Source of the DNA: a virus
Length of the DNA stretch: 64,000 nt
Virus record (IMG/VR): IMGVR_UViG_3300022890_000014
Location: 86,745-150,744 of that record
Direction: 5' to 3' (one strand)
Numbering within the stretch: position 1 is the stretch's first letter; every line of letters begins with the position of its first letter. The notes beneath the pieces are model-generated. The model saw only the letters and a program-made list of their open reading frames with translations, was not told the origin of the DNA and ran no database searches. The translations under genes were made by a program, and so were the position numbers. Of the stretch, positions 1-64,000 are shown in pieces.

Positions 1-172
1 AACTTTTGAGAGGAAGTCAGATCTTCACGAATCCAGAGAAAACAAATCTGTTGACAAATCGTATGAATTGAGAGATCATACAAAGGTAGCATACGGAATC
101 ACCGCTGAATCGATAAGAAAAGAGATAGGCACCTGTTCTAAGTAGAGGCTGTCTGTCATAAAAACATTAATT

Positions 173-202
173 TGCGGAGTTAGCACCTTCGCATTTTTTT
201 TT
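173..202 (+). terminator. Intrinsic terminator
   Basis: TGCGGAG-loop-CTTCGCA stem followed by a long T run. Confidence 0.6.
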
Positions 203-213
203 AGGAGATACTA

Positions 214-609
214 ATGAGAAAAGGATCAGTAAGCACCAAGAGAGAGCTTAAACAAAACGTCCAAGGCAAGTGGAGAGAAAAGACTATCCATGAGCATGCT
301 CACGATGGCATCTCATTTATTCTCAAGAAGCTCAACGAAGAAGATGGCGTACAGTATCATCTGTGCAGAGAGAAAGAGACAGTCGAAGGTAAGCCTGAAA
401 CTGCGAAATACATGAACCAGTTCACTGTAAATGGTGATGAGAAAGCTATGTCTGTAACTGGTAACGCTGTTGTATCTTGGTTCGATATGGAAGGCAATCA
501 TCACGATAGAAAAACCAAAGTCACATACAAGTTTACTGGGTATATAGGAAGAGATAATCTGCATCAGAACACACTGATAGTAGAAGAATACGAAGTCGAT
601 GGAATCTAG
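214..609 (+). CDS. Hypothetical protein
   Basis: 131-aa ORF with AGGAG RBS. Confidence 0.7.
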   Translation: MRKGSVSTKRELKQNVQGKWREKTIHEHAHDGISFILKKLNEEDGVQYHLCREKETVEGKPETAKYMNQFTVNGDEKAMSVTGNAVVSWFDMEGNHHDRKTKVTYKFTGYIGRDNLHQNTLIVEEYEVDGI

Positions 610-667
610 TGTTTGCGTAAGCCTTACGCATGGACTGATATAACTTTTTTAGCATGGAGAATGTCAA

Positions 668-1735
668 ATGATTAGGTCAGAGGTTGTTATTAGTAATTGT
701 TCCGTCAAAGAAAACAAGGGTGGCGGCAAGTGGTATCTTCAAGGCAAGCTAAAACGGGTCGGAGAAGACGTTCTGGACTTCAAGTTCTGGGACTACAGAG
801 ATCCCGAAGATGCTAGTCAAGAGCCAAAAGCAGCGAAAGATGGTTTCTATCTCGTAGAGTTCAAGATTGATCAATGGAAAGGAATAAATCAGGCTGTCAT
901 AAGCGCGATGAAGGAGACTGAGCATCCAAGTCAAGAGCTTAGAAATTGCGCAGTCGTGAAGCCTATAGCAGATATAGACATCGAGGATGTTTTAAAGAGG
1001 CTTTCATTCTACATTTCGTCTATAGAGAATGAGGCGATAAAAGACCTAGTGAAGATGTGTCTTTCTGTGTCAGTTTTTGACTGGGACTCAAAATGGGAGC
1101 CTGAAGATATAGTTGATGTGCTTACCAGCGGTCCATCAAAATTCACAGAAATGTGGGGGGCACGAAGCCCTGGTCATCATTCGTACACCGGCGGGTGGCT
1201 TGTACATACATACGAGGTTCTTGATGGGGCAATGGGAATACTTAGTGCATCAGGCAGGATTTCTGAATTTCACAGATCTGCAACTGCTATTCCTGCTCCA
1301 ATGAAGGATGCAACGATAGCCTCTGCTATCTTACATGACATTGGCAAGTTTTTCGAGTACGATATATCAAGTGGTATGTCCTGTAAGAGATCTGACGTAG
1401 GAGACTTACATTCTGGACATCTATTCTTATCGGTTCGTGTCATAGATAGAGTAATTGATATGATAGACAATCTAAGAAATTCATCAGCAGGCTCATTAAG
1501 AAGTGGCGCAACTGGAGAAGTGATTGAGCATATCATGCATGCGGTAGCTTCGCATCATGGATTGGATGGTAATCCAGAGTCCTCACCAAGAACTATACCT
1601 GCCATATGCCTACACCACGCAGATGCCGCAACCTCGTCCATTACAAAAATCAAAGACAATATCTTTGAAGCCGAAGGAGGAAGAAAGAAACACTTTGGAG
1701 AAATGCTTGTTAAGATGAATGCAGGTTTATATTAA
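668..1735 (+). CDS. YhaM/Cbf1-like OB-fold + HD-domain 3'-5' exonuclease
   Basis: N-terminal OB-like region; HHSYTGGWLVHTYEV, ILHDIGK, ASHHG and LHHAD motifs of the YhaM HD family. Confidence 0.85.
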   Translation: MIRSEVVISNCSVKENKGGGKWYLQGKLKRVGEDVLDFKFWDYRDPEDASQEPKAAKDGFYLVEFKIDQWKGINQAVISAMKETEHPSQELRNCAVVKPIADIDIEDVLKRLSFYISSIENEAIKDLVKMCLSVSVFDWDSKWEPEDIVDVLTSGPSKFTEMWGARSPGHHSYTGGWLVHTYEVLDGAMGILSASGRISEFHRSATAIPAPMKDATIASAILHDIGKFFEYDISSGMSCKRSDVGDLHSGHLFLSVRVIDRVIDMIDNLRNSSAGSLRSGATGEVIEHIMHAVASHHGLDGNPESSPRTIPAICLHHADAATSSITKIKDNIFEAEGGRKKHFGEMLVKMNAGLY

Positions 1736-1758
1736 AATTTTAGAGTGGAGAATACATT

Positions 1759-2475
1759 ATGAAGAATAGAGTAGGTGGCCTAACCATAAATCGCAAAACG
1801 ATAGTGGCTACTCTTTTCTTAAGCTTTGTTGCTATAGCTATCCCATTTTTGTATGTGTATGCAGCAGATACAAAAGCTGCTAGAACGATAAAGCATATTA
1901 AAGATACTATGACTGTAGAGTATATCGTTGCTGTAGTCGTAGCATCGTATGTAATTATTACCTTCTTCCTTGAGTTCTTTAAGAAGATGGGATGGGTAAA
2001 AAGCAAGGCTGATTCACAGACTGGAGATATTTTTGAACTAAAGAACGTTTTGATGCCCAAAGGAATTGACTTTAAAAAAACAGAGATAGGTGCTATAATA
2101 AAGCGCAGTGAAGATGTTGAGGATGCAGTAAAAGATATTGCTTCTCTTCTACACAGCTTGTCCTCTGTTAAAGAAGACTGCAAAGAGATAAAGTCAAGAC
2201 TAGAGGGGTGTGATGAGCACTATAGGAAAACCTCAAGGGTATACGATCTTCTGGAGACAGATGTAGGTTCAACTCCTAAATTCTGGTGTTCTGGTCATGA
2301 CAAGTTAGAAGCTGATAGCGATAGCCTTATAGTGCTATTGAAAGATCTAACTTCAAGGGTTGATGTTATGACCGAGAGCATAGAGAAGAATCAAGAAATC
2401 CAGAGGATGTATGTTCAGAATCAATCATCAATGACAGCTTTACTTGAACTTATCCTTCAGAAGAAAGCTGTGTAA
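1759..2475 (+). CDS. Membrane protein with two N-terminal TM helices and a coiled-coil C-terminus
   Basis: Hydrophobic segments IVATLFLSFVAIAIPFLYVYA and YIVAVVVASYVIITFFLEFF. Confidence 0.65.
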   Translation: MKNRVGGLTINRKTIVATLFLSFVAIAIPFLYVYAADTKAARTIKHIKDTMTVEYIVAVVVASYVIITFFLEFFKKMGWVKSKADSQTGDIFELKNVLMPKGIDFKKTEIGAIIKRSEDVEDAVKDIASLLHSLSSVKEDCKEIKSRLEGCDEHYRKTSRVYDLLETDVGSTPKFWCSGHDKLEADSDSLIVLLKDLTSRVDVMTESIEKNQEIQRMYVQNQSSMTALLELILQKKAV

Positions 2476-2495
2476 CTATCCCTGGAGTACAGAGA

Positions 2496-2693
2496 ATGCA
2501 ACGAACACTGGATGCCACTGGAATGTTTAGTTTGGTCTCTAGCACATCTGACAAACTGGACAAGCTAATGGAGAAGCATCTTCCAATTAACAGCCAAACA
2601 AGACGGAAGATAGTACTCTCGCCAAAGAGTGTTCCTTCTGGCAGCAAAAACCTTTCGCGTAAGGCTTACGCAGGAAAAGAAAACGGAGAATGA
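2496..2693 (+). CDS. Small hypothetical protein
   Basis: 65-aa ORF with GGAG upstream; contains a palindrome copy (RKAYA). Confidence 0.45.
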   Translation: MQRTLDATGMFSLVSSTSDKLDKLMEKHLPINSQTRRKIVLSPKSVPSGSKNLSRKAYAGKENGE

Positions 2694-2694
2694 T

Positions 2695-3138
2695 ATGAGC
2701 GGTTCCAAAAAGTTTGCAAGCAAGAGAAGCGGAAATATCTCGGCAAAAGGTCCGAGAACAACTACAGATAGTGACCAGACCAGAATTGAGAGACAAAAGA
2801 AGTCTGTCAAGTTATCTGAGAAGGCATATATCTGCGATCAGTGTGGAGGCAAAGGAACATTGATGCTTCCTGAGTTCCGAAAGGAAGACGAGGGGGTAAT
2901 ATGGTTCCTGAAGCTCAAGAAAGCTCTTGCTTGCAAGCCTGATGGATGGAACTTATTCATGACGGGAAAGGATATTATTGTTATAAGAGATCCAGAGAAT
3001 GTAAATGAACCTTTAGATGTCTCTGGATTACGTCTCAATCTAGGTCAAATCATAGCATATGAATCTGCTGCTCTTGACCTAGGCATAGACCTTCCAGACA
3101 TGGAACAACCAGAGGAGGGCGAACCTTCTGCTGAATAG
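2695..3138 (+). CDS. Hypothetical protein (CxxC)
   Basis: Start moved to the ATG at 2695 after the ACGGAG RBS; CDQCGG motif. Confidence 0.6.
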   Translation: MSGSKKFASKRSGNISAKGPRTTTDSDQTRIERQKKSVKLSEKAYICDQCGGKGTLMLPEFRKEDEGVIWFLKLKKALACKPDGWNLFMTGKDIIVIRDPENVNEPLDVSGLRLNLGQIIAYESAALDLGIDLPDMEQPEEGEPSAE

Positions 3139-3146
3139 GAGTTGCC

Positions 3147-4961
3147 TTGAAGAAATTCATAGATGGACTAACCGAAGAACAGAAAGCCCCGATTGAGAAC
3201 TATCAGGGTGGTCCAACAAGGATAACAGCGATACCTGGTTCTGGAAAGACAAGAACCTTAGTAGCACTAGCTGCTTTCCTTTGGGATAAATATGGAGGAA
3301 CTAAAAGCAATCCAAAGACAAGGCTGATAACCTTCACGACAAAAGCTGCGAACGAAGCAAGAGAAAGACTAACCCTCCTGTGTGGACCTAAAGTTCTAAA
3401 CTCCGTAACAAATTTTCATCAGCTAGCAAGCAGAATATATAGGTCTAGCAAACCTGATTATTTCTGGCCGTCAGATTGCACATATACGGCTAACTCCATA
3501 GATAAGACTGTATACAACATGCTAATGGAGAAGTATGATTTAGACCTAGACAAGAACGAAGTCAATAGGAAATGGAGCGAAACAGTAAATGGAATAGCGT
3601 CTATAGAAGAAGCTGAGAATGAGTTTATGTTCTGCGGGTCAGAAGAATCACAGATAATATACGAGATGTTGCAAATATATAAGAAGAAAAAGATACTTCC
3701 GCTTGACCTACTAGTTCCTCTCGCCGTGTCACTACTCCGAAGAAGCTCAAGGCAAACATGTGAATACCTACTAGTTGATGAGTTTCAAGATTCAAACAAA
3801 TCACAAATGGAGTTCTGCAAGCTATTACTAGGTAATAGCAACAATATTATTGTAGCTGGTGACAAGAACCAGAGTATCTACCAATGGAGAGGAGCAAGAC
3901 CAGAGAACATTGGCTATGAGTTTGAGAAGAGATACAAGGGTTTTAGTTCCTATATGTTAACGAAAAACTTCCGTTCCACGCCAATCATTCTATCTGCTGC
4001 TAAAGGTGTGCTTGAGCAGCTACATGAAGATGTGCCTCAACATGTAGCACATAGTACAGACTGTAGTGGAAAGATATACTTTTCAGAGCCATACGGGATG
4101 AAAGAGGAGGCTTCTTTGGTATCTCGCTGGATAAACAAGAAAGTAGCCGAAGGATTGGAATACAAAGACTTCTACATATTATATAGAATGCATAGCAATA
4201 TGTACGAAGTTGAAAAGTCCTTGATAAACAATAGAATACCGTATATAATTCATAAAGGGTCGTCGTTCTTCAATAGGATGGAAGTACTAGATCTTATCGC
4301 ATACATCAAATGGGCCATAAATCCAAGAGATAGAGAGAGTGCTGAGAGAGTAATCAATAAACCGAGGAGAGGTATAGGCAAGGTGACTCTTGGCAAGATA
4401 AATCTAAACTACACTGATACTAGTGATTGGCCTAAGAAAGCTATGCCTCTGAATGATTTCATGGTAGGTTTAAACTGGTTAATCGAGAACCTATGTGCAG
4501 AACCAGACTCTCTTGTCGAAGAATTACTAGAGAAAACTGGACTGTACGAGTTCTATGAAAACGACCCTGATAGACAAGACTCAATGATGGCTATCCTTAC
4601 GATGGCTAAAGAAGCAAAAGAAGCTGGTCTTAGTCCAAAGGAGTTTCTTGACGAACTATTCCTGTGTCAACCAGCAGACTCGAACGACGATAACGCTGTC
4701 AGGCTTATGACTATGCATTCCGCAAAAGGTCTTGAGTCTAAGGCAGTAATATTAATACATGCCTGCGATGCTATCATCACAGCAGGAGATGAAGAGGAGT
4801 GTAATCTTGTATACGTAGCTGTTAGTAGAGCAGAAAAGGAACTGTTAATTTCTAGTCCACAGGTTGTGTACAGATTTGGTACTCCAATAGTAACAGACAG
4901 AACATGCTTTCTAGACCACATAAACAAAGAGACATTTGGAGATAGACTTGAGATACTATAG
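3147..4961 (+). CDS. uvrD: UvrD/PcrA-family SF1 DNA helicase
   Basis: AIPGSGKT, LVDEFQD, GDKNQSIYQWRGA, NFRS, TMHSAKGLE and YVAVSRA motifs. Confidence 0.95.
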   Translation: MKKFIDGLTEEQKAPIENYQGGPTRITAIPGSGKTRTLVALAAFLWDKYGGTKSNPKTRLITFTTKAANEARERLTLLCGPKVLNSVTNFHQLASRIYRSSKPDYFWPSDCTYTANSIDKTVYNMLMEKYDLDLDKNEVNRKWSETVNGIASIEEAENEFMFCGSEESQIIYEMLQIYKKKKILPLDLLVPLAVSLLRRSSRQTCEYLLVDEFQDSNKSQMEFCKLLLGNSNNIIVAGDKNQSIYQWRGARPENIGYEFEKRYKGFSSYMLTKNFRSTPIILSAAKGVLEQLHEDVPQHVAHSTDCSGKIYFSEPYGMKEEASLVSRWINKKVAEGLEYKDFYILYRMHSNMYEVEKSLINNRIPYIIHKGSSFFNRMEVLDLIAYIKWAINPRDRESAERVINKPRRGIGKVTLGKINLNYTDTSDWPKKAMPLNDFMVGLNWLIENLCAEPDSLVEELLEKTGLYEFYENDPDRQDSMMAILTMAKEAKEAGLSPKEFLDELFLCQPADSNDDNAVRLMTMHSAKGLESKAVILIHACDAIITAGDEEECNLVYVAVSRAEKELLISSPQVVYRFGTPIVTDRTCFLDHINKETFGDRLEIL

Positions 4962-5025
4962 CTATCTATACTGAATGTAGAAGTATCCTGCTCTATCAAG
5001 GGCAGGTATTTTTTTAGGAAAAACT

Positions 5026-5388
5026 ATGCCTGATGAAAAGTATATAAGGATAGTAGGATGCTTAAATGGACTGGACGGTGAGACGCCAGAGCTTCCAGAA
5101 GATGAGTGCTTAAATCCTTGCATGTGGAGGATTAATGCACCAGAGTATAACAATTGTTGCTGGGTTGTATCTGAAACAACAGAGGGGATTAATGATTTAA
5201 GAAAGCTTGGAAAGATGACTGGCATGGCTCATGAAAGTGTAAGGATTGTAATAAGGAATGCTTTAGAGAAGCTACCCAAGAACCTCGAAGAACTAGACGC
5301 AGCATGTAAAAAGATAGATGGAGAAGGTGTTAGGGATAGAGTTAGGATTGATAGATACATGAATGATATAATCACAAAACTAATGTAG
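5026..5388 (+). CDS. Protein with sigma-70 region-4-like HTH and Cys-rich N-terminus
   Basis: LRKLGKMTGMAHESVRIVIRNALEKL resembles the sigma r4 pattern LxEIGxxxGxSRERVRQIxxxALxKL. Confidence 0.6.
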   Translation: MPDEKYIRIVGCLNGLDGETPELPEDECLNPCMWRINAPEYNNCCWVVSETTEGINDLRKLGKMTGMAHESVRIVIRNALEKLPKNLEELDAACKKIDGEGVRDRVRIDRYMNDIITKLM

Positions 5389-5453
5389 TTTGCGGTATAA
5401 GCCTTTTACGTGGAGAAACAAATTAATGCGTAAGTCTTACGCAAGGATGTATC

Positions 5454-5960
5454 ATGGCTAAGATTACTAATGAGAAAATGTTCATGGATTGGTTCTCAAA
5501 GAACTTAATCAAAGTATTATCACCAGATTCTAAAGTAAAGAGGTTGTCGGACAGGTCTTCTTCTGGTTATCCAGACCTAATAATTATTACACCTAGCAAT
5601 GGTGTTGTTGCTGTTGAACTTAAGTTTATAAAACATGAGCCTTCACCTGGGAAAAGCCCATTCTCTCATAAACTATCTTCTCTACAGGAGAGGTTTCTGG
5701 ATGACTGGGGTAAATCATGTGGTGGTAAATCGTTTATGGTTACTGGGGTTCTTGCAAGAGGAAGCAGTGAAGATAGAATAATAGTTACGAGTCACAATAG
5801 ATTGGGTGAGCTTAATCTACGAGGCTGTTGCTCCATGAACGAGCTTGGGTTAGTATCTGATGTATTCTTTATTGACATTGGTGCTGATATTGCAGCATTA
5901 AATGATCCTTTCTATGAAGAAGAATGCTGCAACCTGAGAGCACTACTACTAGGAATGTAA
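5454..5960 (+). CDS. VRR-NUC/Holliday-junction-resolvase-like PD-(D/E)XK nuclease
   Basis: GYPDLIII...VAVELK motif and LSSLQERFL helix. Confidence 0.8.
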   Translation: MAKITNEKMFMDWFSKNLIKVLSPDSKVKRLSDRSSSGYPDLIIITPSNGVVAVELKFIKHEPSPGKSPFSHKLSSLQERFLDDWGKSCGGKSFMVTGVLARGSSEDRIIVTSHNRLGELNLRGCCSMNELGLVSDVFFIDIGADIAALNDPFYEEECCNLRALLLGM

Positions 5961-5961
5961 A

Positions 5962-6648
5962 ATGGTCAAGGTAAATAAAAAAAGATCTGGGATAGTCAAG
6001 CCTGAGAACCTTAGTCCCGCTGAATTTATGAAGTGGAGACATAAGGTTGTAGCAAAAAGAGGGCAGAGTATATTCAATGATATGGGCATACCTCTACCTG
6101 ATGAGTTTGAGGAAGTGTCAGAGTATCAACAAGGAGTGTTCAACGATAGTGTTGAGCAGGCGATCTCCGACAAGTCTAGAGAGATGAGAAGTCAAGATGA
6201 GGGAGCACTAGCCAGGAAGGAGTTCGATTTCGTGTCGGAGGACGACTGGTCAACATTACAATCGGGTTCTAAGTTTGAAGGCAATCAAGTTAGGTTTAAA
6301 GAGTTCAGGGGTAGGAACTACGACATGGAGTATGTTATATCGCCCCCAGATGTAGTATGGCATATATTCTATCCATCCAACACTATGATGAATAAAGAAG
6401 TCATGATGGAAATACACTCTATACTAAAGCCATTTGTGCCTAGGCAGTGGAGAGTATCGTTGTCGTTTGAGAGCAAAGTATCTCCATACTCATCTGCTGT
6501 AGAAGGCAGGGGTGATGACGTAATAGAGTGCTGTTCTTACTCAGTGAAGTTCCATGAGTTAAACCAAGAGCCAGGTGCAGCACATATAATGACTCAGATT
6601 CTCAATGAGTTCTTGCAGAAGTTTGTCATGATGGTTCATGCAATATAA
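5962..6648 (+). CDS. Hypothetical protein
   Basis: 228-aa ORF coupled to its neighbours. Confidence 0.7.
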   Translation: MVKVNKKRSGIVKPENLSPAEFMKWRHKVVAKRGQSIFNDMGIPLPDEFEEVSEYQQGVFNDSVEQAISDKSREMRSQDEGALARKEFDFVSEDDWSTLQSGSKFEGNQVRFKEFRGRNYDMEYVISPPDVVWHIFYPSNTMMNKEVMMEIHSILKPFVPRQWRVSLSFESKVSPYSSAVEGRGDDVIECCSYSVKFHELNQEPGAAHIMTQILNEFLQKFVMMVHAI

Positions 6649-6949
6649 TAGGAGAGTAATAGTGACACCGAATATGGAAATAGATGTAGTCACATCATTA
6701 ACCGCCAGATACTTAAGGGAAGAAGCGGAGGGTAAAAAGCTATGTGGATACGGTTCTATGCTTAATGGAATGGACACTGTGGTTCGCATAGAGCTTGAGG
6801 ATGGATACTTGCACAACCCGTGTATAGTATCTGGAATCGAGGAAGTTCCTGGCGGTTACACATATACAATGGTTCATGCGTTCCGTCCGATAGTATATAG
6901 AAATGTTCAGCCAGGACAGTTCAGGATAATGAAAACGTTTGATGCGTAA
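6638..6949 (+). CDS. Hypothetical protein
   Basis: 103 aa; stop codon TAA lies in the palindrome at 6943. Confidence 0.6.
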   Translation: MQYNRRVIVTPNMEIDVVTSLTARYLREEAEGKKLCGYGSMLNGMDTVVRIELEDGYLHNPCIVSGIEEVPGGYTYTMVHAFRPIVYRNVQPGQFRIMKTFDA

Positions 6950-6970
6950 GCCTTACGCAGGGGAATAGAA

Positions 6971-7201
6971 ATGCATGACAGTAAAGAAAGGAAAAGGTTG
7001 GCTAAGTATGGATTAAACATATACCTAGTAATGTTTGTTGACTGCTCTGACAGCAACAACATACTTAAAGAGTGCGTTGTTCAAGAAAGATCAGAATTTG
7101 AAGCAAGGATTCGTGCTAAAACACTATTCGATCACGATAGGCACTACTGTCCTAGGATTCGCAAAGCTGGCTGCTACAGAATAGAATCATGCGAGGTGTA
7201 A
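6971..7201 (+). CDS. Hypothetical protein
   Basis: 72-76-aa small-gene array member with GGGG RBS. Confidence 0.6.
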   Translation: MHDSKERKRLAKYGLNIYLVMFVDCSDSNNILKECVVQERSEFEARIRAKTLFDHDRHYCPRIRKAGCYRIESCEV

Positions 7202-7420
7202 ATGATTTGTAAAAACAAAGAGTGCAAGAAAGAGTTTAAAGAATCAGAAATAGATGAGTTAGAATTCTTTCATTGCTGCGATTGCGACAATATAGAGTAT
7301 ATCATGAGGGTGTGCCCACACTGCGGCTGTGATGTAGATGAGGAACCTGATGATTCTGCTGATGATGACAGAAAAGCTTATTTAGCACCAGCGGTTCCTC
7401 CTGAAAAAATGAAGTTCTAA
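7202..7420 (+). CDS. Small zinc-ribbon protein
   Basis: CKNKEC...CPHCG. Confidence 0.6.
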   Translation: MICKNKECKKEFKESEIDELEFFHCCDCDNIEYIMRVCPHCGCDVDEEPDDSADDDRKAYLAPAVPPEKMKF

Positions 7421-7438
7421 ATACAAGAGGTTGTACAG

Positions 7439-7738
7439 ATGCCAACAGTTCGTGAAACAGTAGAAACAGAAGTGGAAGTAAGATTAGAGTTCCAAATGTG
7501 GTGTGGTATTTGTGGTGCTGGAATATGCCACAATACAGAGTATGTAGATGGGTCGGATAATCACTTCAATACTTACTGTGATAGCTGCAATGAAGAGAAG
7601 GAAAATCTGGAAACTGAGAGGGATGAACTAAAAGAGTCGTGCGAGAGCATGAAAGAAGAGAACGAAGAATTGGAAGAGAAAATTGAGGAGCTAGAGGAGA
7701 AGATCAAGGAATTGGAACTAGAATCAAAACTCGAATAG
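7439..7738 (+). CDS. Zn-finger plus acidic coiled-coil protein
   Basis: CGICG...CDSC followed by heptad E/K repeats. Confidence 0.65.
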   Translation: MPTVRETVETEVEVRLEFQMWCGICGAGICHNTEYVDGSDNHFNTYCDSCNEEKENLETERDELKESCESMKEENEELEEKIEELEEKIKELELESKLE

Positions 7739-7755
7739 ATTAACGGAGAAAGATA

Positions 7756-8049
7756 GTGATTAAAAAATACACAAAGATTCCAGTAGAAATCGAAGCGATC
7801 CAATTCACTGGATACAATAACGCTCATTGCCAAGCGTTTATCGGTGATAACTTTGACAACACAAGAAACTATCCAAACATCAAGACTGACAGAGGAGTGA
7901 TGAGAGTTAACAAGGGAGATTTTATTATCAAAGGTGTCGAAGGTGAATTCTATCCATGTGACCCAGATGTATTCAAGAAAACATATTCAAACTCAAATGA
8001 ATGTGACACGGAGAAAACTAGTGAAGATAACAGTGAGAACAAGATCTGA
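7756..8049 (+). CDS. Conserved small phage protein
   Basis: KYTKIPVEIEAIQFTG...GDFIIKGVEGEFYPCDPDVFKKTY, a widespread phage hypothetical-protein pattern. Confidence 0.75.
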   Translation: MIKKYTKIPVEIEAIQFTGYNNAHCQAFIGDNFDNTRNYPNIKTDRGVMRVNKGDFIIKGVEGEFYPCDPDVFKKTYSNSNECDTEKTSEDNSENKI

Positions 8050-8266
8050 CGCAGAAGTTGAGAGATGTGGTGACAGATCTGCAATACAAATACATATTGA
8101 CGAGAGGAAAGTCTTTTCTGTATGTGATGGGGAGCCAGAAGACGCCACGTTGTCTAGGGACTACAATGATTGCTGGTTCATACCTGATTTGCTAGAGAAA
8201 GCTTACAATGCAGGTAAGGCTGGAGAAAAGTTTGAGCTTGTCTACGAAGACGATGACGGCATATAA
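8021..8266 (+). CDS. Hypothetical protein
   Basis: GTG start at 8021 after GGAG, in frame with ORF 7934..8266. Confidence 0.55.
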   Translation: MKITVRTRSDAEVERCGDRSAIQIHIDERKVFSVCDGEPEDATLSRDYNDCWFIPDLLEKAYNAGKAGEKFELVYEDDDGI

Positions 8267-8287
8267 AGCACAAACGGAGAAATAACC

Positions 8288-8506
8288 ATGAAAAGATACC
8301 TACTTATCCTGTTCTACTCATTCTTCACGACGTACAGCATTGTTTTCGCAACTAAGTACACACTGATTGCCCAAGGTTTACTTAAGGGAGATGGTGATAG
8401 TAGTCACACTCTAGTACCTTCGTGGCTAGGTGCCATTGTATGGGTTGGTGCATGCCTTGTAGTATGTTCTTCTGGAGCGTTCGCTAAAAAGAAAGAGGAG
8501 AAGTAG
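8288..8506 (+). CDS. Small two-TM membrane protein
   Basis: Two hydrophobic segments and a basic C-terminal tail. Confidence 0.6.
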   Translation: MKRYLLILFYSFFTTYSIVFATKYTLIAQGLLKGDGDSSHTLVPSWLGAIVWVGACLVVCSSGAFAKKKEEK

Positions 8507-8512
8507 ATACTT

Positions 8513-8845
8513 ATGGCAAATATCAGCAAACAAAAACTCGCAGAATTGCTACGTGCAAAAGAAAAACTTAATGCCTTGGAAAATGGAGGCGTTGATAATT
8601 GGGAATGGTACGACAAATCACTGGAAGAATGGCACAAAAATAATGACCTCATCGAATCGAGAGAAGAGCTGCTCAACGAGCTTTCCGAGGTGTTTGGTGA
8701 ATGCGCCTATGAACCATCTGAACGCGGGGCTGGTATTGCATTCAACGACGATCTCATGGAAGCAGCCATGAACGTGCTAGAAAGACATGGTGTGACTTTC
8801 ACTAAAAACAAAGTGATTAGAATCTTGCTAGAGATGACATGGTAG
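8513..8845 (+). CDS. Conserved phage hypothetical protein
   Basis: LNALENGGVDNWEWY motif common in phage small genes. Confidence 0.7.
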   Translation: MANISKQKLAELLRAKEKLNALENGGVDNWEWYDKSLEEWHKNNDLIESREELLNELSEVFGECAYEPSERGAGIAFNDDLMEAAMNVLERHGVTFTKNKVIRILLEMTW

Positions 8846-8952
8846 GTACTTGTCTAAAGAACAGATCGGGTACTTTGGGTTCGATTCCCATTCAATCTTG
8901 GTGACGTGAATACCTGATCATAGTGGGGTTCGAGTCCCCGCCGCTAGCTTCA
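8827..8952 (+). ncRNA. tRNA-like RNA or degenerate tRNA with an enlarged variable region
   Basis: GCTAG(8827)/CTAGC(8944) acceptor-like pairing; TGGTAG D-loop-like motif; T-arm TGGGG-TTCGAGT-CCCCG; a second T-loop hairpin TGGG-TTCGATT-CCCA inside a 9-bp stem. Confidence 0.4.
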
Positions 8953-9080
8953 CACAAGAGAGGTGAGAATATCATGACTGATAACTAAAAGCCTGTGTTC
9001 GAGATAAAAGAAGAGCAGTTATCAAGAGAAGAGCTTTCTAGGTACGCAACCGAAAACGAAGAAAGGTTATCTAAAAAAGA

Positions 9081-9728
9081 ATGACATACGACACTTCAGT
9101 TAGTCCGGCCTTTATTGGCATCTCAGGAATCATAGGCGTTGGAAAATCAACACTAACCAAAGCTCTATCAAAGAGACTTGGTATTCCTGCGCACTATGAG
9201 CCAGTAGAGGATAATGAATACCTCAAAGACTTTTACAAAGATCCAGCCAGGTATTCTTTCTCAATGCAGATCTATCTTCTCTCACGGAGGTTTGAGCAGC
9301 ATCAAAGAATTATCTGGTCTGGTCTTGGTGGTATTCAGGACCGGACTATCTACGAAGATACCGTATTCGCATCCATGCTAAAAAAAGATGGCCTCATGAG
9401 TGAGAGAGACTATGAGTGCTATGCTAGACTGTTCAAGAACATGGCTAACTTCATGTGTAAGCCAAGCCTAATCATCCATCTAGATGCAGCACCAGAAGAA
9501 GCCATATCAAGAGCAAGGCAAAGAAATCGTGAAGCAGAGAGCACTCTGTCTCTTGAGTACATGACAAAGTTGTATAATGAATATCAGGTGTTCATTAATG
9601 AGATTAGCGAGTCGATCAAAGTCATAAGAGTCAACTGGGGAATATCATCACTAGAGACAACAGATACGGTCGCAGACAAGATTCTCAAAGCTCTTGACCA
9701 AAAAACACTAAACAATATGGTGAAGTAA
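9081..9728 (+). CDS. Deoxynucleoside kinase
   Basis: P-loop GIIGVGKST, EPV, QDRTIYED and RxRxxE lid of the dNK family. Confidence 0.92.
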   Translation: MTYDTSVSPAFIGISGIIGVGKSTLTKALSKRLGIPAHYEPVEDNEYLKDFYKDPARYSFSMQIYLLSRRFEQHQRIIWSGLGGIQDRTIYEDTVFASMLKKDGLMSERDYECYARLFKNMANFMCKPSLIIHLDAAPEEAISRARQRNREAESTLSLEYMTKLYNEYQVFINEISESIKVIRVNWGISSLETTDTVADKILKALDQKTLNNMVK

Positions 9729-9988
9729 TGTCTGATGTGAAAAAGACGATATATGCCGAAAATAATGCCGACACGTTCAACAGAATCGCAAGAGACAAAG
9801 ATCAGAACCAAAACAGTGAGAGATTCAAGAAGAAAGATCCATATGGAAGGAAGTGGGACATCACCAACTACAAAGTTCATTACTGCGACATTGATTGCAA
9901 GATGAAGCTATACCTAAATGGCGCTGAAGTGGATCTTCCTAACAACACGAGAGAGCGATTCGCAACACATGTGAACGGAGCAGCATAA
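9728..9988 (+). CDS. Hypothetical protein
   Basis: TAATG-coupled to the dNK gene. Confidence 0.6.
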   Translation: MSDVKKTIYAENNADTFNRIARDKDQNQNSERFKKKDPYGRKWDITNYKVHYCDIDCKMKLYLNGAEVDLPNNTRERFATHVNGAA

Positions 9989-10015
9989 AGAAAGCGCAGG
10001 TGCTTTCAGTACCGT

Positions 10016-10321
10016 TTAGTGCCATACAGTGGGTATCATTTCGATGCCCATTTTTTTATGAACATACAACGATACCATTCCCTCTACTGCTATCAACTGT
10101 CCAGAGCCGCACCACTCTGGAATTCTCGCTCTCTTTCCTTCTGCCTTTCTCATGCTCCGGAGTGCCCCTGCTGTTGTAATAACTATTGGTCTCTTCTGCC
10201 CAAACTTATCTATTCGCCATTTCACTACCGACACTGTATCTGAATGATTAATGATTTGATCAAGAAGATCATTTTCCTCTACAAGAATGTCCTTTACTTC
10301 TCTCATGATAACTTTACTCAT
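10016..10321 (-). CDS. Degenerate ParB/Srx-like N-terminal-domain protein
   Basis: IDKFGQKRPIVIT...LIAVEG...KKMGIEMIPTV follows the ParB-N pattern but lacks the GxRR arginine patch; GAGGTG RBS. Confidence 0.5.
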   Translation of the reverse strand: MSKVIMREVKDILVEENDLLDQIINHSDTVSVVKWRIDKFGQKRPIVITTAGALRSMRKAEGKRARIPEWCGSGQLIAVEGMVSLYVHKKMGIEMIPTVWH

Positions 10322-10424
10322 AACTCACCTCTGCGTTACGAACTTTTTTTAGATAAGCGAAGCAGAGTGCTACACGTCTCTATTGGTCTTATACTCATAT
10401 GCGTAAGCCTTACGCAAGTAATAT

Positions 10425-10592
10425 TTACATGATATTTCTTACGCATGAAGTTAATTCTAGAAAGAACGCACGAATGCGCTCTAGTTGTCTTCCCACCTCT
10501 TCTTTTAACCATTCAGCACCAAAACACGTAGACTTGTATAATTTAGACACTAGCGATTTTGGGTCCACGAATACTATTTTAACATTTCTCAT
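10425..10592 (-). CDS. 55-aa hypothetical protein not in the ORF track
   Basis: MRNVKIVFVDPK...CVRNIM*; same GAGGTGAGTTATGAG start context as 10321; GGTATAAG motif upstream. Confidence 0.55.
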   Translation of the reverse strand: MRNVKIVFVDPKSLVSKLYKSTCFGAEWLKEEVGRQLERIRAFFLELTSCVRNIM

Positions 10593-10662
10593 AACTCACC
10601 TCTATTGTTGTGATTAATTAGAACTATCATTCTTATACCAATATAATAAATAAAAATAGTTC

Positions 10663-10691
10663 TTGACATCCATCTTGATATGATGTATACT
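10663..10691 (+). promoter_or_regulatory. Sigma-70-type promoter
   Basis: TTGACA-N17-TATACT upstream of the RHH gene at 10733. Confidence 0.75.
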
Positions 10692-10732
10692 GTTAATCAA
10701 AGATCATAAAACACTGTAAGGAGTGATGCGAT

Positions 10733-10948
10733 ATGGGAAACAAATGGGGCGGTAAAAGAAAAGGTTCTGGCAGACCACTAGGAAGCGTTTCAGGGAATAA
10801 GAAGAAAGAGATAATATCTTTCAGGGTTGATGATGATGTGTACGAGCAATTGTCGGAACTAGGAAAGAAGAAGGGTGTGTCAGAAAACATAGTCTCTAGG
10901 GATATTATAAAATCAACACTAGTTAAGTTCAAGCTTGCTGGTGCGTAA
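10733..10948 (+). CDS. Ribbon-helix-helix (CopG/Arc-like) DNA-binding protein with basic GGKRKGSGRP arm
   Basis: IISFRVDDDVYEQLSELGKKKGVSENIVSRDII is a beta-strand plus two helices; AAGGAG RBS. Confidence 0.75.
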   Translation: MGNKWGGKRKGSGRPLGSVSGNKKKEIISFRVDDDVYEQLSELGKKKGVSENIVSRDIIKSTLVKFKLAGA

Positions 10949-10958
10949 GGCTTACGCA

Positions 10959-11285
10959 ATGACTACATTAGAAGAAATTAAGAAATCCCATCCAGAAGTA
11001 GAATCAAAACTTGACTGTCAGTACGGGCAGTATCTCGGAGTAACAGCAGAAAGATGGAAGCAAGCTAAAGATGTCTACCTAGCAGAGATACTTACTGGAC
11101 ATCACAGCAACGATAAAATTAGTACATGGAAGGCAAGAGACCTAGTCAAGTCTGCATTGAACTTTGAGCCGAAAGGAATTTGCAGCACTTACGAAGAAGA
11201 TGACGAGATTTTTATGGAGGATGAGTTTTCTGGAAATGAGCTTAGAGGTGCATATCTTTCAGGAATACTTAGTGTCACTAAATAG
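10959..11285 (+). CDS. Hypothetical protein
   Basis: ATG immediately after the palindrome at 10942-10958. Confidence 0.6.
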   Translation: MTTLEEIKKSHPEVESKLDCQYGQYLGVTAERWKQAKDVYLAEILTGHHSNDKISTWKARDLVKSALNFEPKGICSTYEEDDEIFMEDEFSGNELRGAYLSGILSVTK

Positions 11286-11302
11286 TTAATTGGAGAAAGT
11301 CT

Positions 11303-11974
11303 ATGAAAGAAGATCTAAACAAGTATGTGGCGCAAGCAGAACCTTACGACTTTACTATACAGAACAGAGTAGCGTATCATAAGAATCAAGCGTACTATGT
11401 CATAGTATCGAAAGAGAAAGGTTCACATCCTAAGATATGGAGAAACATAGCATTCACAGATGATATTATGGCTCAACTATTCTTTGACCAAGAAGCATTC
11501 GCTATACCATCAGTGTTTATGCCAAATAGGTATTCAATAGAGAGAATTCATAATCGAAGAATGGAAGAGTCCAAGGATATTGTAATATACGATTACCCGA
11601 AAGAACTCAATTTAGTTATGAATGCTGGGTTCGATGGTATGGGTATCAGTGTGAAGATGAAGATTCACCGTGGGGACAATGCGGATACAGTATATTATAC
11701 AGGAAGATTCTTCACGCTTGGCTTCGGTGAAAACAACGAAGTCATGAATATGAATGATAACTTTGATGAGGATGACTGTGAGAAGCAAGACAGAATGATA
11801 GAATCCCAGAGTCAGATGTTTGGCATACGACTTAGACCAGGGTGCTTTTCTCCTGAAAGAAAGTCATACATATCTATGAGAGCAGATGGTATTCCTGGGT
11901 TGTGGTATATATCTATAGGAGAAAGAAGAGAAAAGCTTAGAGATAGAATGAGGGTTTATCGAGAGAAACTTTAG
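11303..11974 (+). CDS. Hypothetical protein
   Basis: 223 aa with GGAG RBS. Confidence 0.7.
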   Translation: MKEDLNKYVAQAEPYDFTIQNRVAYHKNQAYYVIVSKEKGSHPKIWRNIAFTDDIMAQLFFDQEAFAIPSVFMPNRYSIERIHNRRMEESKDIVIYDYPKELNLVMNAGFDGMGISVKMKIHRGDNADTVYYTGRFFTLGFGENNEVMNMNDNFDEDDCEKQDRMIESQSQMFGIRLRPGCFSPERKSYISMRADGIPGLWYISIGERREKLRDRMRVYREKL

Positions 11975-12095
11975 TATGCGTAAGGCTTACGCACTAGTCG
12001 CTCATTGGTTTTACACTATGTTTATTCCGCAGTTGATAATGCCTAGGGCTTCTTTTGTTAATACTACTATGTCAGTCATGACGGCCTCATGTTTG

Positions 12096-12884
12096 TTAGG
12101 GAATGTACTCAACGCCTTGTTGGATGGTGAAATTGGAAAAGTCTACATCCGCGTTAACCGCACCAATACCAAGTGCGGAAAGCTGGCAAAGACAGGGAAC
12201 CCCAACTTGATCCATCGCCTGAAACCCACTGATTGCTACCCAGCTTGATTCTGATGGTGCAGGAGTCTCAGCACTAAGGGAATAGTATATCTGAACGAAA
12301 TCACCGAGCAAGACTATCCGCACCCAGCACTCATGCACATTGGGCATTATGGTATTAACAAAACTGGCCCCTGCGTAGCTCTGCATATAGCTAGCAGTGT
12401 CCGAGGAGTTGCGAACTAGGGACGCTATTACTATATGACTACCGCTGACAGTGTTTGCTAGAGTGATTCTGTTCTGAGTGTTTGGGATTATGGAACTTAT
12501 GTAGCATTGTACAGATATAGGTAAATAAGTAATAACTTTACTACTGAGTTCTGCATAAGTAAATGGCGCACCTGCTACATCATAGATATGCAACCTGCTT
12601 GCAACTGCTGTGATAGTTGAACCTCCCGCAGTTGTCAGAGTCCAATCAGCATCAAGCAAAGCACCCGCCCCATCCACAATAGCCGACAGATCGTTTTCGT
12701 ACCGGCCATCCAGTGCCATTTTCTTATCAGCACTTGCGCCAGTAGGAAACGAAGCTTTTTGGTCAGCGGTAAGGAATTGAGTATCACTGGCTAGCGCCAC
12801 AGGGTCCGTGACATCTGCTGTATTGGGATATGAAGCTTTTTGGTCAGCAGATAAGGAGGAATATAGTGTGCTTATCTTTGTCAT
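12096..12884 (-). CDS. Fibre/appendage-like virion protein, paralog 4
   Basis: LTADQKASFP repeats plus beta-rich C-domain ending QQGVEYIP. Confidence 0.6.
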   Translation of the reverse strand: MTKISTLYSSLSADQKASYPNTADVTDPVALASDTQFLTADQKASFPTGASADKKMALDGRYENDLSAIVDGAGALLDADWTLTTAGGSTITAVASRLHIYDVAGAPFTYAELSSKVITYLPISVQCYISSIIPNTQNRITLANTVSGSHIVIASLVRNSSDTASYMQSYAGASFVNTIMPNVHECWVRIVLLGDFVQIYYSLSAETPAPSESSWVAISGFQAMDQVGVPCLCQLSALGIGAVNADVDFSNFTIQQGVEYIP

Positions 12885-12893
12885 GGTAGCCTC

Positions 12894-13787
12894 CTATGGT
12901 ACGTACTGTACGCTACGCTGGATGGTTAAATTTGAGAAGGCATATGTAGACGCTAAAGCAACTGGACCTTGCAACATCAGGTTGAAATAAGATGGAGTCA
13001 TGATACTTGACACTGTTTGCGGAGCAACAGTTATCTTGATCCAGTCGGATTCCGAAGGAGGATCTGTCTCTAGGTTGGTAGAATAATAACCCTGTGCAAT
13101 CCCACCTAGGAGAACTGTCCTCAACCAACATCCCATGGCAGGTGCGCCATAAACTATAGTATTTACCCCTGTAACGGTGCTTGCCACGAAAAACCCTCCG
13201 GCTAGATTACCATACTGCAAAATTACTTTGTTTGCTATAGCCGTACCTGCAAATGAATTTAGATAGGCCCAAGCATACGAACCCAACACAGGAGCCGCAG
13301 AGTACATATATAGTTGCATCGATATTGGCAAATAATCAAAAGTCGGGCTATTTAAAGTCAGTCTCGGTAGACCTGCCCCCGCTCCGTGATGGAGTTGAAG
13401 CCTATTCGCAACGGTTGTGATAGTGGAACCAACGGGGACGTATAAACTCCAATCAGGATCAAGCAATGCCCCTGCTGCGTCCACGACAGCCGACAAATCA
13501 TTCTCGTATCTCCCATCCAGCATGATCTGATTGTCAGCATCAGCAGTGGCCGGAAAGCTCGCCTTCTGATCCGCTGTCGCAAATCTAGCATCACTGGCCA
13601 ATGCCAGCGGATTTGCTAAGTTAGCACCTACGGGAAAAGAGGCTGCTTGTGCAGCCGTAAGTATTTTGCTATTGCTCTTGATAGTCAACGGGTCTAGTGG
13701 TCCAGCGCCGTCTGGGAATGCGGCAACCTGATCAGCAGTAAGCCCGTTGGCTATTAACAGATATTCTTTACCATTTGTTCGAGACAT
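12894..13787 (-). CDS. Fibre/appendage-like virion protein, paralog 3
   Basis: Three LTADQxAxFP repeats; ends QRSVQYVP. Confidence 0.6.
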   Translation of the reverse strand: MSRTNGKEYLLIANGLTADQVAAFPDGAGPLDPLTIKSNSKILTAAQAASFPVGANLANPLALASDARFATADQKASFPATADADNQIMLDGRYENDLSAVVDAAGALLDPDWSLYVPVGSTITTVANRLQLHHGAGAGLPRLTLNSPTFDYLPISMQLYMYSAAPVLGSYAWAYLNSFAGTAIANKVILQYGNLAGGFFVASTVTGVNTIVYGAPAMGCWLRTVLLGGIAQGYYSTNLETDPPSESDWIKITVAPQTVSSIMTPSYFNLMLQGPVALASTYAFSNLTIQRSVQYVP

Positions 13788-13822
13788 GTCTTTTCCTTAT
13801 GCGTAAGGCTTACGCACTAAGA

Positions 13823-14692
13823 TTATGGGACGTACTTGACGCCCTGCTGGACGGTTAGATTGGAAAAGTCAAACGTAGAAGCTACACCAACTCCATTTGT
13901 AGTATAGAATCTAAGTCTAAATGGAGTCACAAGTGAGCTTACTGTTTGGAATGTATTTATAGCTGTCCAGTCACTTTCTGATGGAGGATCGGCTTCCAGA
14001 TTGGTGGAATAAAAAACTTGTAGTTTCCCACCTAGTAAAACTAATCTTAACCAACAACCTGAAACAAGAGCTATATTAGTAGATACAAGTGTTGCACCCA
14101 CGTAACTGTTAATTTCACTATTTCCACCAGCATCTCTACCTAATGCTACAGATACTAAATTTGCTGCTGTTACTGGTGATGCTAATTCGATAGCTGCTTC
14201 GGTTTCATTTACAGGGATGACTGAGTTGACGTATGCCTGTACGGAGATAGGAAGGTATCCAAAAATAGGGCTATTAAGAGTGGCGACTGGCTCACCAGCG
14301 CCAGCATCTCGAAATATCCGAAACCTACCACCGACATTAGTTAGTGATGTATTAGCAATTGCTGTTTTAGTCCAGTTTACATCTGTCTCTGCTGTGGATA
14401 AATCATCTACATACAATCCGCTCAATGCCAACTGTTCATCAGCATCAACTCCTGTGGGGATACTTGCTTTCTCATCAGATGTTAGAAAACTAGAATCACT
14501 AGCTAAAGCTACAGGATTTATACCACTAGCCAATACTGGGATTGATGCTTTCTGATCTGCTGTGAGTATTTCGCCATCGCTCTCTAGCAATAATGGATCT
14601 GCTGCGCTTGCCCCTGTTGGGACTGACGCAATCTGGCTAGGAGTAAGCCCGTTGACTACATCGCTATACTCTATGCCGTCTGTTCTTGACAT
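13823..14692 (-). CDS. Fibre/appendage-like virion protein, paralog 2
   Basis: Same architecture; ends QQGVKYVP. Confidence 0.6.
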   Translation of the reverse strand: MSRTDGIEYSDVVNGLTPSQIASVPTGASAADPLLLESDGEILTADQKASIPVLASGINPVALASDSSFLTSDEKASIPTGVDADEQLALSGLYVDDLSTAETDVNWTKTAIANTSLTNVGGRFRIFRDAGAGEPVATLNSPIFGYLPISVQAYVNSVIPVNETEAAIELASPVTAANLVSVALGRDAGGNSEINSYVGATLVSTNIALVSGCWLRLVLLGGKLQVFYSTNLEADPPSESDWTAINTFQTVSSLVTPFRLRFYTTNGVGVASTFDFSNLTVQQGVKYVP

Positions 14693-14738
14693 GACTTTTC
14701 CTTTTGGAGATATTGTTTACGTTGTTGCGACATAGTAT

Positions 14739-15626
14739 TTAAGGGATATATTCTACTCCGTGCTGGACTTTAAGATTTGAAAAGTCAGTTCTTGCATTTA
14801 GACCACCTAAGCCCAATGCTGAAAGTTGCAAGAAAGAAGGTGTTCCAACTCGGTCCATTGCCTGGAAACCATTAACTGATGTCCAGTCAGATTCAGAAGG
14901 AGGATTAGATTCTATATTAGTCGAGTAATACATCTGCACTGAATCTCCAAGAAGAACTAATCTTAACCAACATTCATAAATGTTAGCTATAGCTGTGCTA
15001 ACAAGTGAGCTACCTGCATAGCTTTGTATAGTGCTGATAGTATCAATAGTGTTTCTGTCTAGAAAAATTCTTGCCAATATAGTACCTGTGCTTGAGTATA
15101 ACCCTAAACTAGATTGCGTTCCACCTGCCGCTATTACAGAACTTACATAGCATTGAATAGCGATAGGTAAATAATTAAAGACTGGAGTACTGAGAGTTGC
15201 AGATGTTAGAGGCAGTGCCGTTATATCATAAAGACGCAGCCTGTTTGCAACAGTGATGATTGTTGATCCACCAGCAGTAGATAGAGTCCAGTTCGGATCT
15301 AATAAAACCCCTGCACCATCCACGACAGCCGACAGATCATTTTCGTACTTGCCATCTAGCTCAAGCTGTTTGCTCGCACTAGCGCCAGTAGGAATACTGG
15401 CTTTCTCATCAGCCGTAAGGAATCTCGCGTCACTAGCTAATGCCAATGGATTTATAGCTGTCGCCAACGCAGGAATACTAGCAGCCTGATCTAGTGTGAG
15501 TATCTTTGGATTACTCTCAAGTATCAGTGGATTTACAGCAGTAGCCAGTGCTGGTACGGATGCAACCTCATCAGGAGTAAGCCCAGTTGCTATGTCGCTG
15601 TACTCTTCTCCGCTTACTCTTCCCAT
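14739..15626 (-). CDS. Fibre/appendage-like virion protein, paralog 1
   Basis: Same architecture; ends QHGVEYIP. Confidence 0.6.
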   Translation of the reverse strand: MGRVSGEEYSDIATGLTPDEVASVPALATAVNPLILESNPKILTLDQAASIPALATAINPLALASDARFLTADEKASIPTGASASKQLELDGKYENDLSAVVDGAGVLLDPNWTLSTAGGSTIITVANRLRLYDITALPLTSATLSTPVFNYLPIAIQCYVSSVIAAGGTQSSLGLYSSTGTILARIFLDRNTIDTISTIQSYAGSSLVSTAIANIYECWLRLVLLGDSVQMYYSTNIESNPPSESDWTSVNGFQAMDRVGTPSFLQLSALGLGGLNARTDFSNLKVQHGVEYIP

Positions 15627-15684
15627 GATATTTCCTCTGCGTAAGCCTTACGCAATGAAAGGTTTGCCTGATATGTCTTACTCA

Positions 15685-16140
15685 CTAACCAATAGTATCT
15701 TGCCACTTGATGTATATTGTTGCTTTGCATGCCACAGTAGTAACACCGATACTGGTAAGTTCAAGCTTGTCACCAACCATAAGAGTTGGCAATTCATCTC
15801 TTGTCTCATTGAACGAAAAATCGCCAGCAGCAGCCGCAGTAAGAAGGATGAATTCGTCTGCTCCACGGATTCTTTTTAGGACCCACGATGTTGTGCCAGC
15901 ACCAAAGGTAAAGTCAATCTGTGTTACTTTGAGCGGCTTTGGATGTCCGAAAGTGAACAGTCCTGCTCTGTCGTTAACAGAGTCATGAGGGACTTTGAAT
16001 GTACCTTTATCGAATACACCAGCATCAGCATGACCTGCGGTGTCTTCATTTGTTGGTTGTAGTCCGTCAAAAACAATTCCTATGTCTAAGTTTTGTTCAT
16101 AGGCAACTGGATACACACTGCCCATTATTCGTCTAGCCAT
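15685..16140 (-). CDS. Putative virion structural protein
   Basis: Beta-rich 151-aa ORF in the tail block. Confidence 0.55.
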   Translation of the reverse strand: MARRIMGSVYPVAYEQNLDIGIVFDGLQPTNEDTAGHADAGVFDKGTFKVPHDSVNDRAGLFTFGHPKPLKVTQIDFTFGAGTTSWVLKRIRGADEFILLTAAAAGDFSFNETRDELPTLMVGDKLELTSIGVTTVACKATIYIKWQDTIG

Positions 16141-16145
16141 TATCT

Positions 16146-16520
16146 TTACCTATCTTGGTGAATGTTATACATCTTTAGGAGAGCACTCTTTAGTGAGTCA
16201 ATTATCTCTTTTTTTTGCTCTTCTGTCAATTCGCCACGGGTCGGAAACATCACCTGATAGCACTTTTTGCTGTTTGGTTCGCACACCATATCTCTATCAT
16301 CGATAACTCTCACATGTATACCAGATCTAGAGCCAGATATAGTTTCTATTTGTTCATTTGTAAAAAACGTTCCAGGCTCTTGCATTCTTTTAGTGAACCT
16401 TTGTGTCATAGGCAGACTGGATGCGTTTATAGGTGAGTTGCTTTCAATCCTGTCCATAAACATTTGATTGTATTCTTCTGCGGTTTTTTCTTTACTCATT
16501 ATCTTCTCCAAATCTAACAT
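16146..16520 (-). CDS. Hypothetical protein resembling the major-capsid N-terminus
   Basis: EEYNQMFMDRIESN...RFTKRMQEPGTF resembles MCP RQFNRLFVKRLGEN...FIQLKIRERGF. Confidence 0.45.
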   Translation of the reverse strand: MLDLEKIMSKEKTAEEYNQMFMDRIESNSPINASSLPMTQRFTKRMQEPGTFFTNEQIETISGSRSGIHVRVIDDRDMVCEPNSKKCYQVMFPTRGELTEEQKKEIIDSLKSALLKMYNIHQDR

Positions 16521-16717
16521 TCTTTAGAGTGATAGATTTTCCAAGACTTCTGCCACGTATAAACACACAGTTTTCAGATATTAGCATTTCAAAAATCTTT
16601 GTACTAAGATTTTACAGTCTCTCTTTTTCACTAACAGAAAAACTCTTAATCACACCAATCGGCATTGAGGGATCTACAACAACACCTATACCGTTGATTT
16701 CTTGATATTCTTTCTTG

Positions 16718-17038
16718 CTACTCATCACTCACTCCTGTATTGGAAAGATAGCGTAAAAGATTCTCTTCGTTTACATACTCCTTGCTATGAACAAAGATTC
16801 CGTTTATCTTTTCAACATTTACTATTTCTGCAATACTTGATGCCACTACGCGGTCGGTTATAAGACTTTTTATCATATGTGAACAACTATCCTCCTTGTA
16901 GTGTTTAAGGAAATCTTCTTCACTATAGCAAGATCCAGGCATAGGAATACCCATTGCAACCTTGCCTGTATCCCCTCTGTTAATTTTATTGTATGTAACT
17001 AGAATTAATAGATATGAAGATATGAAGTCATACTGCAC
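16718..17038 (-). CDS. Hypothetical protein (true start probably downstream)
   Basis: ORF in a co-oriented block. Confidence 0.4.
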   Translation of the reverse strand: MQYDFISSYLLILVTYNKINRGDTGKVAMGIPMPGSCYSEEDFLKHYKEDSCSHMIKSLITDRVVASSIAEIVNVEKINGIFVHSKEYVNEENLLRYLSNTGVSDE

Positions 17039-17103
17039 ACTCCTTTTGGTTATTGGTGTATACAGTATATCATGTTCTGGATGGAATACAAGAGGGGGAT
17101 TTA

Positions 17104-17799
17104 TTAGACGGAAAGTTTCATTCTGGCAGGCACTACTCTATCAAACTGACCTGAGCCACCTTCCATAAGCAGGACGCTACCGGAAGAAATAGAGAGTTGG
17201 TGTCCTTGTACATATAGGTATTCGAGATAGAGTGCGCCAACATCTCTATTTGTCATATCTCTAAAGTACAAGAGGTTCCCAGTGGGTTGATTGAAAACGT
17301 CGGAGTACAGAGACATCCAGAAATTATCAAACCCAGGGTTAACCTTAAGTTCAGGAGGAGCCTGACCAGCGTTAGGAGCGTATTTGATATGGAGTTGTGC
17401 AGGATTGATGCTGAACTTAGTGCTCGTATAGTAAGCATACAAGGCTCTAAGAAGAGTAACACCATGATAGAAGACTCGACCCCAGTTCATAGAGCCAACG
17501 ACTCTACCAGGGATGAAGTAACTTCTTGCAGAACCAATCTCAAAGATTCGTTGAAGTTGTTTTGATTGAGAAAGTCCAGCATTTTCCATAACACCAATTG
17601 GATAAACTTGCTGGTCTACCAAACTTGAGTTGTCCATACCCTGAGTTGCACTCTGGTTGATATTGGACGTGATGTCCGGTGGTCCAGAGGCAAGCAGAGT
17701 AGACTCAGCAGATACAAACTGTCCACCTTCAAGTTCGCTTTGAACATGAAATGTGTGGAAGTTCCAAGTGCTGAGACTAGTCGTTGCGTTCTTTGCCAT
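17104..17799 (-). CDS. Tail tube protein
   Basis: Immediately downstream of the sheath gene; IGVMENAGLSQSKQLQRIFEIGS...YFIPGR tube-like motif. Confidence 0.75.
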   Translation of the reverse strand: MAKNATTSLSTWNFHTFHVQSELEGGQFVSAESTLLASGPPDITSNINQSATQGMDNSSLVDQQVYPIGVMENAGLSQSKQLQRIFEIGSARSYFIPGRVVGSMNWGRVFYHGVTLLRALYAYYTSTKFSINPAQLHIKYAPNAGQAPPELKVNPGFDNFWMSLYSDVFNQPTGNLLYFRDMTNRDVGALYLEYLYVQGHQLSISSGSVLLMEGGSGQFDRVVPARMKLSV

Positions 17800-17841
17800 T
17801 TTAAAAAAATCCTTCTGCGTAAGGCTTACGCATTATGTCAT

Positions 17842-20800
17842 TTACGTTCTGACAGTCATCAACATTCTGTTGTGAGGCACAGGAGCATCGACATACCATT
17901 GATGCTCAGTTTGGTCTATCTCTGTCTCTGAAACGTCAAGCTTTTCAAGTCGCATTTCGTTGACAAGTTTACCTGCGCGTACATCACTGAACTCTTCACA
18001 GAAAGTGACTACGGCAGAGGCAGTAGTTCTCAACTGAGAGAGAAGCTCATCAGAGATATTATATTTACCTATCCAAACTGAGAATTCTTGACGGATAACT
18101 CTCGTTACATAGTCAATAATCTTAGTGATAGAAAGTTCTTGCTTCTTGATGCTGGAAATATCAGTTGTTAGCTGATGTCGAATATGAGGTGTATCACCTG
18201 AGTCATCCTGATGAATAATCATTACACCACCACCAGCGATAGTGTTTAGCTGCGCTCTTGTGAAATAGTTGTCGGATTTGCCATGAGGAGCACTAGTGAA
18301 GCCAGTGAATCCAAGCTTAGACAAACCTTGTTGTGGAGCTAGCCCAGCAACGAAAGCACCGACTGCAACTCCCCAGTAGTATCCTGGCGCTGTTACGGAG
18401 GCTCCTGCTACATCAAAGACTGACTGATCAGGCCAAACCAAAGTGGTTCGTCTGTCTGCGAATGAGGCAGCATAGTCTCTGATAGCTTCTGCTTGCTCAT
18501 CTTTTGTCTTCGGTTTAACTAACGTATATATCAGTGAGGATAAAACACCAGTAAAGATTGCTGTGAGACCAGTCATTGAGAACTCATCGCCAACCACTGT
18601 TTTCACTATCTCTTCCGACACAACAGTATCGATAACATAGTCACCAGCGATAGCTGTTGGAGAAGTGACTCTTATCACGTCACCAGCGATGAACCCCTTG
18701 GTTACAAAAGTCTCACCAGTAACAGTAAGCTCTCTAAAGTCTCTCTGTACAGAGTAGTCTATAGAGGATTCACTTACCATAGGAGTAAGAGTTTTATCTT
18801 CGAGGCTAAAGGTGTTGTTTCCAGGTGTACTGGAGAACTCCATCTCGAAACCACCAAGATCTTCGGCAGTAGAAGAAACACCTTGTGTAGCCACAGCACC
18901 GAAAGCGGTTGTGTTAGTAAGGATAAGTTCTTCTTGTTTCACAGATTGCACGGTATACGATTGACCTGCGTATGTTCCCGTAAGGATTCTTACAGTTCTA
19001 CCAGCGTCACCGAACCCGATTGTTCCGAAGCCAGCTATTGCAACAGAGCATAGGTTTGTTCCAGCGAACTTCTGTCCCCAGTCTTTGTTTGTAATAATGT
19101 AGTTGTGGCTCGCGTCCAACTCTGCAATTAAGAATGTCTCAGACACATAGTCTTGATCTGCGATTGAGGCAGACACGGCATTTGCGCCAGCAGGCCATAC
19201 GACCAGAAGATTTCCTAGTGTTACTTTTATATCAGAATCGATAGCAGTAATCTCTTGCACATCGATAGCTCCAGTCACATCATCAATGAATCTTAGTTCT
19301 CTTCCGATGTCTCCGAAGCCGAATGTTCCAGCAGCGAAACCACTTAGAGTTTTGGCTCCAACATCTTTAACCCCAACAAGAGCATTTCCTCTGCCAGAAT
19401 ATGACAGTGTATTACTCACCATTACTGTAGTCACGCCGTTGAACTCGCCAGCACCAGCGGCACCAGTTAGTTTAACAACAGAGACGGAGCAACTAGCTGT
19501 AGCATCATTAACAGTGATAGAGGCTACTGTACATGTACTTCCGTCACCAGGAGCAGTAACTATTGTATGAGACTTATTATCAGCAGGAGTAGCAGATCCG
19601 GACACTAGAACCTGAGCGCCGACAAGACCAGTGAATGTACCAGGAACACCTGAATCAACTAAGTTTGTTGCGGCTGTAAGAGCAACAGTACCAGCTATAG
19701 ATCTGTTTAGTCTTGAGGCTGTGACACCTGGGGTTGCGAATACGTCATCGTATCCAATAACAGACACCTGAGACATATTTGGAGTTGTGTATGCGACAGG
19801 AGGAACCACAGTATCATATGCTATATCAACATCAATACTAGAGTAGTCAGTAACATTTAATGCGCTAATCTCAGTAGACATAGCATTAGATGAAATAACA
19901 CCGTCCATTAGTGTGGGAAGCCAAGCAATGCACTTCAGACCTACGGGAGCTACGCCTTCGCTAGCAAGGTATCTGAATGTTCCAGCGGGTCCAGTAAGTC
20001 TGATTGTGTCTAGTGTTCCAGCTAGAGCACTACCAGAGTCAGAAGCAGTAAGACCGAATGTGCAAGAACGGATTCTATTTCCGTATGCTGCAACATAACC
20101 ACGATTTGGTGACACTTCAAGAAGAACTCCAGGATCTTTTATTTTAAGATGCTCAGAGTTATTGACCCCCCAGAAGCCGTCATTAGTAAGAGTACTTCCT
20201 GACGCCTTAACTAAGTCTGTTGAGTAATCAACTGGAAGAGGAGAGACTGTTCCGTCGAAATCGGGGAATTTAACAACGCCTCTACTCCAAAGCCTATTAC
20301 TCTTGTCGTTGAACTCTGCATCGTCGGAAGCTGCAACTTCTGTGACACCATTAATGTCCCATGCTACTGCTGTGTCTTTTGCATCGATAATGCTTTCGAC
20401 AATCAGAGAGGTGTTGATGACAACAATTCTGACTCTATTCCAGTCTTTAGTTGGGTCAGATACGTCTCTGGCATGAGTACTCATCAAAGAGTTGTGACCT
20501 GCGTTCTGCGTAAGGCCTACGAGGACATATGCATCTTCGTCTGCAATGCGTGTAAGCGAGTCGCCAAACCCAAGCTTTGCCATGCTGTCAAATTCATACA
20601 AACCTGACTTCACACCAGCGATAACATCCATGCCGCTAAAATAAATCTTAGAGGTAGTATTTTCTCTTGCTTTGGACAAGGCCATCGCGAGAGGGTTGTA
20701 CTCAGATGTGATACCAATCTTTGTGGCAATCTGTGTGCTTGCTTCGATGTAGCCAGTCTGATTAACCAAGCCAGTCTTAACTGAGCGGTAATTAACCTTG

Positions 20801-21696
20801 ATAGTTCCAGATACAATAGGTCCAGTAGGAGTATTGGTATCTTGGATTCCAGAGACCAAGGACAATTTGTCTCTTAGTACTGTGAAGTCTGTATCTCTTA
20901 CTAGCTTCACAGCATTAATGTTCTGTGTTGCAGAAACAGCTATACTATCTAGGATGGCTGTCACTCTCCAGGGATTATCATCTCCAGTAGGGGCAACACC
21001 CTGAGTAACATCTACGTAACTAGAGGTTGTTGCATCAACAGCAGAAATTGTGTAGCTAGTTGCGAACCCTGCTCCCATCTCAAGTTTGTCTAGGATTCTT
21101 GCGTCATCCAGCTTGGCTGAAGAGTAGAATCTTTGAACGACACCACTGGTTGGGATAATGGACGAATTTACAGTTTCAACAACAGTAAAGTTTGCACCGG
21201 TAAGAGTTACGGAATCTCCTGGTGCATTAACTGTACTGATAGTCCTAAGACCTCTATCAGCCGCAGTGCCAGAGTGAACATAGATGCTCTTGCCTACATC
21301 AGTAGGGCTGAATGTTCCTGTGGGAAATCCACTAAGAGTTGTAGATGCTAGACCTTTAGCTCCAACCGCGTAGTGTCTAGTTCCACCGAAGTATCCAGTA
21401 GCAAACGAGTCAATGACTTTTTTGCCATCAACAACATAGACTTCTACAGGATACTCAAGCTCATTTGTTTCCCAAGTGTCGGACGTTCCTTGGTCAACAT
21501 ACTCATTGCTTCCAAGGCTAGGATAATCAACATCCTTGGAACTTCCACTATACGCATCGACTGGGCTATTGGTCGCCAAAAACTGGACGTTGTACCCTGG
21601 GCCGACTACGTACAAGGGAAGGATTGGGTTCGTAATAGCAGTTGATGTCCCTGTAAACTGCTGAATGATTGTGATACCCAGTTCCTTATACGACAT
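17842..21696 (-). CDS. Contractile tail sheath protein with large central insertions
   Basis: N-terminal GITIIQQF...LYVVGP; C-terminal RRTTLVWP...HQLTTDISSIKKQELSITKIIDYV...IGKYNI sheath pattern. Confidence 0.85.
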   Translation of the reverse strand: MSYKELGITIIQQFTGTSTAITNPILPLYVVGPGYNVQFLATNSPVDAYSGSSKDVDYPSLGSNEYVDQGTSDTWETNELEYPVEVYVVDGKKVIDSFATGYFGGTRHYAVGAKGLASTTLSGFPTGTFSPTDVGKSIYVHSGTAADRGLRTISTVNAPGDSVTLTGANFTVVETVNSSIIPTSGVVQRFYSSAKLDDARILDKLEMGAGFATSYTISAVDATTSSYVDVTQGVAPTGDDNPWRVTAILDSIAVSATQNINAVKLVRDTDFTVLRDKLSLVSGIQDTNTPTGPIVSGTIKVNYRSVKTGLVNQTGYIEASTQIATKIGITSEYNPLAMALSKARENTTSKIYFSGMDVIAGVKSGLYEFDSMAKLGFGDSLTRIADEDAYVLVGLTQNAGHNSLMSTHARDVSDPTKDWNRVRIVVINTSLIVESIIDAKDTAVAWDINGVTEVAASDDAEFNDKSNRLWSRGVVKFPDFDGTVSPLPVDYSTDLVKASGSTLTNDGFWGVNNSEHLKIKDPGVLLEVSPNRGYVAAYGNRIRSCTFGLTASDSGSALAGTLDTIRLTGPAGTFRYLASEGVAPVGLKCIAWLPTLMDGVISSNAMSTEISALNVTDYSSIDVDIAYDTVVPPVAYTTPNMSQVSVIGYDDVFATPGVTASRLNRSIAGTVALTAATNLVDSGVPGTFTGLVGAQVLVSGSATPADNKSHTIVTAPGDGSTCTVASITVNDATASCSVSVVKLTGAAGAGEFNGVTTVMVSNTLSYSGRGNALVGVKDVGAKTLSGFAAGTFGFGDIGRELRFIDDVTGAIDVQEITAIDSDIKVTLGNLLVVWPAGANAVSASIADQDYVSETFLIAELDASHNYIITNKDWGQKFAGTNLCSVAIAGFGTIGFGDAGRTVRILTGTYAGQSYTVQSVKQEELILTNTTAFGAVATQGVSSTAEDLGGFEMEFSSTPGNNTFSLEDKTLTPMVSESSIDYSVQRDFRELTVTGETFVTKGFIAGDVIRVTSPTAIAGDYVIDTVVSEEIVKTVVGDEFSMTGLTAIFTGVLSSLIYTLVKPKTKDEQAEAIRDYAASFADRRTTLVWPDQSVFDVAGASVTAPGYYWGVAVGAFVAGLAPQQGLSKLGFTGFTSAPHGKSDNYFTRAQLNTIAGGGVMIIHQDDSGDTPHIRHQLTTDISSIKKQELSITKIIDYVTRVIRQEFSVWIGKYNISDELLSQLRTTASAVVTFCEEFSDVRAGKLVNEMRLEKLDVSETEIDQTEHQWYVDAPVPHNRMLMTVRT

Positions 21697-21734
21697 ATTA
21701 CTTTCTCCGTTTGCGTAAGGCTTACGCAGGCAAA

Positions 21735-22436
21735 TTAAGATATGATTACAATAGCTCTTTCACCATATATCGGATCAAAAACTTGCGATGATTTGAATAT
21801 CATATTCCTAAGTATAGGGAAGTGTGTTCTGTCAACAGACACTCCAACTTCCTTAACTATCCCCGCGCTTATAGTACATACCCAGCTTGCTGTTTTAGAA
21901 TCTTTCCTGACAGCCACTAAATCTGACATTGTAGGGCTACCAACTGAGTATATTGTAAACTTTTTTAGAGGTTCTGTCAGAAACGTTAGGGCATTAAAAA
22001 TTAACGAGGAATATAATTCGACATGACTATAATCGCCATAGACCCTTATGTTCAGTCCACAGCTAACTAGGTCTAGCTTTTTATATTTCTCACCAGTCAT
22101 GCTTATCTCTGAAAACCTACCTAAACCACCTCTGTTGAGCGCAGTTACAGGACCCCTTTTTATAACGATGATTGGGTCCATACCAAGGTCAAGTTGAGAG
22201 AAACCTAGGTGATCTATTATTTGAATCCTTCGTTCCGGTTCTACGTCTTTATCATTATATGAAAACTTATGCGGCAGATCATCACCTAAAAAAAGACCTT
22301 GAATAAATACAAGCATTGTCTCTGTTATCAAGGCCCCAATATTGAACCCAAATGGCAGAACTGTCTTTGGACCTTGTTGTGCCCGTGAGAACTGCACGTC
22401 TGGAAGGTGACTTCCTTCTTTGTTTTCTAAGCCCAT
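21735..22436 (-). CDS. Putative tail terminator/completion protein
   Basis: Position directly upstream of the sheath gene; size 233 aa. Confidence 0.5.
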   Translation of the reverse strand: MGLENKEGSHLPDVQFSRAQQGPKTVLPFGFNIGALITETMLVFIQGLFLGDDLPHKFSYNDKDVEPERRIQIIDHLGFSQLDLGMDPIIVIKRGPVTALNRGGLGRFSEISMTGEKYKKLDLVSCGLNIRVYGDYSHVELYSSLIFNALTFLTEPLKKFTIYSVGSPTMSDLVAVRKDSKTASWVCTISAGIVKEVGVSVDRTHFPILRNMIFKSSQVFDPIYGERAIVIIS

Positions 22437-22437
22437 A

Positions 22438-22758
22438 CTAGAAGCCCTCCTTGCTAGCTTGAGAGAGAGTTACTTTGAATGCCTTAGAAACCATCTTTGC
22501 CATGTCTGATTTCTTACCAAAAGAATCGTCTAGGTCTATATCTACCTGATCGTCAGTTGATTCATCGTCGTAGCTCTCGTATATTCTTACCTTGACTTTC
22601 TTACCATAAATGTATACTTCAGCCCTTCCAATCTTCTTGGACTTGTTTACTTCTGAATCAAGAATCTCCTGAAGGTTCTCTTTGTACTTAGTGAGAAACC
22701 TTTCGGACATCAAGTTCTTGCTTAGTTTTGTCTGTAGTCTCATTGATTTAAACCTCAT
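22438..22758 (-). CDS. Hypothetical protein (neck region)
   Basis: 106 aa, coupled to 21735..22436. Confidence 0.55.
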   Translation of the reverse strand: MRFKSMRLQTKLSKNLMSERFLTKYKENLQEILDSEVNKSKKIGRAEVYIYGKKVKVRIYESYDDESTDDQVDIDLDDSFGKKSDMAKMVSKAFKVTLSQASKEGF

Positions 22759-22799
22759 GTGTGTCTATATACTACACTAGTTTTGAGGCTGCGTAAGGC

Positions 22800-23606
22800 T
22801 TACGCACTGGGGAGAGGTGGTGTTTTTGACTTGTTTGCTCGCTCACTGATTACTTCTTCTATTATTACTGGTGCTTGTCCAAGAGCCATGCCAGCTAGTG
22901 CTCCTACTGGACCAAACATAGATCCAACCATAGTTCCTCCGACTGTACTAACGAGCCTTCCTCTGTTCTGATGGAAGTTTCTAAGGTAAGTTTTTCCAGT
23001 ATCTTCTTCGATTTGAGACTTCTCTTCTCCGTCTGCAACTTGAGACCAAGCAACTCTCTCCTTCTCCATTACATCTTCATCATGTATTTTCTTGGAGAAT
23101 AGTCTAGCTAGACCTCTTGGAATATTAGCTCCACCATATGCAGTAGCTAGCTCGCCATCATCTCTCTTCTTACTGAAGTCTGCTATATGCCCAATCTCAT
23201 GATCAATAACTACTGGATTCATCTTCTTTGGAGCAATGATGTAATCTCCAGTATCACCAGAGAACGCTAAGGCGTTACCACCATTAAGAACAACATTCTC
23301 CATGTATTCTTTAGGTCCGTTGCCCTTGAACTCTTTGTCCATTAGTACACCAACATCTTTGACTGAAGAGACTAGGTTGACTTTACTGTTAGCTTTCAAG
23401 ACTCTCTTCTTTACATTGGTTGCATTTCTACTCATGTGAGCGTCAATGTCTTCCTGTCTAGTTCTATTCTGAGACGAAGAATACACATCGTACAATCCAA
23501 GCCCTGTTAGCCCTAGGCCCACAGCACCTATGCCACCAGCAAGCCATGGATTGATTCCAGCCTGCTTTGTCATGCCGTAGAGTATTCCATTGTATATACT
23601 ATTCAT
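22800..23606 (-). CDS. HExxH zinc-peptidase-like protein with GMTKQA leader and hydrophobic Gly-rich ends
   Basis: VIDHEIGH...EKERVAW; stop codon inside palindrome 22790. Confidence 0.6.
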   Translation of the reverse strand: MNSIYNGILYGMTKQAGINPWLAGGIGAVGLGLTGLGLYDVYSSSQNRTRQEDIDAHMSRNATNVKKRVLKANSKVNLVSSVKDVGVLMDKEFKGNGPKEYMENVVLNGGNALAFSGDTGDYIIAPKKMNPVVIDHEIGHIADFSKKRDDGELATAYGGANIPRGLARLFSKKIHDEDVMEKERVAWSQVADGEEKSQIEEDTGKTYLRNFHQNRGRLVSTVGGTMVGSMFGPVGALAGMALGQAPVIIEEVISERANKSKTPPLPSA

Positions 23607-24570
23607 CTGGATTTATCCTAGATGTTCTTGCTTTAGGAAGCCCAGTTCTGCAACCGAACCAAGTCTTCCTTGACCTTGCCCAAACAATGTCCATGTAGTC
23701 GCGTATAGCAGCTAGGTCATTAGTTAGGTTGAGTTGCTTCTGCTCTGGAGATGAGAACTCGACTGGCTTCAAATGTATCATTTGTATGACACCAATCTCT
23801 CCGCTCTCAGCAGCTATCCACTTTTTGTTCTCAACCCTATACATACCACCATTCAAGCCAGGGACTAGAACTACATCTCTCTTTTTGAAGTCTGGGTAGT
23901 TAACTGTCCAGAACTGCTTATCTTCTATCTCAAGCTCAAAATCGGCCATCTGTATAATTTCAACAGTGGGACTCATCGAACCATAGAACTTTGTTGGAGT
24001 TTCAGCATATGGATACATCCATCCAGTACCCATGCACAATGTGTGCTTCTCATCGTTTGGTCTACCCCTGACAGGATTCCAGCATGTACATCTTGAACCC
24101 CATTGTCTTTGGGGGAAGAAGTACGATAGAGATCCAACAGGGAACTTTTCAAGCATCATAAGGTGTCGTCGTATGATCTCAGATGCAACCTGAGAAGGCA
24201 CACTATTCTCATGAATACTTATAGGTCCAAACTCTGCTGTGTCTCCAGATGGAGTATGAGTCATCCTGAGCTTATAGAACATCTTTCTCCACAAGGAGAA
24301 GAGAGACTCTGGTTCATCTAGATATTCTGTGATACCAGTAAGCTCGTTTGTCACCTCATCGAATTCGCCTACATCAGTGAATCCTCTGAGGATTATAAAC
24401 GTGTAGTCATCTATGTCGAAGTCAGACCCAATTATGTTAGAGACACCCCATCTCAGCATTACCTGATGCCTGTTTATCACAGCGCATTGGAACTGCTCTA
24501 GTTCTGGTATGTTGTCACTTGCATAGGAGAAGTCCTCTCTAAGCACAGGCATTGTCTGAAATGTAGTCAT
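23599..24570 (-). CDS. Putative head-closure/neck protein
   Basis: RCTCW...HTLCMGTGW Zn-ribbon insertion typical of large-myovirus neck proteins; position between adaptor and tail genes. Confidence 0.6.
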   Translation of the reverse strand: MTTFQTMPVLREDFSYASDNIPELEQFQCAVINRHQVMLRWGVSNIIGSDFDIDDYTFIILRGFTDVGEFDEVTNELTGITEYLDEPESLFSLWRKMFYKLRMTHTPSGDTAEFGPISIHENSVPSQVASEIIRRHLMMLEKFPVGSLSYFFPQRQWGSRCTCWNPVRGRPNDEKHTLCMGTGWMYPYAETPTKFYGSMSPTVEIIQMADFELEIEDKQFWTVNYPDFKKRDVVLVPGLNGGMYRVENKKWIAAESGEIGVIQMIHLKPVEFSSPEQKQLNLTNDLAAIRDYMDIVWARSRKTWFGCRTGLPKARTSRINPDE

Positions 24571-24627
24571 TGCGTAAGCCTTACGCGCTAGCGTTGTTAG
24601 TCTTTTCCTAGGTGATGTCCAGCACCC

Positions 24628-25335
24628 CTAGTCGCTGAGTCCAGCATAAGCTAATCCACCCATTCCAGCCAACCCTGCTGTTCCAGCTAGAGCTTTTGCC
24701 CATGTAGGCATGCTGCTGATTCTAGACATAATGCCTTTGCCTACTGATTTTGCTTCTGGAGCGATAGCACTCTCTGTTCTACCTAGGTTTTCTGTGATAG
24801 ATGGCTTCATTGGTCCTGGTGCTATTGGCGCTACCGATGACTTTAGTGATGCTGGTTCTGGATGGCCGATATAGTTTCTTACTACGTTGCCAGTTCTCTC
24901 TTCAAGCTTCCTAGCTTTAATCACGTCGTTTACACTTATTCCTCCTGTTGGCCTAAGTGTAGATTCTGGATTAAAGAGGTTAATGTTTGGAAATGGTCTT
25001 TTGCGTTTAGTCTCTTGACCAAGCATTTGAGAGAGAGTTGTATCTGCTGCAATAGGAACTCTATCTAGGTGTTGAACTCTACCTCCGCCACCTCTTACTG
25101 TATTCTCAAGAATATTGACATCTTTAGCTAATGCCTGCTGTATATTTGTAGGCTGCTTTCGTAGAGTTAAATTTGCTCTAGCAGCAGGGGTTCCCTGTAG
25201 TCGATCATATTTAATCTGCTTTTTCGATCCGCTCCAGTTTCCAGCCTGTCTATCTGCCTGTTGCGCCTGAACTTCAGCAAATGCCTCTTCAACACCAGCA
25301 CGTTTCGTCATCCCAAGAAATATTCCGTTGTACAT
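24628..25335 (-). CDS. Putative internal virion protein with C-terminal Gly/Ala TM segment
   Basis: Start reassigned to the ATG at 25335 (MYNGIFLGMTKRAG), matching the shared leader. Confidence 0.65.
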   Translation of the reverse strand: MYNGIFLGMTKRAGVEEAFAEVQAQQADRQAGNWSGSKKQIKYDRLQGTPAARANLTLRKQPTNIQQALAKDVNILENTVRGGGGRVQHLDRVPIAADTTLSQMLGQETKRKRPFPNINLFNPESTLRPTGGISVNDVIKARKLEERTGNVVRNYIGHPEPASLKSSVAPIAPGPMKPSITENLGRTESAIAPEAKSVGKGIMSRISSMPTWAKALAGTAGLAGMGGLAYAGLSD

Positions 25336-25336
25336 A

Positions 25337-25441
25337 TTAGTCTCCAAATGTTGCGTACCCTAATCCACTTATTCCAGCCAATCCTGCTGTCCCAGCTAGA
25401 ACTTTTGCCCATGTTGGCATACCGCTAACTCTATTTTTCAT
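25337..25441 (-). CDS. 34-aa hydrophobic peptide duplicating the C-terminus of the downstream gene
   Basis: MKNRVSGMPTWAKVLAGTAGLAGISGLGYATFGD*; ATG directly after palindrome 25442. Confidence 0.5.
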   Translation of the reverse strand: MKNRVSGMPTWAKVLAGTAGLAGISGLGYATFGD

Positions 25442-25451
25442 TGCGTAAGCC

Positions 25452-25859
25452 TTACGCGTTGTTGAATTTGTCAAACATTTTCTGTGCAGCGTCGAGTGCG
25501 TAGTTCATGTGTAGTTTAGACACCGGAACCTTGTTGCTTATGACATCTGCAATGCTTTTGTAGTACTTGTCAGCATCTTCGACTACTGCATAAGCGACCT
25601 TTCCACCTTCAACATTATACGACAGTTCGCGTATCATTGTCACTTTAGCTTTATTGGACAGGAACCATTTTACTGATTCCGAGGCAGTTTGTCGAGATAT
25701 GATTCCAGGTTCAGCAACATCTTGTTGTAAGTTAATTTCCCGTTCGCTCTGGACTGAGTTAGAACTATCTTCCTTGGTGACTGGTATATCTTTTTTAGAT
25801 GATCTCTGTTCTCGAAGGCAAAGGTTTCTTTGCTTCCAGGCATTAAGTGTGTCTGACAT
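25452..25859 (-). CDS. Hypothetical protein
   Basis: 135 aa; stop codon inside palindrome 25442. Confidence 0.6.
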   Translation of the reverse strand: MSDTLNAWKQRNLCLREQRSSKKDIPVTKEDSSNSVQSEREINLQQDVAEPGIISRQTASESVKWFLSNKAKVTMIRELSYNVEGGKVAYAVVEDADKYYKSIADVISNKVPVSKLHMNYALDAAQKMFDKFNNA

Positions 25860-25871
25860 TTCTTTGTTCTC

Positions 25872-26660
25872 TTAATTGTCATAGTTATCTATCATCCTTA
25901 GATTTGGCGCTGCCAGATGCTCAAGGTTTCCATTGTGATAGTCAGCGATGATGTCGTCGATTATCTTCTCGGAAAGATAGTCGCTTCGTTTGTCAGTAGC
26001 CATCCAGAGGTACATTGCTGTGCGGAAGAATAGATACGCACGAGCTTTATGTATGCCTTCCCATTCAATGAATTTATCTGGATCAACCATACATCTGACT
26101 TCTAATTGATTCCTATAAGCATGATACTCAATCCATTGTCTACCATATGCAAACTTGAACGGAAGCAGAGCGAATATATACAACCACACATATAGAGGGA
26201 TTATAATAGATTGAGCGATCCATCTCATGGGAGCAATTAGATCAGATATGAATGGCCTGAACGGTTCGTTGTGATTCAAATACATCATTTGGTTGACATG
26301 TACAAACTCGTGTCTAAATATCTCATATCTAGGCAGAGGATCTAGATCTCGGAGTTCATCAATGGTATATGGCACATACACAGTACGCAGGATAGTTGTC
26401 CAATACCTGTTCATGAACTTATCATTTACTCTCCAGTAGCTAGAGAATAACTTCAAGAAGAACGAGATAGCAATCATAAGCCAAGATTCGGACTTGGGCT
26501 TTACTTTTATTCTCCAGTAGTTCACAAGCTGATTATCTATCCATAACCAGTATAACTTCTGATCATAACCCTGTAGCTTTGCCGCCTGCATGTCTATAGG
26601 ATCTGTGGTGTTGAAGCCAAGAATTCGATAGAAACTTTCGGTTCTGCTATTTACTTTCAT
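25872..26660 (-). CDS. HExxH metallopeptidase-like membrane protein
   Basis: IFRHEFVHVNQ...IEYHAY plus hydrophobic segments. Confidence 0.65.
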   Translation of the reverse strand: MKVNSRTESFYRILGFNTTDPIDMQAAKLQGYDQKLYWLWIDNQLVNYWRIKVKPKSESWLMIAISFFLKLFSSYWRVNDKFMNRYWTTILRTVYVPYTIDELRDLDPLPRYEIFRHEFVHVNQMMYLNHNEPFRPFISDLIAPMRWIAQSIIIPLYVWLYIFALLPFKFAYGRQWIEYHAYRNQLEVRCMVDPDKFIEWEGIHKARAYLFFRTAMYLWMATDKRSDYLSEKIIDDIIADYHNGNLEHLAAPNLRMIDNYDN

Positions 26661-27129
26661 CTATAACCTCCGTCATTACTGTTAGCACCTTGCTAGATAT
26701 TTCTCGGTTAAGTCTATCGAATGTATCCATACCCATGTATTCAATGATATGCATGATTTCTTTTGCAAAGTGAAGTTTTTCACTGAATACTCTTAAGTAG
26801 ACTTCACCTTCTATAAAACACAGTGTTGACATCTTTTCAAAGTTAAGGAACGTCATGTTTATATTTGATGTATCATCACCAGATATAGTGTGCCATCCAT
26901 TTTTTCTATCGCACACATTGTATCTGTACCAAATAGCACTAGCACCTTTTTCTGCGATACCAGTCTCTACGAACCCACCGTAGAGCATACCTCCTTTATC
27001 TTCTCTTACTGCTGTTTTTTTGCTATTGATTGAGTATGGAGAGAGCGACGTGAACTCTTTGAGCCACTTGATTGATTCTTCTGCGGTGTCGGGTAGCCAG
27101 TTAATCTTGTCTGTTACTGCTTGAAACAT
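26647..27129 (-). CDS. Hypothetical protein
   Basis: GAGGTG RBS; GGTATAAG motif upstream. Confidence 0.65.
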   Translation of the reverse strand: MFQAVTDKINWLPDTAEESIKWLKEFTSLSPYSINSKKTAVREDKGGMLYGGFVETGIAEKGASAIWYRYNVCDRKNGWHTISGDDTSNINMTFLNFEKMSTLCFIEGEVYLRVFSEKLHFAKEIMHIIEYMGMDTFDRLNREISSKVLTVMTEVIDESK

Positions 27130-27240
27130 GATTTCACCTCTAGTAATATGTTGATGTTTAGCACAGTAACAGACTTATACCACTAGTTCACTGGTTGCGT
27201 AATGAATATCAAGTAAGCTTACGCGTAAGCCTTACGCAGA

Positions 27241-27735
27241 CTATATGGACAGCGTGTTCGAGAACCACCCCATAACACCATAAGGACTTCCGATACCTGT
27301 AGGACTACCTGTGATGTCAGCAATATTTAGTGCTTGTTTCAACTCATCTGCTTGCTGCTCAAACTTCTGCCAAAGCTCATTAGCTTTAGATCTGTAGCTA
27401 GCAGCCATAGAATGAGTATCAACTGTCATTCCAGCCGCAGAGTATCCGAGGTGGTTTCTATCGTGCAGGATTGCCGAAGATTCAAGGAGACGACTCATAG
27501 TACCAGTTATAAGAAGATCCTGTGATGGGAAGTCGTTGATTGTGGATGATCCGATAGGAGGAGGCATAGTATTGTACCTATCTATAGTATCCTCAATAGC
27601 ATTCTTTATTTCACTGTCAGTCTGCTCTTGTCTTCCTATTAGCTCATTAAGATGATCAAAGTCAATCATTCTTCTGCGAACTTTGTTTACGAACCATTCA
27701 AGAGCCTTTTCATACGTAGTCAATTCAGTTGACAT
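27241..27735 (-). CDS. Putative head-tail adaptor (neck) protein
   Basis: Helical 164-aa protein right after the MCP; VRRRMID...YNTMPPPIG...RNHLGYSAAGMTV. Confidence 0.6.
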   Translation of the reverse strand: MSTELTTYEKALEWFVNKVRRRMIDFDHLNELIGRQEQTDSEIKNAIEDTIDRYNTMPPPIGSSTINDFPSQDLLITGTMSRLLESSAILHDRNHLGYSAAGMTVDTHSMAASYRSKANELWQKFEQQADELKQALNIADITGSPTGIGSPYGVMGWFSNTLSI

Positions 27736-27795
27736 TACATTTCTCCGTGGTTATTAGTTTCTGAAATAACATTGTATCACAAATGTAGTAGATAC

Positions 27796-27831
27796 AAAAA
27801 TGCCCAACTCAGACTAGCCAAGTCGGGCATT
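27796..27831 (-). terminator. Intrinsic terminator after the major capsid gene
   Basis: AATGCCCGACT...AGTTGGGCATTTTT on the - strand. Confidence 0.75.
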
Positions 27832-27867
27832 CATGAACCACCAGCCTACCTAGAGGTAGTTACGTGA

Positions 27868-28806
27868 TTAGAGTCCTGTCAGTGGATTGGGTACATCGAT
27901 TGTGAGTTTGCATGTACCTTTGTTGTTTCCAAAGACCATGCTGATGTATTCCCAAGCCTTCATGAAGATCATGTCGTAATCTTTCTTGATAGCGAATCGG
28001 GTATCGCCCATAAGATAGAAGACTCCAAGCATTTCTGGCTTAGTGAACCCATAGATGGAACCAGGAGCAACGGTGTCCTTGATTGTGGTGACGAGCTTGT
28101 GACCTTGAATGGTCTCGTAGCTCCAACCGCCCACAGTCATTTCACCAGCGATTTTGTCTCCGACGACGGTAGCGGGGAGGCTACACCAGTCATCGAAGTC
28201 AACTTTGTGCATGAGGGTGCAGTCGAAGTTGAGGCTGTCACCGTCAATCATCTTAAACAATGCGGTAAGCAATTGTCGGTCAATCATTGTGGCAGGAGAG
28301 GTGATGAGCTTGCCAGTTGCGGCTGCGGCTGCATTGGAAAGTTCGATAAGCTTGTCATCTTCTACTTTTTCAATATCTTTGACGGAGATCTTTTCGATCC
28401 ACTCAGTCACGGGATAGTTGAAAGCAAGAAGGAGAGCTTCTTGAATCGAGTACTCAAGGGTCTCAATCTTATAGAGCTTTGCAGTGAAGCGGTCGCCTTC
28501 GATGAAGCGCCCATCGTGGGCACCCATGAAGTTAGCGGCCATAGCTTGTGTATCATCATAAGCTCTGTCAATGATCTTTTCGAGTTGATCATGAGTGGTT
28601 GAGCGTTGGCAGTCATCAGCGGTGATGATTTCGGGTGGAATAATACTTCTAGCGAATCCGCGTTCTCGAATCTTGAGTTGAATGAAGTTTCTTGTTGCGG
28701 CGGCTGCTTTATGTAATCCACCATTCTCACCAAGTCTCTTAACAAAAAGGCGATTGAACTGGCGGGGTTCCATGCCGGTTACTGTATCAAACATATTTGA
28801 CCTCAT
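27868..28806 (-). CDS. Major capsid protein (HK97 fold); start possibly at 28794
   Basis: KIRERGFARSIIPP...DIEKVEDDKLI...YGFTKPEMLG...AWEYISMVFGN; biased codon usage; followed by a terminator; preceded by a decoration-like gene. Confidence 0.85.
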   Translation of the reverse strand: MRSNMFDTVTGMEPRQFNRLFVKRLGENGGLHKAAAATRNFIQLKIRERGFARSIIPPEIITADDCQRSTTHDQLEKIIDRAYDDTQAMAANFMGAHDGRFIEGDRFTAKLYKIETLEYSIQEALLLAFNYPVTEWIEKISVKDIEKVEDDKLIELSNAAAAATGKLITSPATMIDRQLLTALFKMIDGDSLNFDCTLMHKVDFDDWCSLPATVVGDKIAGEMTVGGWSYETIQGHKLVTTIKDTVAPGSIYGFTKPEMLGVFYLMGDTRFAIKKDYDMIFMKAWEYISMVFGNNKGTCKLTIDVPNPLTGL

Positions 28807-28896
28807 TTATAAAAAAAGATAATTGGGGTTGAACCCCGCGTAAGGCGTGTTGCGTAAGGCTCTTAGTCTTTGCGTAAGCCTTACGCAGCCAACGAA

Positions 28897-29349
28897 CTAG
28901 GCGTTGATGCGAACCTTAAGAAGACCAGATGCGGGAACTTCAATGACAGTCCCCTTGATATTCGATTCGTCATCGCTTGCAGCCAAGTATGTCGTGATAA
29001 CGCCAGCAACAATAACGATAGGAAGGTCTTTTGCCCAAGCAGGACGGGCACCAGCAGGAGTAACTTCGTAGCCATCAGTGATAGCTTCGTGTGCGCCTTT
29101 ACCAACGGCAACGCCATTGACTGCATCAGAGTCGGGAGCTTCGGAACCGGAGATGACAGGAAAGAGAATATCTTTATGGTTCGCACCAACAGTAGTAGAA
29201 GCGGCAGGACTGACGATTGCTTCGTATGCTGCGTTCTGATATACCCACTGGCCTTTTGCCATAGCAGCAGTTGTAGAGGCAGCAGCAATGGTCCATTGGT
29301 GCCGTTCAAGCGTGGAGCCGAGGCCACGAGTAATTTTATAAATAGACAT
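28897..29349 (-). CDS. Putative capsid decoration/cement protein
   Basis: 150-aa Ala/Val/Gly-rich beta protein directly upstream of the MCP. Confidence 0.6.
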   Translation of the reverse strand: MSIYKITRGLGSTLERHQWTIAAASTTAAMAKGQWVYQNAAYEAIVSPAASTTVGANHKDILFPVISGSEAPDSDAVNGVAVGKGAHEAITDGYEVTPAGARPAWAKDLPIVIVAGVITTYLAASDDESNIKGTVIEVPASGLLKVRINA

Positions 29350-29374
29350 TTAAGCTATCTCCTTTTGAGACTTA

Positions 29375-30454
29375 TTAAGAGCCTGGATAACTACCTGTGT
29401 TAATAGATCCAGATACGAAATCGTTCATGTAAGAATTTGCAGTCTTTCCAATCGGAACAGGCTGACCTGGGTGCTTTCTTCTTTCACTAATATCAACATC
29501 ACTAGTCTCGCCTTCGCCTTCATAAACCTCACCTATGCTTGCAGCATATTTTGGAATAGGTCTACTTGGTTCAGCTTCGACATAGTTGTTGTTGCTATTT
29601 ATGTTGCTGTATAGACTAGAAAGGTCGTCTTCTCCACTGCTTGTTTCTGCGATCTTTGGTTGGTGTGCTTCTGGCATAGAGCTAGACTGTATGCTTTGAC
29701 CAACCCAAACATCGATATTTTCAGGTCTTAGTACTTGGTTAGCTACAAGTGTGGCAGCTTCCTTGTACAGACCGATAACTTTACTTTGCGTGTTAGCAAG
29801 ATCTTGCAACCTAGTGATCTCATCTGATTGAGCCTTGAGTTGCATGCCTGCACTTTTCATAAGTTCTTGTTGTCTGCTCATCACTTCTTCGCTTTGTTTT
29901 GTTAATCCAGCATACTGACGAATTCTATTGAGCCTTCCTTTTGCTGCTACGTTTGCTTGATTTCTAGCAGGTGCTCCTGCCTGATAATTATCAAGTTTCT
30001 CATGGAGATACATAGTTCCAGCAAGTGGTAGAGCTATAGCTTTCACGGCACTAGATTCGAGAGGTGCTGTAATTCTGTGAGAAATAAGCTTTCCTTCTCC
30101 AGACTGAGCAAGAAGCTTTGATATATGTTCAGGTGAAAAGTTAAGCCTCTTGCTTGCATCAGCAACATCTTTGGGAGTGACCTTGTATTTGGTTAGTCCA
30201 CCGATACCAGGAATCTCACCAAGATACTTATTATATACTGAGCCTAGTCCAGTTGTCAGCTTCTCAGAGGGAGCAACGATACCATATTCAATAGCTTTTG
30301 AGCCTAGAGTATCTTTTGAGAGATACTTCTCTGCCGGATTGATAATCTTGCCTACAAGATCTCCAATCCACTTTATGGGCATGGTTGCGAATGAATCGAC
30401 ACCTCTTACACGAGTTGCCGCATCCATTACTGCTTTTCCAGAAGGCAGAGGCAT
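29375..30454 (-). CDS. Head-associated protein with K-x-A motifs
   Basis: TKQSE, MKSAG, YKEAA, PKIAE, PKYAA, GKTAN. Confidence 0.6.
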   Translation of the reverse strand: MPLPSGKAVMDAATRVRGVDSFATMPIKWIGDLVGKIINPAEKYLSKDTLGSKAIEYGIVAPSEKLTTGLGSVYNKYLGEIPGIGGLTKYKVTPKDVADASKRLNFSPEHISKLLAQSGEGKLISHRITAPLESSAVKAIALPLAGTMYLHEKLDNYQAGAPARNQANVAAKGRLNRIRQYAGLTKQSEEVMSRQQELMKSAGMQLKAQSDEITRLQDLANTQSKVIGLYKEAATLVANQVLRPENIDVWVGQSIQSSSMPEAHQPKIAETSSGEDDLSSLYSNINSNNNYVEAEPSRPIPKYAASIGEVYEGEGETSDVDISERRKHPGQPVPIGKTANSYMNDFVSGSINTGSYPGS

Positions 30455-30457
30455 AAT

Positions 30458-31318
30458 CTATCTTCTTCCCATTCGTTGTTGCAATGCGTTTGCTAACTCT
30501 TGTTGTCCAGCTTCTTTTCCACCTGAGCGACCAGCTAGGTAAGCTCCACCACCAACAACAGGAAGTCCAACTACTCCCCATCTGCCAATGCTTCCAAGCC
30601 TAGTGTTAGGCTTTACATCTTTAGAAACAGAATCCACCAGTTGGTCAGTTGGTTTTTCAGTTGGTTTTTCACCTGGAACTTTACTTGGTGGTCCAGGCTT
30701 AGGCGCTACTTTTGGCGTAGTTTTAGCGGCACCAGATGCGAAACCAGTAGGAGTCGAGGCTTCCACTTTGGCAACTTCTTTACCCCAGTTTTTACCAACT
30801 CCAGAACTAAAAACACTAGGCTTAACTGGTTTCTGAACACTCTTAGCAGCCATTTGTTCTCCAGCACCAGCAACTCGCATGCCTATGTTAGACATTTGTC
30901 GACCTAGCCAGTTACCAATTCGGGCAGTCTTAAGAAGCTCTTCTTCTGCATGCGTAAGGCTTACGCCTGCTTCAGCTTTTTCGGAAGTGGACTCAATGAA
31001 ATCATTAAGCCAAGGAGAGGGCATACCTTGAAGATCGATGCCAGCCTCTTTTGTAATGAATGAGAAGTCTCGATCTTTGATAGGGCCAAATCTGCTACTA
31101 AGAGCTATCTGGCTCAGTTCAGATGAGATCTTCTCAAGCATTGACCTTCCGAGGTCTGACAATCCATCTCCAGAGGGAAGCGTATCATGCCATCTAGATT
31201 CCTCTTCCTTAATGAACAACGAGGATTGCTTCGCCTGCATACAAGAAAGAGCGGTGTTAGCCTCTACGTCTTGAGCAAAAGAATTAATTCCGTTCATATA
31301 GTTGTCGAATCCAGACAT
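30458..31318 (-). CDS. Head-associated protein with K-x-A motifs and a C-terminal Gly-rich TM-like segment
   Basis: TKEAG, LKTAR; GVVGLPVVGGGAYLAG. Confidence 0.6.
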   Translation of the reverse strand: MSGFDNYMNGINSFAQDVEANTALSCMQAKQSSLFIKEEESRWHDTLPSGDGLSDLGRSMLEKISSELSQIALSSRFGPIKDRDFSFITKEAGIDLQGMPSPWLNDFIESTSEKAEAGVSLTHAEEELLKTARIGNWLGRQMSNIGMRVAGAGEQMAAKSVQKPVKPSVFSSGVGKNWGKEVAKVEASTPTGFASGAAKTTPKVAPKPGPPSKVPGEKPTEKPTDQLVDSVSKDVKPNTRLGSIGRWGVVGLPVVGGGAYLAGRSGGKEAGQQELANALQQRMGRR

Positions 31319-31333
31319 GTTATCTCTCCGAGC

Positions 31334-31624
31334 TTATCCGCAAAAAAGGTTGAAGAGATTCCTGGCAGCTTGGGGTTGCCCAGTCTGCGAAGCGATCTTA
31401 TTGAGTTCGTTGGCGATGCCATGCTTGATGCCGTCAGAAACGATAATGCCGTAAGCTTGCTTATTTTCAGAAGCTTGCTTTGACATTTCTTCTTTTTGCA
31501 TTTGGGCTTCTGCAACTTTCTCAAGGTATTGTTCATTAGAGAGTCCGTGAGCAGCAGCGGTCTTCGCAAGCTGGTCATCGTGACCGGAAAACTCTCTGTC
31601 ATAAAGTTCAGCCAAAGTAATCAT
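31334..31624 (-). CDS. Scaffold/core-like K-x-A protein
   Basis: AKTAA, EKVAE, SKQAS, NKIAS; paralogous to the N-terminus of 31740..32435. Confidence 0.65.
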   Translation of the reverse strand: MITLAELYDREFSGHDDQLAKTAAAHGLSNEQYLEKVAEAQMQKEEMSKQASENKQAYGIIVSDGIKHGIANELNKIASQTGQPQAARNLFNLFCG

Positions 31625-31739
31625 TCTTTTATTCTCCGATTTATATACAGGCTATGTACATAAATGTTATTGCGTAAGATTCAACACGGAAGTCTTTGCG
31701 TAAGCCTTACGCGACACCGAAATGCCGCGAAATTGTAGA

Positions 31740-32435
31740 CTAGGTAAGAGCTTCGTATCCACCGTAACCAGCACCGGCTAGACCAACAGCGGGAAGGCCA
31801 CCTTCAAGAGCAAGACGGCCAGCAGCTTCGCCACGACCCATCTGCTGAACAGCTTTTGCACCTTCTGTGCTAAATAGCGGCATTTGTGCAGCGCCACCCT
31901 CGCCGAGGCCAGTAGCTCTCTGCCCAAGGTTCTTCAAGCGGCTCATGTAGTTACCAGCGGCTTCACCTGTAGCGCGACCTGCATTGCCGATTGCTCCACC
32001 AGCACTACTAATCATTCTTGACAACCAGTTAGCCACTTCGGGCGTAACTGCTTCAGCGGCACTGGCACTCTTGATGAGTTCGGCAGCTTCACCGTAGCCA
32101 TTCAAGCGGAGCATATTTTCCATGAGACCGAGCTTGGCAACTTGGGCAAGCTTGACATGAACTTCAGAGACGCGATCTCGTACAGGATCGGCACAGGCGA
32201 ACTTGGTGAGTTCGTCAAAGTAACCAAGAGCCATAACTTCGCCAAGATACTCGTTCGTGGCGGCAACTTTGTTCATCATAGCTTCTTGGTTGACAACTTG
32301 GCTAGCTTTCTTGTCCATGTATTGTTCTACAGAAAGACCTTCAGCAGCAGCGGCTCTTGCCCAACCATCTCCCTGCTCAGGAGTTTGTTGTTGAGCAGTC
32401 TTGGTCATGGTATTATAAAGGGATAATAGACTCAT
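31740..32435 (-). CDS. Scaffold/core-like K-x-A protein
   Basis: TKTAQ, DKKAS, NKVAA, TKFAC, IKSAS; Gly/Ala-rich C-terminus. Confidence 0.65.
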   Translation of the reverse strand: MSLLSLYNTMTKTAQQQTPEQGDGWARAAAAEGLSVEQYMDKKASQVVNQEAMMNKVAATNEYLGEVMALGYFDELTKFACADPVRDRVSEVHVKLAQVAKLGLMENMLRLNGYGEAAELIKSASAAEAVTPEVANWLSRMISSAGGAIGNAGRATGEAAGNYMSRLKNLGQRATGLGEGGAAQMPLFSTEGAKAVQQMGRGEAAGRLALEGGLPAVGLAGAGYGGYEALT

Positions 32436-32495
32436 ATCTTCTCCTAGTTATAGAACTCAATCTTTTTGAAGATTGGTTTACTATATTGTTGCCGA

Positions 32496-32771
32496 CTACT
32501 TGGAAGCTTCTTCTTCCATCTTCTTTTTGTATTCGGGGTCTTTCTTCATCTTGGCGATGATTGCTTTCTTCTTGTCAGATTTCTTTTCGTCGTCGCTCTT
32601 GCTGTCTTCTTCAGTTGTGCCAGTTGCTTCTTCGGCAGCTTTCTGAAGCTCTGCACGAAGGACAGCTTGTCCGAGCTTGTACATGTTTTCGACTTTTTCG
32701 CCGAGGTTTTCTGTATTAACAGAAGCGACTTTTTGCTGAGAGCTATTATTGATCAAACCAAGGATACTCAT
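32496..32771 (-). CDS. Scaffold/core-like K-x-A protein
   Basis: QKVAS, QKAAE; charged C-terminus. Confidence 0.6.
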   Translation of the reverse strand: MSILGLINNSSQQKVASVNTENLGEKVENMYKLGQAVLRAELQKAAEEATGTTEEDSKSDDEKKSDKKKAIIAKMKKDPEYKKKMEEEASK

Positions 32772-32833
32772 TTCTTACCTCTCGAATTATTTCTAGTAGA
32801 AATTCTCATTGCGTAAGGCCTACGCACATAAGA

Positions 32834-33313
32834 TTAGCTGTGGGAAATAGCCATGATTGCAGAAGTTCCTTGAGGGGAGCCACTAAGAGTGTGGATACCA
32901 TCATTGGAAATATCAGCCAAGCCAGCTTGCACTTTTCTCTGCTCAACTTTGGCAGCAAACAGATCGTTGTTGTACTGACTTCCATCATTTGGCTTCACGG
33001 TACTGAGAGTATCAGCTTGCCCAGGACCATCACCAGGAACTTCAATTCCACCCTTGGGGGACGTAACGGCAGCGGAGGGAGGAAGATTGGTGTTCATTCC
33101 AGAGAGTTCTGCACCAGCAACGACTGCGGCAGAGATCTTGGACATCATGTTGAGATAGCCCTTGCCAATAAAAGCGCCTTCGCCTTTGGCATGAGAAGCG
33201 ATCTTTTCGAGTTGGGATTCTTTTTCGACGATAATAGAAGCAATCTTTTCAAAGGTGCCTTCTGTGGTTCCGCCATTGGCTTGCTCTTGCAAGAAATTCA
33301 TTAAGCTAGACAT
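32834..33313 (-). CDS. Scaffold/core-like K-x-A protein
   Basis: Start at the ATG at 33313 after GAGGAG; EKIAS occurs twice. Confidence 0.6.
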   Translation of the reverse strand: MSSLMNFLQEQANGGTTEGTFEKIASIIVEKESQLEKIASHAKGEGAFIGKGYLNMMSKISAAVVAGAELSGMNTNLPPSAAVTSPKGGIEVPGDGPGQADTLSTVKPNDGSQYNNDLFAAKVEQRKVQAGLADISNDGIHTLSGSPQGTSAIMAISHS

Positions 33314-33411
33314 AACCGTTTCTCCTCGGTTTACTGTTTTAAACATTTGTCAATTTAGCTTCAACCATTATAATTTATATTTCACACTTTGTCTTTTTTG
33401 TAAAATGAAAT

Positions 33412-36400
33412 TTAATCGAAAGCTTTGTGCATTAGTTCTCCGTCAACCAGGCCAGCTAGCATCGTAGGTAGCGCAGCGGTAGGAGCCATAAGCGCCCATG
33501 TCAAACTACCAAGCGCCCTGTCTTGCCAATTATACGGGTTATGCGGAGCTTTAACTTTTTGTTCAGGTGGTCCTTCGATCTTATTTTGCAACTTCATGGC
33601 AAGGTTAGCTCCTTTCCTGAACACGTCAGCAGTTTTTATGCTACTGAGCTTTTTACCTATGAGTCCCTTTGCGGCTCTTGCAGTAGACGGCCCAGCAGCG
33701 AGATAGCCGAGAGATAGAATGTCAGGATTCATTGCAACCCATTTGTTTATATCTCCTATCTGCTCTCCTCTCATTGCTCTTCGTCTCTGATGCATAGAGT
33801 ATCCGTGGATAGCTGGCATTGTAGCTAGTGCTCCAAGATGAGCCTTGGCTATGTTCTCACTCCAGGGAAGAAATTCAGCTAATCCAGCGGTCTTCATTAG
33901 CTCGCTAGCAGTCTTCATTGATTCATAGATAGTTGGATCATCCCCACCATCAAAGAAGTTATCGTATGCTATACCAGCTAGACCAGTAAGAGCTACAATA
34001 GCTGCTGCTTCAGGTGACATCATTCCTGTTTGTTTGCTACCTGGAATATTAAGAGCCTTGACAGCAGCGTTTCTCAGGAATGGATAGGCCAATGCAGCAA
34101 TTCCCATCGTCTCTATTACACTCATGGGTTCTCTGCTATCTTCCACTTTCTGCTTGAATCTTTCAGAGTCAGCAAGCATAGCCGGATCGATACTGCCCTG
34201 CTTGAGCATAATGACTGCGCTTCTTGCTCTTGGGAAGTAATGAGTAGGCATCATGGATCTGTGAGCCATAATAGGTCTCAGGTCTTCCATCATGTCTTCA
34301 TTGGGAGAGCCAAACATAAGAGAGTTAATTCTAGGTGTAAGCCTAGCACTTACTCTTCCTAGAACACCTTGTCCAACTTCGCTTCCAAAGTCAAACTGGT
34401 CAAAGCACATATTCTTCTTATGGAGATGGTCAGAATACCCATCCATACCCATTCCATTAAGAAGCATGCGTTGAAATTCCATTGGTCTTGGTATGATTCG
34501 CATCTCTCTCATAGTGCTCATCACATTGCCACATGGAACAGTTCTTGATTTGTTTATGAAGTCTTCAGGAATATCATATGGCTCAGACTGCATATCCATA
34601 GTCAGCATGACTTCTCTTAGCTGTGCGAGAACCTTGTCTATAAATTCCTCACTAAGCTTAGTCTTTCCTACTTCTTGCCTTTCCTCTGGTGGAAGGTCAA
34701 TAGCTTCAGATCCACTGGTAGGAGCTTCTTTTTCAATGACTGCATGCTTTACTTCTTCTCCACCCTTAACAAAGTTAAGTAATGAGGATACCGCTGCTGT
34801 TTTACTCATTGAGTTCTCCACAAGAGATCCATCTTCACACGTAGCACTGTAAGTTTGCTCTGCGTAAGGCTTACGCACTGAAACAACGGAAGCAACTTTC
34901 ATCACTCCCTCAGAAACCTTATCAGCATTAATGAACACCTTAGATATATCAAACAGAGAGGGGAGATGGTTGATTGCAAAGACCTTTGTTCCATCCCTGT
35001 TTGTTCTGCCCATACTGTGTTTGAGGTGATCGCAATACTCTGTAGTCCAGCGACTAAGACCTGGAATATTTCTTCCATGAGTTCTATTGTACTCGCTGTT
35101 ATGCATAAGCACGTAGTCACCAGGAGATACATACTTCTCTCTAACAATTAGATCTGTATACCACTCGTGAATCCATCTCTCAACTTTGTCTCTCGTACCA
35201 TGTATTCTGTCACATTCTGAGCAGTTATGAACAGATATCCCATTAACAAGATAGGTCTCATCCACATCAACACTTAGATTATACACAAAGCCAGAATACT
35301 TTTCTTTTTTAATTCCAGATATAGGCGTGGCATAATACTTGTTTCCAGAAGGTGTAGTCCAGAAAAATCCAGAAGAGACGTTACGTTTTTTATATGATGT
35401 GACTTTCTCGGAATATTTAGAAAGAATCTCCGAATATCCCGCTGGTATACATACAGCATAAGAGACAACTTTATCTTCAGAATAAGAACCACCATTTCCT
35501 ATCCATTTATTTATTATTGCAGGAATTCCGCACTGAATTAACAGTTGTCTACACCCAACCATAAGTTGCTCATTTACACCATTTATACGAATAGAGCCAC
35601 ATCTGGTTCCGTGATCTTGACTTCCATCAGTATCTATCATTCCTCCAAGAAAATAAAGTTTCTCATAATAGCTGGCGTTAAAAAGATAAGGAGGAACGAT
35701 CTTGTTTACACCAACAGTTCCGCAAGCAGAAATAACTGCTCTTGCAAGTTCTTGATCGTAAATCCTGTAATATACTGCGTTTCTGTCATTCTGAACATAT
35801 TTTTTTATTGATGAATTAGACAAGCTACTTATTGTCTCATCAATATTCCTCATGTGTTCTACTTCACTAATATTACACGTAAATCCTAATCCTTGCAGCT
35901 TATGTCTTCCGTCTTTTTTTCTACCACTTTTTTGAATGATTCTGTGTCCATCTCCACAAAAATACCCAAAAAGCCTAGCTAGCATAACACTTCCACCAGT
36001 ACTAGGCTCTATTATGGGGGATAGAGTATAGTCTCCGACACGAAGATTTTCAGCATCTATCCATTCAGGACTAATTGTTATCTTCTCTGGAGGAAGCCTT
36101 CTTCCGTTGCCTGCTCTGGCAGATTCTTTTCTCACTGCAAGAATTGGATGATTTTTTGTTGCCTTTACTTTTCTATACGTACCGATGTGACTTATTTCGA
36201 TAATGTCATCATCAGCCTGAGCACTCTTAATTACTCTTAGGACCTTATGTGTCTCTCCAGTATGAGTGACCACACTATGAATATGCTCATTGATAGAATC
36301 TATCCTAACTTCACCCAAGTTGGTCTTTACAAGCGAATCTGGCGTGAAGCAAATATCGAACGGAACTCGCAAACCCATACTTGTGAGAGGAAGCTTGCCT

Positions 36401-36876
36401 GCATCTATCTGAGCGCATGTTTCTGGGTCTTTAGAGCGATCTATGGCAACAAGAACTCTAACAAGTCCCTGGTCTACATCATACGATGAAAACAGAACAT
36501 CGCCAGCAGCTTTGCTAGGATCTTTATTGTTGTGATGATGAAACCACTTGCCTTTCTGCTGATATGTTTTGTATCCGTGAGAAGAACTCTCACTAATAAG
36601 GCAGGGATCTCCGTACTTAGTTTCGCGAGGCATAGCATCGCCATTGACATTATCGCCAAAGGTCTCTTCGTCGCTCAATGCGTTGACAACTATGTAGCAA
36701 AACTTAGAAGGATCTGGATTCAAGCGATTAACAATGAAGTCTCTCAAATCTTCTTTTAGATGAGAGAGATGTTCAACTGACGCAACAATAGCACCTTTGC
36801 TACATACTGTTGCGGTCTTCTGTGATCGAAAATCGCTTATAGGCTCATAGTGGGTAAGTGCTATTTCTTTATACAT
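33412..36876 (-). CDS. Prohead (capsid maturation) protease-like polyprotein containing an intein
   Basis: Extein motifs NVNGD, HHHNNKDP, SMGLRV, CSEC...CDHLK, FDISKVFINAD; long C-terminal K-x-A-rich extension; located between terminase and MCP. Confidence 0.75.
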   Translation of the reverse strand: MYKEIALTHYEPISDFRSQKTATVCSKGAIVASVEHLSHLKEDLRDFIVNRLNPDPSKFCYIVVNALSDEETFGDNVNGDAMPRETKYGDPCLISESSSHGYKTYQQKGKWFHHHNNKDPSKAAGDVLFSSYDVDQGLVRVLVAIDRSKDPETCAQIDAGKLPLTSMGLRVPFDICFTPDSLVKTNLGEVRIDSINEHIHSVVTHTGETHKVLRVIKSAQADDDIIEISHIGTYRKVKATKNHPILAVRKESARAGNGRRLPPEKITISPEWIDAENLRVGDYTLSPIIEPSTGGSVMLARLFGYFCGDGHRIIQKSGRKKDGRHKLQGLGFTCNISEVEHMRNIDETISSLSNSSIKKYVQNDRNAVYYRIYDQELARAVISACGTVGVNKIVPPYLFNASYYEKLYFLGGMIDTDGSQDHGTRCGSIRINGVNEQLMVGCRQLLIQCGIPAIINKWIGNGGSYSEDKVVSYAVCIPAGYSEILSKYSEKVTSYKKRNVSSGFFWTTPSGNKYYATPISGIKKEKYSGFVYNLSVDVDETYLVNGISVHNCSECDRIHGTRDKVERWIHEWYTDLIVREKYVSPGDYVLMHNSEYNRTHGRNIPGLSRWTTEYCDHLKHSMGRTNRDGTKVFAINHLPSLFDISKVFINADKVSEGVMKVASVVSVRKPYAEQTYSATCEDGSLVENSMSKTAAVSSLLNFVKGGEEVKHAVIEKEAPTSGSEAIDLPPEERQEVGKTKLSEEFIDKVLAQLREVMLTMDMQSEPYDIPEDFINKSRTVPCGNVMSTMREMRIIPRPMEFQRMLLNGMGMDGYSDHLHKKNMCFDQFDFGSEVGQGVLGRVSARLTPRINSLMFGSPNEDMMEDLRPIMAHRSMMPTHYFPRARSAVIMLKQGSIDPAMLADSERFKQKVEDSREPMSVIETMGIAALAYPFLRNAAVKALNIPGSKQTGMMSPEAAAIVALTGLAGIAYDNFFDGGDDPTIYESMKTASELMKTAGLAEFLPWSENIAKAHLGALATMPAIHGYSMHQRRRAMRGEQIGDINKWVAMNPDILSLGYLAAGPSTARAAKGLIGKKLSSIKTADVFRKGANLAMKLQNKIEGPPEQKVKAPHNPYNWQDRALGSLTWALMAPTAALPTMLAGLVDGELMHKAFD
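35224..36351 (-). mobile_element. Intein with LAGLIDADG homing endonuclease (376 aa)
   Basis: Begins CFTPDSLV, ends YNLSVDVDETYLVNGISVHN before the +1 Cys; block B ATKNHP; LFGYFCGDG and FLGGMIDTDG motifs; visibly AT-richer than flanks. Confidence 0.93.
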
Positions 36877-36879
36877 TAA

Positions 36880-37842
36880 TTACTGACCTATCATCTGCTT
36901 CATTACATTTTCCATAGACTCAGGATCTAGCTCTGTCTGTTGACTAAGGTTCTCATTTGGTATCTTTTGAACACCTGGGGTCTGACCTCCTGCTCTATTA
37001 TATAGTCTTTCGGACGGACCTTCCATTACTTCAGGTTGAACTGCTAGGTGAAGTGCTCTATTCTCATCCTTCAATTCGCGAATCTCATTCTCGTTCTTTT
37101 CTAGCTGGTCTTTGGATGCCTGTAGCTCTTGACTCAAGATGGATTCTTCAGGAGATGGACCTTGCTCCATCATCATCTGTTCTTGCATCATCTGCTCTTG
37201 CATAGCAGGATCTTGCGGTGCATTAGGGTCTTGCATGGCAGCATTGGGATCTTGAGGTGTGACAGCTTGTCCTTGAGGTGCTGCGGCTGGTGCTGCCTGA
37301 GCAGGAGCTTGGCCTCCCATTTGCGCTGCTGTTTGCTCAGATGCTTGCTGTGCAGCCATTTGCTCTCTGAGTTGAGTCTTTTCTTCTATTTGCTGACCAA
37401 GCAGTGATGCCATAGTGGAGGACTGTTTTCTTTCACCTTCAGCGGCAGCTTTAAGCAGTCTGTCTGCCCTGATGTTGTCAAAGGTCATATAGTCACATTT
37501 GTAATTAGAGTCCGTCTTCGCACCAGCAGTCTTGCAGAAACCAGAAGATGGATCTCTATGCGAACACATGTCGCAACTGTCACCAGCGCAACCTTCTCTA
37601 TAATTAATTGAAGCCACTTTATCTTCTCCTTGTATAAAGAATCTACATCTTGCAGTTTCGTGTATCTGGCCTTCGACTACTGTGCATGCGGAGCTTCTAA
37701 AGTGTGCACAGTTTCCACAATTCTTTGGCCCAGCACCCTTTCTATACTCTGCCTCAACCTTAGTCTTCTTGTCGCCCATGTCACCGAAATGCATTGGGTC
37801 AGACTCTATGAGTAAGCCGTAACCAGCTTCTTTACCTAACAT
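36880..37842 (-). CDS. Head-region protein with two HiPIP-like Cys4 motifs and a Q/P/M-rich region
   Basis: CGNCAHF..CTVVEGQI..CRFF and CDMCSH..CKTAG..CDY. Confidence 0.6.
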   Translation of the reverse strand: MLGKEAGYGLLIESDPMHFGDMGDKKTKVEAEYRKGAGPKNCGNCAHFRSSACTVVEGQIHETARCRFFIQGEDKVASINYREGCAGDSCDMCSHRDPSSGFCKTAGAKTDSNYKCDYMTFDNIRADRLLKAAAEGERKQSSTMASLLGQQIEEKTQLREQMAAQQASEQTAAQMGGQAPAQAAPAAAPQGQAVTPQDPNAAMQDPNAPQDPAMQEQMMQEQMMMEQGPSPEESILSQELQASKDQLEKNENEIRELKDENRALHLAVQPEVMEGPSERLYNRAGGQTPGVQKIPNENLSQQTELDPESMENVMKQMIGQ

Positions 37843-37924
37843 GTTGAATCCTAATAAAAAACAACCCCACTATGAGTACACACAGAGAGGTTAGCTTTTT
37901 CTTTGTATGCGTAAGGCTTACGCA

Positions 37925-38542
37925 CTAGTCATTCATTATTCTCCAGAGCATATCAGCAGATTTATCTCCGCTATTGATTTTCTGAACAACAACTGAGGCA
38001 ACTTTAGCAAGGTCCGAAGAAGGCAGTTTTTGCATCTCTTCGATACTGATATTGCCAAGTCTCCATCCTTCATACACTGCTTCTGCCATATCATTTGTTG
38101 ATGCGGTCTTGGTTGTGGGAATGCCGATTGCCCTATTGGGATTTCCCTGAGCTTGCATTCTTCGTGATCTCTCAACCATTGCGTTGCTAAATCTAGGAGA
38201 AGTGATAAGAGACTTGAACTGATTCATGTCTTGTCTCTTTTGTTGGGCGCGGCCATACTCATAGATCTTCTTACTAGCAGCACCAAATCTTTGCTTGTCT
38301 TGTTTAAGTTGAGCAGAGCGTCCGTAGTCAACTCCTCTAGCTTCGCCTTCATCTTCTCCGAACTCATGGCCGACACCGTAGGCAACACCGCCTACAGCAC
38401 CCAATCCAGTGATTCCACCTATGATCTTGCCAGCCATGCGACCCTTGTTTGCTTCTTTTTCAAGTTCTTCAGCAATGGGCATTCCACCAAGTATCATTCC
38501 TATTTTAGCCTGAACTTTGCTATCTTGAAACATTTTATACAA
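37925..38542 (-). CDS. Putative internal virion protein (K-x-A motifs, Gly-rich TM-like segment)
   Basis: EKEAN, TKTAS, AKVAS; IIGGITGLGAVGGVAYGVG. Confidence 0.6.
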   Translation of the reverse strand: MYKMFQDSKVQAKIGMILGGMPIAEELEKEANKGRMAGKIIGGITGLGAVGGVAYGVGHEFGEDEGEARGVDYGRSAQLKQDKQRFGAASKKIYEYGRAQQKRQDMNQFKSLITSPRFSNAMVERSRRMQAQGNPNRAIGIPTTKTASTNDMAEAVYEGWRLGNISIEEMQKLPSSDLAKVASVVVQKINSGDKSADMLWRIMND

Positions 38543-38549
38543 CTCCTAG

Positions 38550-39473
38550 TTATCTGATATTTTCTCGTGCTTGCATCTCAAGATCCGACATTGGGTCTTT
38601 TCTACCCCTCTTATCTTTTCTATCGTCTGGATGTGTTAGATTTGCTTTAGAATAAGAACCTCGTTCCATTTTAAGCTTGGCAGCACCCTCGTCTTCATTC
38701 ATTGGTTGAAGACCCATTCCCATTCCTCTAGCCTTCATCTGACCTCTGTATGCCTGTTCTTCTTCTGCTTTTCTGGTAGCAGTAACATTAGCATTTGGTC
38801 TCATGGCATCTTCTATTCCAATTCTAGATGCATGCATAACATGCTGTCCAATTCCCTGCAAGCCTTGCTGAATAAGACCTTGAGAGAACTGAGTCCCAAT
38901 TGATGGACCTTTTCTATCTAGTGCTGCTTCTGCTCTAGCTAGCTGACCGACATCTTCAAATCCAACGCCACCATAGCTAGCTAAGTTTCTTTTCACAAAG
39001 TTAGCTGCCAGATGTGGATTCTTTGCCATAGTAGGTGAGGATGTTGAGAATATAGAGAAGTATTTGTCTACATCAGCCTTATCTGCATTCTTCAAGTCTG
39101 GATTATAGCTCATCATAGAGTCGTAAGCTTCTTCGTGTTGCTTCTTCTCTTTGCGCTCTGACATCCAGTCTGTTACAGCAGCACCAGCTAAACCAGCACC
39201 AGCCAGTCCTACCGTACTAAGTATAGCTGTTAGGATACCTTTGAACGGAGAAGACTTAGCAACCTCCAATCCCTCAGTAATACCCTGGGTTACAGCACTG
39301 CCTACTACCTCAGCAGTCTTATCGAAGTGTTGCATATTAACAGACATATTGTCATCGATAAACTCGCCTATCTTAACAAGTCTACCAACAACAGCTTCAA
39401 GGACTGCATCAGCTTCGGTGTGGCTAATACTTCCTTGTTTTACTAGTGTGTCTAGTTGTTGTATTGATTGCAT
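38550..39473 (-). CDS. Putative internal virion protein (K-x-A motifs, Gly/Ala TM-like segment)
   Basis: DKTAE; ILSTVGLAGAGLAGAAV; NPDLK...SPTMAKNP. Confidence 0.6.
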   Translation of the reverse strand: MQSIQQLDTLVKQGSISHTEADAVLEAVVGRLVKIGEFIDDNMSVNMQHFDKTAEVVGSAVTQGITEGLEVAKSSPFKGILTAILSTVGLAGAGLAGAAVTDWMSERKEKKQHEEAYDSMMSYNPDLKNADKADVDKYFSIFSTSSPTMAKNPHLAANFVKRNLASYGGVGFEDVGQLARAEAALDRKGPSIGTQFSQGLIQQGLQGIGQHVMHASRIGIEDAMRPNANVTATRKAEEEQAYRGQMKARGMGMGLQPMNEDEGAAKLKMERGSYSKANLTHPDDRKDKRGRKDPMSDLEMQARENIR

Positions 39474-39481
39474 ATCTGCCT

Positions 39482-39742
39482 CTAAAATAGTTTGCTTGTA
39501 CTTGAGCTTGGTTCTAAAAGACTAGATCTTGGCTTGAAAGATTTAGTTGTTGCCCCAACAAGACCTTTCTTGTATGCTCCAACTGCTCCAGGTACAACAA
39601 ACGCTGCTGTTAGTGAATGACCAGGATTCTTCACTATAGTCTTTGCTGTACCGCCAACGAGCTTGCCAATACCTTTTGCAGTAAGTGATCCTATAGTTCC
39701 TTGTTTAGTCATGCCTATAAAGATTCCATCATATATAGTCAT
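39482..39742 (-). CDS. Small virion-like protein with GMTKQ leader
   Basis: MTIYDGIFIGMTKQG. Confidence 0.6.
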   Translation of the reverse strand: MTIYDGIFIGMTKQGTIGSLTAKGIGKLVGGTAKTIVKNPGHSLTAAFVVPGAVGAYKKGLVGATTKSFKPRSSLLEPSSSTSKLF

Positions 39743-39744
39743 TA

Positions 39745-40842
39745 TTAACTCTCGTTAGATATTCTTGAGGAGTAGTTAAGTCTGTTCTCTTCGCCTTCCA
39801 CTGTTTTTAGTCCAATGTTCTTGACTTTGAGAGCTTTCTTTATTTCTCCAATATGATTGATGTGTTTGACGATAACTGAGTCACCGTTTAGAACTCTTAC
39901 TCTACCATCTAGACTCTTAGATAGCATACTCTCGCTAACCGGAAGACTAGTTCCGCCAGCAGTTTTTCTGAGATTGAGTACTCCTGAGCCAGAAATGTTA
40001 TCTATAGCTCTTCTCCACTCTTCAGCCTCATCACCTCTCATAGCTCCGTAGTTCTGCATGTAGACAGAAGCTTCTTTCAACAATACGGCTGTGTCATCAC
40101 TTTGCTCTGCCATCAATGCGCCTTGAATGACATCAAGGAAGTTTGTTCCTTCGTCAACATATGCCTTGGCAGTCTTGCAGAAAGCAAGTCTTGCTCCGTC
40201 TAATTGAAGTTCAAGCATCCCTACTTCACCCTCAAGAACATCTCTTGCCATAGCAGCATACTTACCTTGGTTATCAGGAAGTACTGTTTCGTTTAGGAAA
40301 GACATGTCATCTTCAGGCATCGAGTTGAACTGAATCTCATCACCTAAAGAAACTGGATCTATTAGGTAATCTTCGTAGTTTCCATCAGCCATGATGCCAG
40401 CAAACTTTTCGAGGTCATCGGCTTGGCTCCTTTTTATAATAGGGACTGATGGGCTGCTTTGCTGAGTGTTGACTGATGCAACCTTGACTGCTTTAACTGT
40501 CGAGTAATCCGACTCAGGCTTCATGTTTTTGCTAGCAACAATCTTTCTTACTTCTGACTTCTTAGCGGTACTCTTATTGGTTGCCTTAGAGTCAGACCTT
40601 AAAGACTTCTGCACCAGAGCTTTGTTTGTTGCCTCTACAAGCCTATCTGTGTAGTTACTATTGAGTCCAGCACTGATAGCTTTGTTTGCTATAGTAGTTG
40701 CTGTGTCTTTATTTACATCAGACTCAACATCGTTAGCGCACTCAGCGCCCATCATATCGATGTCAGTGTTGCTGCATCCAGCGGTCTTTCCCACAATAGC
40801 CATCTTAAACATGTCTTCTACTGAATATAGGATTGATGTCAT
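39745..40842 (-). CDS. Head-associated K-x-A-rich protein
   Basis: GKTAG, VKVAS, EKFAG, GKYAA, CKTAK, LKEAS, RKTAG; RLVEATNK. Confidence 0.65.
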   Translation of the reverse strand: MTSILYSVEDMFKMAIVGKTAGCSNTDIDMMGAECANDVESDVNKDTATTIANKAISAGLNSNYTDRLVEATNKALVQKSLRSDSKATNKSTAKKSEVRKIVASKNMKPESDYSTVKAVKVASVNTQQSSPSVPIIKRSQADDLEKFAGIMADGNYEDYLIDPVSLGDEIQFNSMPEDDMSFLNETVLPDNQGKYAAMARDVLEGEVGMLELQLDGARLAFCKTAKAYVDEGTNFLDVIQGALMAEQSDDTAVLLKEASVYMQNYGAMRGDEAEEWRRAIDNISGSGVLNLRKTAGGTSLPVSESMLSKSLDGRVRVLNGDSVIVKHINHIGEIKKALKVKNIGLKTVEGEENRLNYSSRISNES

Positions 40843-41067
40843 TTATTTGCTGCTCCCTGAATTGCTTGCGTAAGCCTTACGCACTTCACTATTGTTCATG
40901 TCATTGCCATCAACATCGCAGTGACTACTTTTGGTTTTTTCTCTATTTGTCACACTGCATAAGCCTATGGATGTTCCATTAACGCTTCGTTTTAGTCTAT
41001 CGCAAAGATCACAGCGAAGTGCAGTTGTCTTTTTCATATTAAAATCTCCTATTAAAGATAGTACCAT
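40843..41067 (-). CDS. Small Cys4 protein
   Basis: CDLC...C...C; contains a palindrome copy (RKAYA). Confidence 0.5.
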   Translation of the reverse strand: MVLSLIGDFNMKKTTALRCDLCDRLKRSVNGTSIGLCSVTNREKTKSSHCDVDGNDMNNSEVRKAYASNSGSSK

Positions 41068-41161
41068 ATAGCTACAACGAATTCACTATACATAGTACGA
41101 ATAAAGTGGTAAAAGAGTAGTAGGTGATAATTCTATCATCATAAACAATTGAGGTAAAGCA

Positions 41162-41965
41162 ATGAAGGATCGTAAAGAAAAGTTTCTCGACGGAACCGAA
41201 GTCACCGAAGAGTACAAGTCTGAGTTAGGTTCGATGGTCCAAGATTCGTGTATGGAAGAAGAAGAAGTCGGAATCGATGAGCTTGAAGCGTATGCAGACG
41301 CGCATCGTGATGAAGTAGAAGTGTATCCATCCACTTCTGACAGAGTAAGAGGGATTGAGCTTGATATGTCGAAACTGTACTCTGTTACTATCGTTGACAC
41401 GTTCGACAACACTGTTGTCACAGATAGCAAGCTAACTGTTGCTAATAGTCCAGAGGGTGCTATCTTAGCAAAACTAAAGGATATTAACTTTGATATTCCT
41501 GAGCTAGCACAATCTATACTCGACCCAGTTGGAATCATCAACTTCTATGCAAAAGAAGGGTATATCATTAGTATCGTAAGTATTGAAGCAGAAATCAACG
41601 CTGCCTACGCAGAGAACAAAGAGCTTGTTCATCCGAAGTCAAAGAATGAGCCTAGCTCTGGTGTTATTGATCTAAGAAAGATGTACTCTGTCTCACTGAC
41701 AGATGATAGCATAGGTGACTATATTGTTAACTCGACCTTTGTTTTTGCGGATAGTGGAGAAGACGCAGTAAGAAAAACTCTCTCTAGCACTTTCACAGAT
41801 GCAGAAATAGATAAGGGTATAGACAGCCTTATGGAGATGTATGACAAAAAGAACATGACTCTTACTGTTTGCAACATTGGTAAAGAAATCAAAAATGCAA
41901 AAGGTCAGAAGATTTATGTTGACGAAGATAGCAAGCTGAAGCGATGGGCTGTATCCTTCATCTAG
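41162..41965 (+). CDS. Acidic protein with an internally duplicated domain
   Basis: ELDMSKLYSVTIVD.. and IDLRKMYSVSLTD.. repeats; GAGGT RBS. Confidence 0.7.
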   Translation: MKDRKEKFLDGTEVTEEYKSELGSMVQDSCMEEEEVGIDELEAYADAHRDEVEVYPSTSDRVRGIELDMSKLYSVTIVDTFDNTVVTDSKLTVANSPEGAILAKLKDINFDIPELAQSILDPVGIINFYAKEGYIISIVSIEAEINAAYAENKELVHPKSKNEPSSGVIDLRKMYSVSLTDDSIGDYIVNSTFVFADSGEDAVRKTLSSTFTDAEIDKGIDSLMEMYDKKNMTLTVCNIGKEIKNAKGQKIYVDEDSKLKRWAVSFI

Positions 41966-43872
41966 CCGTATTCAACTCCGTGGTATGCAAGTGCCACGTT
42001 TCTATTAAAGTTCACAGCATGAAAGAAGTCGTCGGTTAGTTCTGGATGCACCGAGTAAATCATTCTATCCCCTGAGTCACCACCTGAAGTTCTCAACTCC
42101 TGATGTATATTTAGTATGTCTTCAAAGAATGGCCTTTCCATATCTTCAAAGCACGGGAACTCAACGTCATACCTTCGTATAGCCTGGAACAGCTTATTCA
42201 TCGACCTTGTTCGTTGTAGTGAGTAAGCATCTGCCTTTTCATTCCATACTAATACTTCTCTCTGATTCGGTACGTAGTTAATAGGAAATATTCTTCTTTC
42301 GCTAAGATGGATGTCATATCTACCATGTATTGCAAAGGCAAGAATATCATTCTGAGCATATCCTATACCCTGGTCAAAACCGCATATAAGACTGTATTCG
42401 GTGATTAGCTCCTGAAGGTATGGGATAATGAATGAGTAGTCCTGTTCTCTGCCCTCGAATCTTTTAGCAAATATAACCTTCAGCTTGCCATTATCGAATA
42501 TAGATACAGAGATAATGCTATATGACTTCTTAGTCTTTGTCCCCCAGTCACCACCGAGAAACATCTGAATACCTCTAGACCTGTAGTGATCCATATTCTC
42601 TTTGACATTCCTCACCTCATCGTTACATCTATCCTTGAGTACAGCCATAGTAATAGGCTTCTCAGCATTATCGTGAGGAAGTCCAAGAACTTCGTTAGAG
42701 AACTTAGTCTCATCATATGTCTCAAGTTTATGTATGATTGATGGTGGTGCTGCTGGATCTGGCTCCCAAGGAATCCAAGGGACCATAAGTTGGCTAATTC
42801 TGAACCCGCGCCAATGAGCATCTTTGGGTCCAGTCCATCTCCATTCACCAAGCTGTGGGAATATAGGGTTTCCACACTTACTGCATATAAGCCCATGCTT
42901 GCCTATATTTTTTATATCTAAGCTCTGCCAAAACCACGACTCTTTTCTGTCTGCAAAACCATGTCTTAAGCAAGGAACGAACCATTCTCCCTTGGTTGAC
43001 ATACCCCAGTACGCATTTGCTGTATTATCTAATGACTTAGGCGTACATGCGTATATCCATCTAGGATAAGTGGCGTGAGCTAGGCACTCAGATACAACAT
43101 CAAGATTATCCTTTAGTTGATCCTGAATCTCATCACCACCAAGTAGGTATGCAGATATACCTCTAACTCTATCAGCGTTGAAGTATGCAGACCTTAGAAA
43201 GATATATGATCCGTTTGTGAATGATTTGTCAAACACTTGCGCTCTACACTTAGAATCAACAAAATATTTTCCAACCAGAGGAGATCGTGTAATTAGCGGT
43301 TCAAGCTTCTCTGATGAAAACGTAGATGTTTGAATGATAGATGGAGACAGGTATATGCTTTTATAATAGGGAGTAGCGATGCTGCTGGTCGTTATAACGT
43401 TGGCGAGTGTCTGAGACTTCTCGACCTGCCGCCCACACATGAAAAACACGCGCGGATGCTTGGTATTATAGATAGGATATAGATACCTTCTGTCTTCCCA
43501 TTCACCTCTGTCGTTATGTCTGTTGAGTCTAAACTTCTGACCATGAAGCATCAGCATTGATTCTGCTAGCTGAGACCTTGATAGTATGAATGCAGACTTC
43601 TTTCTTGTAGGTCTTGGTGGCTTATACTGAGTTACCCAGTTAGGTAGCTTGGTAGGAGCCTCCTTCTTTATCTCCTCTCCCATAGATGATAATGCATTCA
43701 GTCCATGACTAACAGCATAGTTAGTCACTCTATTTGCTGTACCTTTCGCTACGTTAGGTATATTCTTATTGTATTGATCGAACTTATAGTTCTCCACGAA
43801 CTTATCAAATTCTTTAGATGAGCCGAAGGAACTCCTCTTTATTTGTTCCTCCATTGCGCCTTTCTGAGCCAT
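41962..43872 (-). CDS. terL: Terminase large subunit (GpA-like)
   Basis: FMCGRQVEKS Walker A, DEIQD Walker B, CTPK coupling motif, Cys Zn-ribbon, GGDWG and DDFFHA nuclease motifs; start moved to 43872 after AGGA. Confidence 0.9.
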   Translation of the reverse strand: MAQKGAMEEQIKRSSFGSSKEFDKFVENYKFDQYNKNIPNVAKGTANRVTNYAVSHGLNALSSMGEEIKKEAPTKLPNWVTQYKPPRPTRKKSAFILSRSQLAESMLMLHGQKFRLNRHNDRGEWEDRRYLYPIYNTKHPRVFFMCGRQVEKSQTLANVITTSSIATPYYKSIYLSPSIIQTSTFSSEKLEPLITRSPLVGKYFVDSKCRAQVFDKSFTNGSYIFLRSAYFNADRVRGISAYLLGGDEIQDQLKDNLDVVSECLAHATYPRWIYACTPKSLDNTANAYWGMSTKGEWFVPCLRHGFADRKESWFWQSLDIKNIGKHGLICSKCGNPIFPQLGEWRWTGPKDAHWRGFRISQLMVPWIPWEPDPAAPPSIIHKLETYDETKFSNEVLGLPHDNAEKPITMAVLKDRCNDEVRNVKENMDHYRSRGIQMFLGGDWGTKTKKSYSIISVSIFDNGKLKVIFAKRFEGREQDYSFIIPYLQELITEYSLICGFDQGIGYAQNDILAFAIHGRYDIHLSERRIFPINYVPNQREVLVWNEKADAYSLQRTRSMNKLFQAIRRYDVEFPCFEDMERPFFEDILNIHQELRTSGGDSGDRMIYSVHPELTDDFFHAVNFNRNVALAYHGVEYG

Positions 43873-43950
43873 TAGTTTATTCCTATTGGTATAAGTTACT
43901 TGAGTTAACAATATACACCATGCGTAAGCCTTACGCAACCAGGAGATGTC

Positions 43951-44805
43951 ATGGCTACACCTAAAGTCGGAAGAATTAACATAAAGTTTTTTGTTACAAG
44001 AGAAACCAAGTTAGCTATACACGTATTGGCAGCGAAGACGGAGATGACTCCATTCACCTACCTATCCAACCTGCTAAACACATATTCATACTTGTGTGAA
44101 GATGTAGTAGTTAATACGAAGGCAAACAAGCCGTCATGTAAAATGCGAGCAATGATAATGGAAAAAGAACTACTCTACCTAGTTAAGAGAGTTGGAATAG
44201 GAGGAATTTTTGATAAGTGGATGTCTGGACTAATAATGAAAAAGATGTCTGACTCATTTGGAGATCCGGCAATAATAAACTGCGCATGTGGATGCTTAAA
44301 GCCACTTCTCTTCATCCATCCATCATATGGACATGCAAGAATATCACACATGGGTCATATGGGCGGAATGGCATCTAGTGGGAATAGACCAGTCCAAGAG
44401 GCTATATATGCCTATATGTCTGAGAACAGAAAAGAGGTGACTCCTATAGAGGTTGCTGAATCCATGGAATTATCGAAGAGTAACACTTCAAAATTAATGG
44501 GCATCATGGATCGAGACGGAGTAATCAAAAGAATAGTCACAGGATTCTACGTTACAAAGAATCACTTCATTGAAGACTACATGGATGGATGGAGGGGACT
44601 AAGAATGAATCACGAGAAGGTTATGAGTTCTATAGAGAGGATGGCTAAGTTTTGCGGATATGGGCGTTCAAAAACTGTGTCTCAAGATACCGGAATAGAA
44701 AGAAAAGAAGTTGTGCAGATCTTAGACTATCTGTATAAGAAAGGCTTCACCTACAGAGTTAGGTATGGTGGATACGCCCCAATAAAACTCTTGAACAAAA
44801 AGTAA
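43951..44805 (+). CDS. Multi-domain DNA-binding protein (RHH-like, CxCGC, two winged-HTH)
   Basis: VTPIEVAESMELSKSNTSKLMGIMDRDGVIKRIVTGFY and SKTVSQDTGIERKEVVQILDYLYKKGFTYRVRYGGY. Confidence 0.7.
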   Translation: MATPKVGRINIKFFVTRETKLAIHVLAAKTEMTPFTYLSNLLNTYSYLCEDVVVNTKANKPSCKMRAMIMEKELLYLVKRVGIGGIFDKWMSGLIMKKMSDSFGDPAIINCACGCLKPLLFIHPSYGHARISHMGHMGGMASSGNRPVQEAIYAYMSENRKEVTPIEVAESMELSKSNTSKLMGIMDRDGVIKRIVTGFYVTKNHFIEDYMDGWRGLRMNHEKVMSSIERMAKFCGYGRSKTVSQDTGIERKEVVQILDYLYKKGFTYRVRYGGYAPIKLLNKK

Positions 44806-45000
44806 ACATCTGGTATAAGTATCATATTGGATAGAAATACAATGTTATTCTAGACATCATTGTATACCATATAATAGACCAGTTTGGTAAAGTGCCACGC
44901 TCGGTTCCAGGCCGACTGTGGTATTCGTATTCCCAATAACAGCAAAGGGGTAGATTATGTATTAGATTGACGGTAATGATTGTATCTGCAAAAAGAAGAG

Positions 45001-45039
45001 AAAATACCTTGGTGATTAGAGCGCCAGGGTATTTTTTTT
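45001..45039 (+). terminator. Intrinsic terminator
   Basis: AAAATACCTTGGTG-loop-CGCCAGGGTATTTTTTTT. Confidence 0.75.
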
Positions 45040-45076
45040 ATATCTATCGCTAACTATGTATCTTGGAGAAGAACTA

Positions 45077-45541
45077 ATGAATAGACCACAATCCCTAATT
45101 GAAAGAATGCATACACCTAAATATTGCGTTTTCACTGATGTATTAGACAGTATTGAAGAATTACGTGTGATGTACGCAAAAGCGGTGTCTATCAATTACC
45201 ACCTTCTTCTAACCGATTATGAGTTGGGGTTGGTCGAAAAGAGAATAGAGAAACACGACATGCCAGTTATTCGCAAGGACTTTAGGCGTGCTGCTAAGGG
45301 CTTAATTAAGATCAGCGATGCCTACAGTGCCGAATTGTATATTAAGATACCAACGTTGATTACTCGTGAAGCGGAATCTTTCTGCATGGATAATGCGGAG
45401 ACTGCACTGAGAGGGATTCTTGAAAGAAAATTCCCTACTGGAAAGTACTCTGTGCCATTCGTTCTGTCAGGTCTTATAAACGAAATTCTTCTTGAAAATA
45501 ATCATCATATATCCAAAGACAAATTCTCAATGTATATTTAG
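45077..45541 (+). CDS. Hypothetical protein
   Basis: ATG at 45077 after GGAG. Confidence 0.65.
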   Translation: MNRPQSLIERMHTPKYCVFTDVLDSIEELRVMYAKAVSINYHLLLTDYELGLVEKRIEKHDMPVIRKDFRRAAKGLIKISDAYSAELYIKIPTLITREAESFCMDNAETALRGILERKFPTGKYSVPFVLSGLINEILLENNHHISKDKFSMYI

Positions 45542-45550
45542 GACGCTACA

Positions 45551-45823
45551 ATGGAATTAGTAATCGAATTACTCAACATAGAGTCTAGGTACTCTGAAGA
45601 CTCCATAGTTGATGCTACAGCATCAGCAATAATGTTCATGACTAACAGTGGACATCTAGAGATCAGGAAGCATAAGAATGGATTCCTGTATGGTACTTGG
45701 ACGTTTGACGGAAGAGCACTAAGAGATAAGATTGACCAGATAGAAAGCGTGGTTTGGGTTAGCAGTAAGTACATGCATAACAACGACATGATTCTTAATG
45801 CTAAAGGGAAGCAAAAGAAGTAG
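45551..45823 (+). CDS. Hypothetical protein
   Basis: AGGA RBS. Confidence 0.6.
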   Translation: MELVIELLNIESRYSEDSIVDATASAIMFMTNSGHLEIRKHKNGFLYGTWTFDGRALRDKIDQIESVVWVSSKYMHNNDMILNAKGKQKK

Positions 45824-45909
45824 CACGTAAGGCTTACGCATTAGAGTTTCCTTTCAGGGTATAAGTATTATAGTTCTAAACACAATCATACTCTAGAAAG
45901 GAATTACTC

Positions 45910-46227
45910 ATGTCTAACGAACTAATGACAGAAATTCGCAAAGTCGTCGGCCTGTGTGGAAGCTGTATGCATCACTACATATCAGAAGACAACACGCAAG
46001 AGATGTGCGGCTTGGTGTATGACAGAAAGGAGGTGTTTGAAGACGTGATGATGGTGTCTTGGCCTGGTGTAAACATAGAGGAGTATGGATGTGTAGAGTG
46101 TGTTGATTACACGTCTGTTGACGACCCAGTTAACCAGATTGTGATGGATGAGATGGCAAGACCAGAATCACGCGAAAGTCGAAACCTGGAAATCGATTTC
46201 CGTGTGACTCTGGAAGCACTACAGTAG
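45910..46227 (+). CDS. Cys-rich hypothetical protein
   Basis: CGSC..C..CVEC; GGTATAAG upstream. Confidence 0.6.
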   Translation: MSNELMTEIRKVVGLCGSCMHHYISEDNTQEMCGLVYDRKEVFEDVMMVSWPGVNIEEYGCVECVDYTSVDDPVNQIVMDEMARPESRESRNLEIDFRVTLEALQ

Positions 46228-46235
46228 TCATAAAG

Positions 46236-46269
46236 AAAGTAGGCGTTTCACCTCGCGCTTACTTTTTTT
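46236..46269 (+). terminator. Intrinsic terminator between convergent genes
   Basis: AAGTAGGCG...CGCTTACTTTTTTT. Confidence 0.65.
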
Positions 46270-46801
46270 AGTTCACATCGAAAATGAATATCTCAAGAGA
46301 CCCACCATTCTTTTCCCAGCACTGATTTAGCATAGTTACTGCCTTCTCAAACCATTGCTTCAAGATAGCGATACATCCAGTAGTAGAACCAGCAAGATGA
46401 ATCATAAACGGATAGCTCTGCCCAGTAAGCTTGTACGTCCTATCCCCGTACTCATCCATCTCCTCTTCGTACACAGGGTAGATACGAGCCATAGTCATTG
46501 GCTTTCTACCACTGTGTGGATGATCTCTCTTGCAGATCTTCTCAACCATACACCACGATATTGGCGGAGTTATATTGCTGAGTTTCTTTGGATTCAGCTT
46601 ATCCTTTGGCCCAGTTATTACTGGACAAGAGAAGATGACTTCACCATCAGGAGCGCCATCCCTATCTATTAGATACAGCATTCCTGGTCCGTAGGCTTCT
46701 CTATTGTCTCTCTCTATCTCAATGTAGTATCTCAGGTCTTTCTCTGGTCTTGCGAGATCTAGCGCATTACTTACTTGTTTCTCAAACTCTTGTACTTGCA
46801 T
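46268..46801 (-). CDS. L,D-transpeptidase-like (YkuD/Tlde1-type) protein
   Basis: CPVITG and FMIHLAGSTTGCIAI (His...Ser-x-x-Gly-Cys catalytic pattern). Confidence 0.65.
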   Translation of the reverse strand: MQVQEFEKQVSNALDLARPEKDLRYYIEIERDNREAYGPGMLYLIDRDGAPDGEVIFSCPVITGPKDKLNPKKLSNITPPISWCMVEKICKRDHPHSGRKPMTMARIYPVYEEEMDEYGDRTYKLTGQSYPFMIHLAGSTTGCIAILKQWFEKAVTMLNQCWEKNGGSLEIFIFDVN

Positions 46802-47015
46802 GCCTTTCTCCTATATTATTAAGTCTAATATTATCTCACGTTATTTTGTATTCGTCCACATGCATAAGGCTTACGTAATTGGTATAAGAATAGTAGAGAG
46901 GAAAATCCAGCCTCTTTATACCATAGTGGTATTTCTCGACTGGTTGTCTGCTCTGGGAATTCTCCCTGATTAGACATTCTGCGTTATGCAGTAAAATTAA
47001 AAGAAGGAGCTTGCT

Positions 47016-47507
47016 ATGAAAATCAGATTCACCACCACGTCGAACATAGACCTGGAAAAAGAAATTCTTATCGAAGGAGTGGGATTTGAATCAACTTTCG
47101 GCTCCTCCGCACGACTCAGACACGAGAAGAACGGTCTCCCAGTTTGGGAGACCGCCTGGAGCCAGTACACGTATACGTGTACTGGAATGTTCCAGTACAC
47201 GTACGTGGGGGCGGAACGAGGGTTCCTGAGTCAAGATCTACTCCCTGATTTTCAGGGAGTCCTCATACTTTCCGCAGAAGGATCCTACGGAAAATATGAG
47301 GGGAAGGACGCGCTACGGGCATACGCGTCTAAAAAGTCCTTCGCCTATGCTAAGGTAGAGGGGATAGTCCCCTACCTTAGAAACTTCAGTAATGACATTG
47401 ATGGGTATACAGTGGCGGCAATTGCCGCTACTGTATACGGCAAACGAGTCTCCAATAGGGCAACAACCAGACTAGCCAAGAAAGCGAAAGAAAAGCTTCG
47501 TGTCTAG
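47016..47507 (+). CDS. Hypothetical protein in a repeat-flanked cassette
   Basis: AAGGAG RBS; visibly more CG-rich than neighbours. Confidence 0.7.
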   Translation: MKIRFTTTSNIDLEKEILIEGVGFESTFGSSARLRHEKNGLPVWETAWSQYTYTCTGMFQYTYVGAERGFLSQDLLPDFQGVLILSAEGSYGKYEGKDALRAYASKKSFAYAKVEGIVPYLRNFSNDIDGYTVAAIAATVYGKRVSNRATTRLAKKAKEKLRV

Positions 47508-47519
47508 TCTGTCGTCTGA

Positions 47520-47552
47520 AAGAACCTAGGATACAGTCCTGGGTTCTTTTTT
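47520..47552 (+). terminator. Intrinsic terminator
   Basis: AAGAACCTAGGA-loop-TCCTGGGTTCTTTTTT. Confidence 0.75.
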
Positions 47553-47621
47553 AGCATGCGTAAGCCTTACGCAATTGGTATAAGCAGAATACACAGTGTA
47601 CTACAAATGAGGTTTGCCACT

Positions 47622-47918
47622 ATGAATAATTCATTGCCAATTAGACTACTTAATGCAATCAGGGAACTACTAAAAACATATGAGTCGTGCATTGTATTGG
47701 TAGCAGAAAGACCACCGTACATCACAGAGTTTGAACTCAGAAGGATCGAACTTAGGCTTTGCGGAGAAATGATGGTTCTGTATATTAGAATGAAGTCAAT
47801 CCCAGATAATAACGACTTCCTGCCAAAAAGATTTGTTTCTGAGCTTGGAAACATTCTGTCTTCAAGCGACTTCAAATATATTAATATATGCGACTGGATC
47901 GCAAGAGTGGAGAAGTAA
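47622..47918 (+). CDS. Hypothetical protein
   Basis: ATG at 47622 after GAGG; GGTATAAG at 47577. Confidence 0.55.
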   Translation: MNNSLPIRLLNAIRELLKTYESCIVLVAERPPYITEFELRRIELRLCGEMMVLYIRMKSIPDNNDFLPKRFVSELGNILSSSDFKYINICDWIARVEK

Positions 47919-48030
47919 ATGTAGTAATGCTACACAAAGCCTTGAACAACAAAAGGAGAAGTCGTAGATAATTCACTATACGCTCTATTCTTATTGGAAC
48001 ATGCAGGAATAAAACCAAGGAGAAGATACG

Positions 48031-48282
48031 ATGTCAGCCATGAATATTCTGTCAGACCCAGTTGCATCTATGATAGCCATAGACGATATGGTTCACTACT
48101 GGCAAGACAAGAGAGATGCGAAAACAACCAAAGTCTCTAATTATTGCACGAAAATAGAATACAGAGGCATCGTCGAGTCGCTGTATTTCCTGAACCAAAA
48201 CCAAACAAGAGATGCAGTAAAGAGATTCAAAAGAGATGTCGATACGTACCGACTCAGAATGCAGCTAAGAAGTGGATGGTAA
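48031..48282 (+). CDS. Hypothetical protein
   Basis: AAGGAG RBS. Confidence 0.6.
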   Translation: MSAMNILSDPVASMIAIDDMVHYWQDKRDAKTTKVSNYCTKIEYRGIVESLYFLNQNQTRDAVKRFKRDVDTYRLRMQLRSGW

Positions 48283-48284
48283 AT

Positions 48285-48566
48285 ATGAAAACAATCGCAA
48301 TGAAGAAGCAACGCTACATAGACATGAAATACAAGGGTGTGACTAGAATTAGTGTTTATCGTCACAAAGTGTTACCAAGAGACTACAGAAAAGATTTCAT
48401 GCGTGAAGTTGATGAAGAGTTATTCCTGAGAGAACTGGCTATGAACCATACTGTGTTAGGTGGACTAAGAAAGAGATTTGTGCCAGAAACCCATGTCTTT
48501 GTAAGTCGAGAGATTACTCCAATTCCAGAGAAAATAAAGCAACCAATTCGCAAGAAGTACATATAG
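48285..48566 (+). CDS. Basic hypothetical protein
   Basis: ATG at 48285 directly after the previous stop. Confidence 0.55.
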   Translation: MKTIAMKKQRYIDMKYKGVTRISVYRHKVLPRDYRKDFMREVDEELFLRELAMNHTVLGGLRKRFVPETHVFVSREITPIPEKIKQPIRKKYI

Positions 48567-48615
48567 TCAACACGGAACTAACTGCGTAAGCCTTACGCAA
48601 AGGTTTTTTTTAGAC

Positions 48616-48861
48616 ATGAAAAGATTTCAAGTTAAGGTTAAAAAAATAGGCGATAATATGTCTCTTTCGTGTGGCATGTTCTTTATGTTTATTGAGAAGA
48701 CAAATGACCCACTTCTGATACGTGATTACTGCAAGACAATGAGAAGGTTTGTTATTGACCACTCAAGAGGACATATTAACGGTCCTGCTAGAGTGGTGAC
48801 GAAACGTCAGAAGAAGTACATAAAGTGGCTTAAAAAAGAGAAGCAGAAGACTAATTTATAA
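48616..48861 (+). CDS. Basic hypothetical protein
   Basis: 81-aa ORF after palindrome 48583. Confidence 0.5.
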   Translation: MKRFQVKVKKIGDNMSLSCGMFFMFIEKTNDPLLIRDYCKTMRRFVIDHSRGHINGPARVVTKRQKKYIKWLKKEKQKTNL

Positions 48862-49435
48862 TGCAAGAATGGTGCCAACTTCTCCAATAAGACCTAGTGA
48901 GGCAAATATCACCCTGGGTAAAAAATGACTCACTAACACAGCTAAGTACCTGAAGCGTAAGGCATTCTAAGCGCAAATCTCTCCCCCCAAACCAAGCCCC
49001 ATAGTAATACTATTAATATATATATATTTATTTATATTTAAATATATATATTCATATATACTATTCTTTTTTCTTCCTCGTCCCTCCAACCCCTGTATTA
49101 GTTTTACCCCTTGTATTAGTTTTCTCAAATAAACTGTTTTACTAGTTTAATCACTTTCCCCAATTTGGTTCTCATGACCTGTACCTTGGGCTGTATATAT
49201 GTCTGAGGTGGGTATTGTTTAGTAGCTGCGTAAGGATTAGCCTCGATTTCGAGCCTGTGCGCTACGCATACGAAATACCCAAGATGATATAGCTCAGAAT
49301 AGGTCTAAAAAATAACACAGAGAAAGGTTGAGAGTAGTTAGGGGTGGTACTCGATACAATATTCGTTGAGTATGGCATACGCATCGTCACGAAGCTATAT
49401 TGAGTCCACCCCTAAGTTGGCACGGTTGTTGCATA
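48862..49435. other. Long non-coding region with AT-rich tract and short direct repeats (origin-like)
   Basis: About 70 bp of almost pure A/T at 49001-49072; TGTATTAGTTTT at 49094 and 49112; lies between convergent gene blocks. Confidence 0.45.
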
Positions 49436-49684
49436 CTACTGTTCGAGTCCATACCACCCGTCAACATACTTATGCATGTCTTTTTCCATAAGTATCCAAT
49501 TGGGACAAGTGATGTCGAATTCAGACCATCCTTCCTCTAATTCCTTAAGAAGCGGCACCTGACTGTATGGCAACCAAATCTCCTCCCCTTCTTCAAGTTC
49601 TACTAGTGCGGCTCTATCTAGCTTTTTTATCAGCATAACCACGTAGACTTCCGACCCTAACTTACCGAGTTGATACTCATCCAT
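49436..49684 (-). CDS. Conserved small phage protein
   Basis: RAALV...EIWLPYSQV...CPNWILMEK pattern. Confidence 0.65.
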   Translation of the reverse strand: MDEYQLGKLGSEVYVVMLIKKLDRAALVELEEGEEIWLPYSQVPLLKELEEGWSEFDITCPNWILMEKDMHKYVDGWYGLEQ

Positions 49685-49716
49685 TATAACTAACCCTTTG
49701 CTTCTTTGCGTAAGCC

Positions 49717-50250
49717 TTACGCTTTTGTTGCTCCCCAGTTCACATCTTCGTGACCAAAGCAGTCCTTAATATATTTCTCAGTTTCACCGCTCTCTAACAT
49801 CCATTTGACACAGCTAGGACATACACCATAACCACAATCTTGATTCCACCACTGCTGCCACGTCCCTGCATCGCAATCACAACAAGCACAGCGCAAACCT
49901 ACTTTTTTTACCATAGGATCATAGATGATATTTCTATCTGTATTTTCAACAGACCATTTTTTGGATTTTGCTTCACCTATGTATTCCAGTCCTTCATCAA
50001 CAGTAAAGTGTGCAATATTTTCACCCTCCTCTTCTTCTACGACACGTATAGCTTGAAGGGCAGTTCTTGCATTCTGAATAGGCACAAAGACAGAGTTTAC
50101 ATGAATCTCTTGCACTCTGACATAGAACCCAGCATTACCTTTTATTTCAGCACAGATAGGGCAGAATATGTCTCCTTGTAGTTTTCTTATATTCTTTGTC
50201 TCACCACCACACCCAGCACAGTTACAGTCAACGCTACTCATCTCAATCAC
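49717..50250 (-). CDS. Multi-Zn-ribbon hypothetical protein
   Basis: CAGC..CPIC; CACC..WWNQDCGYGVCPSC; stop codon in palindrome. Confidence 0.65.
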   Translation of the reverse strand: MIEMSSVDCNCAGCGGETKNIRKLQGDIFCPICAEIKGNAGFYVRVQEIHVNSVFVPIQNARTALQAIRVVEEEEGENIAHFTVDEGLEYIGEAKSKKWSVENTDRNIIYDPMVKKVGLRCACCDCDAGTWQQWWNQDCGYGVCPSCVKWMLESGETEKYIKDCFGHEDVNWGATKA

Positions 50251-50327
50251 CTCTAGGTTAGTTGTGTAAAAAATCGCGCAACCTAAGCTGCACGACTTCT
50301 TACTTATCTTTAGCTTACGCGTAAGGC

Positions 50328-51440
50328 TTACGCGAGTAGTTCGCCAGCCTTAGATTCCAAGGCTTCTCTTCTGTCTGGAGCTTTGGACTTTGCAACAAGA
50401 CTGAATGCATTACTCAAACGCCATTTGTTGTCACCACCAGAACTACTTGGTAGCAGTTCGATGTTACTAGTGTTGTTATAGATAGTCTTGATTTCCGAGC
50501 ACTCCTCCTTAGTTATATTGCTTCTGATAGCACCCTTGAGGTACTTTTCAACATCAACCTTTGCTTCATGGGCTTCAGCGATCTTTGCGATGCTGGCGTC
50601 AATGGTTCTTGGCTGAAGAGCATTGGCAATGAAGTCTCTTGCTTTGAGGGAGATTGTTTTAGAGTTGGCCTCAATAGTATCCTTTGCCCATTCTATGTTA
50701 ACAGGAAGCTGCTTGCCCAGGTGTACGTTGCGCATGATGACATCGCGTGTGGCTAGGTTGCTACACCATAGGCGAACGATGAAGTTCTTTATTTCGAGGG
50801 CACCTTGTCCGAAGTCCGAGTTCGAGATCTGCAACCCATACATTACAACCTCATTCTTCACAGGCTCGAATACTTCTTTGACGACTAGGCGAATCCACCA
50901 CTTGAGGTCAGAGAAGTATGCACCGACTACAACAGCGTTGCTTTTAGAGAGAGTCTCAAGAAGATTGCTGAGAATGGAAACAGTATCGACAATCATGTAT
51001 TTGTCGGAGAGAGCAGCCATCACTGTATTATCGATGTTTCTGATAAGCAGGCGTTCGGTATTGATCTTCTGGTAGATTTCCTGAAGGTTTCGACACAGAA
51101 GCTCTTTACCCCAGTCACCTTGTGCGAAGAAGTGATTGACATTGCTCTTGCTGAGAATACCAGTTTTTGTTGCAATCTGAGTGACTGCATTCTGGTGCAT
51201 CATTCTTTTCTTGCCATCGCCTACATCGATAAGAAGACTGTCTCCTTCGTATCCGAAATCCATCTTATTGGTATTAGCAAGCATATCTCTTGGAATGGAA
51301 CTCATGACCATATCGATAAGCTCTTCGCCCTCATCTGCACCTTTTGAGATAATGTCTTCAAAGGACGCCCGTGTTTTCTGGCTGGCATTGTCCCATTCTA
51401 CTGAGTATGGGCGGCTGGAATCATTAGTTTGCATTTGCAT
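50328..51440 (-). CDS. DUF932/DUF945-like protein
   Basis: ALSDKY, GLQISNSDFGQGAL...RLWCSN, RNVHLG; start at 51440 after GGAG; stop codon in palindrome. Confidence 0.75.
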   Translation of the reverse strand: MQMQTNDSSRPYSVEWDNASQKTRASFEDIISKGADEGEELIDMVMSSIPRDMLANTNKMDFGYEGDSLLIDVGDGKKRMMHQNAVTQIATKTGILSKSNVNHFFAQGDWGKELLCRNLQEIYQKINTERLLIRNIDNTVMAALSDKYMIVDTVSILSNLLETLSKSNAVVVGAYFSDLKWWIRLVVKEVFEPVKNEVVMYGLQISNSDFGQGALEIKNFIVRLWCSNLATRDVIMRNVHLGKQLPVNIEWAKDTIEANSKTISLKARDFIANALQPRTIDASIAKIAEAHEAKVDVEKYLKGAIRSNITKEECSEIKTIYNNTSNIELLPSSSGGDNKWRLSNAFSLVAKSKAPDRREALESKAGELLA

Positions 51441-51517
51441 TAGTATCTTCTCCATATAGAAATAGCCAAGGACCACAACGGAACTTAGCTATCAAGATGT
51501 GTTATTTGTTTACTTAT

Positions 51518-52276
51518 CTAGAAAGGAATGTCTTGGTCGTCATCATCAGCAGGAGGTGTATAGGAGTAATTGCTTTGGTTGTCATCGACATCCGACTTTG
51601 ATGGACCTGATTCGTGTCCAGTCTTTTGTGACTCATACTTAGGAGTATACATGTTCGTGAACTCGAAGTTCCTTACAGTTAGTTCTGTGGATTGCTTTTT
51701 GACTCCATCTTTGTCAACATAGGAGCGAACCTTTGTTATACCCTGAAGAGTGATCCATCTACACTTATCCTCTGTTGGTGTAAAGTACTGGTCTATGTGG
51801 TCTGCACTCTTCTTCCACGCTGTGAACCTTAACCAGTCGGCACTACTATGCTCGTTGCCATCCTTGTCCGTCCAATTTCTTGGACAACGGATTGTGCCGT
51901 TAGACACTGTATCTCCTGAGTCTGTATAGTCCGTCTTGAGTCTTTCGATTGCTCCTACCAAGAAGTGGACATTCATTCCTTCGTCGCCAACTCTTGATAT
52001 TTCGTCACAGACGTACTTCGTAAACTTTTCTTCTGGATGTAGTTCACAAAGAGCAACAACCTCATCACCCTTCTCGAACTTTGAGGCTTTCTCTGCGGCT
52101 CTTCCTGTTGCTGTGACAGCGAACGTATCTATTACTCTCTCTCTCTTTAGTCTATCGTATCTCCCAGAATCAATACGAAGAATAACTTGCAACATCTTTC
52201 TGCTTTCATCTTCACTAAAATCCTTGACAGATGGATTCGATGACAATTTACCAGCGACGATTCCTCTAAAACTCAT
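51518..52276 (-). CDS. ssb: Single-stranded DNA-binding protein with two tandem OB folds
   Basis: WTDKDG...ADW..FTAWKK, RSYVDKDGVKKQSTEL, acidic tail DDDDQDIPF; N-terminal half is a second OB fold. Confidence 0.88.
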   Translation of the reverse strand: MSFRGIVAGKLSSNPSVKDFSEDESRKMLQVILRIDSGRYDRLKRERVIDTFAVTATGRAAEKASKFEKGDEVVALCELHPEEKFTKYVCDEISRVGDEGMNVHFLVGAIERLKTDYTDSGDTVSNGTIRCPRNWTDKDGNEHSSADWLRFTAWKKSADHIDQYFTPTEDKCRWITLQGITKVRSYVDKDGVKKQSTELTVRNFEFTNMYTPKYESQKTGHESGPSKSDVDDNQSNYSYTPPADDDDQDIPF

Positions 52277-52362
52277 AACAATATTACTCCGACAATGGTT
52301 ATGAAAAATTGCTTATGTTACTTGTTAACACACGCAAAAGACTTATACCTATTTTTGAACAA

Positions 52363-52435
52363 TGCGTAAGAAGTATCAGGTAAGCATTGCTGCGTAAGGA
52401 GTATCAGGTAAGCATTGCTGCGTAAGGCTTATGCA
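52363..52435. repeat. 28-bp tandem duplication built on palindrome half-sites
   Basis: TGCGTAAGRAGTATCAGGTAAGCATTGC twice (52363, 52391), then TGCGTAAGGCTTATGCA (52419). Confidence 0.9.
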
Positions 52436-52810
52436 CTACCTGATTACATCTGAATTTGCAACAGACCCAACATCATTAGCAATATCCTTTATGACACTGC
52501 TGTCACCACTCATGTACAAATGCTCTCTGGTCTCGACTAGCACTACTGCCCCACTCTCGTATTCATCTTCACTAACGCAACTGTGCAATAGACTTGCTCG
52601 ATCTTCCTCGGATCTGAAGATGATAGCCCTCTTACATGCACCCCAGTTGATAGTATTCTTGTTGGCTCTAAGTCCTACGACTGACTCACCATCCACTGAT
52701 ATTACAGCATCATCCCATTTCCTAATCACCTTCCTTGCTGTGATCTCAATAAATCTACCGATAGTAGCGCGACCCGCGTTCAGTCTAATCTCGATTACAT
52801 CTGCGTTCAA
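52436..52810 (-). CDS. Hypothetical protein
   Basis: TTG start with AGGAG RBS. Confidence 0.6.
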   Translation of the reverse strand: MNADVIEIRLNAGRATIGRFIEITARKVIRKWDDAVISVDGESVVGLRANKNTINWGACKRAIIFRSEEDRASLLHSCVSEDEYESGAVVLVETREHLYMSGDSSVIKDIANDVGSVANSDVIR

Positions 52811-52857
52811 TTGTTTCTCCTAAAATATACGCACAGTAGCGTATAAGTTTTGAGTTG

Positions 52858-53355
52858 TTACGACTTACTCGGAGGCGGCTCATCCCACTTTAGAGTACTA
52901 GATGAGTAGCAGTCTCTATTATTTTTAGCTTTAGCCTCATCTTTATCTTTGATGATTTCTGCAATAGCACTTATACACATATAGCAGCCCATTTTGAAGC
53001 TGCTGCAATTGTATGGACGATAATCGTATATTGTACACTCCTTCTTTTCTTTGTCAAAGGCTGGACAACAACCGTCTTCTAGTGGCATGATGTAGTGAGT
53101 ATACTTTGATGAACCTGAGATTTCCTTGCTCATTTTCTCTACGAATTTATCTACGAAGACATTTCTGTCTTCTTCTAGAACAGGAATTCTGTAGTTGCAA
53201 GAGCAACACGCACCGCATCCTTTACAGTCTTTCATTTCTTCAACAAGTCTCCTTACAGCCTTTGATCTATAAGGTTCTTTTGACTCATGAAGTATAGATA
53301 TAACTGAGTTTATGATTAAGTCTTCCTTTGTCATCTCTTCATATGTCTTCTTCAT
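52858..53355 (-). CDS. YkgJ-family CxxCxxCC (Zn/Fe-S cluster) protein
   Basis: CKGCGACC...CPAFD...CTIYDYRPYNC. Confidence 0.85.
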   Translation of the reverse strand: MKKTYEEMTKEDLIINSVISILHESKEPYRSKAVRRLVEEMKDCKGCGACCSCNYRIPVLEEDRNVFVDKFVEKMSKEISGSSKYTHYIMPLEDGCCPAFDKEKKECTIYDYRPYNCSSFKMGCYMCISAIAEIIKDKDEAKAKNNRDCYSSSTLKWDEPPPSKS

Positions 53356-53963
53356 GACTGCTCACTTGGAATTTTGGGCCAACCAGCATCTCTTGACATC
53401 TTAGCCATTTTCAGAACTTCATCTCTATGCTTTAGACACCAACGAATAATTCTACCTCCATCTGCTATATCTTCGTTCTCCATTCTTTGGGCATCCTTCC
53501 ACATGTCAATCTCTTCGAGTCCTTCGTTGTCTTTTTCAACGCATCCAACAAATACTTTGTCTGGAGTTGTATTAACTACCCACGGACCAAGTAGTGCTGT
53601 AAGAACACCAGTGTTCTTCATAAATTCTGGTAGTGGAAGATATGTCCTTCTAATATCTGCATCAACCAGTAGCGTGTTGTTTAGTGAGGAGCGATGAAGG
53701 TCTGACTCACTTATATTTGCCCCAGAAAGGTCGGCGTTGTTTAGTCCAACAGAAGTGATCGTTATAGATGAAAGATCTGCTCTTATCTTGAACTTTCTCC
53801 ATAAGTGACCAATAATAGTAATGTTCGTGTACAGAAGTGATTGCCAGCGAAACCTAGTTATTCTACTAGACTCCTTGCTGTTTATGCCAAAAACATATTT
53901 CCATGCTTCTACATGTCTATCCGAGAAATCATTATCTCTCAAAGTCTTTGCACTGATTTTCAT
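53352..53963 (-). CDS. Pentapeptide-repeat protein
   Basis: ADLSS..ADLSG ANISE SDLHR SSLNN repeats. Confidence 0.7.
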   Translation of the reverse strand: MKISAKTLRDNDFSDRHVEAWKYVFGINSKESSRITRFRWQSLLYTNITIIGHLWRKFKIRADLSSITITSVGLNNADLSGANISESDLHRSSLNNTLLVDADIRRTYLPLPEFMKNTGVLTALLGPWVVNTTPDKVFVGCVEKDNEGLEEIDMWKDAQRMENEDIADGGRIIRWCLKHRDEVLKMAKMSRDAGWPKIPSEQS

Positions 53964-53981
53964 TTCAACCTCATTTGATGG

Positions 53982-54191
53982 CTAGTCAAGCATTGAACAT
54001 GCAAGTGTGTCGTTTTCAACAATCTCTCTTGCGGTATCCTTCGGTTCTTCATCGTTGTCGAATGCGTCACGAATAATGAAGTCCTCAAGGTCTTCAATTC
54101 CAAACCCACATAATACTTCAACTTCAAGGTCAACCAGTCTATACCATTCTTTGTAAGTTAGTCCGTACCTATTTGTTTCAGGCATTGGCAT
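53982..54191 (-). CDS. Small acidic hypothetical protein
   Basis: GAGGAG RBS. Confidence 0.6.
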   Translation of the reverse strand: MPMPETNRYGLTYKEWYRLVDLEVEVLCGFGIEDLEDFIIRDAFDNDEEPKDTAREIVENDTLACSMLD

Positions 54192-54462
54192 TCTCCTCTT
54201 TTCTGTCGTACTCAGCCATGTACTCTTCTATTGTAGTTGTGTAGAAGTATAGGTCATCATACTTCATATCGAATTTGAATTTGCAAGACTCTATTTTGAA
54301 GATTTCTCCAGAAAGATACCTTTCTCTCATCTTCTTTATTTCTTCAACAGAAAAAGTTGGGCCGTTGCAGTGTCTTACTCTGAATCCTTTTTGGCAAGTA
54401 TAGGTTCCAAAATATGAGCTTCCACACTCTGGGCACAAGAAGGTCTTCATAGCACACCTCAT
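54178..54462 (-). CDS. Zn-ribbon hypothetical protein
   Basis: CPECGS. Confidence 0.6.
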   Translation of the reverse strand: MRCAMKTFLCPECGSSYFGTYTCQKGFRVRHCNGPTFSVEEIKKMRERYLSGEIFKIESCKFKFDMKYDDLYFYTTTIEEYMAEYDRKEENANA

Positions 54463-54482
54463 CTTTTGTTTATGCGTAAGCC

Positions 54483-55142
54483 TTACGCAATAATGTCAAT
54501 ACTATCTCCTCCACACAAAGGACAACTAAGTCTTCCGTAACCTGAGTCAAAAGCAGACTTTGATTCTTTAAGCCCACACACGCACTTCCATTTCTCTTCC
54601 GACTCAGCAGGCTTCTCATCAAAGACTGACGCTGGTACTTTAGGAACAGGAACTCCTGCTTCCGATAGAGCCTTAGCTGAATTATTTAGAAAACTATCAC
54701 GCAGAACATTATCTATTCTGATTCCAGTTTCCATAATTCTGCATCTATCCGCATGTAACTCTTCTGCTGTTTTTGCAACACAAGCATCGCATACATGGTC
54801 GTATTTTGGGCCACTTGGTCCACTACAGTAGATGCATATATGAGGATTGGAATTCTTTTCCTTATTCTCTTCCTTAACTTTAGCTGGCCTGCCAGTCTTG
54901 CGGGTAGAGTCAACGAACACGAATCCTCTCTTTTTTACAACACTAAGCTCCAGGTGGTCGATTATCTCTGATAAGATAGCTCTAATACTCATTCCTGGTT
55001 CATTAGAAAAAGCAGAATCAGGTATCTCACTGAAAGACATAGACGAATTATCCTTGATTTTATCCTTGTTCAATATTTGTGGTAGCATCTGCTTTACCAC
55101 TTCTCTCACTGACGATAGCGTAGGCTTTGTTCTTGCTGTCAT
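54483..55142 (-). CDS. Hypothetical protein with two Zn-ribbons
   Basis: CIYC..CDAC; CVCG..CPLCG; stop codon in palindrome. Confidence 0.65.
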   Translation of the reverse strand: MTARTKPTLSSVREVVKQMLPQILNKDKIKDNSSMSFSEIPDSAFSNEPGMSIRAILSEIIDHLELSVVKKRGFVFVDSTRKTGRPAKVKEENKEKNSNPHICIYCSGPSGPKYDHVCDACVAKTAEELHADRCRIMETGIRIDNVLRDSFLNNSAKALSEAGVPVPKVPASVFDEKPAESEEKWKCVCGLKESKSAFDSGYGRLSCPLCGGDSIDIIA

Positions 55143-55206
55143 TGCTAACTCCGTAATTGATGTGTTATAATAAGGCTATTATTCTTATGCCAATAAAGGA
55201 AAAGAT

Positions 55207-56298
55207 ATGCAACTAGATTTTGAACTAAGCGAACTCGATGTTATGGACATGGGAATGACTGTGCCTAACGATGAACCAGTAGACCCAGATGTCAGCTTAT
55301 TCTACGAGGATGATACTCTATATTCAGACCCAAGTAAAGGTTATTGGACAGACAACCTTTCTGATACAAAAAGAGGTATGTGTCTTGGTAGAATACTTAG
55401 TGTAAATAAACAAATGGGAACCATGCAGGTAATTGGTGTTGACTGCGATATAAACATAGAGATTCCATTGACTCACTGCCAAACATCTAAGAAGTTTGGT
55501 GGCGATGTTAGTATTCCTGCTAAGAACTCACAGGTTATACTTGCTGAGATAAATGGAGACTATTATCCTATTACATACATAAGGCCATTCTCTACAGAGT
55601 TCAACTGGTCATATGGAATACCTGATGAAATGGACTCAGGTGACATAGGCTGGGCTACAGAAGGTGGAGGAAAGCTACTTCTATTTGAGAATGGCTTCCT
55701 GCATATGGAGTCATCACCCAACTGTCTCAGGCAAATGTATCCGCTTGAAGACGGAGAAGGAATGCAGGATACATGCAGAGAGTACGGATTGTTCTCTGAT
55801 GCAGGAAGCATCAAAGCTGAAGAGAGAAACAAGCTGAACCCTCTCGGTGCATCACATATAATCTTTGAGGGTAACAAAAGGTTTGGTACTAACAAGTATT
55901 CGGTTGGAGTGCTAGAACTAGGTAGTCTAGATGAAGCATCAGTGAAATCTGGTGTTGAGCTACGAGTCAACATGGGGACATCAAAAACTCCCATACCTGG
56001 CCCAAGTCTTCGCATGACAGACGATGATATGATAGTAATGAAGTCTAAGGTTTCTGCTTCAATAGAGACAGCAAAACTTAGCATAGGATCTAGCACGGCA
56101 ACTGAGCCAGTAGTCCTTGGTAAAAAGCTACTAACAGAAATAACAAGATTGTCTAGTAAGCTCAATGCTTTTATAGCTACCTATAATTTACATACGCATC
56201 TGGCAGCAGGAACAGCAACAGCTATACCAGTAGGAGTTCAAACACCATATACTCCCAAAAATGACTGGCTTTCCACGCTAGCCTTTGTTTCAAGATGA
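55207..56298 (+). CDS. Baseplate central spike (gpV/gp5-like)
   Basis: N-terminal OB-like GRILSVN...PAKNSQVILA; EPVVLG; C-terminal YNLHTH iron-binding apex motif. Confidence 0.75.
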   Translation: MQLDFELSELDVMDMGMTVPNDEPVDPDVSLFYEDDTLYSDPSKGYWTDNLSDTKRGMCLGRILSVNKQMGTMQVIGVDCDINIEIPLTHCQTSKKFGGDVSIPAKNSQVILAEINGDYYPITYIRPFSTEFNWSYGIPDEMDSGDIGWATEGGGKLLLFENGFLHMESSPNCLRQMYPLEDGEGMQDTCREYGLFSDAGSIKAEERNKLNPLGASHIIFEGNKRFGTNKYSVGVLELGSLDEASVKSGVELRVNMGTSKTPIPGPSLRMTDDDMIVMKSKVSASIETAKLSIGSSTATEPVVLGKKLLTEITRLSSKLNAFIATYNLHTHLAAGTATAIPVGVQTPYTPKNDWLSTLAFVSR

Positions 56299-56363
56299 TA
56301 TAAAAATATTAGATGATATAATTTACTAAACTTTACTGCGTAAGGCTTACGCAAACGGAGAAA

Positions 56364-58568
56364 TTGATGAGTTCACTAACACCTATCTTCATAAATACAG
56401 GCGAAGCCCGTATAAATACAACGCCTGTTCCGGACTCAGTAGCGGAATGGGATGACTTTCTTCCAAATGAGTTACTAAGGCAGCATCCATCTTTATCTAA
56501 TAGACCTAGCAAGGTTGTGTATATAGATATAGATGAGGAGCAGTCCGACGGAAGAGGATCTATTCTAATTACATCTAATCAAGTTCCTATCATGCATGTT
56601 CCATTTGTTATTCGTTCTGGTCATCTCCATCCAATGGATGTGTACTACGAAGAAGGCAAAGAAGATGAGCCTAAGCCACTAACTAGAGACAGAATTAGAA
56701 AAGTACTATTCCACTCTAGAATCATAGAAGGTCTAGCTCCTAGAACTAATAGAGGAGAACTATCCGATACAGCATACAAATCTATACCTCCTTCTGGTAA
56801 TAATAGCTGGGGTTCTGATGGAAGCTTTGGTAAGCAAGCAGGATTCGACTTAGACAAAGCAGTGCGACGTTGTATCGAAAACATCCATGTCAATACTAGC
56901 GTTCTTGATTCGGCAGTAAAAACTGCATCTGCTGAGATGTACTCGATTTATGAACGAGACATGAAGACTGTTGAGGGAACTAATGCTATTCATTTGATGC
57001 ACAAACGAGGATACACAAACGCAATAGAGAAAGTTATCCTTGGACAAAAGAATGCACAGCCTTTCAGTAAGATTGCATCTGTAAACAAAGACCAGATATA
57101 CCCAGAGACAATAAGACTAAAGAAAGTCCATCCAGGTGCATACGATACGTTTGTTAGCTGGTCTGGCAAGAACACACCTATGTCTAAACTCTCGGCCCTT
57201 ACTGTAAGAGAAGCCAAGGAAGTCGTTCAAAGTATAGACGCTAACCCATCAGTTCATATAAACGATGCGGAACACCAAGGCGAAAAGATAATCTCTGCTA
57301 TACGGCATGAGCCAACTTCTAGTAACGTAAATCTTACAGAAGACCTAACTCCAGAGAAATGGATTAAGGCTACTAAGGAAGACAACTGCAAAGTTTCAGT
57401 GTTCAATAAAGCCTCTGGAGCATCGCTAAAAGGTAGACTGTTTGGAAACGTAGTGTCTCCCTCTGGTGGATCGACTGGCAAGAAGCTCTTTGTAATGGGT
57501 GGCGACAAGTACTCTTATCAGGCAGGAATGGTAGTTGAGAAGATGGACGGAGAGCAATTTGACTCTCCAGTTGTAGACTTAGCAACGGAAACTCCTGAAG
57601 TCGGACAGATGGGAACATTCTTATCTGGCGACGACAAGAGCATTATGACTCCGTTCAAAATCGTAGCACTCTCTCATAAGTGGGGAAGTGATACGTTCAC
57701 TGTTGAATTTGACGGTGGAGGCAGAGCTTTGATTTCCGTGTCTGGTATGGCAATCAAGCCTCTTCGAGCAAGCAAAGCTGGAATGTCAGATAGATCTATT
57801 ACTAGAATGTCCTCAGAGCATAACGAAAACTTTGGCTTTTCTAAAGATCCAGCGTTCTTAATCCCTGAGTCGTGGCAGTATATACGGCTTGGAAGTTCAA
57901 TTGATGTTGAGTCTGAAGTCAAAGAAGCAGAAAAAACAGCCGCTATTGGCATGATTGATTCTGACCCAATCTCTGTTAAGTGCTTGTCTGTAGGAAACGA
58001 CTGTGATGAGTTCAAGATTGTGTCTAGTAAGTTGAACCAAGAGAAGGTAGCTGGCGGCTGGGGATACAATACAAACAATCTATCCAAGATTGAAGCGTTC
58101 CATTGCCTGCTTTCTGTAGGAGTTCCTGGTGATGTTGCAAACAGATCTATCAAGACAGCAGAAGCAAAAGGCAGGGCGACAATAAATGGAGTGCGTAAGG
58201 CTTACGCACCGAACTGGAGTGTCAAACTTGCAGTAGCAAAGATGGAAAATGCCGCACCAGTCATAAAAGAGATTCGTGGACTAGTAGAGAAAGAGAATAT
58301 CGTAAAACTAGCGTCTCAGATGCAGGACGATGGAGTATCCTCTAGTGTATTAGCAACAGGACTAATTGGACCAGAGAACTACGAAGAGTTTATAGAGAAC
58401 ATCCCAATCCTTGAGAAAGCAATATCCTTCATAGCGACACTACTTCTTGCTAAGAGACTCGATCAAGAACTTGAGTTCGACGAAAGATCTCTGTCGTCAG
58501 CAATGAGATTGATGGATACTGTAGTTCACAAGCTCGAAAAACTAAGAGCGGTTTCTCAACCCTCATGA
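56364..58568 (+). CDS. Large K-x-A-rich putative head/core protein
   Basis: GKQAG, VKTAS, SKIAS, EKTAA, EKVAG, IKTAE, VKLAS. Confidence 0.65.
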   Translation: MMSSLTPIFINTGEARINTTPVPDSVAEWDDFLPNELLRQHPSLSNRPSKVVYIDIDEEQSDGRGSILITSNQVPIMHVPFVIRSGHLHPMDVYYEEGKEDEPKPLTRDRIRKVLFHSRIIEGLAPRTNRGELSDTAYKSIPPSGNNSWGSDGSFGKQAGFDLDKAVRRCIENIHVNTSVLDSAVKTASAEMYSIYERDMKTVEGTNAIHLMHKRGYTNAIEKVILGQKNAQPFSKIASVNKDQIYPETIRLKKVHPGAYDTFVSWSGKNTPMSKLSALTVREAKEVVQSIDANPSVHINDAEHQGEKIISAIRHEPTSSNVNLTEDLTPEKWIKATKEDNCKVSVFNKASGASLKGRLFGNVVSPSGGSTGKKLFVMGGDKYSYQAGMVVEKMDGEQFDSPVVDLATETPEVGQMGTFLSGDDKSIMTPFKIVALSHKWGSDTFTVEFDGGGRALISVSGMAIKPLRASKAGMSDRSITRMSSEHNENFGFSKDPAFLIPESWQYIRLGSSIDVESEVKEAEKTAAIGMIDSDPISVKCLSVGNDCDEFKIVSSKLNQEKVAGGWGYNTNNLSKIEAFHCLLSVGVPGDVANRSIKTAEAKGRATINGVRKAYAPNWSVKLAVAKMENAAPVIKEIRGLVEKENIVKLASQMQDDGVSSSVLATGLIGPENYEEFIENIPILEKAISFIATLLLAKRLDQELEFDERSLSSAMRLMDTVVHKLEKLRAVSQPS

Positions 58569-59422
58569 TTCCGTTTAGTAGATTCCTACTGGCAGTTTTG
58601 CTTCTGCCTGTAAGTATGACAGAGAGGGTTCGTACTCTTTCTAAGTACAAGTGTTTTGGTGTAGGTAGTGAATCTATGCAGTCGCTCATGGATGATTTAT
58701 CTTCAGATGAGAGTCTCCCAGAAGGGATAAGTCAGATGTGGCAGTCTGACTATGAAACAATAAGCGAGACTCCACCTCAACTATTAGCAGTAGCAAAATC
58801 GTTTGCAATGGAACTAGAAATCCTCGACTATTACAATTTCTTACTTGGGGATGAGCCAACATCGATAGTAGAAAAAGTAATGAATACAGCCTCCTCTTCT
58901 TCGACATATAGGATAGTCTCAGTGTTATCTATGCTTGAGGAAGGAAGAGAGGTGATTGTTGAGTCAATCAAGGCACGGAAGAACATAGACCTTGATTACG
59001 ATCAGATAGACTCATACATCCATATGTTTCTAGACTTTAGTGATATGTCCGAAGATGAAATATCCACATGGGTCTCTTCTCATACTAACTCAAGAGATAG
59101 ATATATATATAGATTAGCTATATACGAACCCAAGTTTATGGTCTTTGATGAACTAGGCATACCAAGCTCGTTAACTTTGGCTGAAACATCCGACATGATT
59201 ATGTCTAGATCTGCAAGGAAGTTTAATGTGCTATCTAGAAGTAATCATGTCGGTGCAATGAAGGAAGCTAGAAGCTGGGGTAAGCTGGCACTAGAATCCT
59301 CTAAGGATAACGAGAAATCCAAGACTGGAAACATTCATGACTTCCTAGCTAAATTCCAAATATCCCTCCTTGAAATCGACGATGAATCCATCGAAAGACA
59401 CAGCGAAGACGAAATCAGCTAG
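58565..59422 (+). CDS. Hypothetical protein
   Basis: ATGA-coupled to 56364..58568. Confidence 0.65.
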   Translation: MIPFSRFLLAVLLLPVSMTERVRTLSKYKCFGVGSESMQSLMDDLSSDESLPEGISQMWQSDYETISETPPQLLAVAKSFAMELEILDYYNFLLGDEPTSIVEKVMNTASSSSTYRIVSVLSMLEEGREVIVESIKARKNIDLDYDQIDSYIHMFLDFSDMSEDEISTWVSSHTNSRDRYIYRLAIYEPKFMVFDELGIPSSLTLAETSDMIMSRSARKFNVLSRSNHVGAMKEARSWGKLALESSKDNEKSKTGNIHDFLAKFQISLLEIDDESIERHSEDEIS

Positions 59423-59507
59423 TAAAAAAAAGATAGCGGTATAAGCTTTATAGTGTTATACTGTATCTATATTTGTATACAAACAATCAAGTTTAAGGGA
59501 GAACTCC

Positions 59508-60188
59508 ATGAAGAGATCAGAAAAGAGAGATCCTAAGTTGGTAAAGGTGGCATTCATGCAGTACATGAAAGACAATGGTAGAAATCCTCTAACCATATTT
59601 ATACTGGAGGGGGGAGGGAAGATTGGTTGCTATACTAGCCCTGCTGGTGAAATGCTATCCAAATTCTGTGATGAGAATAAGATTTGGCATAATGATAGGT
59701 CTGGAATCATAAATGAATTATTCGGTGTCAACTCTAAGAGTGAGAAGTTGCGTAAGGCTTACGCAGAGCAAGAAGGTAAGGTCGAGCCAGAAGAGGCACC
59801 TGTCGAGCACACTCCTCCAGAAAGAGAAGATGTTCTGTCTATGTTTAAGGCTATTAGTGAAGACATACTAAGAACTGAAAACTTAATAAAAGGAATGCGT
59901 TATCATATAGAGATGATGGGCGGTGATGATCCAGTAGGAATAGACCGCGAAAGATTAAGAGCCACATACGTCAATAACATGTCTAGAGACATTGTTTGTT
60001 TTATAGAGGCTCTTAGACAGGACTACAAACAACTGTTTATCGAGGCATTCTGTGCTGGTGACTCTAGTGTTCACGAAGAAGCTGTGAAGCTAGCAGAAGA
60101 TCGTACTAGTAAGAAGCTAATTAATCACTCTATCAGAAAATTCTTAGACGAGAACAAATACGATGGACCCAAACAAAGAAAGGCGTAG
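59508..60188 (+). CDS. Hypothetical protein
   Basis: GGGGAG RBS; GGTATAAG upstream; contains a palindrome copy. Confidence 0.65.
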   Translation: MKRSEKRDPKLVKVAFMQYMKDNGRNPLTIFILEGGGKIGCYTSPAGEMLSKFCDENKIWHNDRSGIINELFGVNSKSEKLRKAYAEQEGKVEPEEAPVEHTPPEREDVLSMFKAISEDILRTENLIKGMRYHIEMMGGDDPVGIDRERLRATYVNNMSRDIVCFIEALRQDYKQLFIEAFCAGDSSVHEEAVKLAEDRTSKKLINHSIRKFLDENKYDGPKQRKA

Positions 60189-60398
60189 AAAATGGCGTTT
60201 GAATTTGACCACAAAAAGTCTACAACATGGGCAGTGCTGAAATATGCAAGGAAAGAATGATTAGGATGAACTACTACACAGCAGAAGAGCTTGGTAGACC
60301 AGTCGAAAAGAAAGTTCGCAGAGGGTATAAGCGGAGTAGAAGGAAAAGATATTATGCGAAGTAAAACATTCGGCAAATCATATTTCTAGGAGAACAAA

Positions 60399-63300
60399 TT
60401 GAAACAATTCGTACACCTACACATGCACACAGACTATTCTTTATTAGATGGAGTCAACACAGTCAATGGAGCAATAGAAAAAGCGTACAGAATGGGGAAT
60501 CCAGCTATTGCCATAACAGACCACGGCAACATGTATGGTGCTATCGAGTTCTACAAGCAGGCGATTAAGACAGGGATAAAGCCTATAGTTGGATGTGAAG
60601 TGTATGTTGCTCCTATATCTATGAAAGATAAAGACCCCAAGCAGAGATACTACCATCTTACCCTGCTGGCTCAAAATATAGACGGGTATAGGAACCTGTG
60701 TAAGATGTTAACAATAGCTAACGCAGAAGGGTTTTACTATAAGCCAAGGATCGATCTAGACCTATTGCAGCAAAATTCAAAAGGAATAATAGCTCTATCT
60801 GGCTGCATGTCTGGTGAAGTACCAAGAAAGATACTACGCACTGAGTATGATGAAGCAAAAGATAATGCTCTAAGAATGGCTAGAATGATGCCAGGAAGAT
60901 ACTTTCTTGAGATTCAAAAGAATGGTATCGAAGAGCAAGAGCACATCAATAGAATTCTTACTGAAATATCCAACGACATCAAAGTTCCACTTGTAGCCAC
61001 AAATGATGTTCATTATCTAGACGAAGGCGGGCACGAAGATCAAGACGTACTTATTTGCATAGGTACAAAAAGCTGCGTCCATGATAGCAATAGAATGCAG
61101 ATTCACACGGATACTCTATGGTTGAAGTCTCCACAAGAGATGCGCAGTAAGTTTGACAAGTATAAAGGTGCTTGTGATATAACGCTTGATATAGCTAACA
61201 TGTGCAATCTTGAGATACCTATGGGGAAGACTAGCTTCCCAGTGGTAAAAATAGACAAGAAGAAATACTTCTCAAGTACAGAGATGTTTGCCAAGCTAGC
61301 TACTGGTGGTTTGGCTCAGATATTTGAAGACAAGTTTATCACTGGTAAAGATAGGAGAGTGTACAAAGATAGACTTGAAGAAGAGATGGGCATCATAATA
61401 AAGATGGGGTTCGTGGATTACTTCATCATAGTCTGGGACTTCATAAAATGGGCAAAAGACCACGATATACCAGTCGGTCCAGGTCGCGGTAGTGCTGCTG
61501 GAAGTTTAGTTGCATATGCGCTAGGAATCACTGCTATCGATCCAATGCCTTACGACTTACTCTTCGAGAGGTTCTTGAACCCGTCTAGATTATCATGGCC
61601 TGATATTGATGTGGACTTCTGCGAGAATGGAAGAGATAAAGTCATTGAGTATGTATCAAACAAATATGCAGTAGAAGGAGGTCCAGCAGTAGCACAGATA
61701 GCTACGTTCGGTAAGCTCAAGGCTAAGGCTGTTATTCGTGACGTACTAAGAGCGCATGATGTACCTCTAGATATTGCAGATGAACTTGCGAAACTTATTC
61801 CTGTGAGACCAGGAATCTCTCTGAAAGAAGCTATAGAGGAAGAGCCTAAGATAGAGAAGTTGGTAGCCAAGCACAATATTGAGGATGTGTTCAAGTATTG
61901 CCATAGACTTGAAAATATTAGTAAGAGTGTTGGTGTTCATGCTGCTGGTGTAGTTATTTCTGATGGTCGCCCACTGTTCCACTACTTGCCCACACAAATA
62001 CTGAAAGGAAAGGTTGCAACTCAGTATGACATGAAATGTACTGAGGATGTAGGACTAATCAAGTTTGACTTCCTTGGGTTGAAAAACCTCACCACAATCA
62101 AGAGATGTATCGATAGCGTAAGGCTTACGCGTGGAATAAAGATCGATATTTCTAAGATACCTCTGGACTGCAAGAGAACCTACAAGATGCTACAGTCTGG
62201 CGACTCATCTGGAGTATTCCAGCTTGAGTCAGGTGGAATGAGCGATGTCATGGTTAAGCTGAGACCAACAGAGCTTGAAGATATTATCGCTCTAGTAGCA
62301 CTATATAGACCTGGACCACTACAGGGTGGAATGGTGGACTCGTTCATCAATAGAAAACATGGCAGAGAAGCTGTAGAGTATGAGATACCTGAACTAGAGG
62401 AGATCCTGGCAAGAACATACGGTGTATGTGTGTACCAAGAGCAAGTCATGCAGATTGCAGCTAAAATCTCTGGATACTCTATGGCCGAAGCTGACTTCCT
62501 TAGAAAAGCTATGGGAAAGAAGAAGCCAGAAGAGATGGAAGAGCAGAGAGTTAGATTTGTATCAGGTGGTGTGGAAAAAGGCTTCACTAGAAGGAAAGTG
62601 GAGTTCCTATTCGAGATGTTGGAGAAATTCGCTGGCTACGGATTTAATAAATCACATTCGGTAGCATATGGCCTAATTGCGTACCAGACAGCATGGCTAA
62701 AAGCTAATTTCTATCCTGAGTACATGGCGGCACTTATGACAGGGGACCACAACGACTCAGATAAGATACGTAACTATTGCGATAATTGTAATAGAAACAA
62801 CGTGGAGGTTAAGCCTCCTAGTATAAACACCTCTGGCTATGGCTTTGCTGTATCTAAGAGTAATATCTTGTTCGGCCTGTCTGCAATCAAGGGTGTTGGT
62901 GACTCCGCTATTGATGCAATCCTAGAAGAGAGAAAAAACGGAGAGTTTGAATCAGTCTATGACTTCTTTGAAAGGATACGTTTATCAAAGGTTAACAAGG
63001 CTGTCATAGAGTCCTTGACTAAGAGCGGTGCATTCCATATCTATGATAGGAACCGCAAGAGTATCTTCGATATGATACCTAAGCTGATTGAGTATGGCAA
63101 ACTTTTTCAGTCAAGGGAAGGTATGGGTCAGATGCTCATGTTTGACGTGGACAATAGACCTCACATTGATATACAAGATGAGTTCATAAAGACAGAGATA
63201 CTTGGGTTCGAGAAAGACCTACTTGGAATGTATGTCAGCACTCATCCGATGGAACCCCTCGAATCTATTACAAAACTCATAAGCAATTCCGCTAGTGTAA

Positions 63301-63821
63301 GGAAGCTAAGGAAAAAGAGAAATCTTGTTGTTGCTGGCGTCATATACAACGTGCGTATAACAAAGACCAAGAAAGATAGCAAGCCTATGGCTATCATACA
63401 GATTGAAGACATGAAAGGTAGCATTGAAGTTCCTGTATTCCCTGAGTGCTACAAGACATGCTCTGACCTGCTGAATCTAGGTGATGTTGTATTCGTTAGT
63501 GGTTACGGTAGTGGAGAGACCGGAAAGGCCAACGTTGTAGCCAAGAAGGTTATCCAGCCAGATGAAGCTGTAGCAAAAATAGTTCGCTCTGTTGCAATCA
63601 AGATAAAGGAGAGTGAGTTTGACAGCCATGCTCTCGATAGGCTTGTCTCAACAGTCGAAGAGTGTTATGGGTCATCTGAGTTGAAAGTAATTATCTCAAC
63701 AGAGAAGAGCAGTATCGAGATGGAATTCTCTGAAGACATCATGGTTAACCCCATAGTGTTGGTTGACTCTATGGAGAAAGAGTTCTCTGATAAAACATAT
63801 TCTGTGATTTGTAGAAGATAG
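60399..63821 (+). CDS. dnaE: DNA polymerase III alpha subunit (C family)
   Basis: PHP domain HLHMHTDYSLLDG and TDHG, GPGRGSAAGS, PDIDVDF, KFDFLGL, GYGFNKSHS, HhH, C-terminal OB fold. Confidence 0.97.
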   Translation: MKQFVHLHMHTDYSLLDGVNTVNGAIEKAYRMGNPAIAITDHGNMYGAIEFYKQAIKTGIKPIVGCEVYVAPISMKDKDPKQRYYHLTLLAQNIDGYRNLCKMLTIANAEGFYYKPRIDLDLLQQNSKGIIALSGCMSGEVPRKILRTEYDEAKDNALRMARMMPGRYFLEIQKNGIEEQEHINRILTEISNDIKVPLVATNDVHYLDEGGHEDQDVLICIGTKSCVHDSNRMQIHTDTLWLKSPQEMRSKFDKYKGACDITLDIANMCNLEIPMGKTSFPVVKIDKKKYFSSTEMFAKLATGGLAQIFEDKFITGKDRRVYKDRLEEEMGIIIKMGFVDYFIIVWDFIKWAKDHDIPVGPGRGSAAGSLVAYALGITAIDPMPYDLLFERFLNPSRLSWPDIDVDFCENGRDKVIEYVSNKYAVEGGPAVAQIATFGKLKAKAVIRDVLRAHDVPLDIADELAKLIPVRPGISLKEAIEEEPKIEKLVAKHNIEDVFKYCHRLENISKSVGVHAAGVVISDGRPLFHYLPTQILKGKVATQYDMKCTEDVGLIKFDFLGLKNLTTIKRCIDSVRLTRGIKIDISKIPLDCKRTYKMLQSGDSSGVFQLESGGMSDVMVKLRPTELEDIIALVALYRPGPLQGGMVDSFINRKHGREAVEYEIPELEEILARTYGVCVYQEQVMQIAAKISGYSMAEADFLRKAMGKKKPEEMEEQRVRFVSGGVEKGFTRRKVEFLFEMLEKFAGYGFNKSHSVAYGLIAYQTAWLKANFYPEYMAALMTGDHNDSDKIRNYCDNCNRNNVEVKPPSINTSGYGFAVSKSNILFGLSAIKGVGDSAIDAILEERKNGEFESVYDFFERIRLSKVNKAVIESLTKSGAFHIYDRNRKSIFDMIPKLIEYGKLFQSREGMGQMLMFDVDNRPHIDIQDEFIKTEILGFEKDLLGMYVSTHPMEPLESITKLISNSASVRKLRKKRNLVVAGVIYNVRITKTKKDSKPMAIIQIEDMKGSIEVPVFPECYKTCSDLLNLGDVVFVSGYGSGETGKANVVAKKVIQPDEAVAKIVRSVAIKIKESEFDSHALDRLVSTVEECYGSSELKVIISTEKSSIEMEFSEDIMVNPIVLVDSMEKEFSDKTYSVICRR

Positions 63822-63938
63822 TAGCAAGAAGAGACTTCACATCTCTTTTTATCATAAAGTGGTATAAGAACTATAGTTGTAGAAATATTAGTGTTAGAAA
63901 AGGATCTAAGACATCAACTACACAACAGGAGAATAATT

Positions 63939-64000
63939 ATGAAATTAAACGCCGAGAAACTAAGAGACGGATACTTTAGTGGTGCAGACCTTCGTAGTGC
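63939..64000 (+). CDS. Partial gene, probably a pentapeptide-repeat protein
   Basis: MKLNAEKLRDGYFSGADLRS..., AGGAG RBS; N-terminus resembles that of 53352..53963. Confidence 0.5.
   Translation, partial: MKLNAEKLRDGYFSGADLRS

Follow-up and report, generated by a model that had tools for sequence, protein, structure and literature searches.

Dispersed, short palindromic sites read by proteins of the ParB family are known from chromosomes and plasmids. In Bacillus subtilis, Noc tethers DNA to the membrane and thereby blocks division, and its NBS site is a 14-bp even palindrome present in about 70 copies in 4.2 Mb and absent near the terminus. The OB operator of KorB is an odd-length palindrome with a central G/C, of which plasmid RK2 carries about a dozen in 60 kb. 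KorB has been reported to slide from its site and act as far as 1.5 kb away (PMC11790492). Among phages, the 70-kb genome of Corndog (Cluster O) contains 34 invariant 17-bp dyad repeats, TGTTCGG-NNN-CCGAACA, or roughly one every 2 kb. Coding regions hold about a third of these repeats, they are unoriented to transcription, and their function is called unknown (PMC4351075). The stoperators of Cluster A and the start-associated sequences of Cluster K are asymmetric and oriented with transcription (PMC4351075). A related arrangement is described here in an uncultured large phage, represented by a 150,744-bp contig that is 82% complete.

A regular palindrome lattice

The site is a 17-bp palindrome, TGCGTAAG-S-CTTACGCA, with an 8-1-8 architecture and the core GCGTAAG-N-CTTACGC. 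In the window (the whole 64-kb stretch of DNA analysed), the exact 17-mer TGCGTAAG-N-CTTACGCA occurs 22 times, and the 15-mer core with at most two mismatches occurs 36 times (31 perfect; coordinates 615 to 62130), against a chance expectation of 0.12 from shuffles. The central base of the perfect 15-mers is C in 15, G in 15 and T in one. Both the copy number and the even C/G split agree with the original prediction. The window copies, to which no strand is assigned, are the following:

614–630: perfect 17-mer, intergenic, 38 nt upstream of gene 668–1735 (+; HD-domain protein)
2656–2672: perfect 15-mer, intergenic, 23 nt upstream of gene 2695–3138 (+)
5427–5443: the sole central T; 11 nt upstream of gene 5454–5960 (+; VRR-NUC)
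6943–6959: own TAA is the stop of gene 6662–6949; upstream of the next + gene
10400–10416: 14 nt upstream of a minus-strand -10-like GTATAAG (promoter-associated class); extra half-site nearby
10942–10958: TAA is the stop of gene 10733–10948; ATG of gene 10959–11285 follows 1 nt after
11977–11993: between convergent ends of 11303–11974 (+) and 12096–12884 (−); no start codon nearby
13800–13816: 13 nt upstream of gene 12894–13787 (−)
15638–15654: 12 nt upstream of gene 14739–15626 (−)
17816–17832: 17 nt upstream of gene 17104–17799 (−)
20507–20523: two mismatches; in frame in the 1284-aa gene 17842–21696 (−), filling a 3.9-kb intergenic gap
21712–21728: 16 nt upstream of the same 1284-aa gene 17842–21696 (−)
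22790–22806: TAA is the stop of gene 22800–23606 (−); 47 nt upstream of gene 22438–22743
24571–24587: 1 nt upstream of the ATG of gene 23599–24570 (−)
25442–25458: between 24628–25335 and 25452–25859 (−); ATG 1 nt after; overlaps a doubtful 45-aa ORF
27222–27238: intergenic; overlapping extra half-site; about 50 nt upstream of GTATAAG
28871–28887: intergenic; two more half-sites at 27 and 41 bp
30951–30967: in frame (VSLT) in the 286-aa gene 30458–31318 (−)
31697–31713: intergenic, 73 nt upstream of gene 31334–31624 (−); half-site at 33 bp
32810–32826: one mismatch; 39 nt upstream of gene 32496–32771 (−)
34861–34877: in frame (RKPYA), 0.58 along the 1154-aa gene 33412–36876 (−), filling a 5.1-kb gap
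37908–37924: intergenic, 66 nt upstream of gene 36880–37842 (−)
40867–40883: 25 nt upstream of gene 39745–40842 (−)
43921–43937: divergent region between terminase (41962–43872, −) and a double winged-helix gene (43951–44805, +); 40 nt downstream of GTATAAG
45824–45840: one mismatch; centre 27 nt upstream of GTATAAG
46861–46877: two mismatches; part of a composite palindrome-ATTG-GTATAAG
47557–47573: after a terminator-like hairpin with T-run; part of a composite palindrome-ATTG-GTATAAG
48583–48599: 17 nt upstream of gene 48616–48861 (+)
49707–49723: TAA is the stop of gene 49717–50241 (−); 23 nt upstream of gene 49436–49684
50318–50334: TAA is the stop of gene 50328–51440 (−); overlapping half-site
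52419–52435: one mismatch, two half-sites; between the SSB gene (51518–52276, −) and gene 52436–52810
54473–54489: TAA is the stop of gene 54483–55142 (−); 23 nt upstream of gene 54178–54450
56337–56353: 14 nt upstream of the 733-aa gene 56367–58568 (+)
58192–58208: in frame (RKAYA) in the same 733-aa gene 56367–58568
59749–59765: in frame (RKAYA) in the 226-aa gene 59508–60188 (+)
62115–62131: in frame at 0.50 (the midpoint) of the DnaE-type Pol III alpha gene 60399–63821 (+)

Gaps between window copies average 1757 bp (minimum 542, maximum 3457, CV 0.43), the same mean and extremes as first noted. The lattice is real and extends beyond the window, with 85 copies on the contig (74 perfect, seven with one mismatch and four with two) where about none are expected. 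Contig-wide, the gaps average 1767 bp with a maximum of 3693 bp, so that any base lies within about 1.9 kb of the nearest palindrome, and their CV is 0.45 against about 0.99 under uniform placement. Only three gaps fall below 500 bp: one measures 471 bp, and the other two separate the members of tandem pairs (27–28 bp). Regularity persists among the intergenic copies alone, whose CV of 0.66 compares with 0.92 when an equal number of sites is shuffled among intergenic slots (p about 0.001). Furthermore, each intergenic gap longer than 3.65 kb contains an in-frame palindrome within a long gene. When the intergenic copies were kept fixed and the 17 in-gene copies were randomised, the observed CV or maximum gap was matched in 0 of 5000 trials. 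The genome-wide, symmetric and under-dispersed lattice originally proposed is thereby upheld.

Placement relative to genes and promoters

Non-coding DNA makes up 9% of the contig and holds 68 of the 85 palindrome centres (p = 2e-55), with the intergenic copies squeezed in after a stop codon and ahead of the following ribosome-binding site. Both open frames are represented among the in-gene copies (RK[AP]YA in 10, VSLT-type in seven), which indicates selection on nucleotides rather than peptide. As predicted, the central G:C does not follow transcription: on the sense strand C outnumbers G by 36 to 25 (p = 0.2), or by 50 to 36 with relatives pooled in (p = 0.16). Two palindromes lie between convergent gene ends, and a T-run is found near only 9 of the 85.

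Of the roughly 33 intergenic -10-like GGTATAAG elements, about 19 lie no more than 80 bp from a palindrome. Recurrent offsets of the palindrome centre from the element are seen at about -13/-14 (five cases) and about +40 (four), and twelve palindromes lie upstream of such elements. The symmetry, the under-dispersed lattice, the lack of orientation and the gap filling point to a dimeric DNA-binding protein and suggest that the sites must be dense for reasons beyond the control of single genes. A dimeric reader and a spacing requirement, as first proposed, thus gain support, but the accompanying view that the sites do not regulate individual genes was too strong given the promoter-associated copies.

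A candidate ParB-like reader and its rivals

A candidate reader is encoded 3.1 kb upstream of the window (contig positions 81986–83620) by an orphan gene for a 544-aa protein, with a palindrome 22 nt before its start codon. Against the PDB, phmmer matched the protein to Spo0J 1vz0 (E = 1.8e-6) across the GxxRxxA box and HTH, and the Pfam ParB_N match is weak (E = 0.063). Its AlphaFold model (pLDDT 82) matches Noc 7nfu best and also ParB 7bnr/6sdk/6t1f, Spo0J and KorB 8qa9 (E 2e-5 to 4e-4). In this family GHRR replaces the ParB GERR and LGMQQE replaces ENLQRE, which makes CTP hydrolysis and clamp closure uncertain. The protein also has a coiled-coil insert of about 65 aa in the N-domain and a long K/E-rich helical tail. 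A search for a ParA partner found none, and naming a conserved 75–99-aa gene upstream as a KorA-like partner is only a guess.

Exhaustive HMMER searching returned eight full-length homologues. Five other syntenic lineages (contigs) each have a palindrome of 8-1-8 form, again with central S but with altered arms (TGCATGAG-S, GCATAAG-S, GCATGCG-S, GTGTAAG-S and ACGTAAG-S); the TGCATGAG-S lineage, for instance, has 13 copies in 19.7 kb (CV 0.51), some in-gene. All six lattice lineages encode a syntenic orphan ParB/Noc/KorB-fold HTH protein of 490–630 aa, and in five of the six a palindrome lies directly upstream of its gene. Recognition-helix residues group by site type across the six lineages, an agreement that may reflect shared ancestry alone. 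A seventh lineage, L085/L088 (29.7 kb read), has no lattice, although it shares the synteny, the promoter and terminator motifs and the ParB-like gene. Two complete distant relatives sharing the RNA polymerase have neither the ParB-like protein nor a lattice, and no lattice accompanies more distant phage ParB_N+HTH proteins.

With moderate confidence, we favour the reading that the palindromes are parS/OB/NBS-like loading sites of this ParB-like protein, dense enough for whole-genome coverage. We infer the identity of the reader, its sliding or spreading and the purpose of coverage as follows. Dimers would use the HTH to bind to, or load onto, each palindrome and would occupy some 1–2 kb of flanking DNA, as ParB, Noc and KorB do. 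Given such a reach, selection would retain at least one site per ~3.7 kb, keeping every base within ~1.9 kb and covering the whole phage chromosome; in long genes without intergenic room, sites would be written in frame into the coding sequence. Coverage could serve to organise, mark or protect phage DNA, or to control transcription globally. Since some sites stand at fixed offsets from the -10-like element, the protein, like KorB, probably modulates transcription as well. If true, a chromosome-segregation protein would here be put to unusual use across an entire genome.

Alternatively, the palindromes may be operators of another dimeric phage regulator to which the ParB-like protein is unrelated, and would then function chiefly as a global switch or roadblock for transcription, stoperator-like but symmetric. 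The intergenic position of most copies, their recurrent offsets from -10-like elements and the lattice-free lineage that has the ParB-like gene suit this reading, and a possible reader, the 284-aa protein at 43951–44805 (+), is encoded directly behind a palindrome. We nevertheless consider this reading unlikely. The two weak winged-helix (MarR/TrmB-like) matches of the 284-aa protein, like all its Pfam matches, are below the cut-off, and no PDB relative was found. Further phage DNA-binding proteins may lie outside the sequence read, as the contig is 82% complete. However, in-gene gap filling and a 3.7-kb ceiling are unexpected of operators, the majority of palindromes are distant from any -10-like element, and five of eight divergent promoter-bearing intergenic regions lack one. 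An explanation at the RNA level appears improbable. Here the element would form a hairpin, with a stem of 7 bp and a loop of 3 nt, in the 5′ leaders of most genes and at intervals in long transcripts, and an RNA-binding protein would recognise it to affect mRNA stability, processing, translation or polymerase processivity. The hairpin would fold at -5.9 kcal/mol, nearly identically whichever direction is transcribed, and the outer base is better kept on the gene-proximal side (mismatches 13 distal vs 3 proximal, p = 0.02). Moreover, 26 of 62 gene-proximal copies end 10–17 nt before the start codon and 50 lie within 50 nt, but this tight distance follows from wedging, as in 17 copies the TAA within the palindrome doubles as the stop codon of the gene before it. 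Positions +1/-1 are complementary in all lineages though unpairable in the hairpin, and the six degenerate copies comprise four sense-RNA mismatches and two G-U wobbles, hence no RNA-compatible preference. It would also be costly to place cleavage or processing sites within the genes for RNA polymerase and DNA polymerase. The unoriented centre (the loop base), the copies at convergent ends or upstream of promoters and the scarcity of T-runs argue for a DNA rather than an RNA element.

A spacing-dependent DNA transaction, such as PriL-MCM lagging-strand priming, recombination or nicking hot spots, or cruciform targets, would explain why the mean of ~1.8 kb and ceiling of 3.7 kb are comparable to Okazaki-fragment size. 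The palindrome is usable on either strand, and the phage encodes PriL-MCM, DnaE, SSB, UvrD, PD-(D/E)XK and VRR-NUC proteins. Yet the same genes for primase-helicase, nuclease and helicase occur in lattice-free L085, the fixed palindrome-promoter offsets are left unexplained, and we know of no precedent for a 17-bp palindromic priming signal at such density; we give this reading little weight. Selfish or neutral repeats (REP/MITE-like) or binding sites of a host protein would account for a high copy number that is mostly extragenic, like REP elements, but are very improbable. The element is only 17 bp long with no conserved flank found, its spacing is under-dispersed rather than clustered, copies stand in frame within essential genes, and the arms change in concert between lineages. 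In addition, 185,579 bacterial and archaeal species (596 Gb) yielded 68 single hits, about the chance number, and none multi-copy, and multiple copies were found in no other viral contig.

Comparison with described systems

Like stoperators and start-associated sequences, the latter just upstream of start codons, the phage palindromes are many short, conserved, intergenic sites spread genome-wide; they differ in being symmetric, unoriented, also in-gene and density-constrained. Chromosomal ParB shares the N-domain arginine box and HTH with the candidate but lacks its coiled-coil insert and K/E-rich tail. The parS palindrome (16 bp against 17 bp) likewise adjoins a parB-like gene, whereas parS sites are few, clustered near the origin and served by ParB with ParA, and the phage has about 85 dispersed sites. 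Noc, an orphan ParB paralogue without ParA and with tens of dispersed palindromic sites, is similar in these respects; the phage lattice is about 30 times denser than NBS, has a spacing ceiling and occupies a phage replicon.

Corndog, also a non-temperate phage, encodes an orphan 502-aa ParB_N protein, gp90 (Pfam ParB_N 2.7e-6), that aligns with the candidate family over N-domain and HTH (hhalign 87%, E = 4e-6); our literature search found no paper tying gp90 to the repeats. Its repeats are 7-3-7 rather than 8-1-8 and uneven, with a gap CV of 1.07, a largest gap of 9.2 kb and crowding at the right end. KorB of the IncP plasmid RK2 is a ParB-family CTP clamp and, like the candidate, combines a ParB fold with an HTH and does not require a segregation role. 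It differs in its partners, KorA and IncC, and in its nucleotide-binding motifs, the candidate having GHRR and no ENLQRE. RK2 carries about a dozen sites per 60 kb, against about 85 per 150 kb in the phage, and even spacing or in-gene gap filling is unreported for it. OB operators are nevertheless likewise scattered across the replicon; some immediately precede promoters, in the same arrangement as the palindromes at recurrent offsets, and others are far from any promoter. The ~1.5-kb reach of KorB is of the same order as the half-gap ceiling of the phage lattice.

Distribution and spacing of the palindrome

The window holds 22 exact copies of the palindrome TGCGTAAG-N-CTTACGCA. Matches to its 15-bp core with up to two mismatches number 36, as against 0.12 predicted by shuffles, which bears out the original prediction of about 36 sites. 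Furthermore, a scan of the whole 150,744-bp contig (estimated completeness 82%) recovered 85 copies, comprising 74 perfect, seven one-mismatch and four two-mismatch sites, so that the lattice extends well beyond the window. All copies but one have G or C at the centre. Half-sites showed no overall excess (14 observed against 13 expected), and 11 of the 14 were intergenic. Near-identical genomes from other samples differed at 0–38 positions in 15–22 kb, too few for a test of selection on the sites.

Our own gene calling placed 161 genes on the contig, covering 91% of it. Of the 85 sites, 68 are centred in non-coding DNA (binomial p=2e-55). A copy is present in about 65% of the intergenic regions that measure 21 bp or more, and two copies lie between convergent gene ends. 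Among the 62 copies with a gene start within 100 nt, the distance from the end of the palindrome to the start codon is 10–17 nt in 26 and no more than 50 nt in 50; in 17 copies the stop codon of the upstream gene is the palindrome's own TAA. Copies are therefore squeezed into the minimal room between a stop codon and the following Shine-Dalgarno sequence, and this wedging accounts for their apparent link with start codons. Two genes (window 10942–10975 and 24553–24587) open with identical sequence directly after the palindrome (GCA-ATGACTACATT), as if their N-termini were paralogous or the junction had been duplicated.

The remaining 17 copies lie within genes. Genes of 1440, 1206, 1154 and 1140 aa, the last being the DnaE gene in the window, carry one copy each near mid-gene, those of 1284 and 1075 aa carry degenerate copies, and three copies are found in the following gene, which lies outside the window:

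Contig 2278–9840, minus strand: RNA polymerase, 2520-aa single-chain beta-beta' protein with a LAGLIDADG intein-like domain and three in-frame palindromes

Read in frame, the in-gene copies encode RK[AP]YA in ten cases and a VSLT-type peptide in seven. Because both open frames are used, the constraint acts on DNA and not on peptide, and a conserved peptide is ruled out.

Gaps between the 85 copies average 1767 bp (CV 0.45), and the widest measures 3693 bp; a uniform null yields a CV of about 0.99 and, on average, a widest gap of about 8.8 kb (p<2e-4). The intergenic copies alone are likewise under-dispersed, with a CV of 0.66 against 0.92 upon permutation among 108 usable intergenic slots (p about 0.001), and the regularity originally claimed thus holds when gene layout is taken into account. 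The strongest spacing result is the filling of gaps by in-gene copies. When these 17 copies were randomised in coding DNA with the intergenic copies fixed, none of 5000 placements had a CV as low as 0.45 (null mean 0.71), and none kept its widest gap to 3693 bp or below (null mean 7.3 kb). Each intergenic gap above 3.65 kb holds at least one in-gene copy, and the four of 3.0–3.65 kb hold none.

Pfam searches of the phage identified a fused beta-beta' multisubunit-type RNA polymerase with a LAGLIDADG intein, a weak sigma-like protein, and a replication set of PriL-MCM primase-helicase, DnaE-type Pol III alpha, SSB and UvrD helicase. In addition, thymidylate kinase, PD-(D/E)XK, VRR-NUC and HD proteins and a GpA-type terminase were found; no close cultured phage was found. 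Several unrelated proteins, with starts at contig 13336, 14872 and 19591 (minus strand), have a common leader, M-S-[IV]-Y-x-G-I-x-x-G, which may be a shared targeting or propeptide signal. An inverted pair of elements of about 265 bp, 85% identical and 61 kb apart, occupies two large non-coding regions (window 48942–49206, that is contig 135686–135950, and contig 74059–74310). In each, an AT-rich stretch comes after direct repeats (AAAACTAATACA-GGGGT twice), and the pair looks like two replication origins. The PriL-MCM gene begins shortly downstream of one of them, and around this copy (contig 71.5–79.5 kb) all four palindromes are degenerate.

The ParB-like candidate reader and related lineages

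The candidate reader of the palindrome is a 544-aa protein (contig 81986–83620) encoded 3.1 kb upstream of the window. It aligns with Thermus Spo0J (1vz0) at E=1.8e-6 over the arginine box and HTH: in the GxxRxxA box of the N-domain, DGHRRFTA aligns with GERRYRA of Spo0J, and residues of about 185–215 align with the Spo0J HTH and recognition helix, where the model has predicted helices at 190–196 and 203–220. DGHRR is invariant among nine homologues, and the Pfam ParB_N match (E=0.063) falls under the cut-off. An AlphaFold model built from the nine homologues (pLDDT 82) retrieved Noc, several ParBs, Spo0J and KorB in Foldseek at E 2e-5 to 4e-4 with probability 1.0, the matches covering constructs of N-domain plus DNA-binding domain. 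Two helices, together about 65 aa, are inserted in the N-domain, and the last 170 residues of the protein make up long helices rich in K and E. The CTPase motifs of this fold comprise the E of GERR and an ENLQRE box, the N of which is needed for clamp closure in KorB and ParB; here the E is replaced by an invariant H129, and ENLQRE reads LGMQQE, with the N replaced by an invariant G165. ParA ATPase (PF13614, PF01656) was absent from the 150.7-kb contig (82% complete), with positive controls. Directly upstream of the ParB-like gene, and often overlapping it, there is always a gene of 75–99 aa (contig 81700–81954, 84 aa, with counterparts in the related stretches L081–L087); it has no Pfam match, and its product may be a partner protein, perhaps one comparable to KorA.

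A word-indexed protein search with the ParB-like protein returned only itself, and a related-locus search with it, two homologues and alignments gave no relatives. Exhaustive HMMER searching yielded eight full-length homologues at 28–32% identity, with DNA available for six. A primase-helicase alignment search gave only distant P-loop matches in metagenomes and none in viral contigs. The homologue loci have a common gene order, namely primase-helicase, Gp3-like, small gene and ParB-like, then kinase, PD-(D/E)XK, HD and UvrD. Five other lineages carry 8-1-8 palindromes with a central S.

Palindromes in related lineages encoding a ParB-like homologue (site; copies in the DNA available)
L082: TGCATGAG-S-CTCATGCA; 13 in 19.7 kb (CV 0.51, p=0.009)
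L084: RGCATAAG-S-CTTATGCY; 5 in 7.8 kb
L083: GCATGCG-S-CGCATGC; 2 in 3.3 kb
L087: GGTGTAAG-S-CTTACACY; 2 in 5.6 kb
L081: ACGTAAG-S-CTTACGT, loose ends; 7 in 20.8 kb

In every lineage the site keeps its 8-1-8 layout, a T at -4, a G at -1 and the central S. L082 has copies within its MCM and Gp3-like genes and, as in the studied phage, one pair 27 bp apart. In orthologous MCM genes the in-gene copies lie at relative positions 0.39, 0.20 and 0.57, and such differing places indicate independent origins. Altogether, the lattice is real, strongly non-random, conserved in its architecture and selected for density.

The predicted association of reader and site rests on their co-occurrence in six of seven lineages, on a copy directly preceding the ParB-like gene in five of the six lattice lineages, and on covariation of site and recognition helix: KRST/SFST pairs with the CGTAAG site type, SRD[HT]IR with CATG[AC]G, and SK[GS]HV with [CT][AG]TAAG. 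Within the shared module, the ParB-like gene tracks the presence of the lattice at least as well as every other gene. The 29.7 kb of L085/L088 contain the homologue, the synteny and the GGTATAAG and TTTTTTAGC motifs, and no recurrent palindrome was found there, which argues that the ParB-like protein can exist without a lattice. This lattice-free relative has an IS605 OrfB/Cas12f-like (TnpB-type) gene and an HNH gene in its replication module (L085:14739–15839).

Beyond these lineages, the complete genomes G002 and G003, which have only the RNA polymerase in common with the phage, contain neither the ParB-like protein nor a palindrome lattice, and two prophage-like contigs with more distant phage ParB_N+HTH proteins have no lattice. 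In G002 (IMGVR_UViG_3300031760_000002, 176.8 kb; L063–L071) an asymmetric 17-mer, CCAACACGTTCGGCAGC, occurs about 16 times and may be that genome's own promoter or regulatory motif. Another RNA polymerase relative, G001 (IMGVR_UViG_3300014838_000749; L058–L059), was sampled as a 37.8-kb fragment with the replication module outside it, and carries a dispersed even palindrome, ATTAACGTTAAT, ten times. Its outer arms vary yet stay complementary, up to 26 bp, and one copy lies within the RNA polymerase region.

Promoter proximity and alternative explanations

The contig has about 33 intergenic occurrences of a -10-like element, (G)GTATAAG, lying 30–80 nt upstream of starts and with no clear -35 (for instance, window 10387–10393, 45860–45866, 46883–46889 and 47579–47585). 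The original prediction inferred that the sites do not serve to regulate individual genes, which is too strong. Most copies are remote from any such element, but about 19 of the roughly 33 elements lie no more than 80 bp from a palindrome, at offsets that recur. The palindrome centre lies 11–27 nt upstream of the element in ten cases, five of them forming the composite TTACGCA-ATTG-GTATAAG, about 40 nt downstream in four and about 22 nt downstream in two; the same arrangements occur in L081, L082 and L084. These recurrent offsets indicate that part of the lattice is placed to affect transcription initiation. The palindrome is not the promoter proper, since five of the eight divergent, promoter-bearing intergenic regions lack a copy. 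Several other motifs were observed. TTTTTTAGC(A/C) recurs behind terminator-like hairpins in the contig and, like GTATAAG-type motifs, is common to L081, L082, L084 and L085, and TTTTTAGC is common to the phage and G001. Near-identical stretches of about 45 nt at both contig ends (340–384 and 150560–150606, the latter window 63816–63862) close in a GTATAAG element; they may reflect repetition of a promoter region or hint at terminal redundancy.

Several known element types were weighed against recognition as double-stranded DNA. An intrinsic terminator is a GC-rich hairpin followed by a T-run; here TTTT occurs within 10 nt on either side of only 9 of the 85 copies and the RNA hairpin is modest (-5.9 kcal/mol), which rules this explanation out. 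Rfam and tRNA scans of the window gave no matches. Positions +1 and -1 are complementary in every lineage, though unable to pair in a 3-nt-loop hairpin, and degenerate copies do not prefer RNA-compatible wobble pairs. Stoperators and start-associated sequences are asymmetric sites oriented with transcription, whereas this dyad is perfect and its sense-strand central base is C in 36, G in 25 and T in one (p=0.2), in agreement with the earlier claim that orientation is independent of transcription. Pooling with three relatives in which all genes run in one direction gave 50:36 (p=0.16). A dyad G:C pair that can face either way is what one would expect of symmetric double-strand recognition. On the other side, of the 16 copies in which just one outer base deviates, 13 have the deviation on the side away from the gene (p=0.02), and a minor RNA-level or RBS-context effect may therefore exist.

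Repeats of the REP/BIME type are imperfect palindromes of 20–40 bp, extragenic only, often clustered and spread by RAYT transposases; the present element is a near-invariant 17 bp, with 17 in-gene copies and under-dispersed spacing. A host-protein site or mobile repeat was rejected on the basis of occurrence elsewhere: the 17-mer was found in three other viral contigs, in single copy each, and 68 times, always singly, in 596 Gb of prokaryotic genomes, compared with about 69 by chance on our own estimate. Given this chance-level count, the sampled species are unlikely to include a host that encodes the reader and has sites for it in its own genome. A link with thymine dioxygenases was set aside because the ParBs associated with these enzymes are described as having no DNA-binding domain (PMC13229309).

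Proposed mechanism and comparison with known systems

The best-supported mechanism, which we infer from the combined observations, is site-specific loading or binding of an orphan ParB/Noc/KorB-like phage protein at the palindromes. The protein would load at or bind each copy, the spacing ceiling would reflect its reach along DNA, and a subset of promoters would come under its KorB-like influence. Its connection with the site, its sliding and what the system is for are likewise inferred. A broader reading is tentative and, in our estimate, somewhat improbable: a family of large lytic phages would use a ParB-type protein for coating or marking the whole chromosome, with loading sites no more than about 3.7 kb apart, also in frame in RNA polymerase, DNA polymerase and tail genes. 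A mandatory maximum spacing would imply that sliding or spreading dimers continuously cover all phage DNA, and this coverage would distinguish, compact, protect or globally regulate it, site and recognition helix co-evolving over about 90 sites per genome.

Known proteins of the ParB fold bind centromeres (ParB), select division sites (Noc) or act as regulators on plasmids (KorB, VirB). If the proposal is true, a lytic-type phage with about 85 sites under a hard spacing ceiling, kept despite the cost of constraining essential proteins, would represent a new use of the fold, and site density itself could be a trait under selection. The lattice would then provide a natural read-out of the protein's effective reach, about 1.9 kb, and the six natural site variants offer material for how specificity shifts in concert genome-wide.

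Among known systems, a parS-type centromere has few, clustered copies near the origin or beside parAB, whereas the 85 copies here are distributed evenly along 150 kb. In RK2, the ParB-family CTP clamp KorB is loaded at palindromic operators scattered over the plasmid, from which it can repress promoters as much as 1.5 kb distant (PMC11790492). In Cluster O mycobacteriophages, a 17-bp dyad repeat with no known function is present 34 times; one third of the copies lie in genes, and the repeat has no fixed orientation (PMC4351075). The studied phage resembles these phages in its invariant 17-bp dyad, its tens of copies, their partial location in genes and their lack of orientation. It differs in layout, 8-1-8 against 7-3-7 in the Cluster O phage Corndog, and in spacing statistics, the Corndog sites being unevenly spaced (CV 1.07). 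A literature search returned no paper connecting the orphan ParB-like gp90 of Corndog with these repeats. Gp90 aligns with the present ParB-like family over N-domain and HTH. The Cluster O repeats have had no assigned function since 2015, and the proposed mechanism may explain them; Cluster O genomes likewise encode an orphan ParB-like protein.
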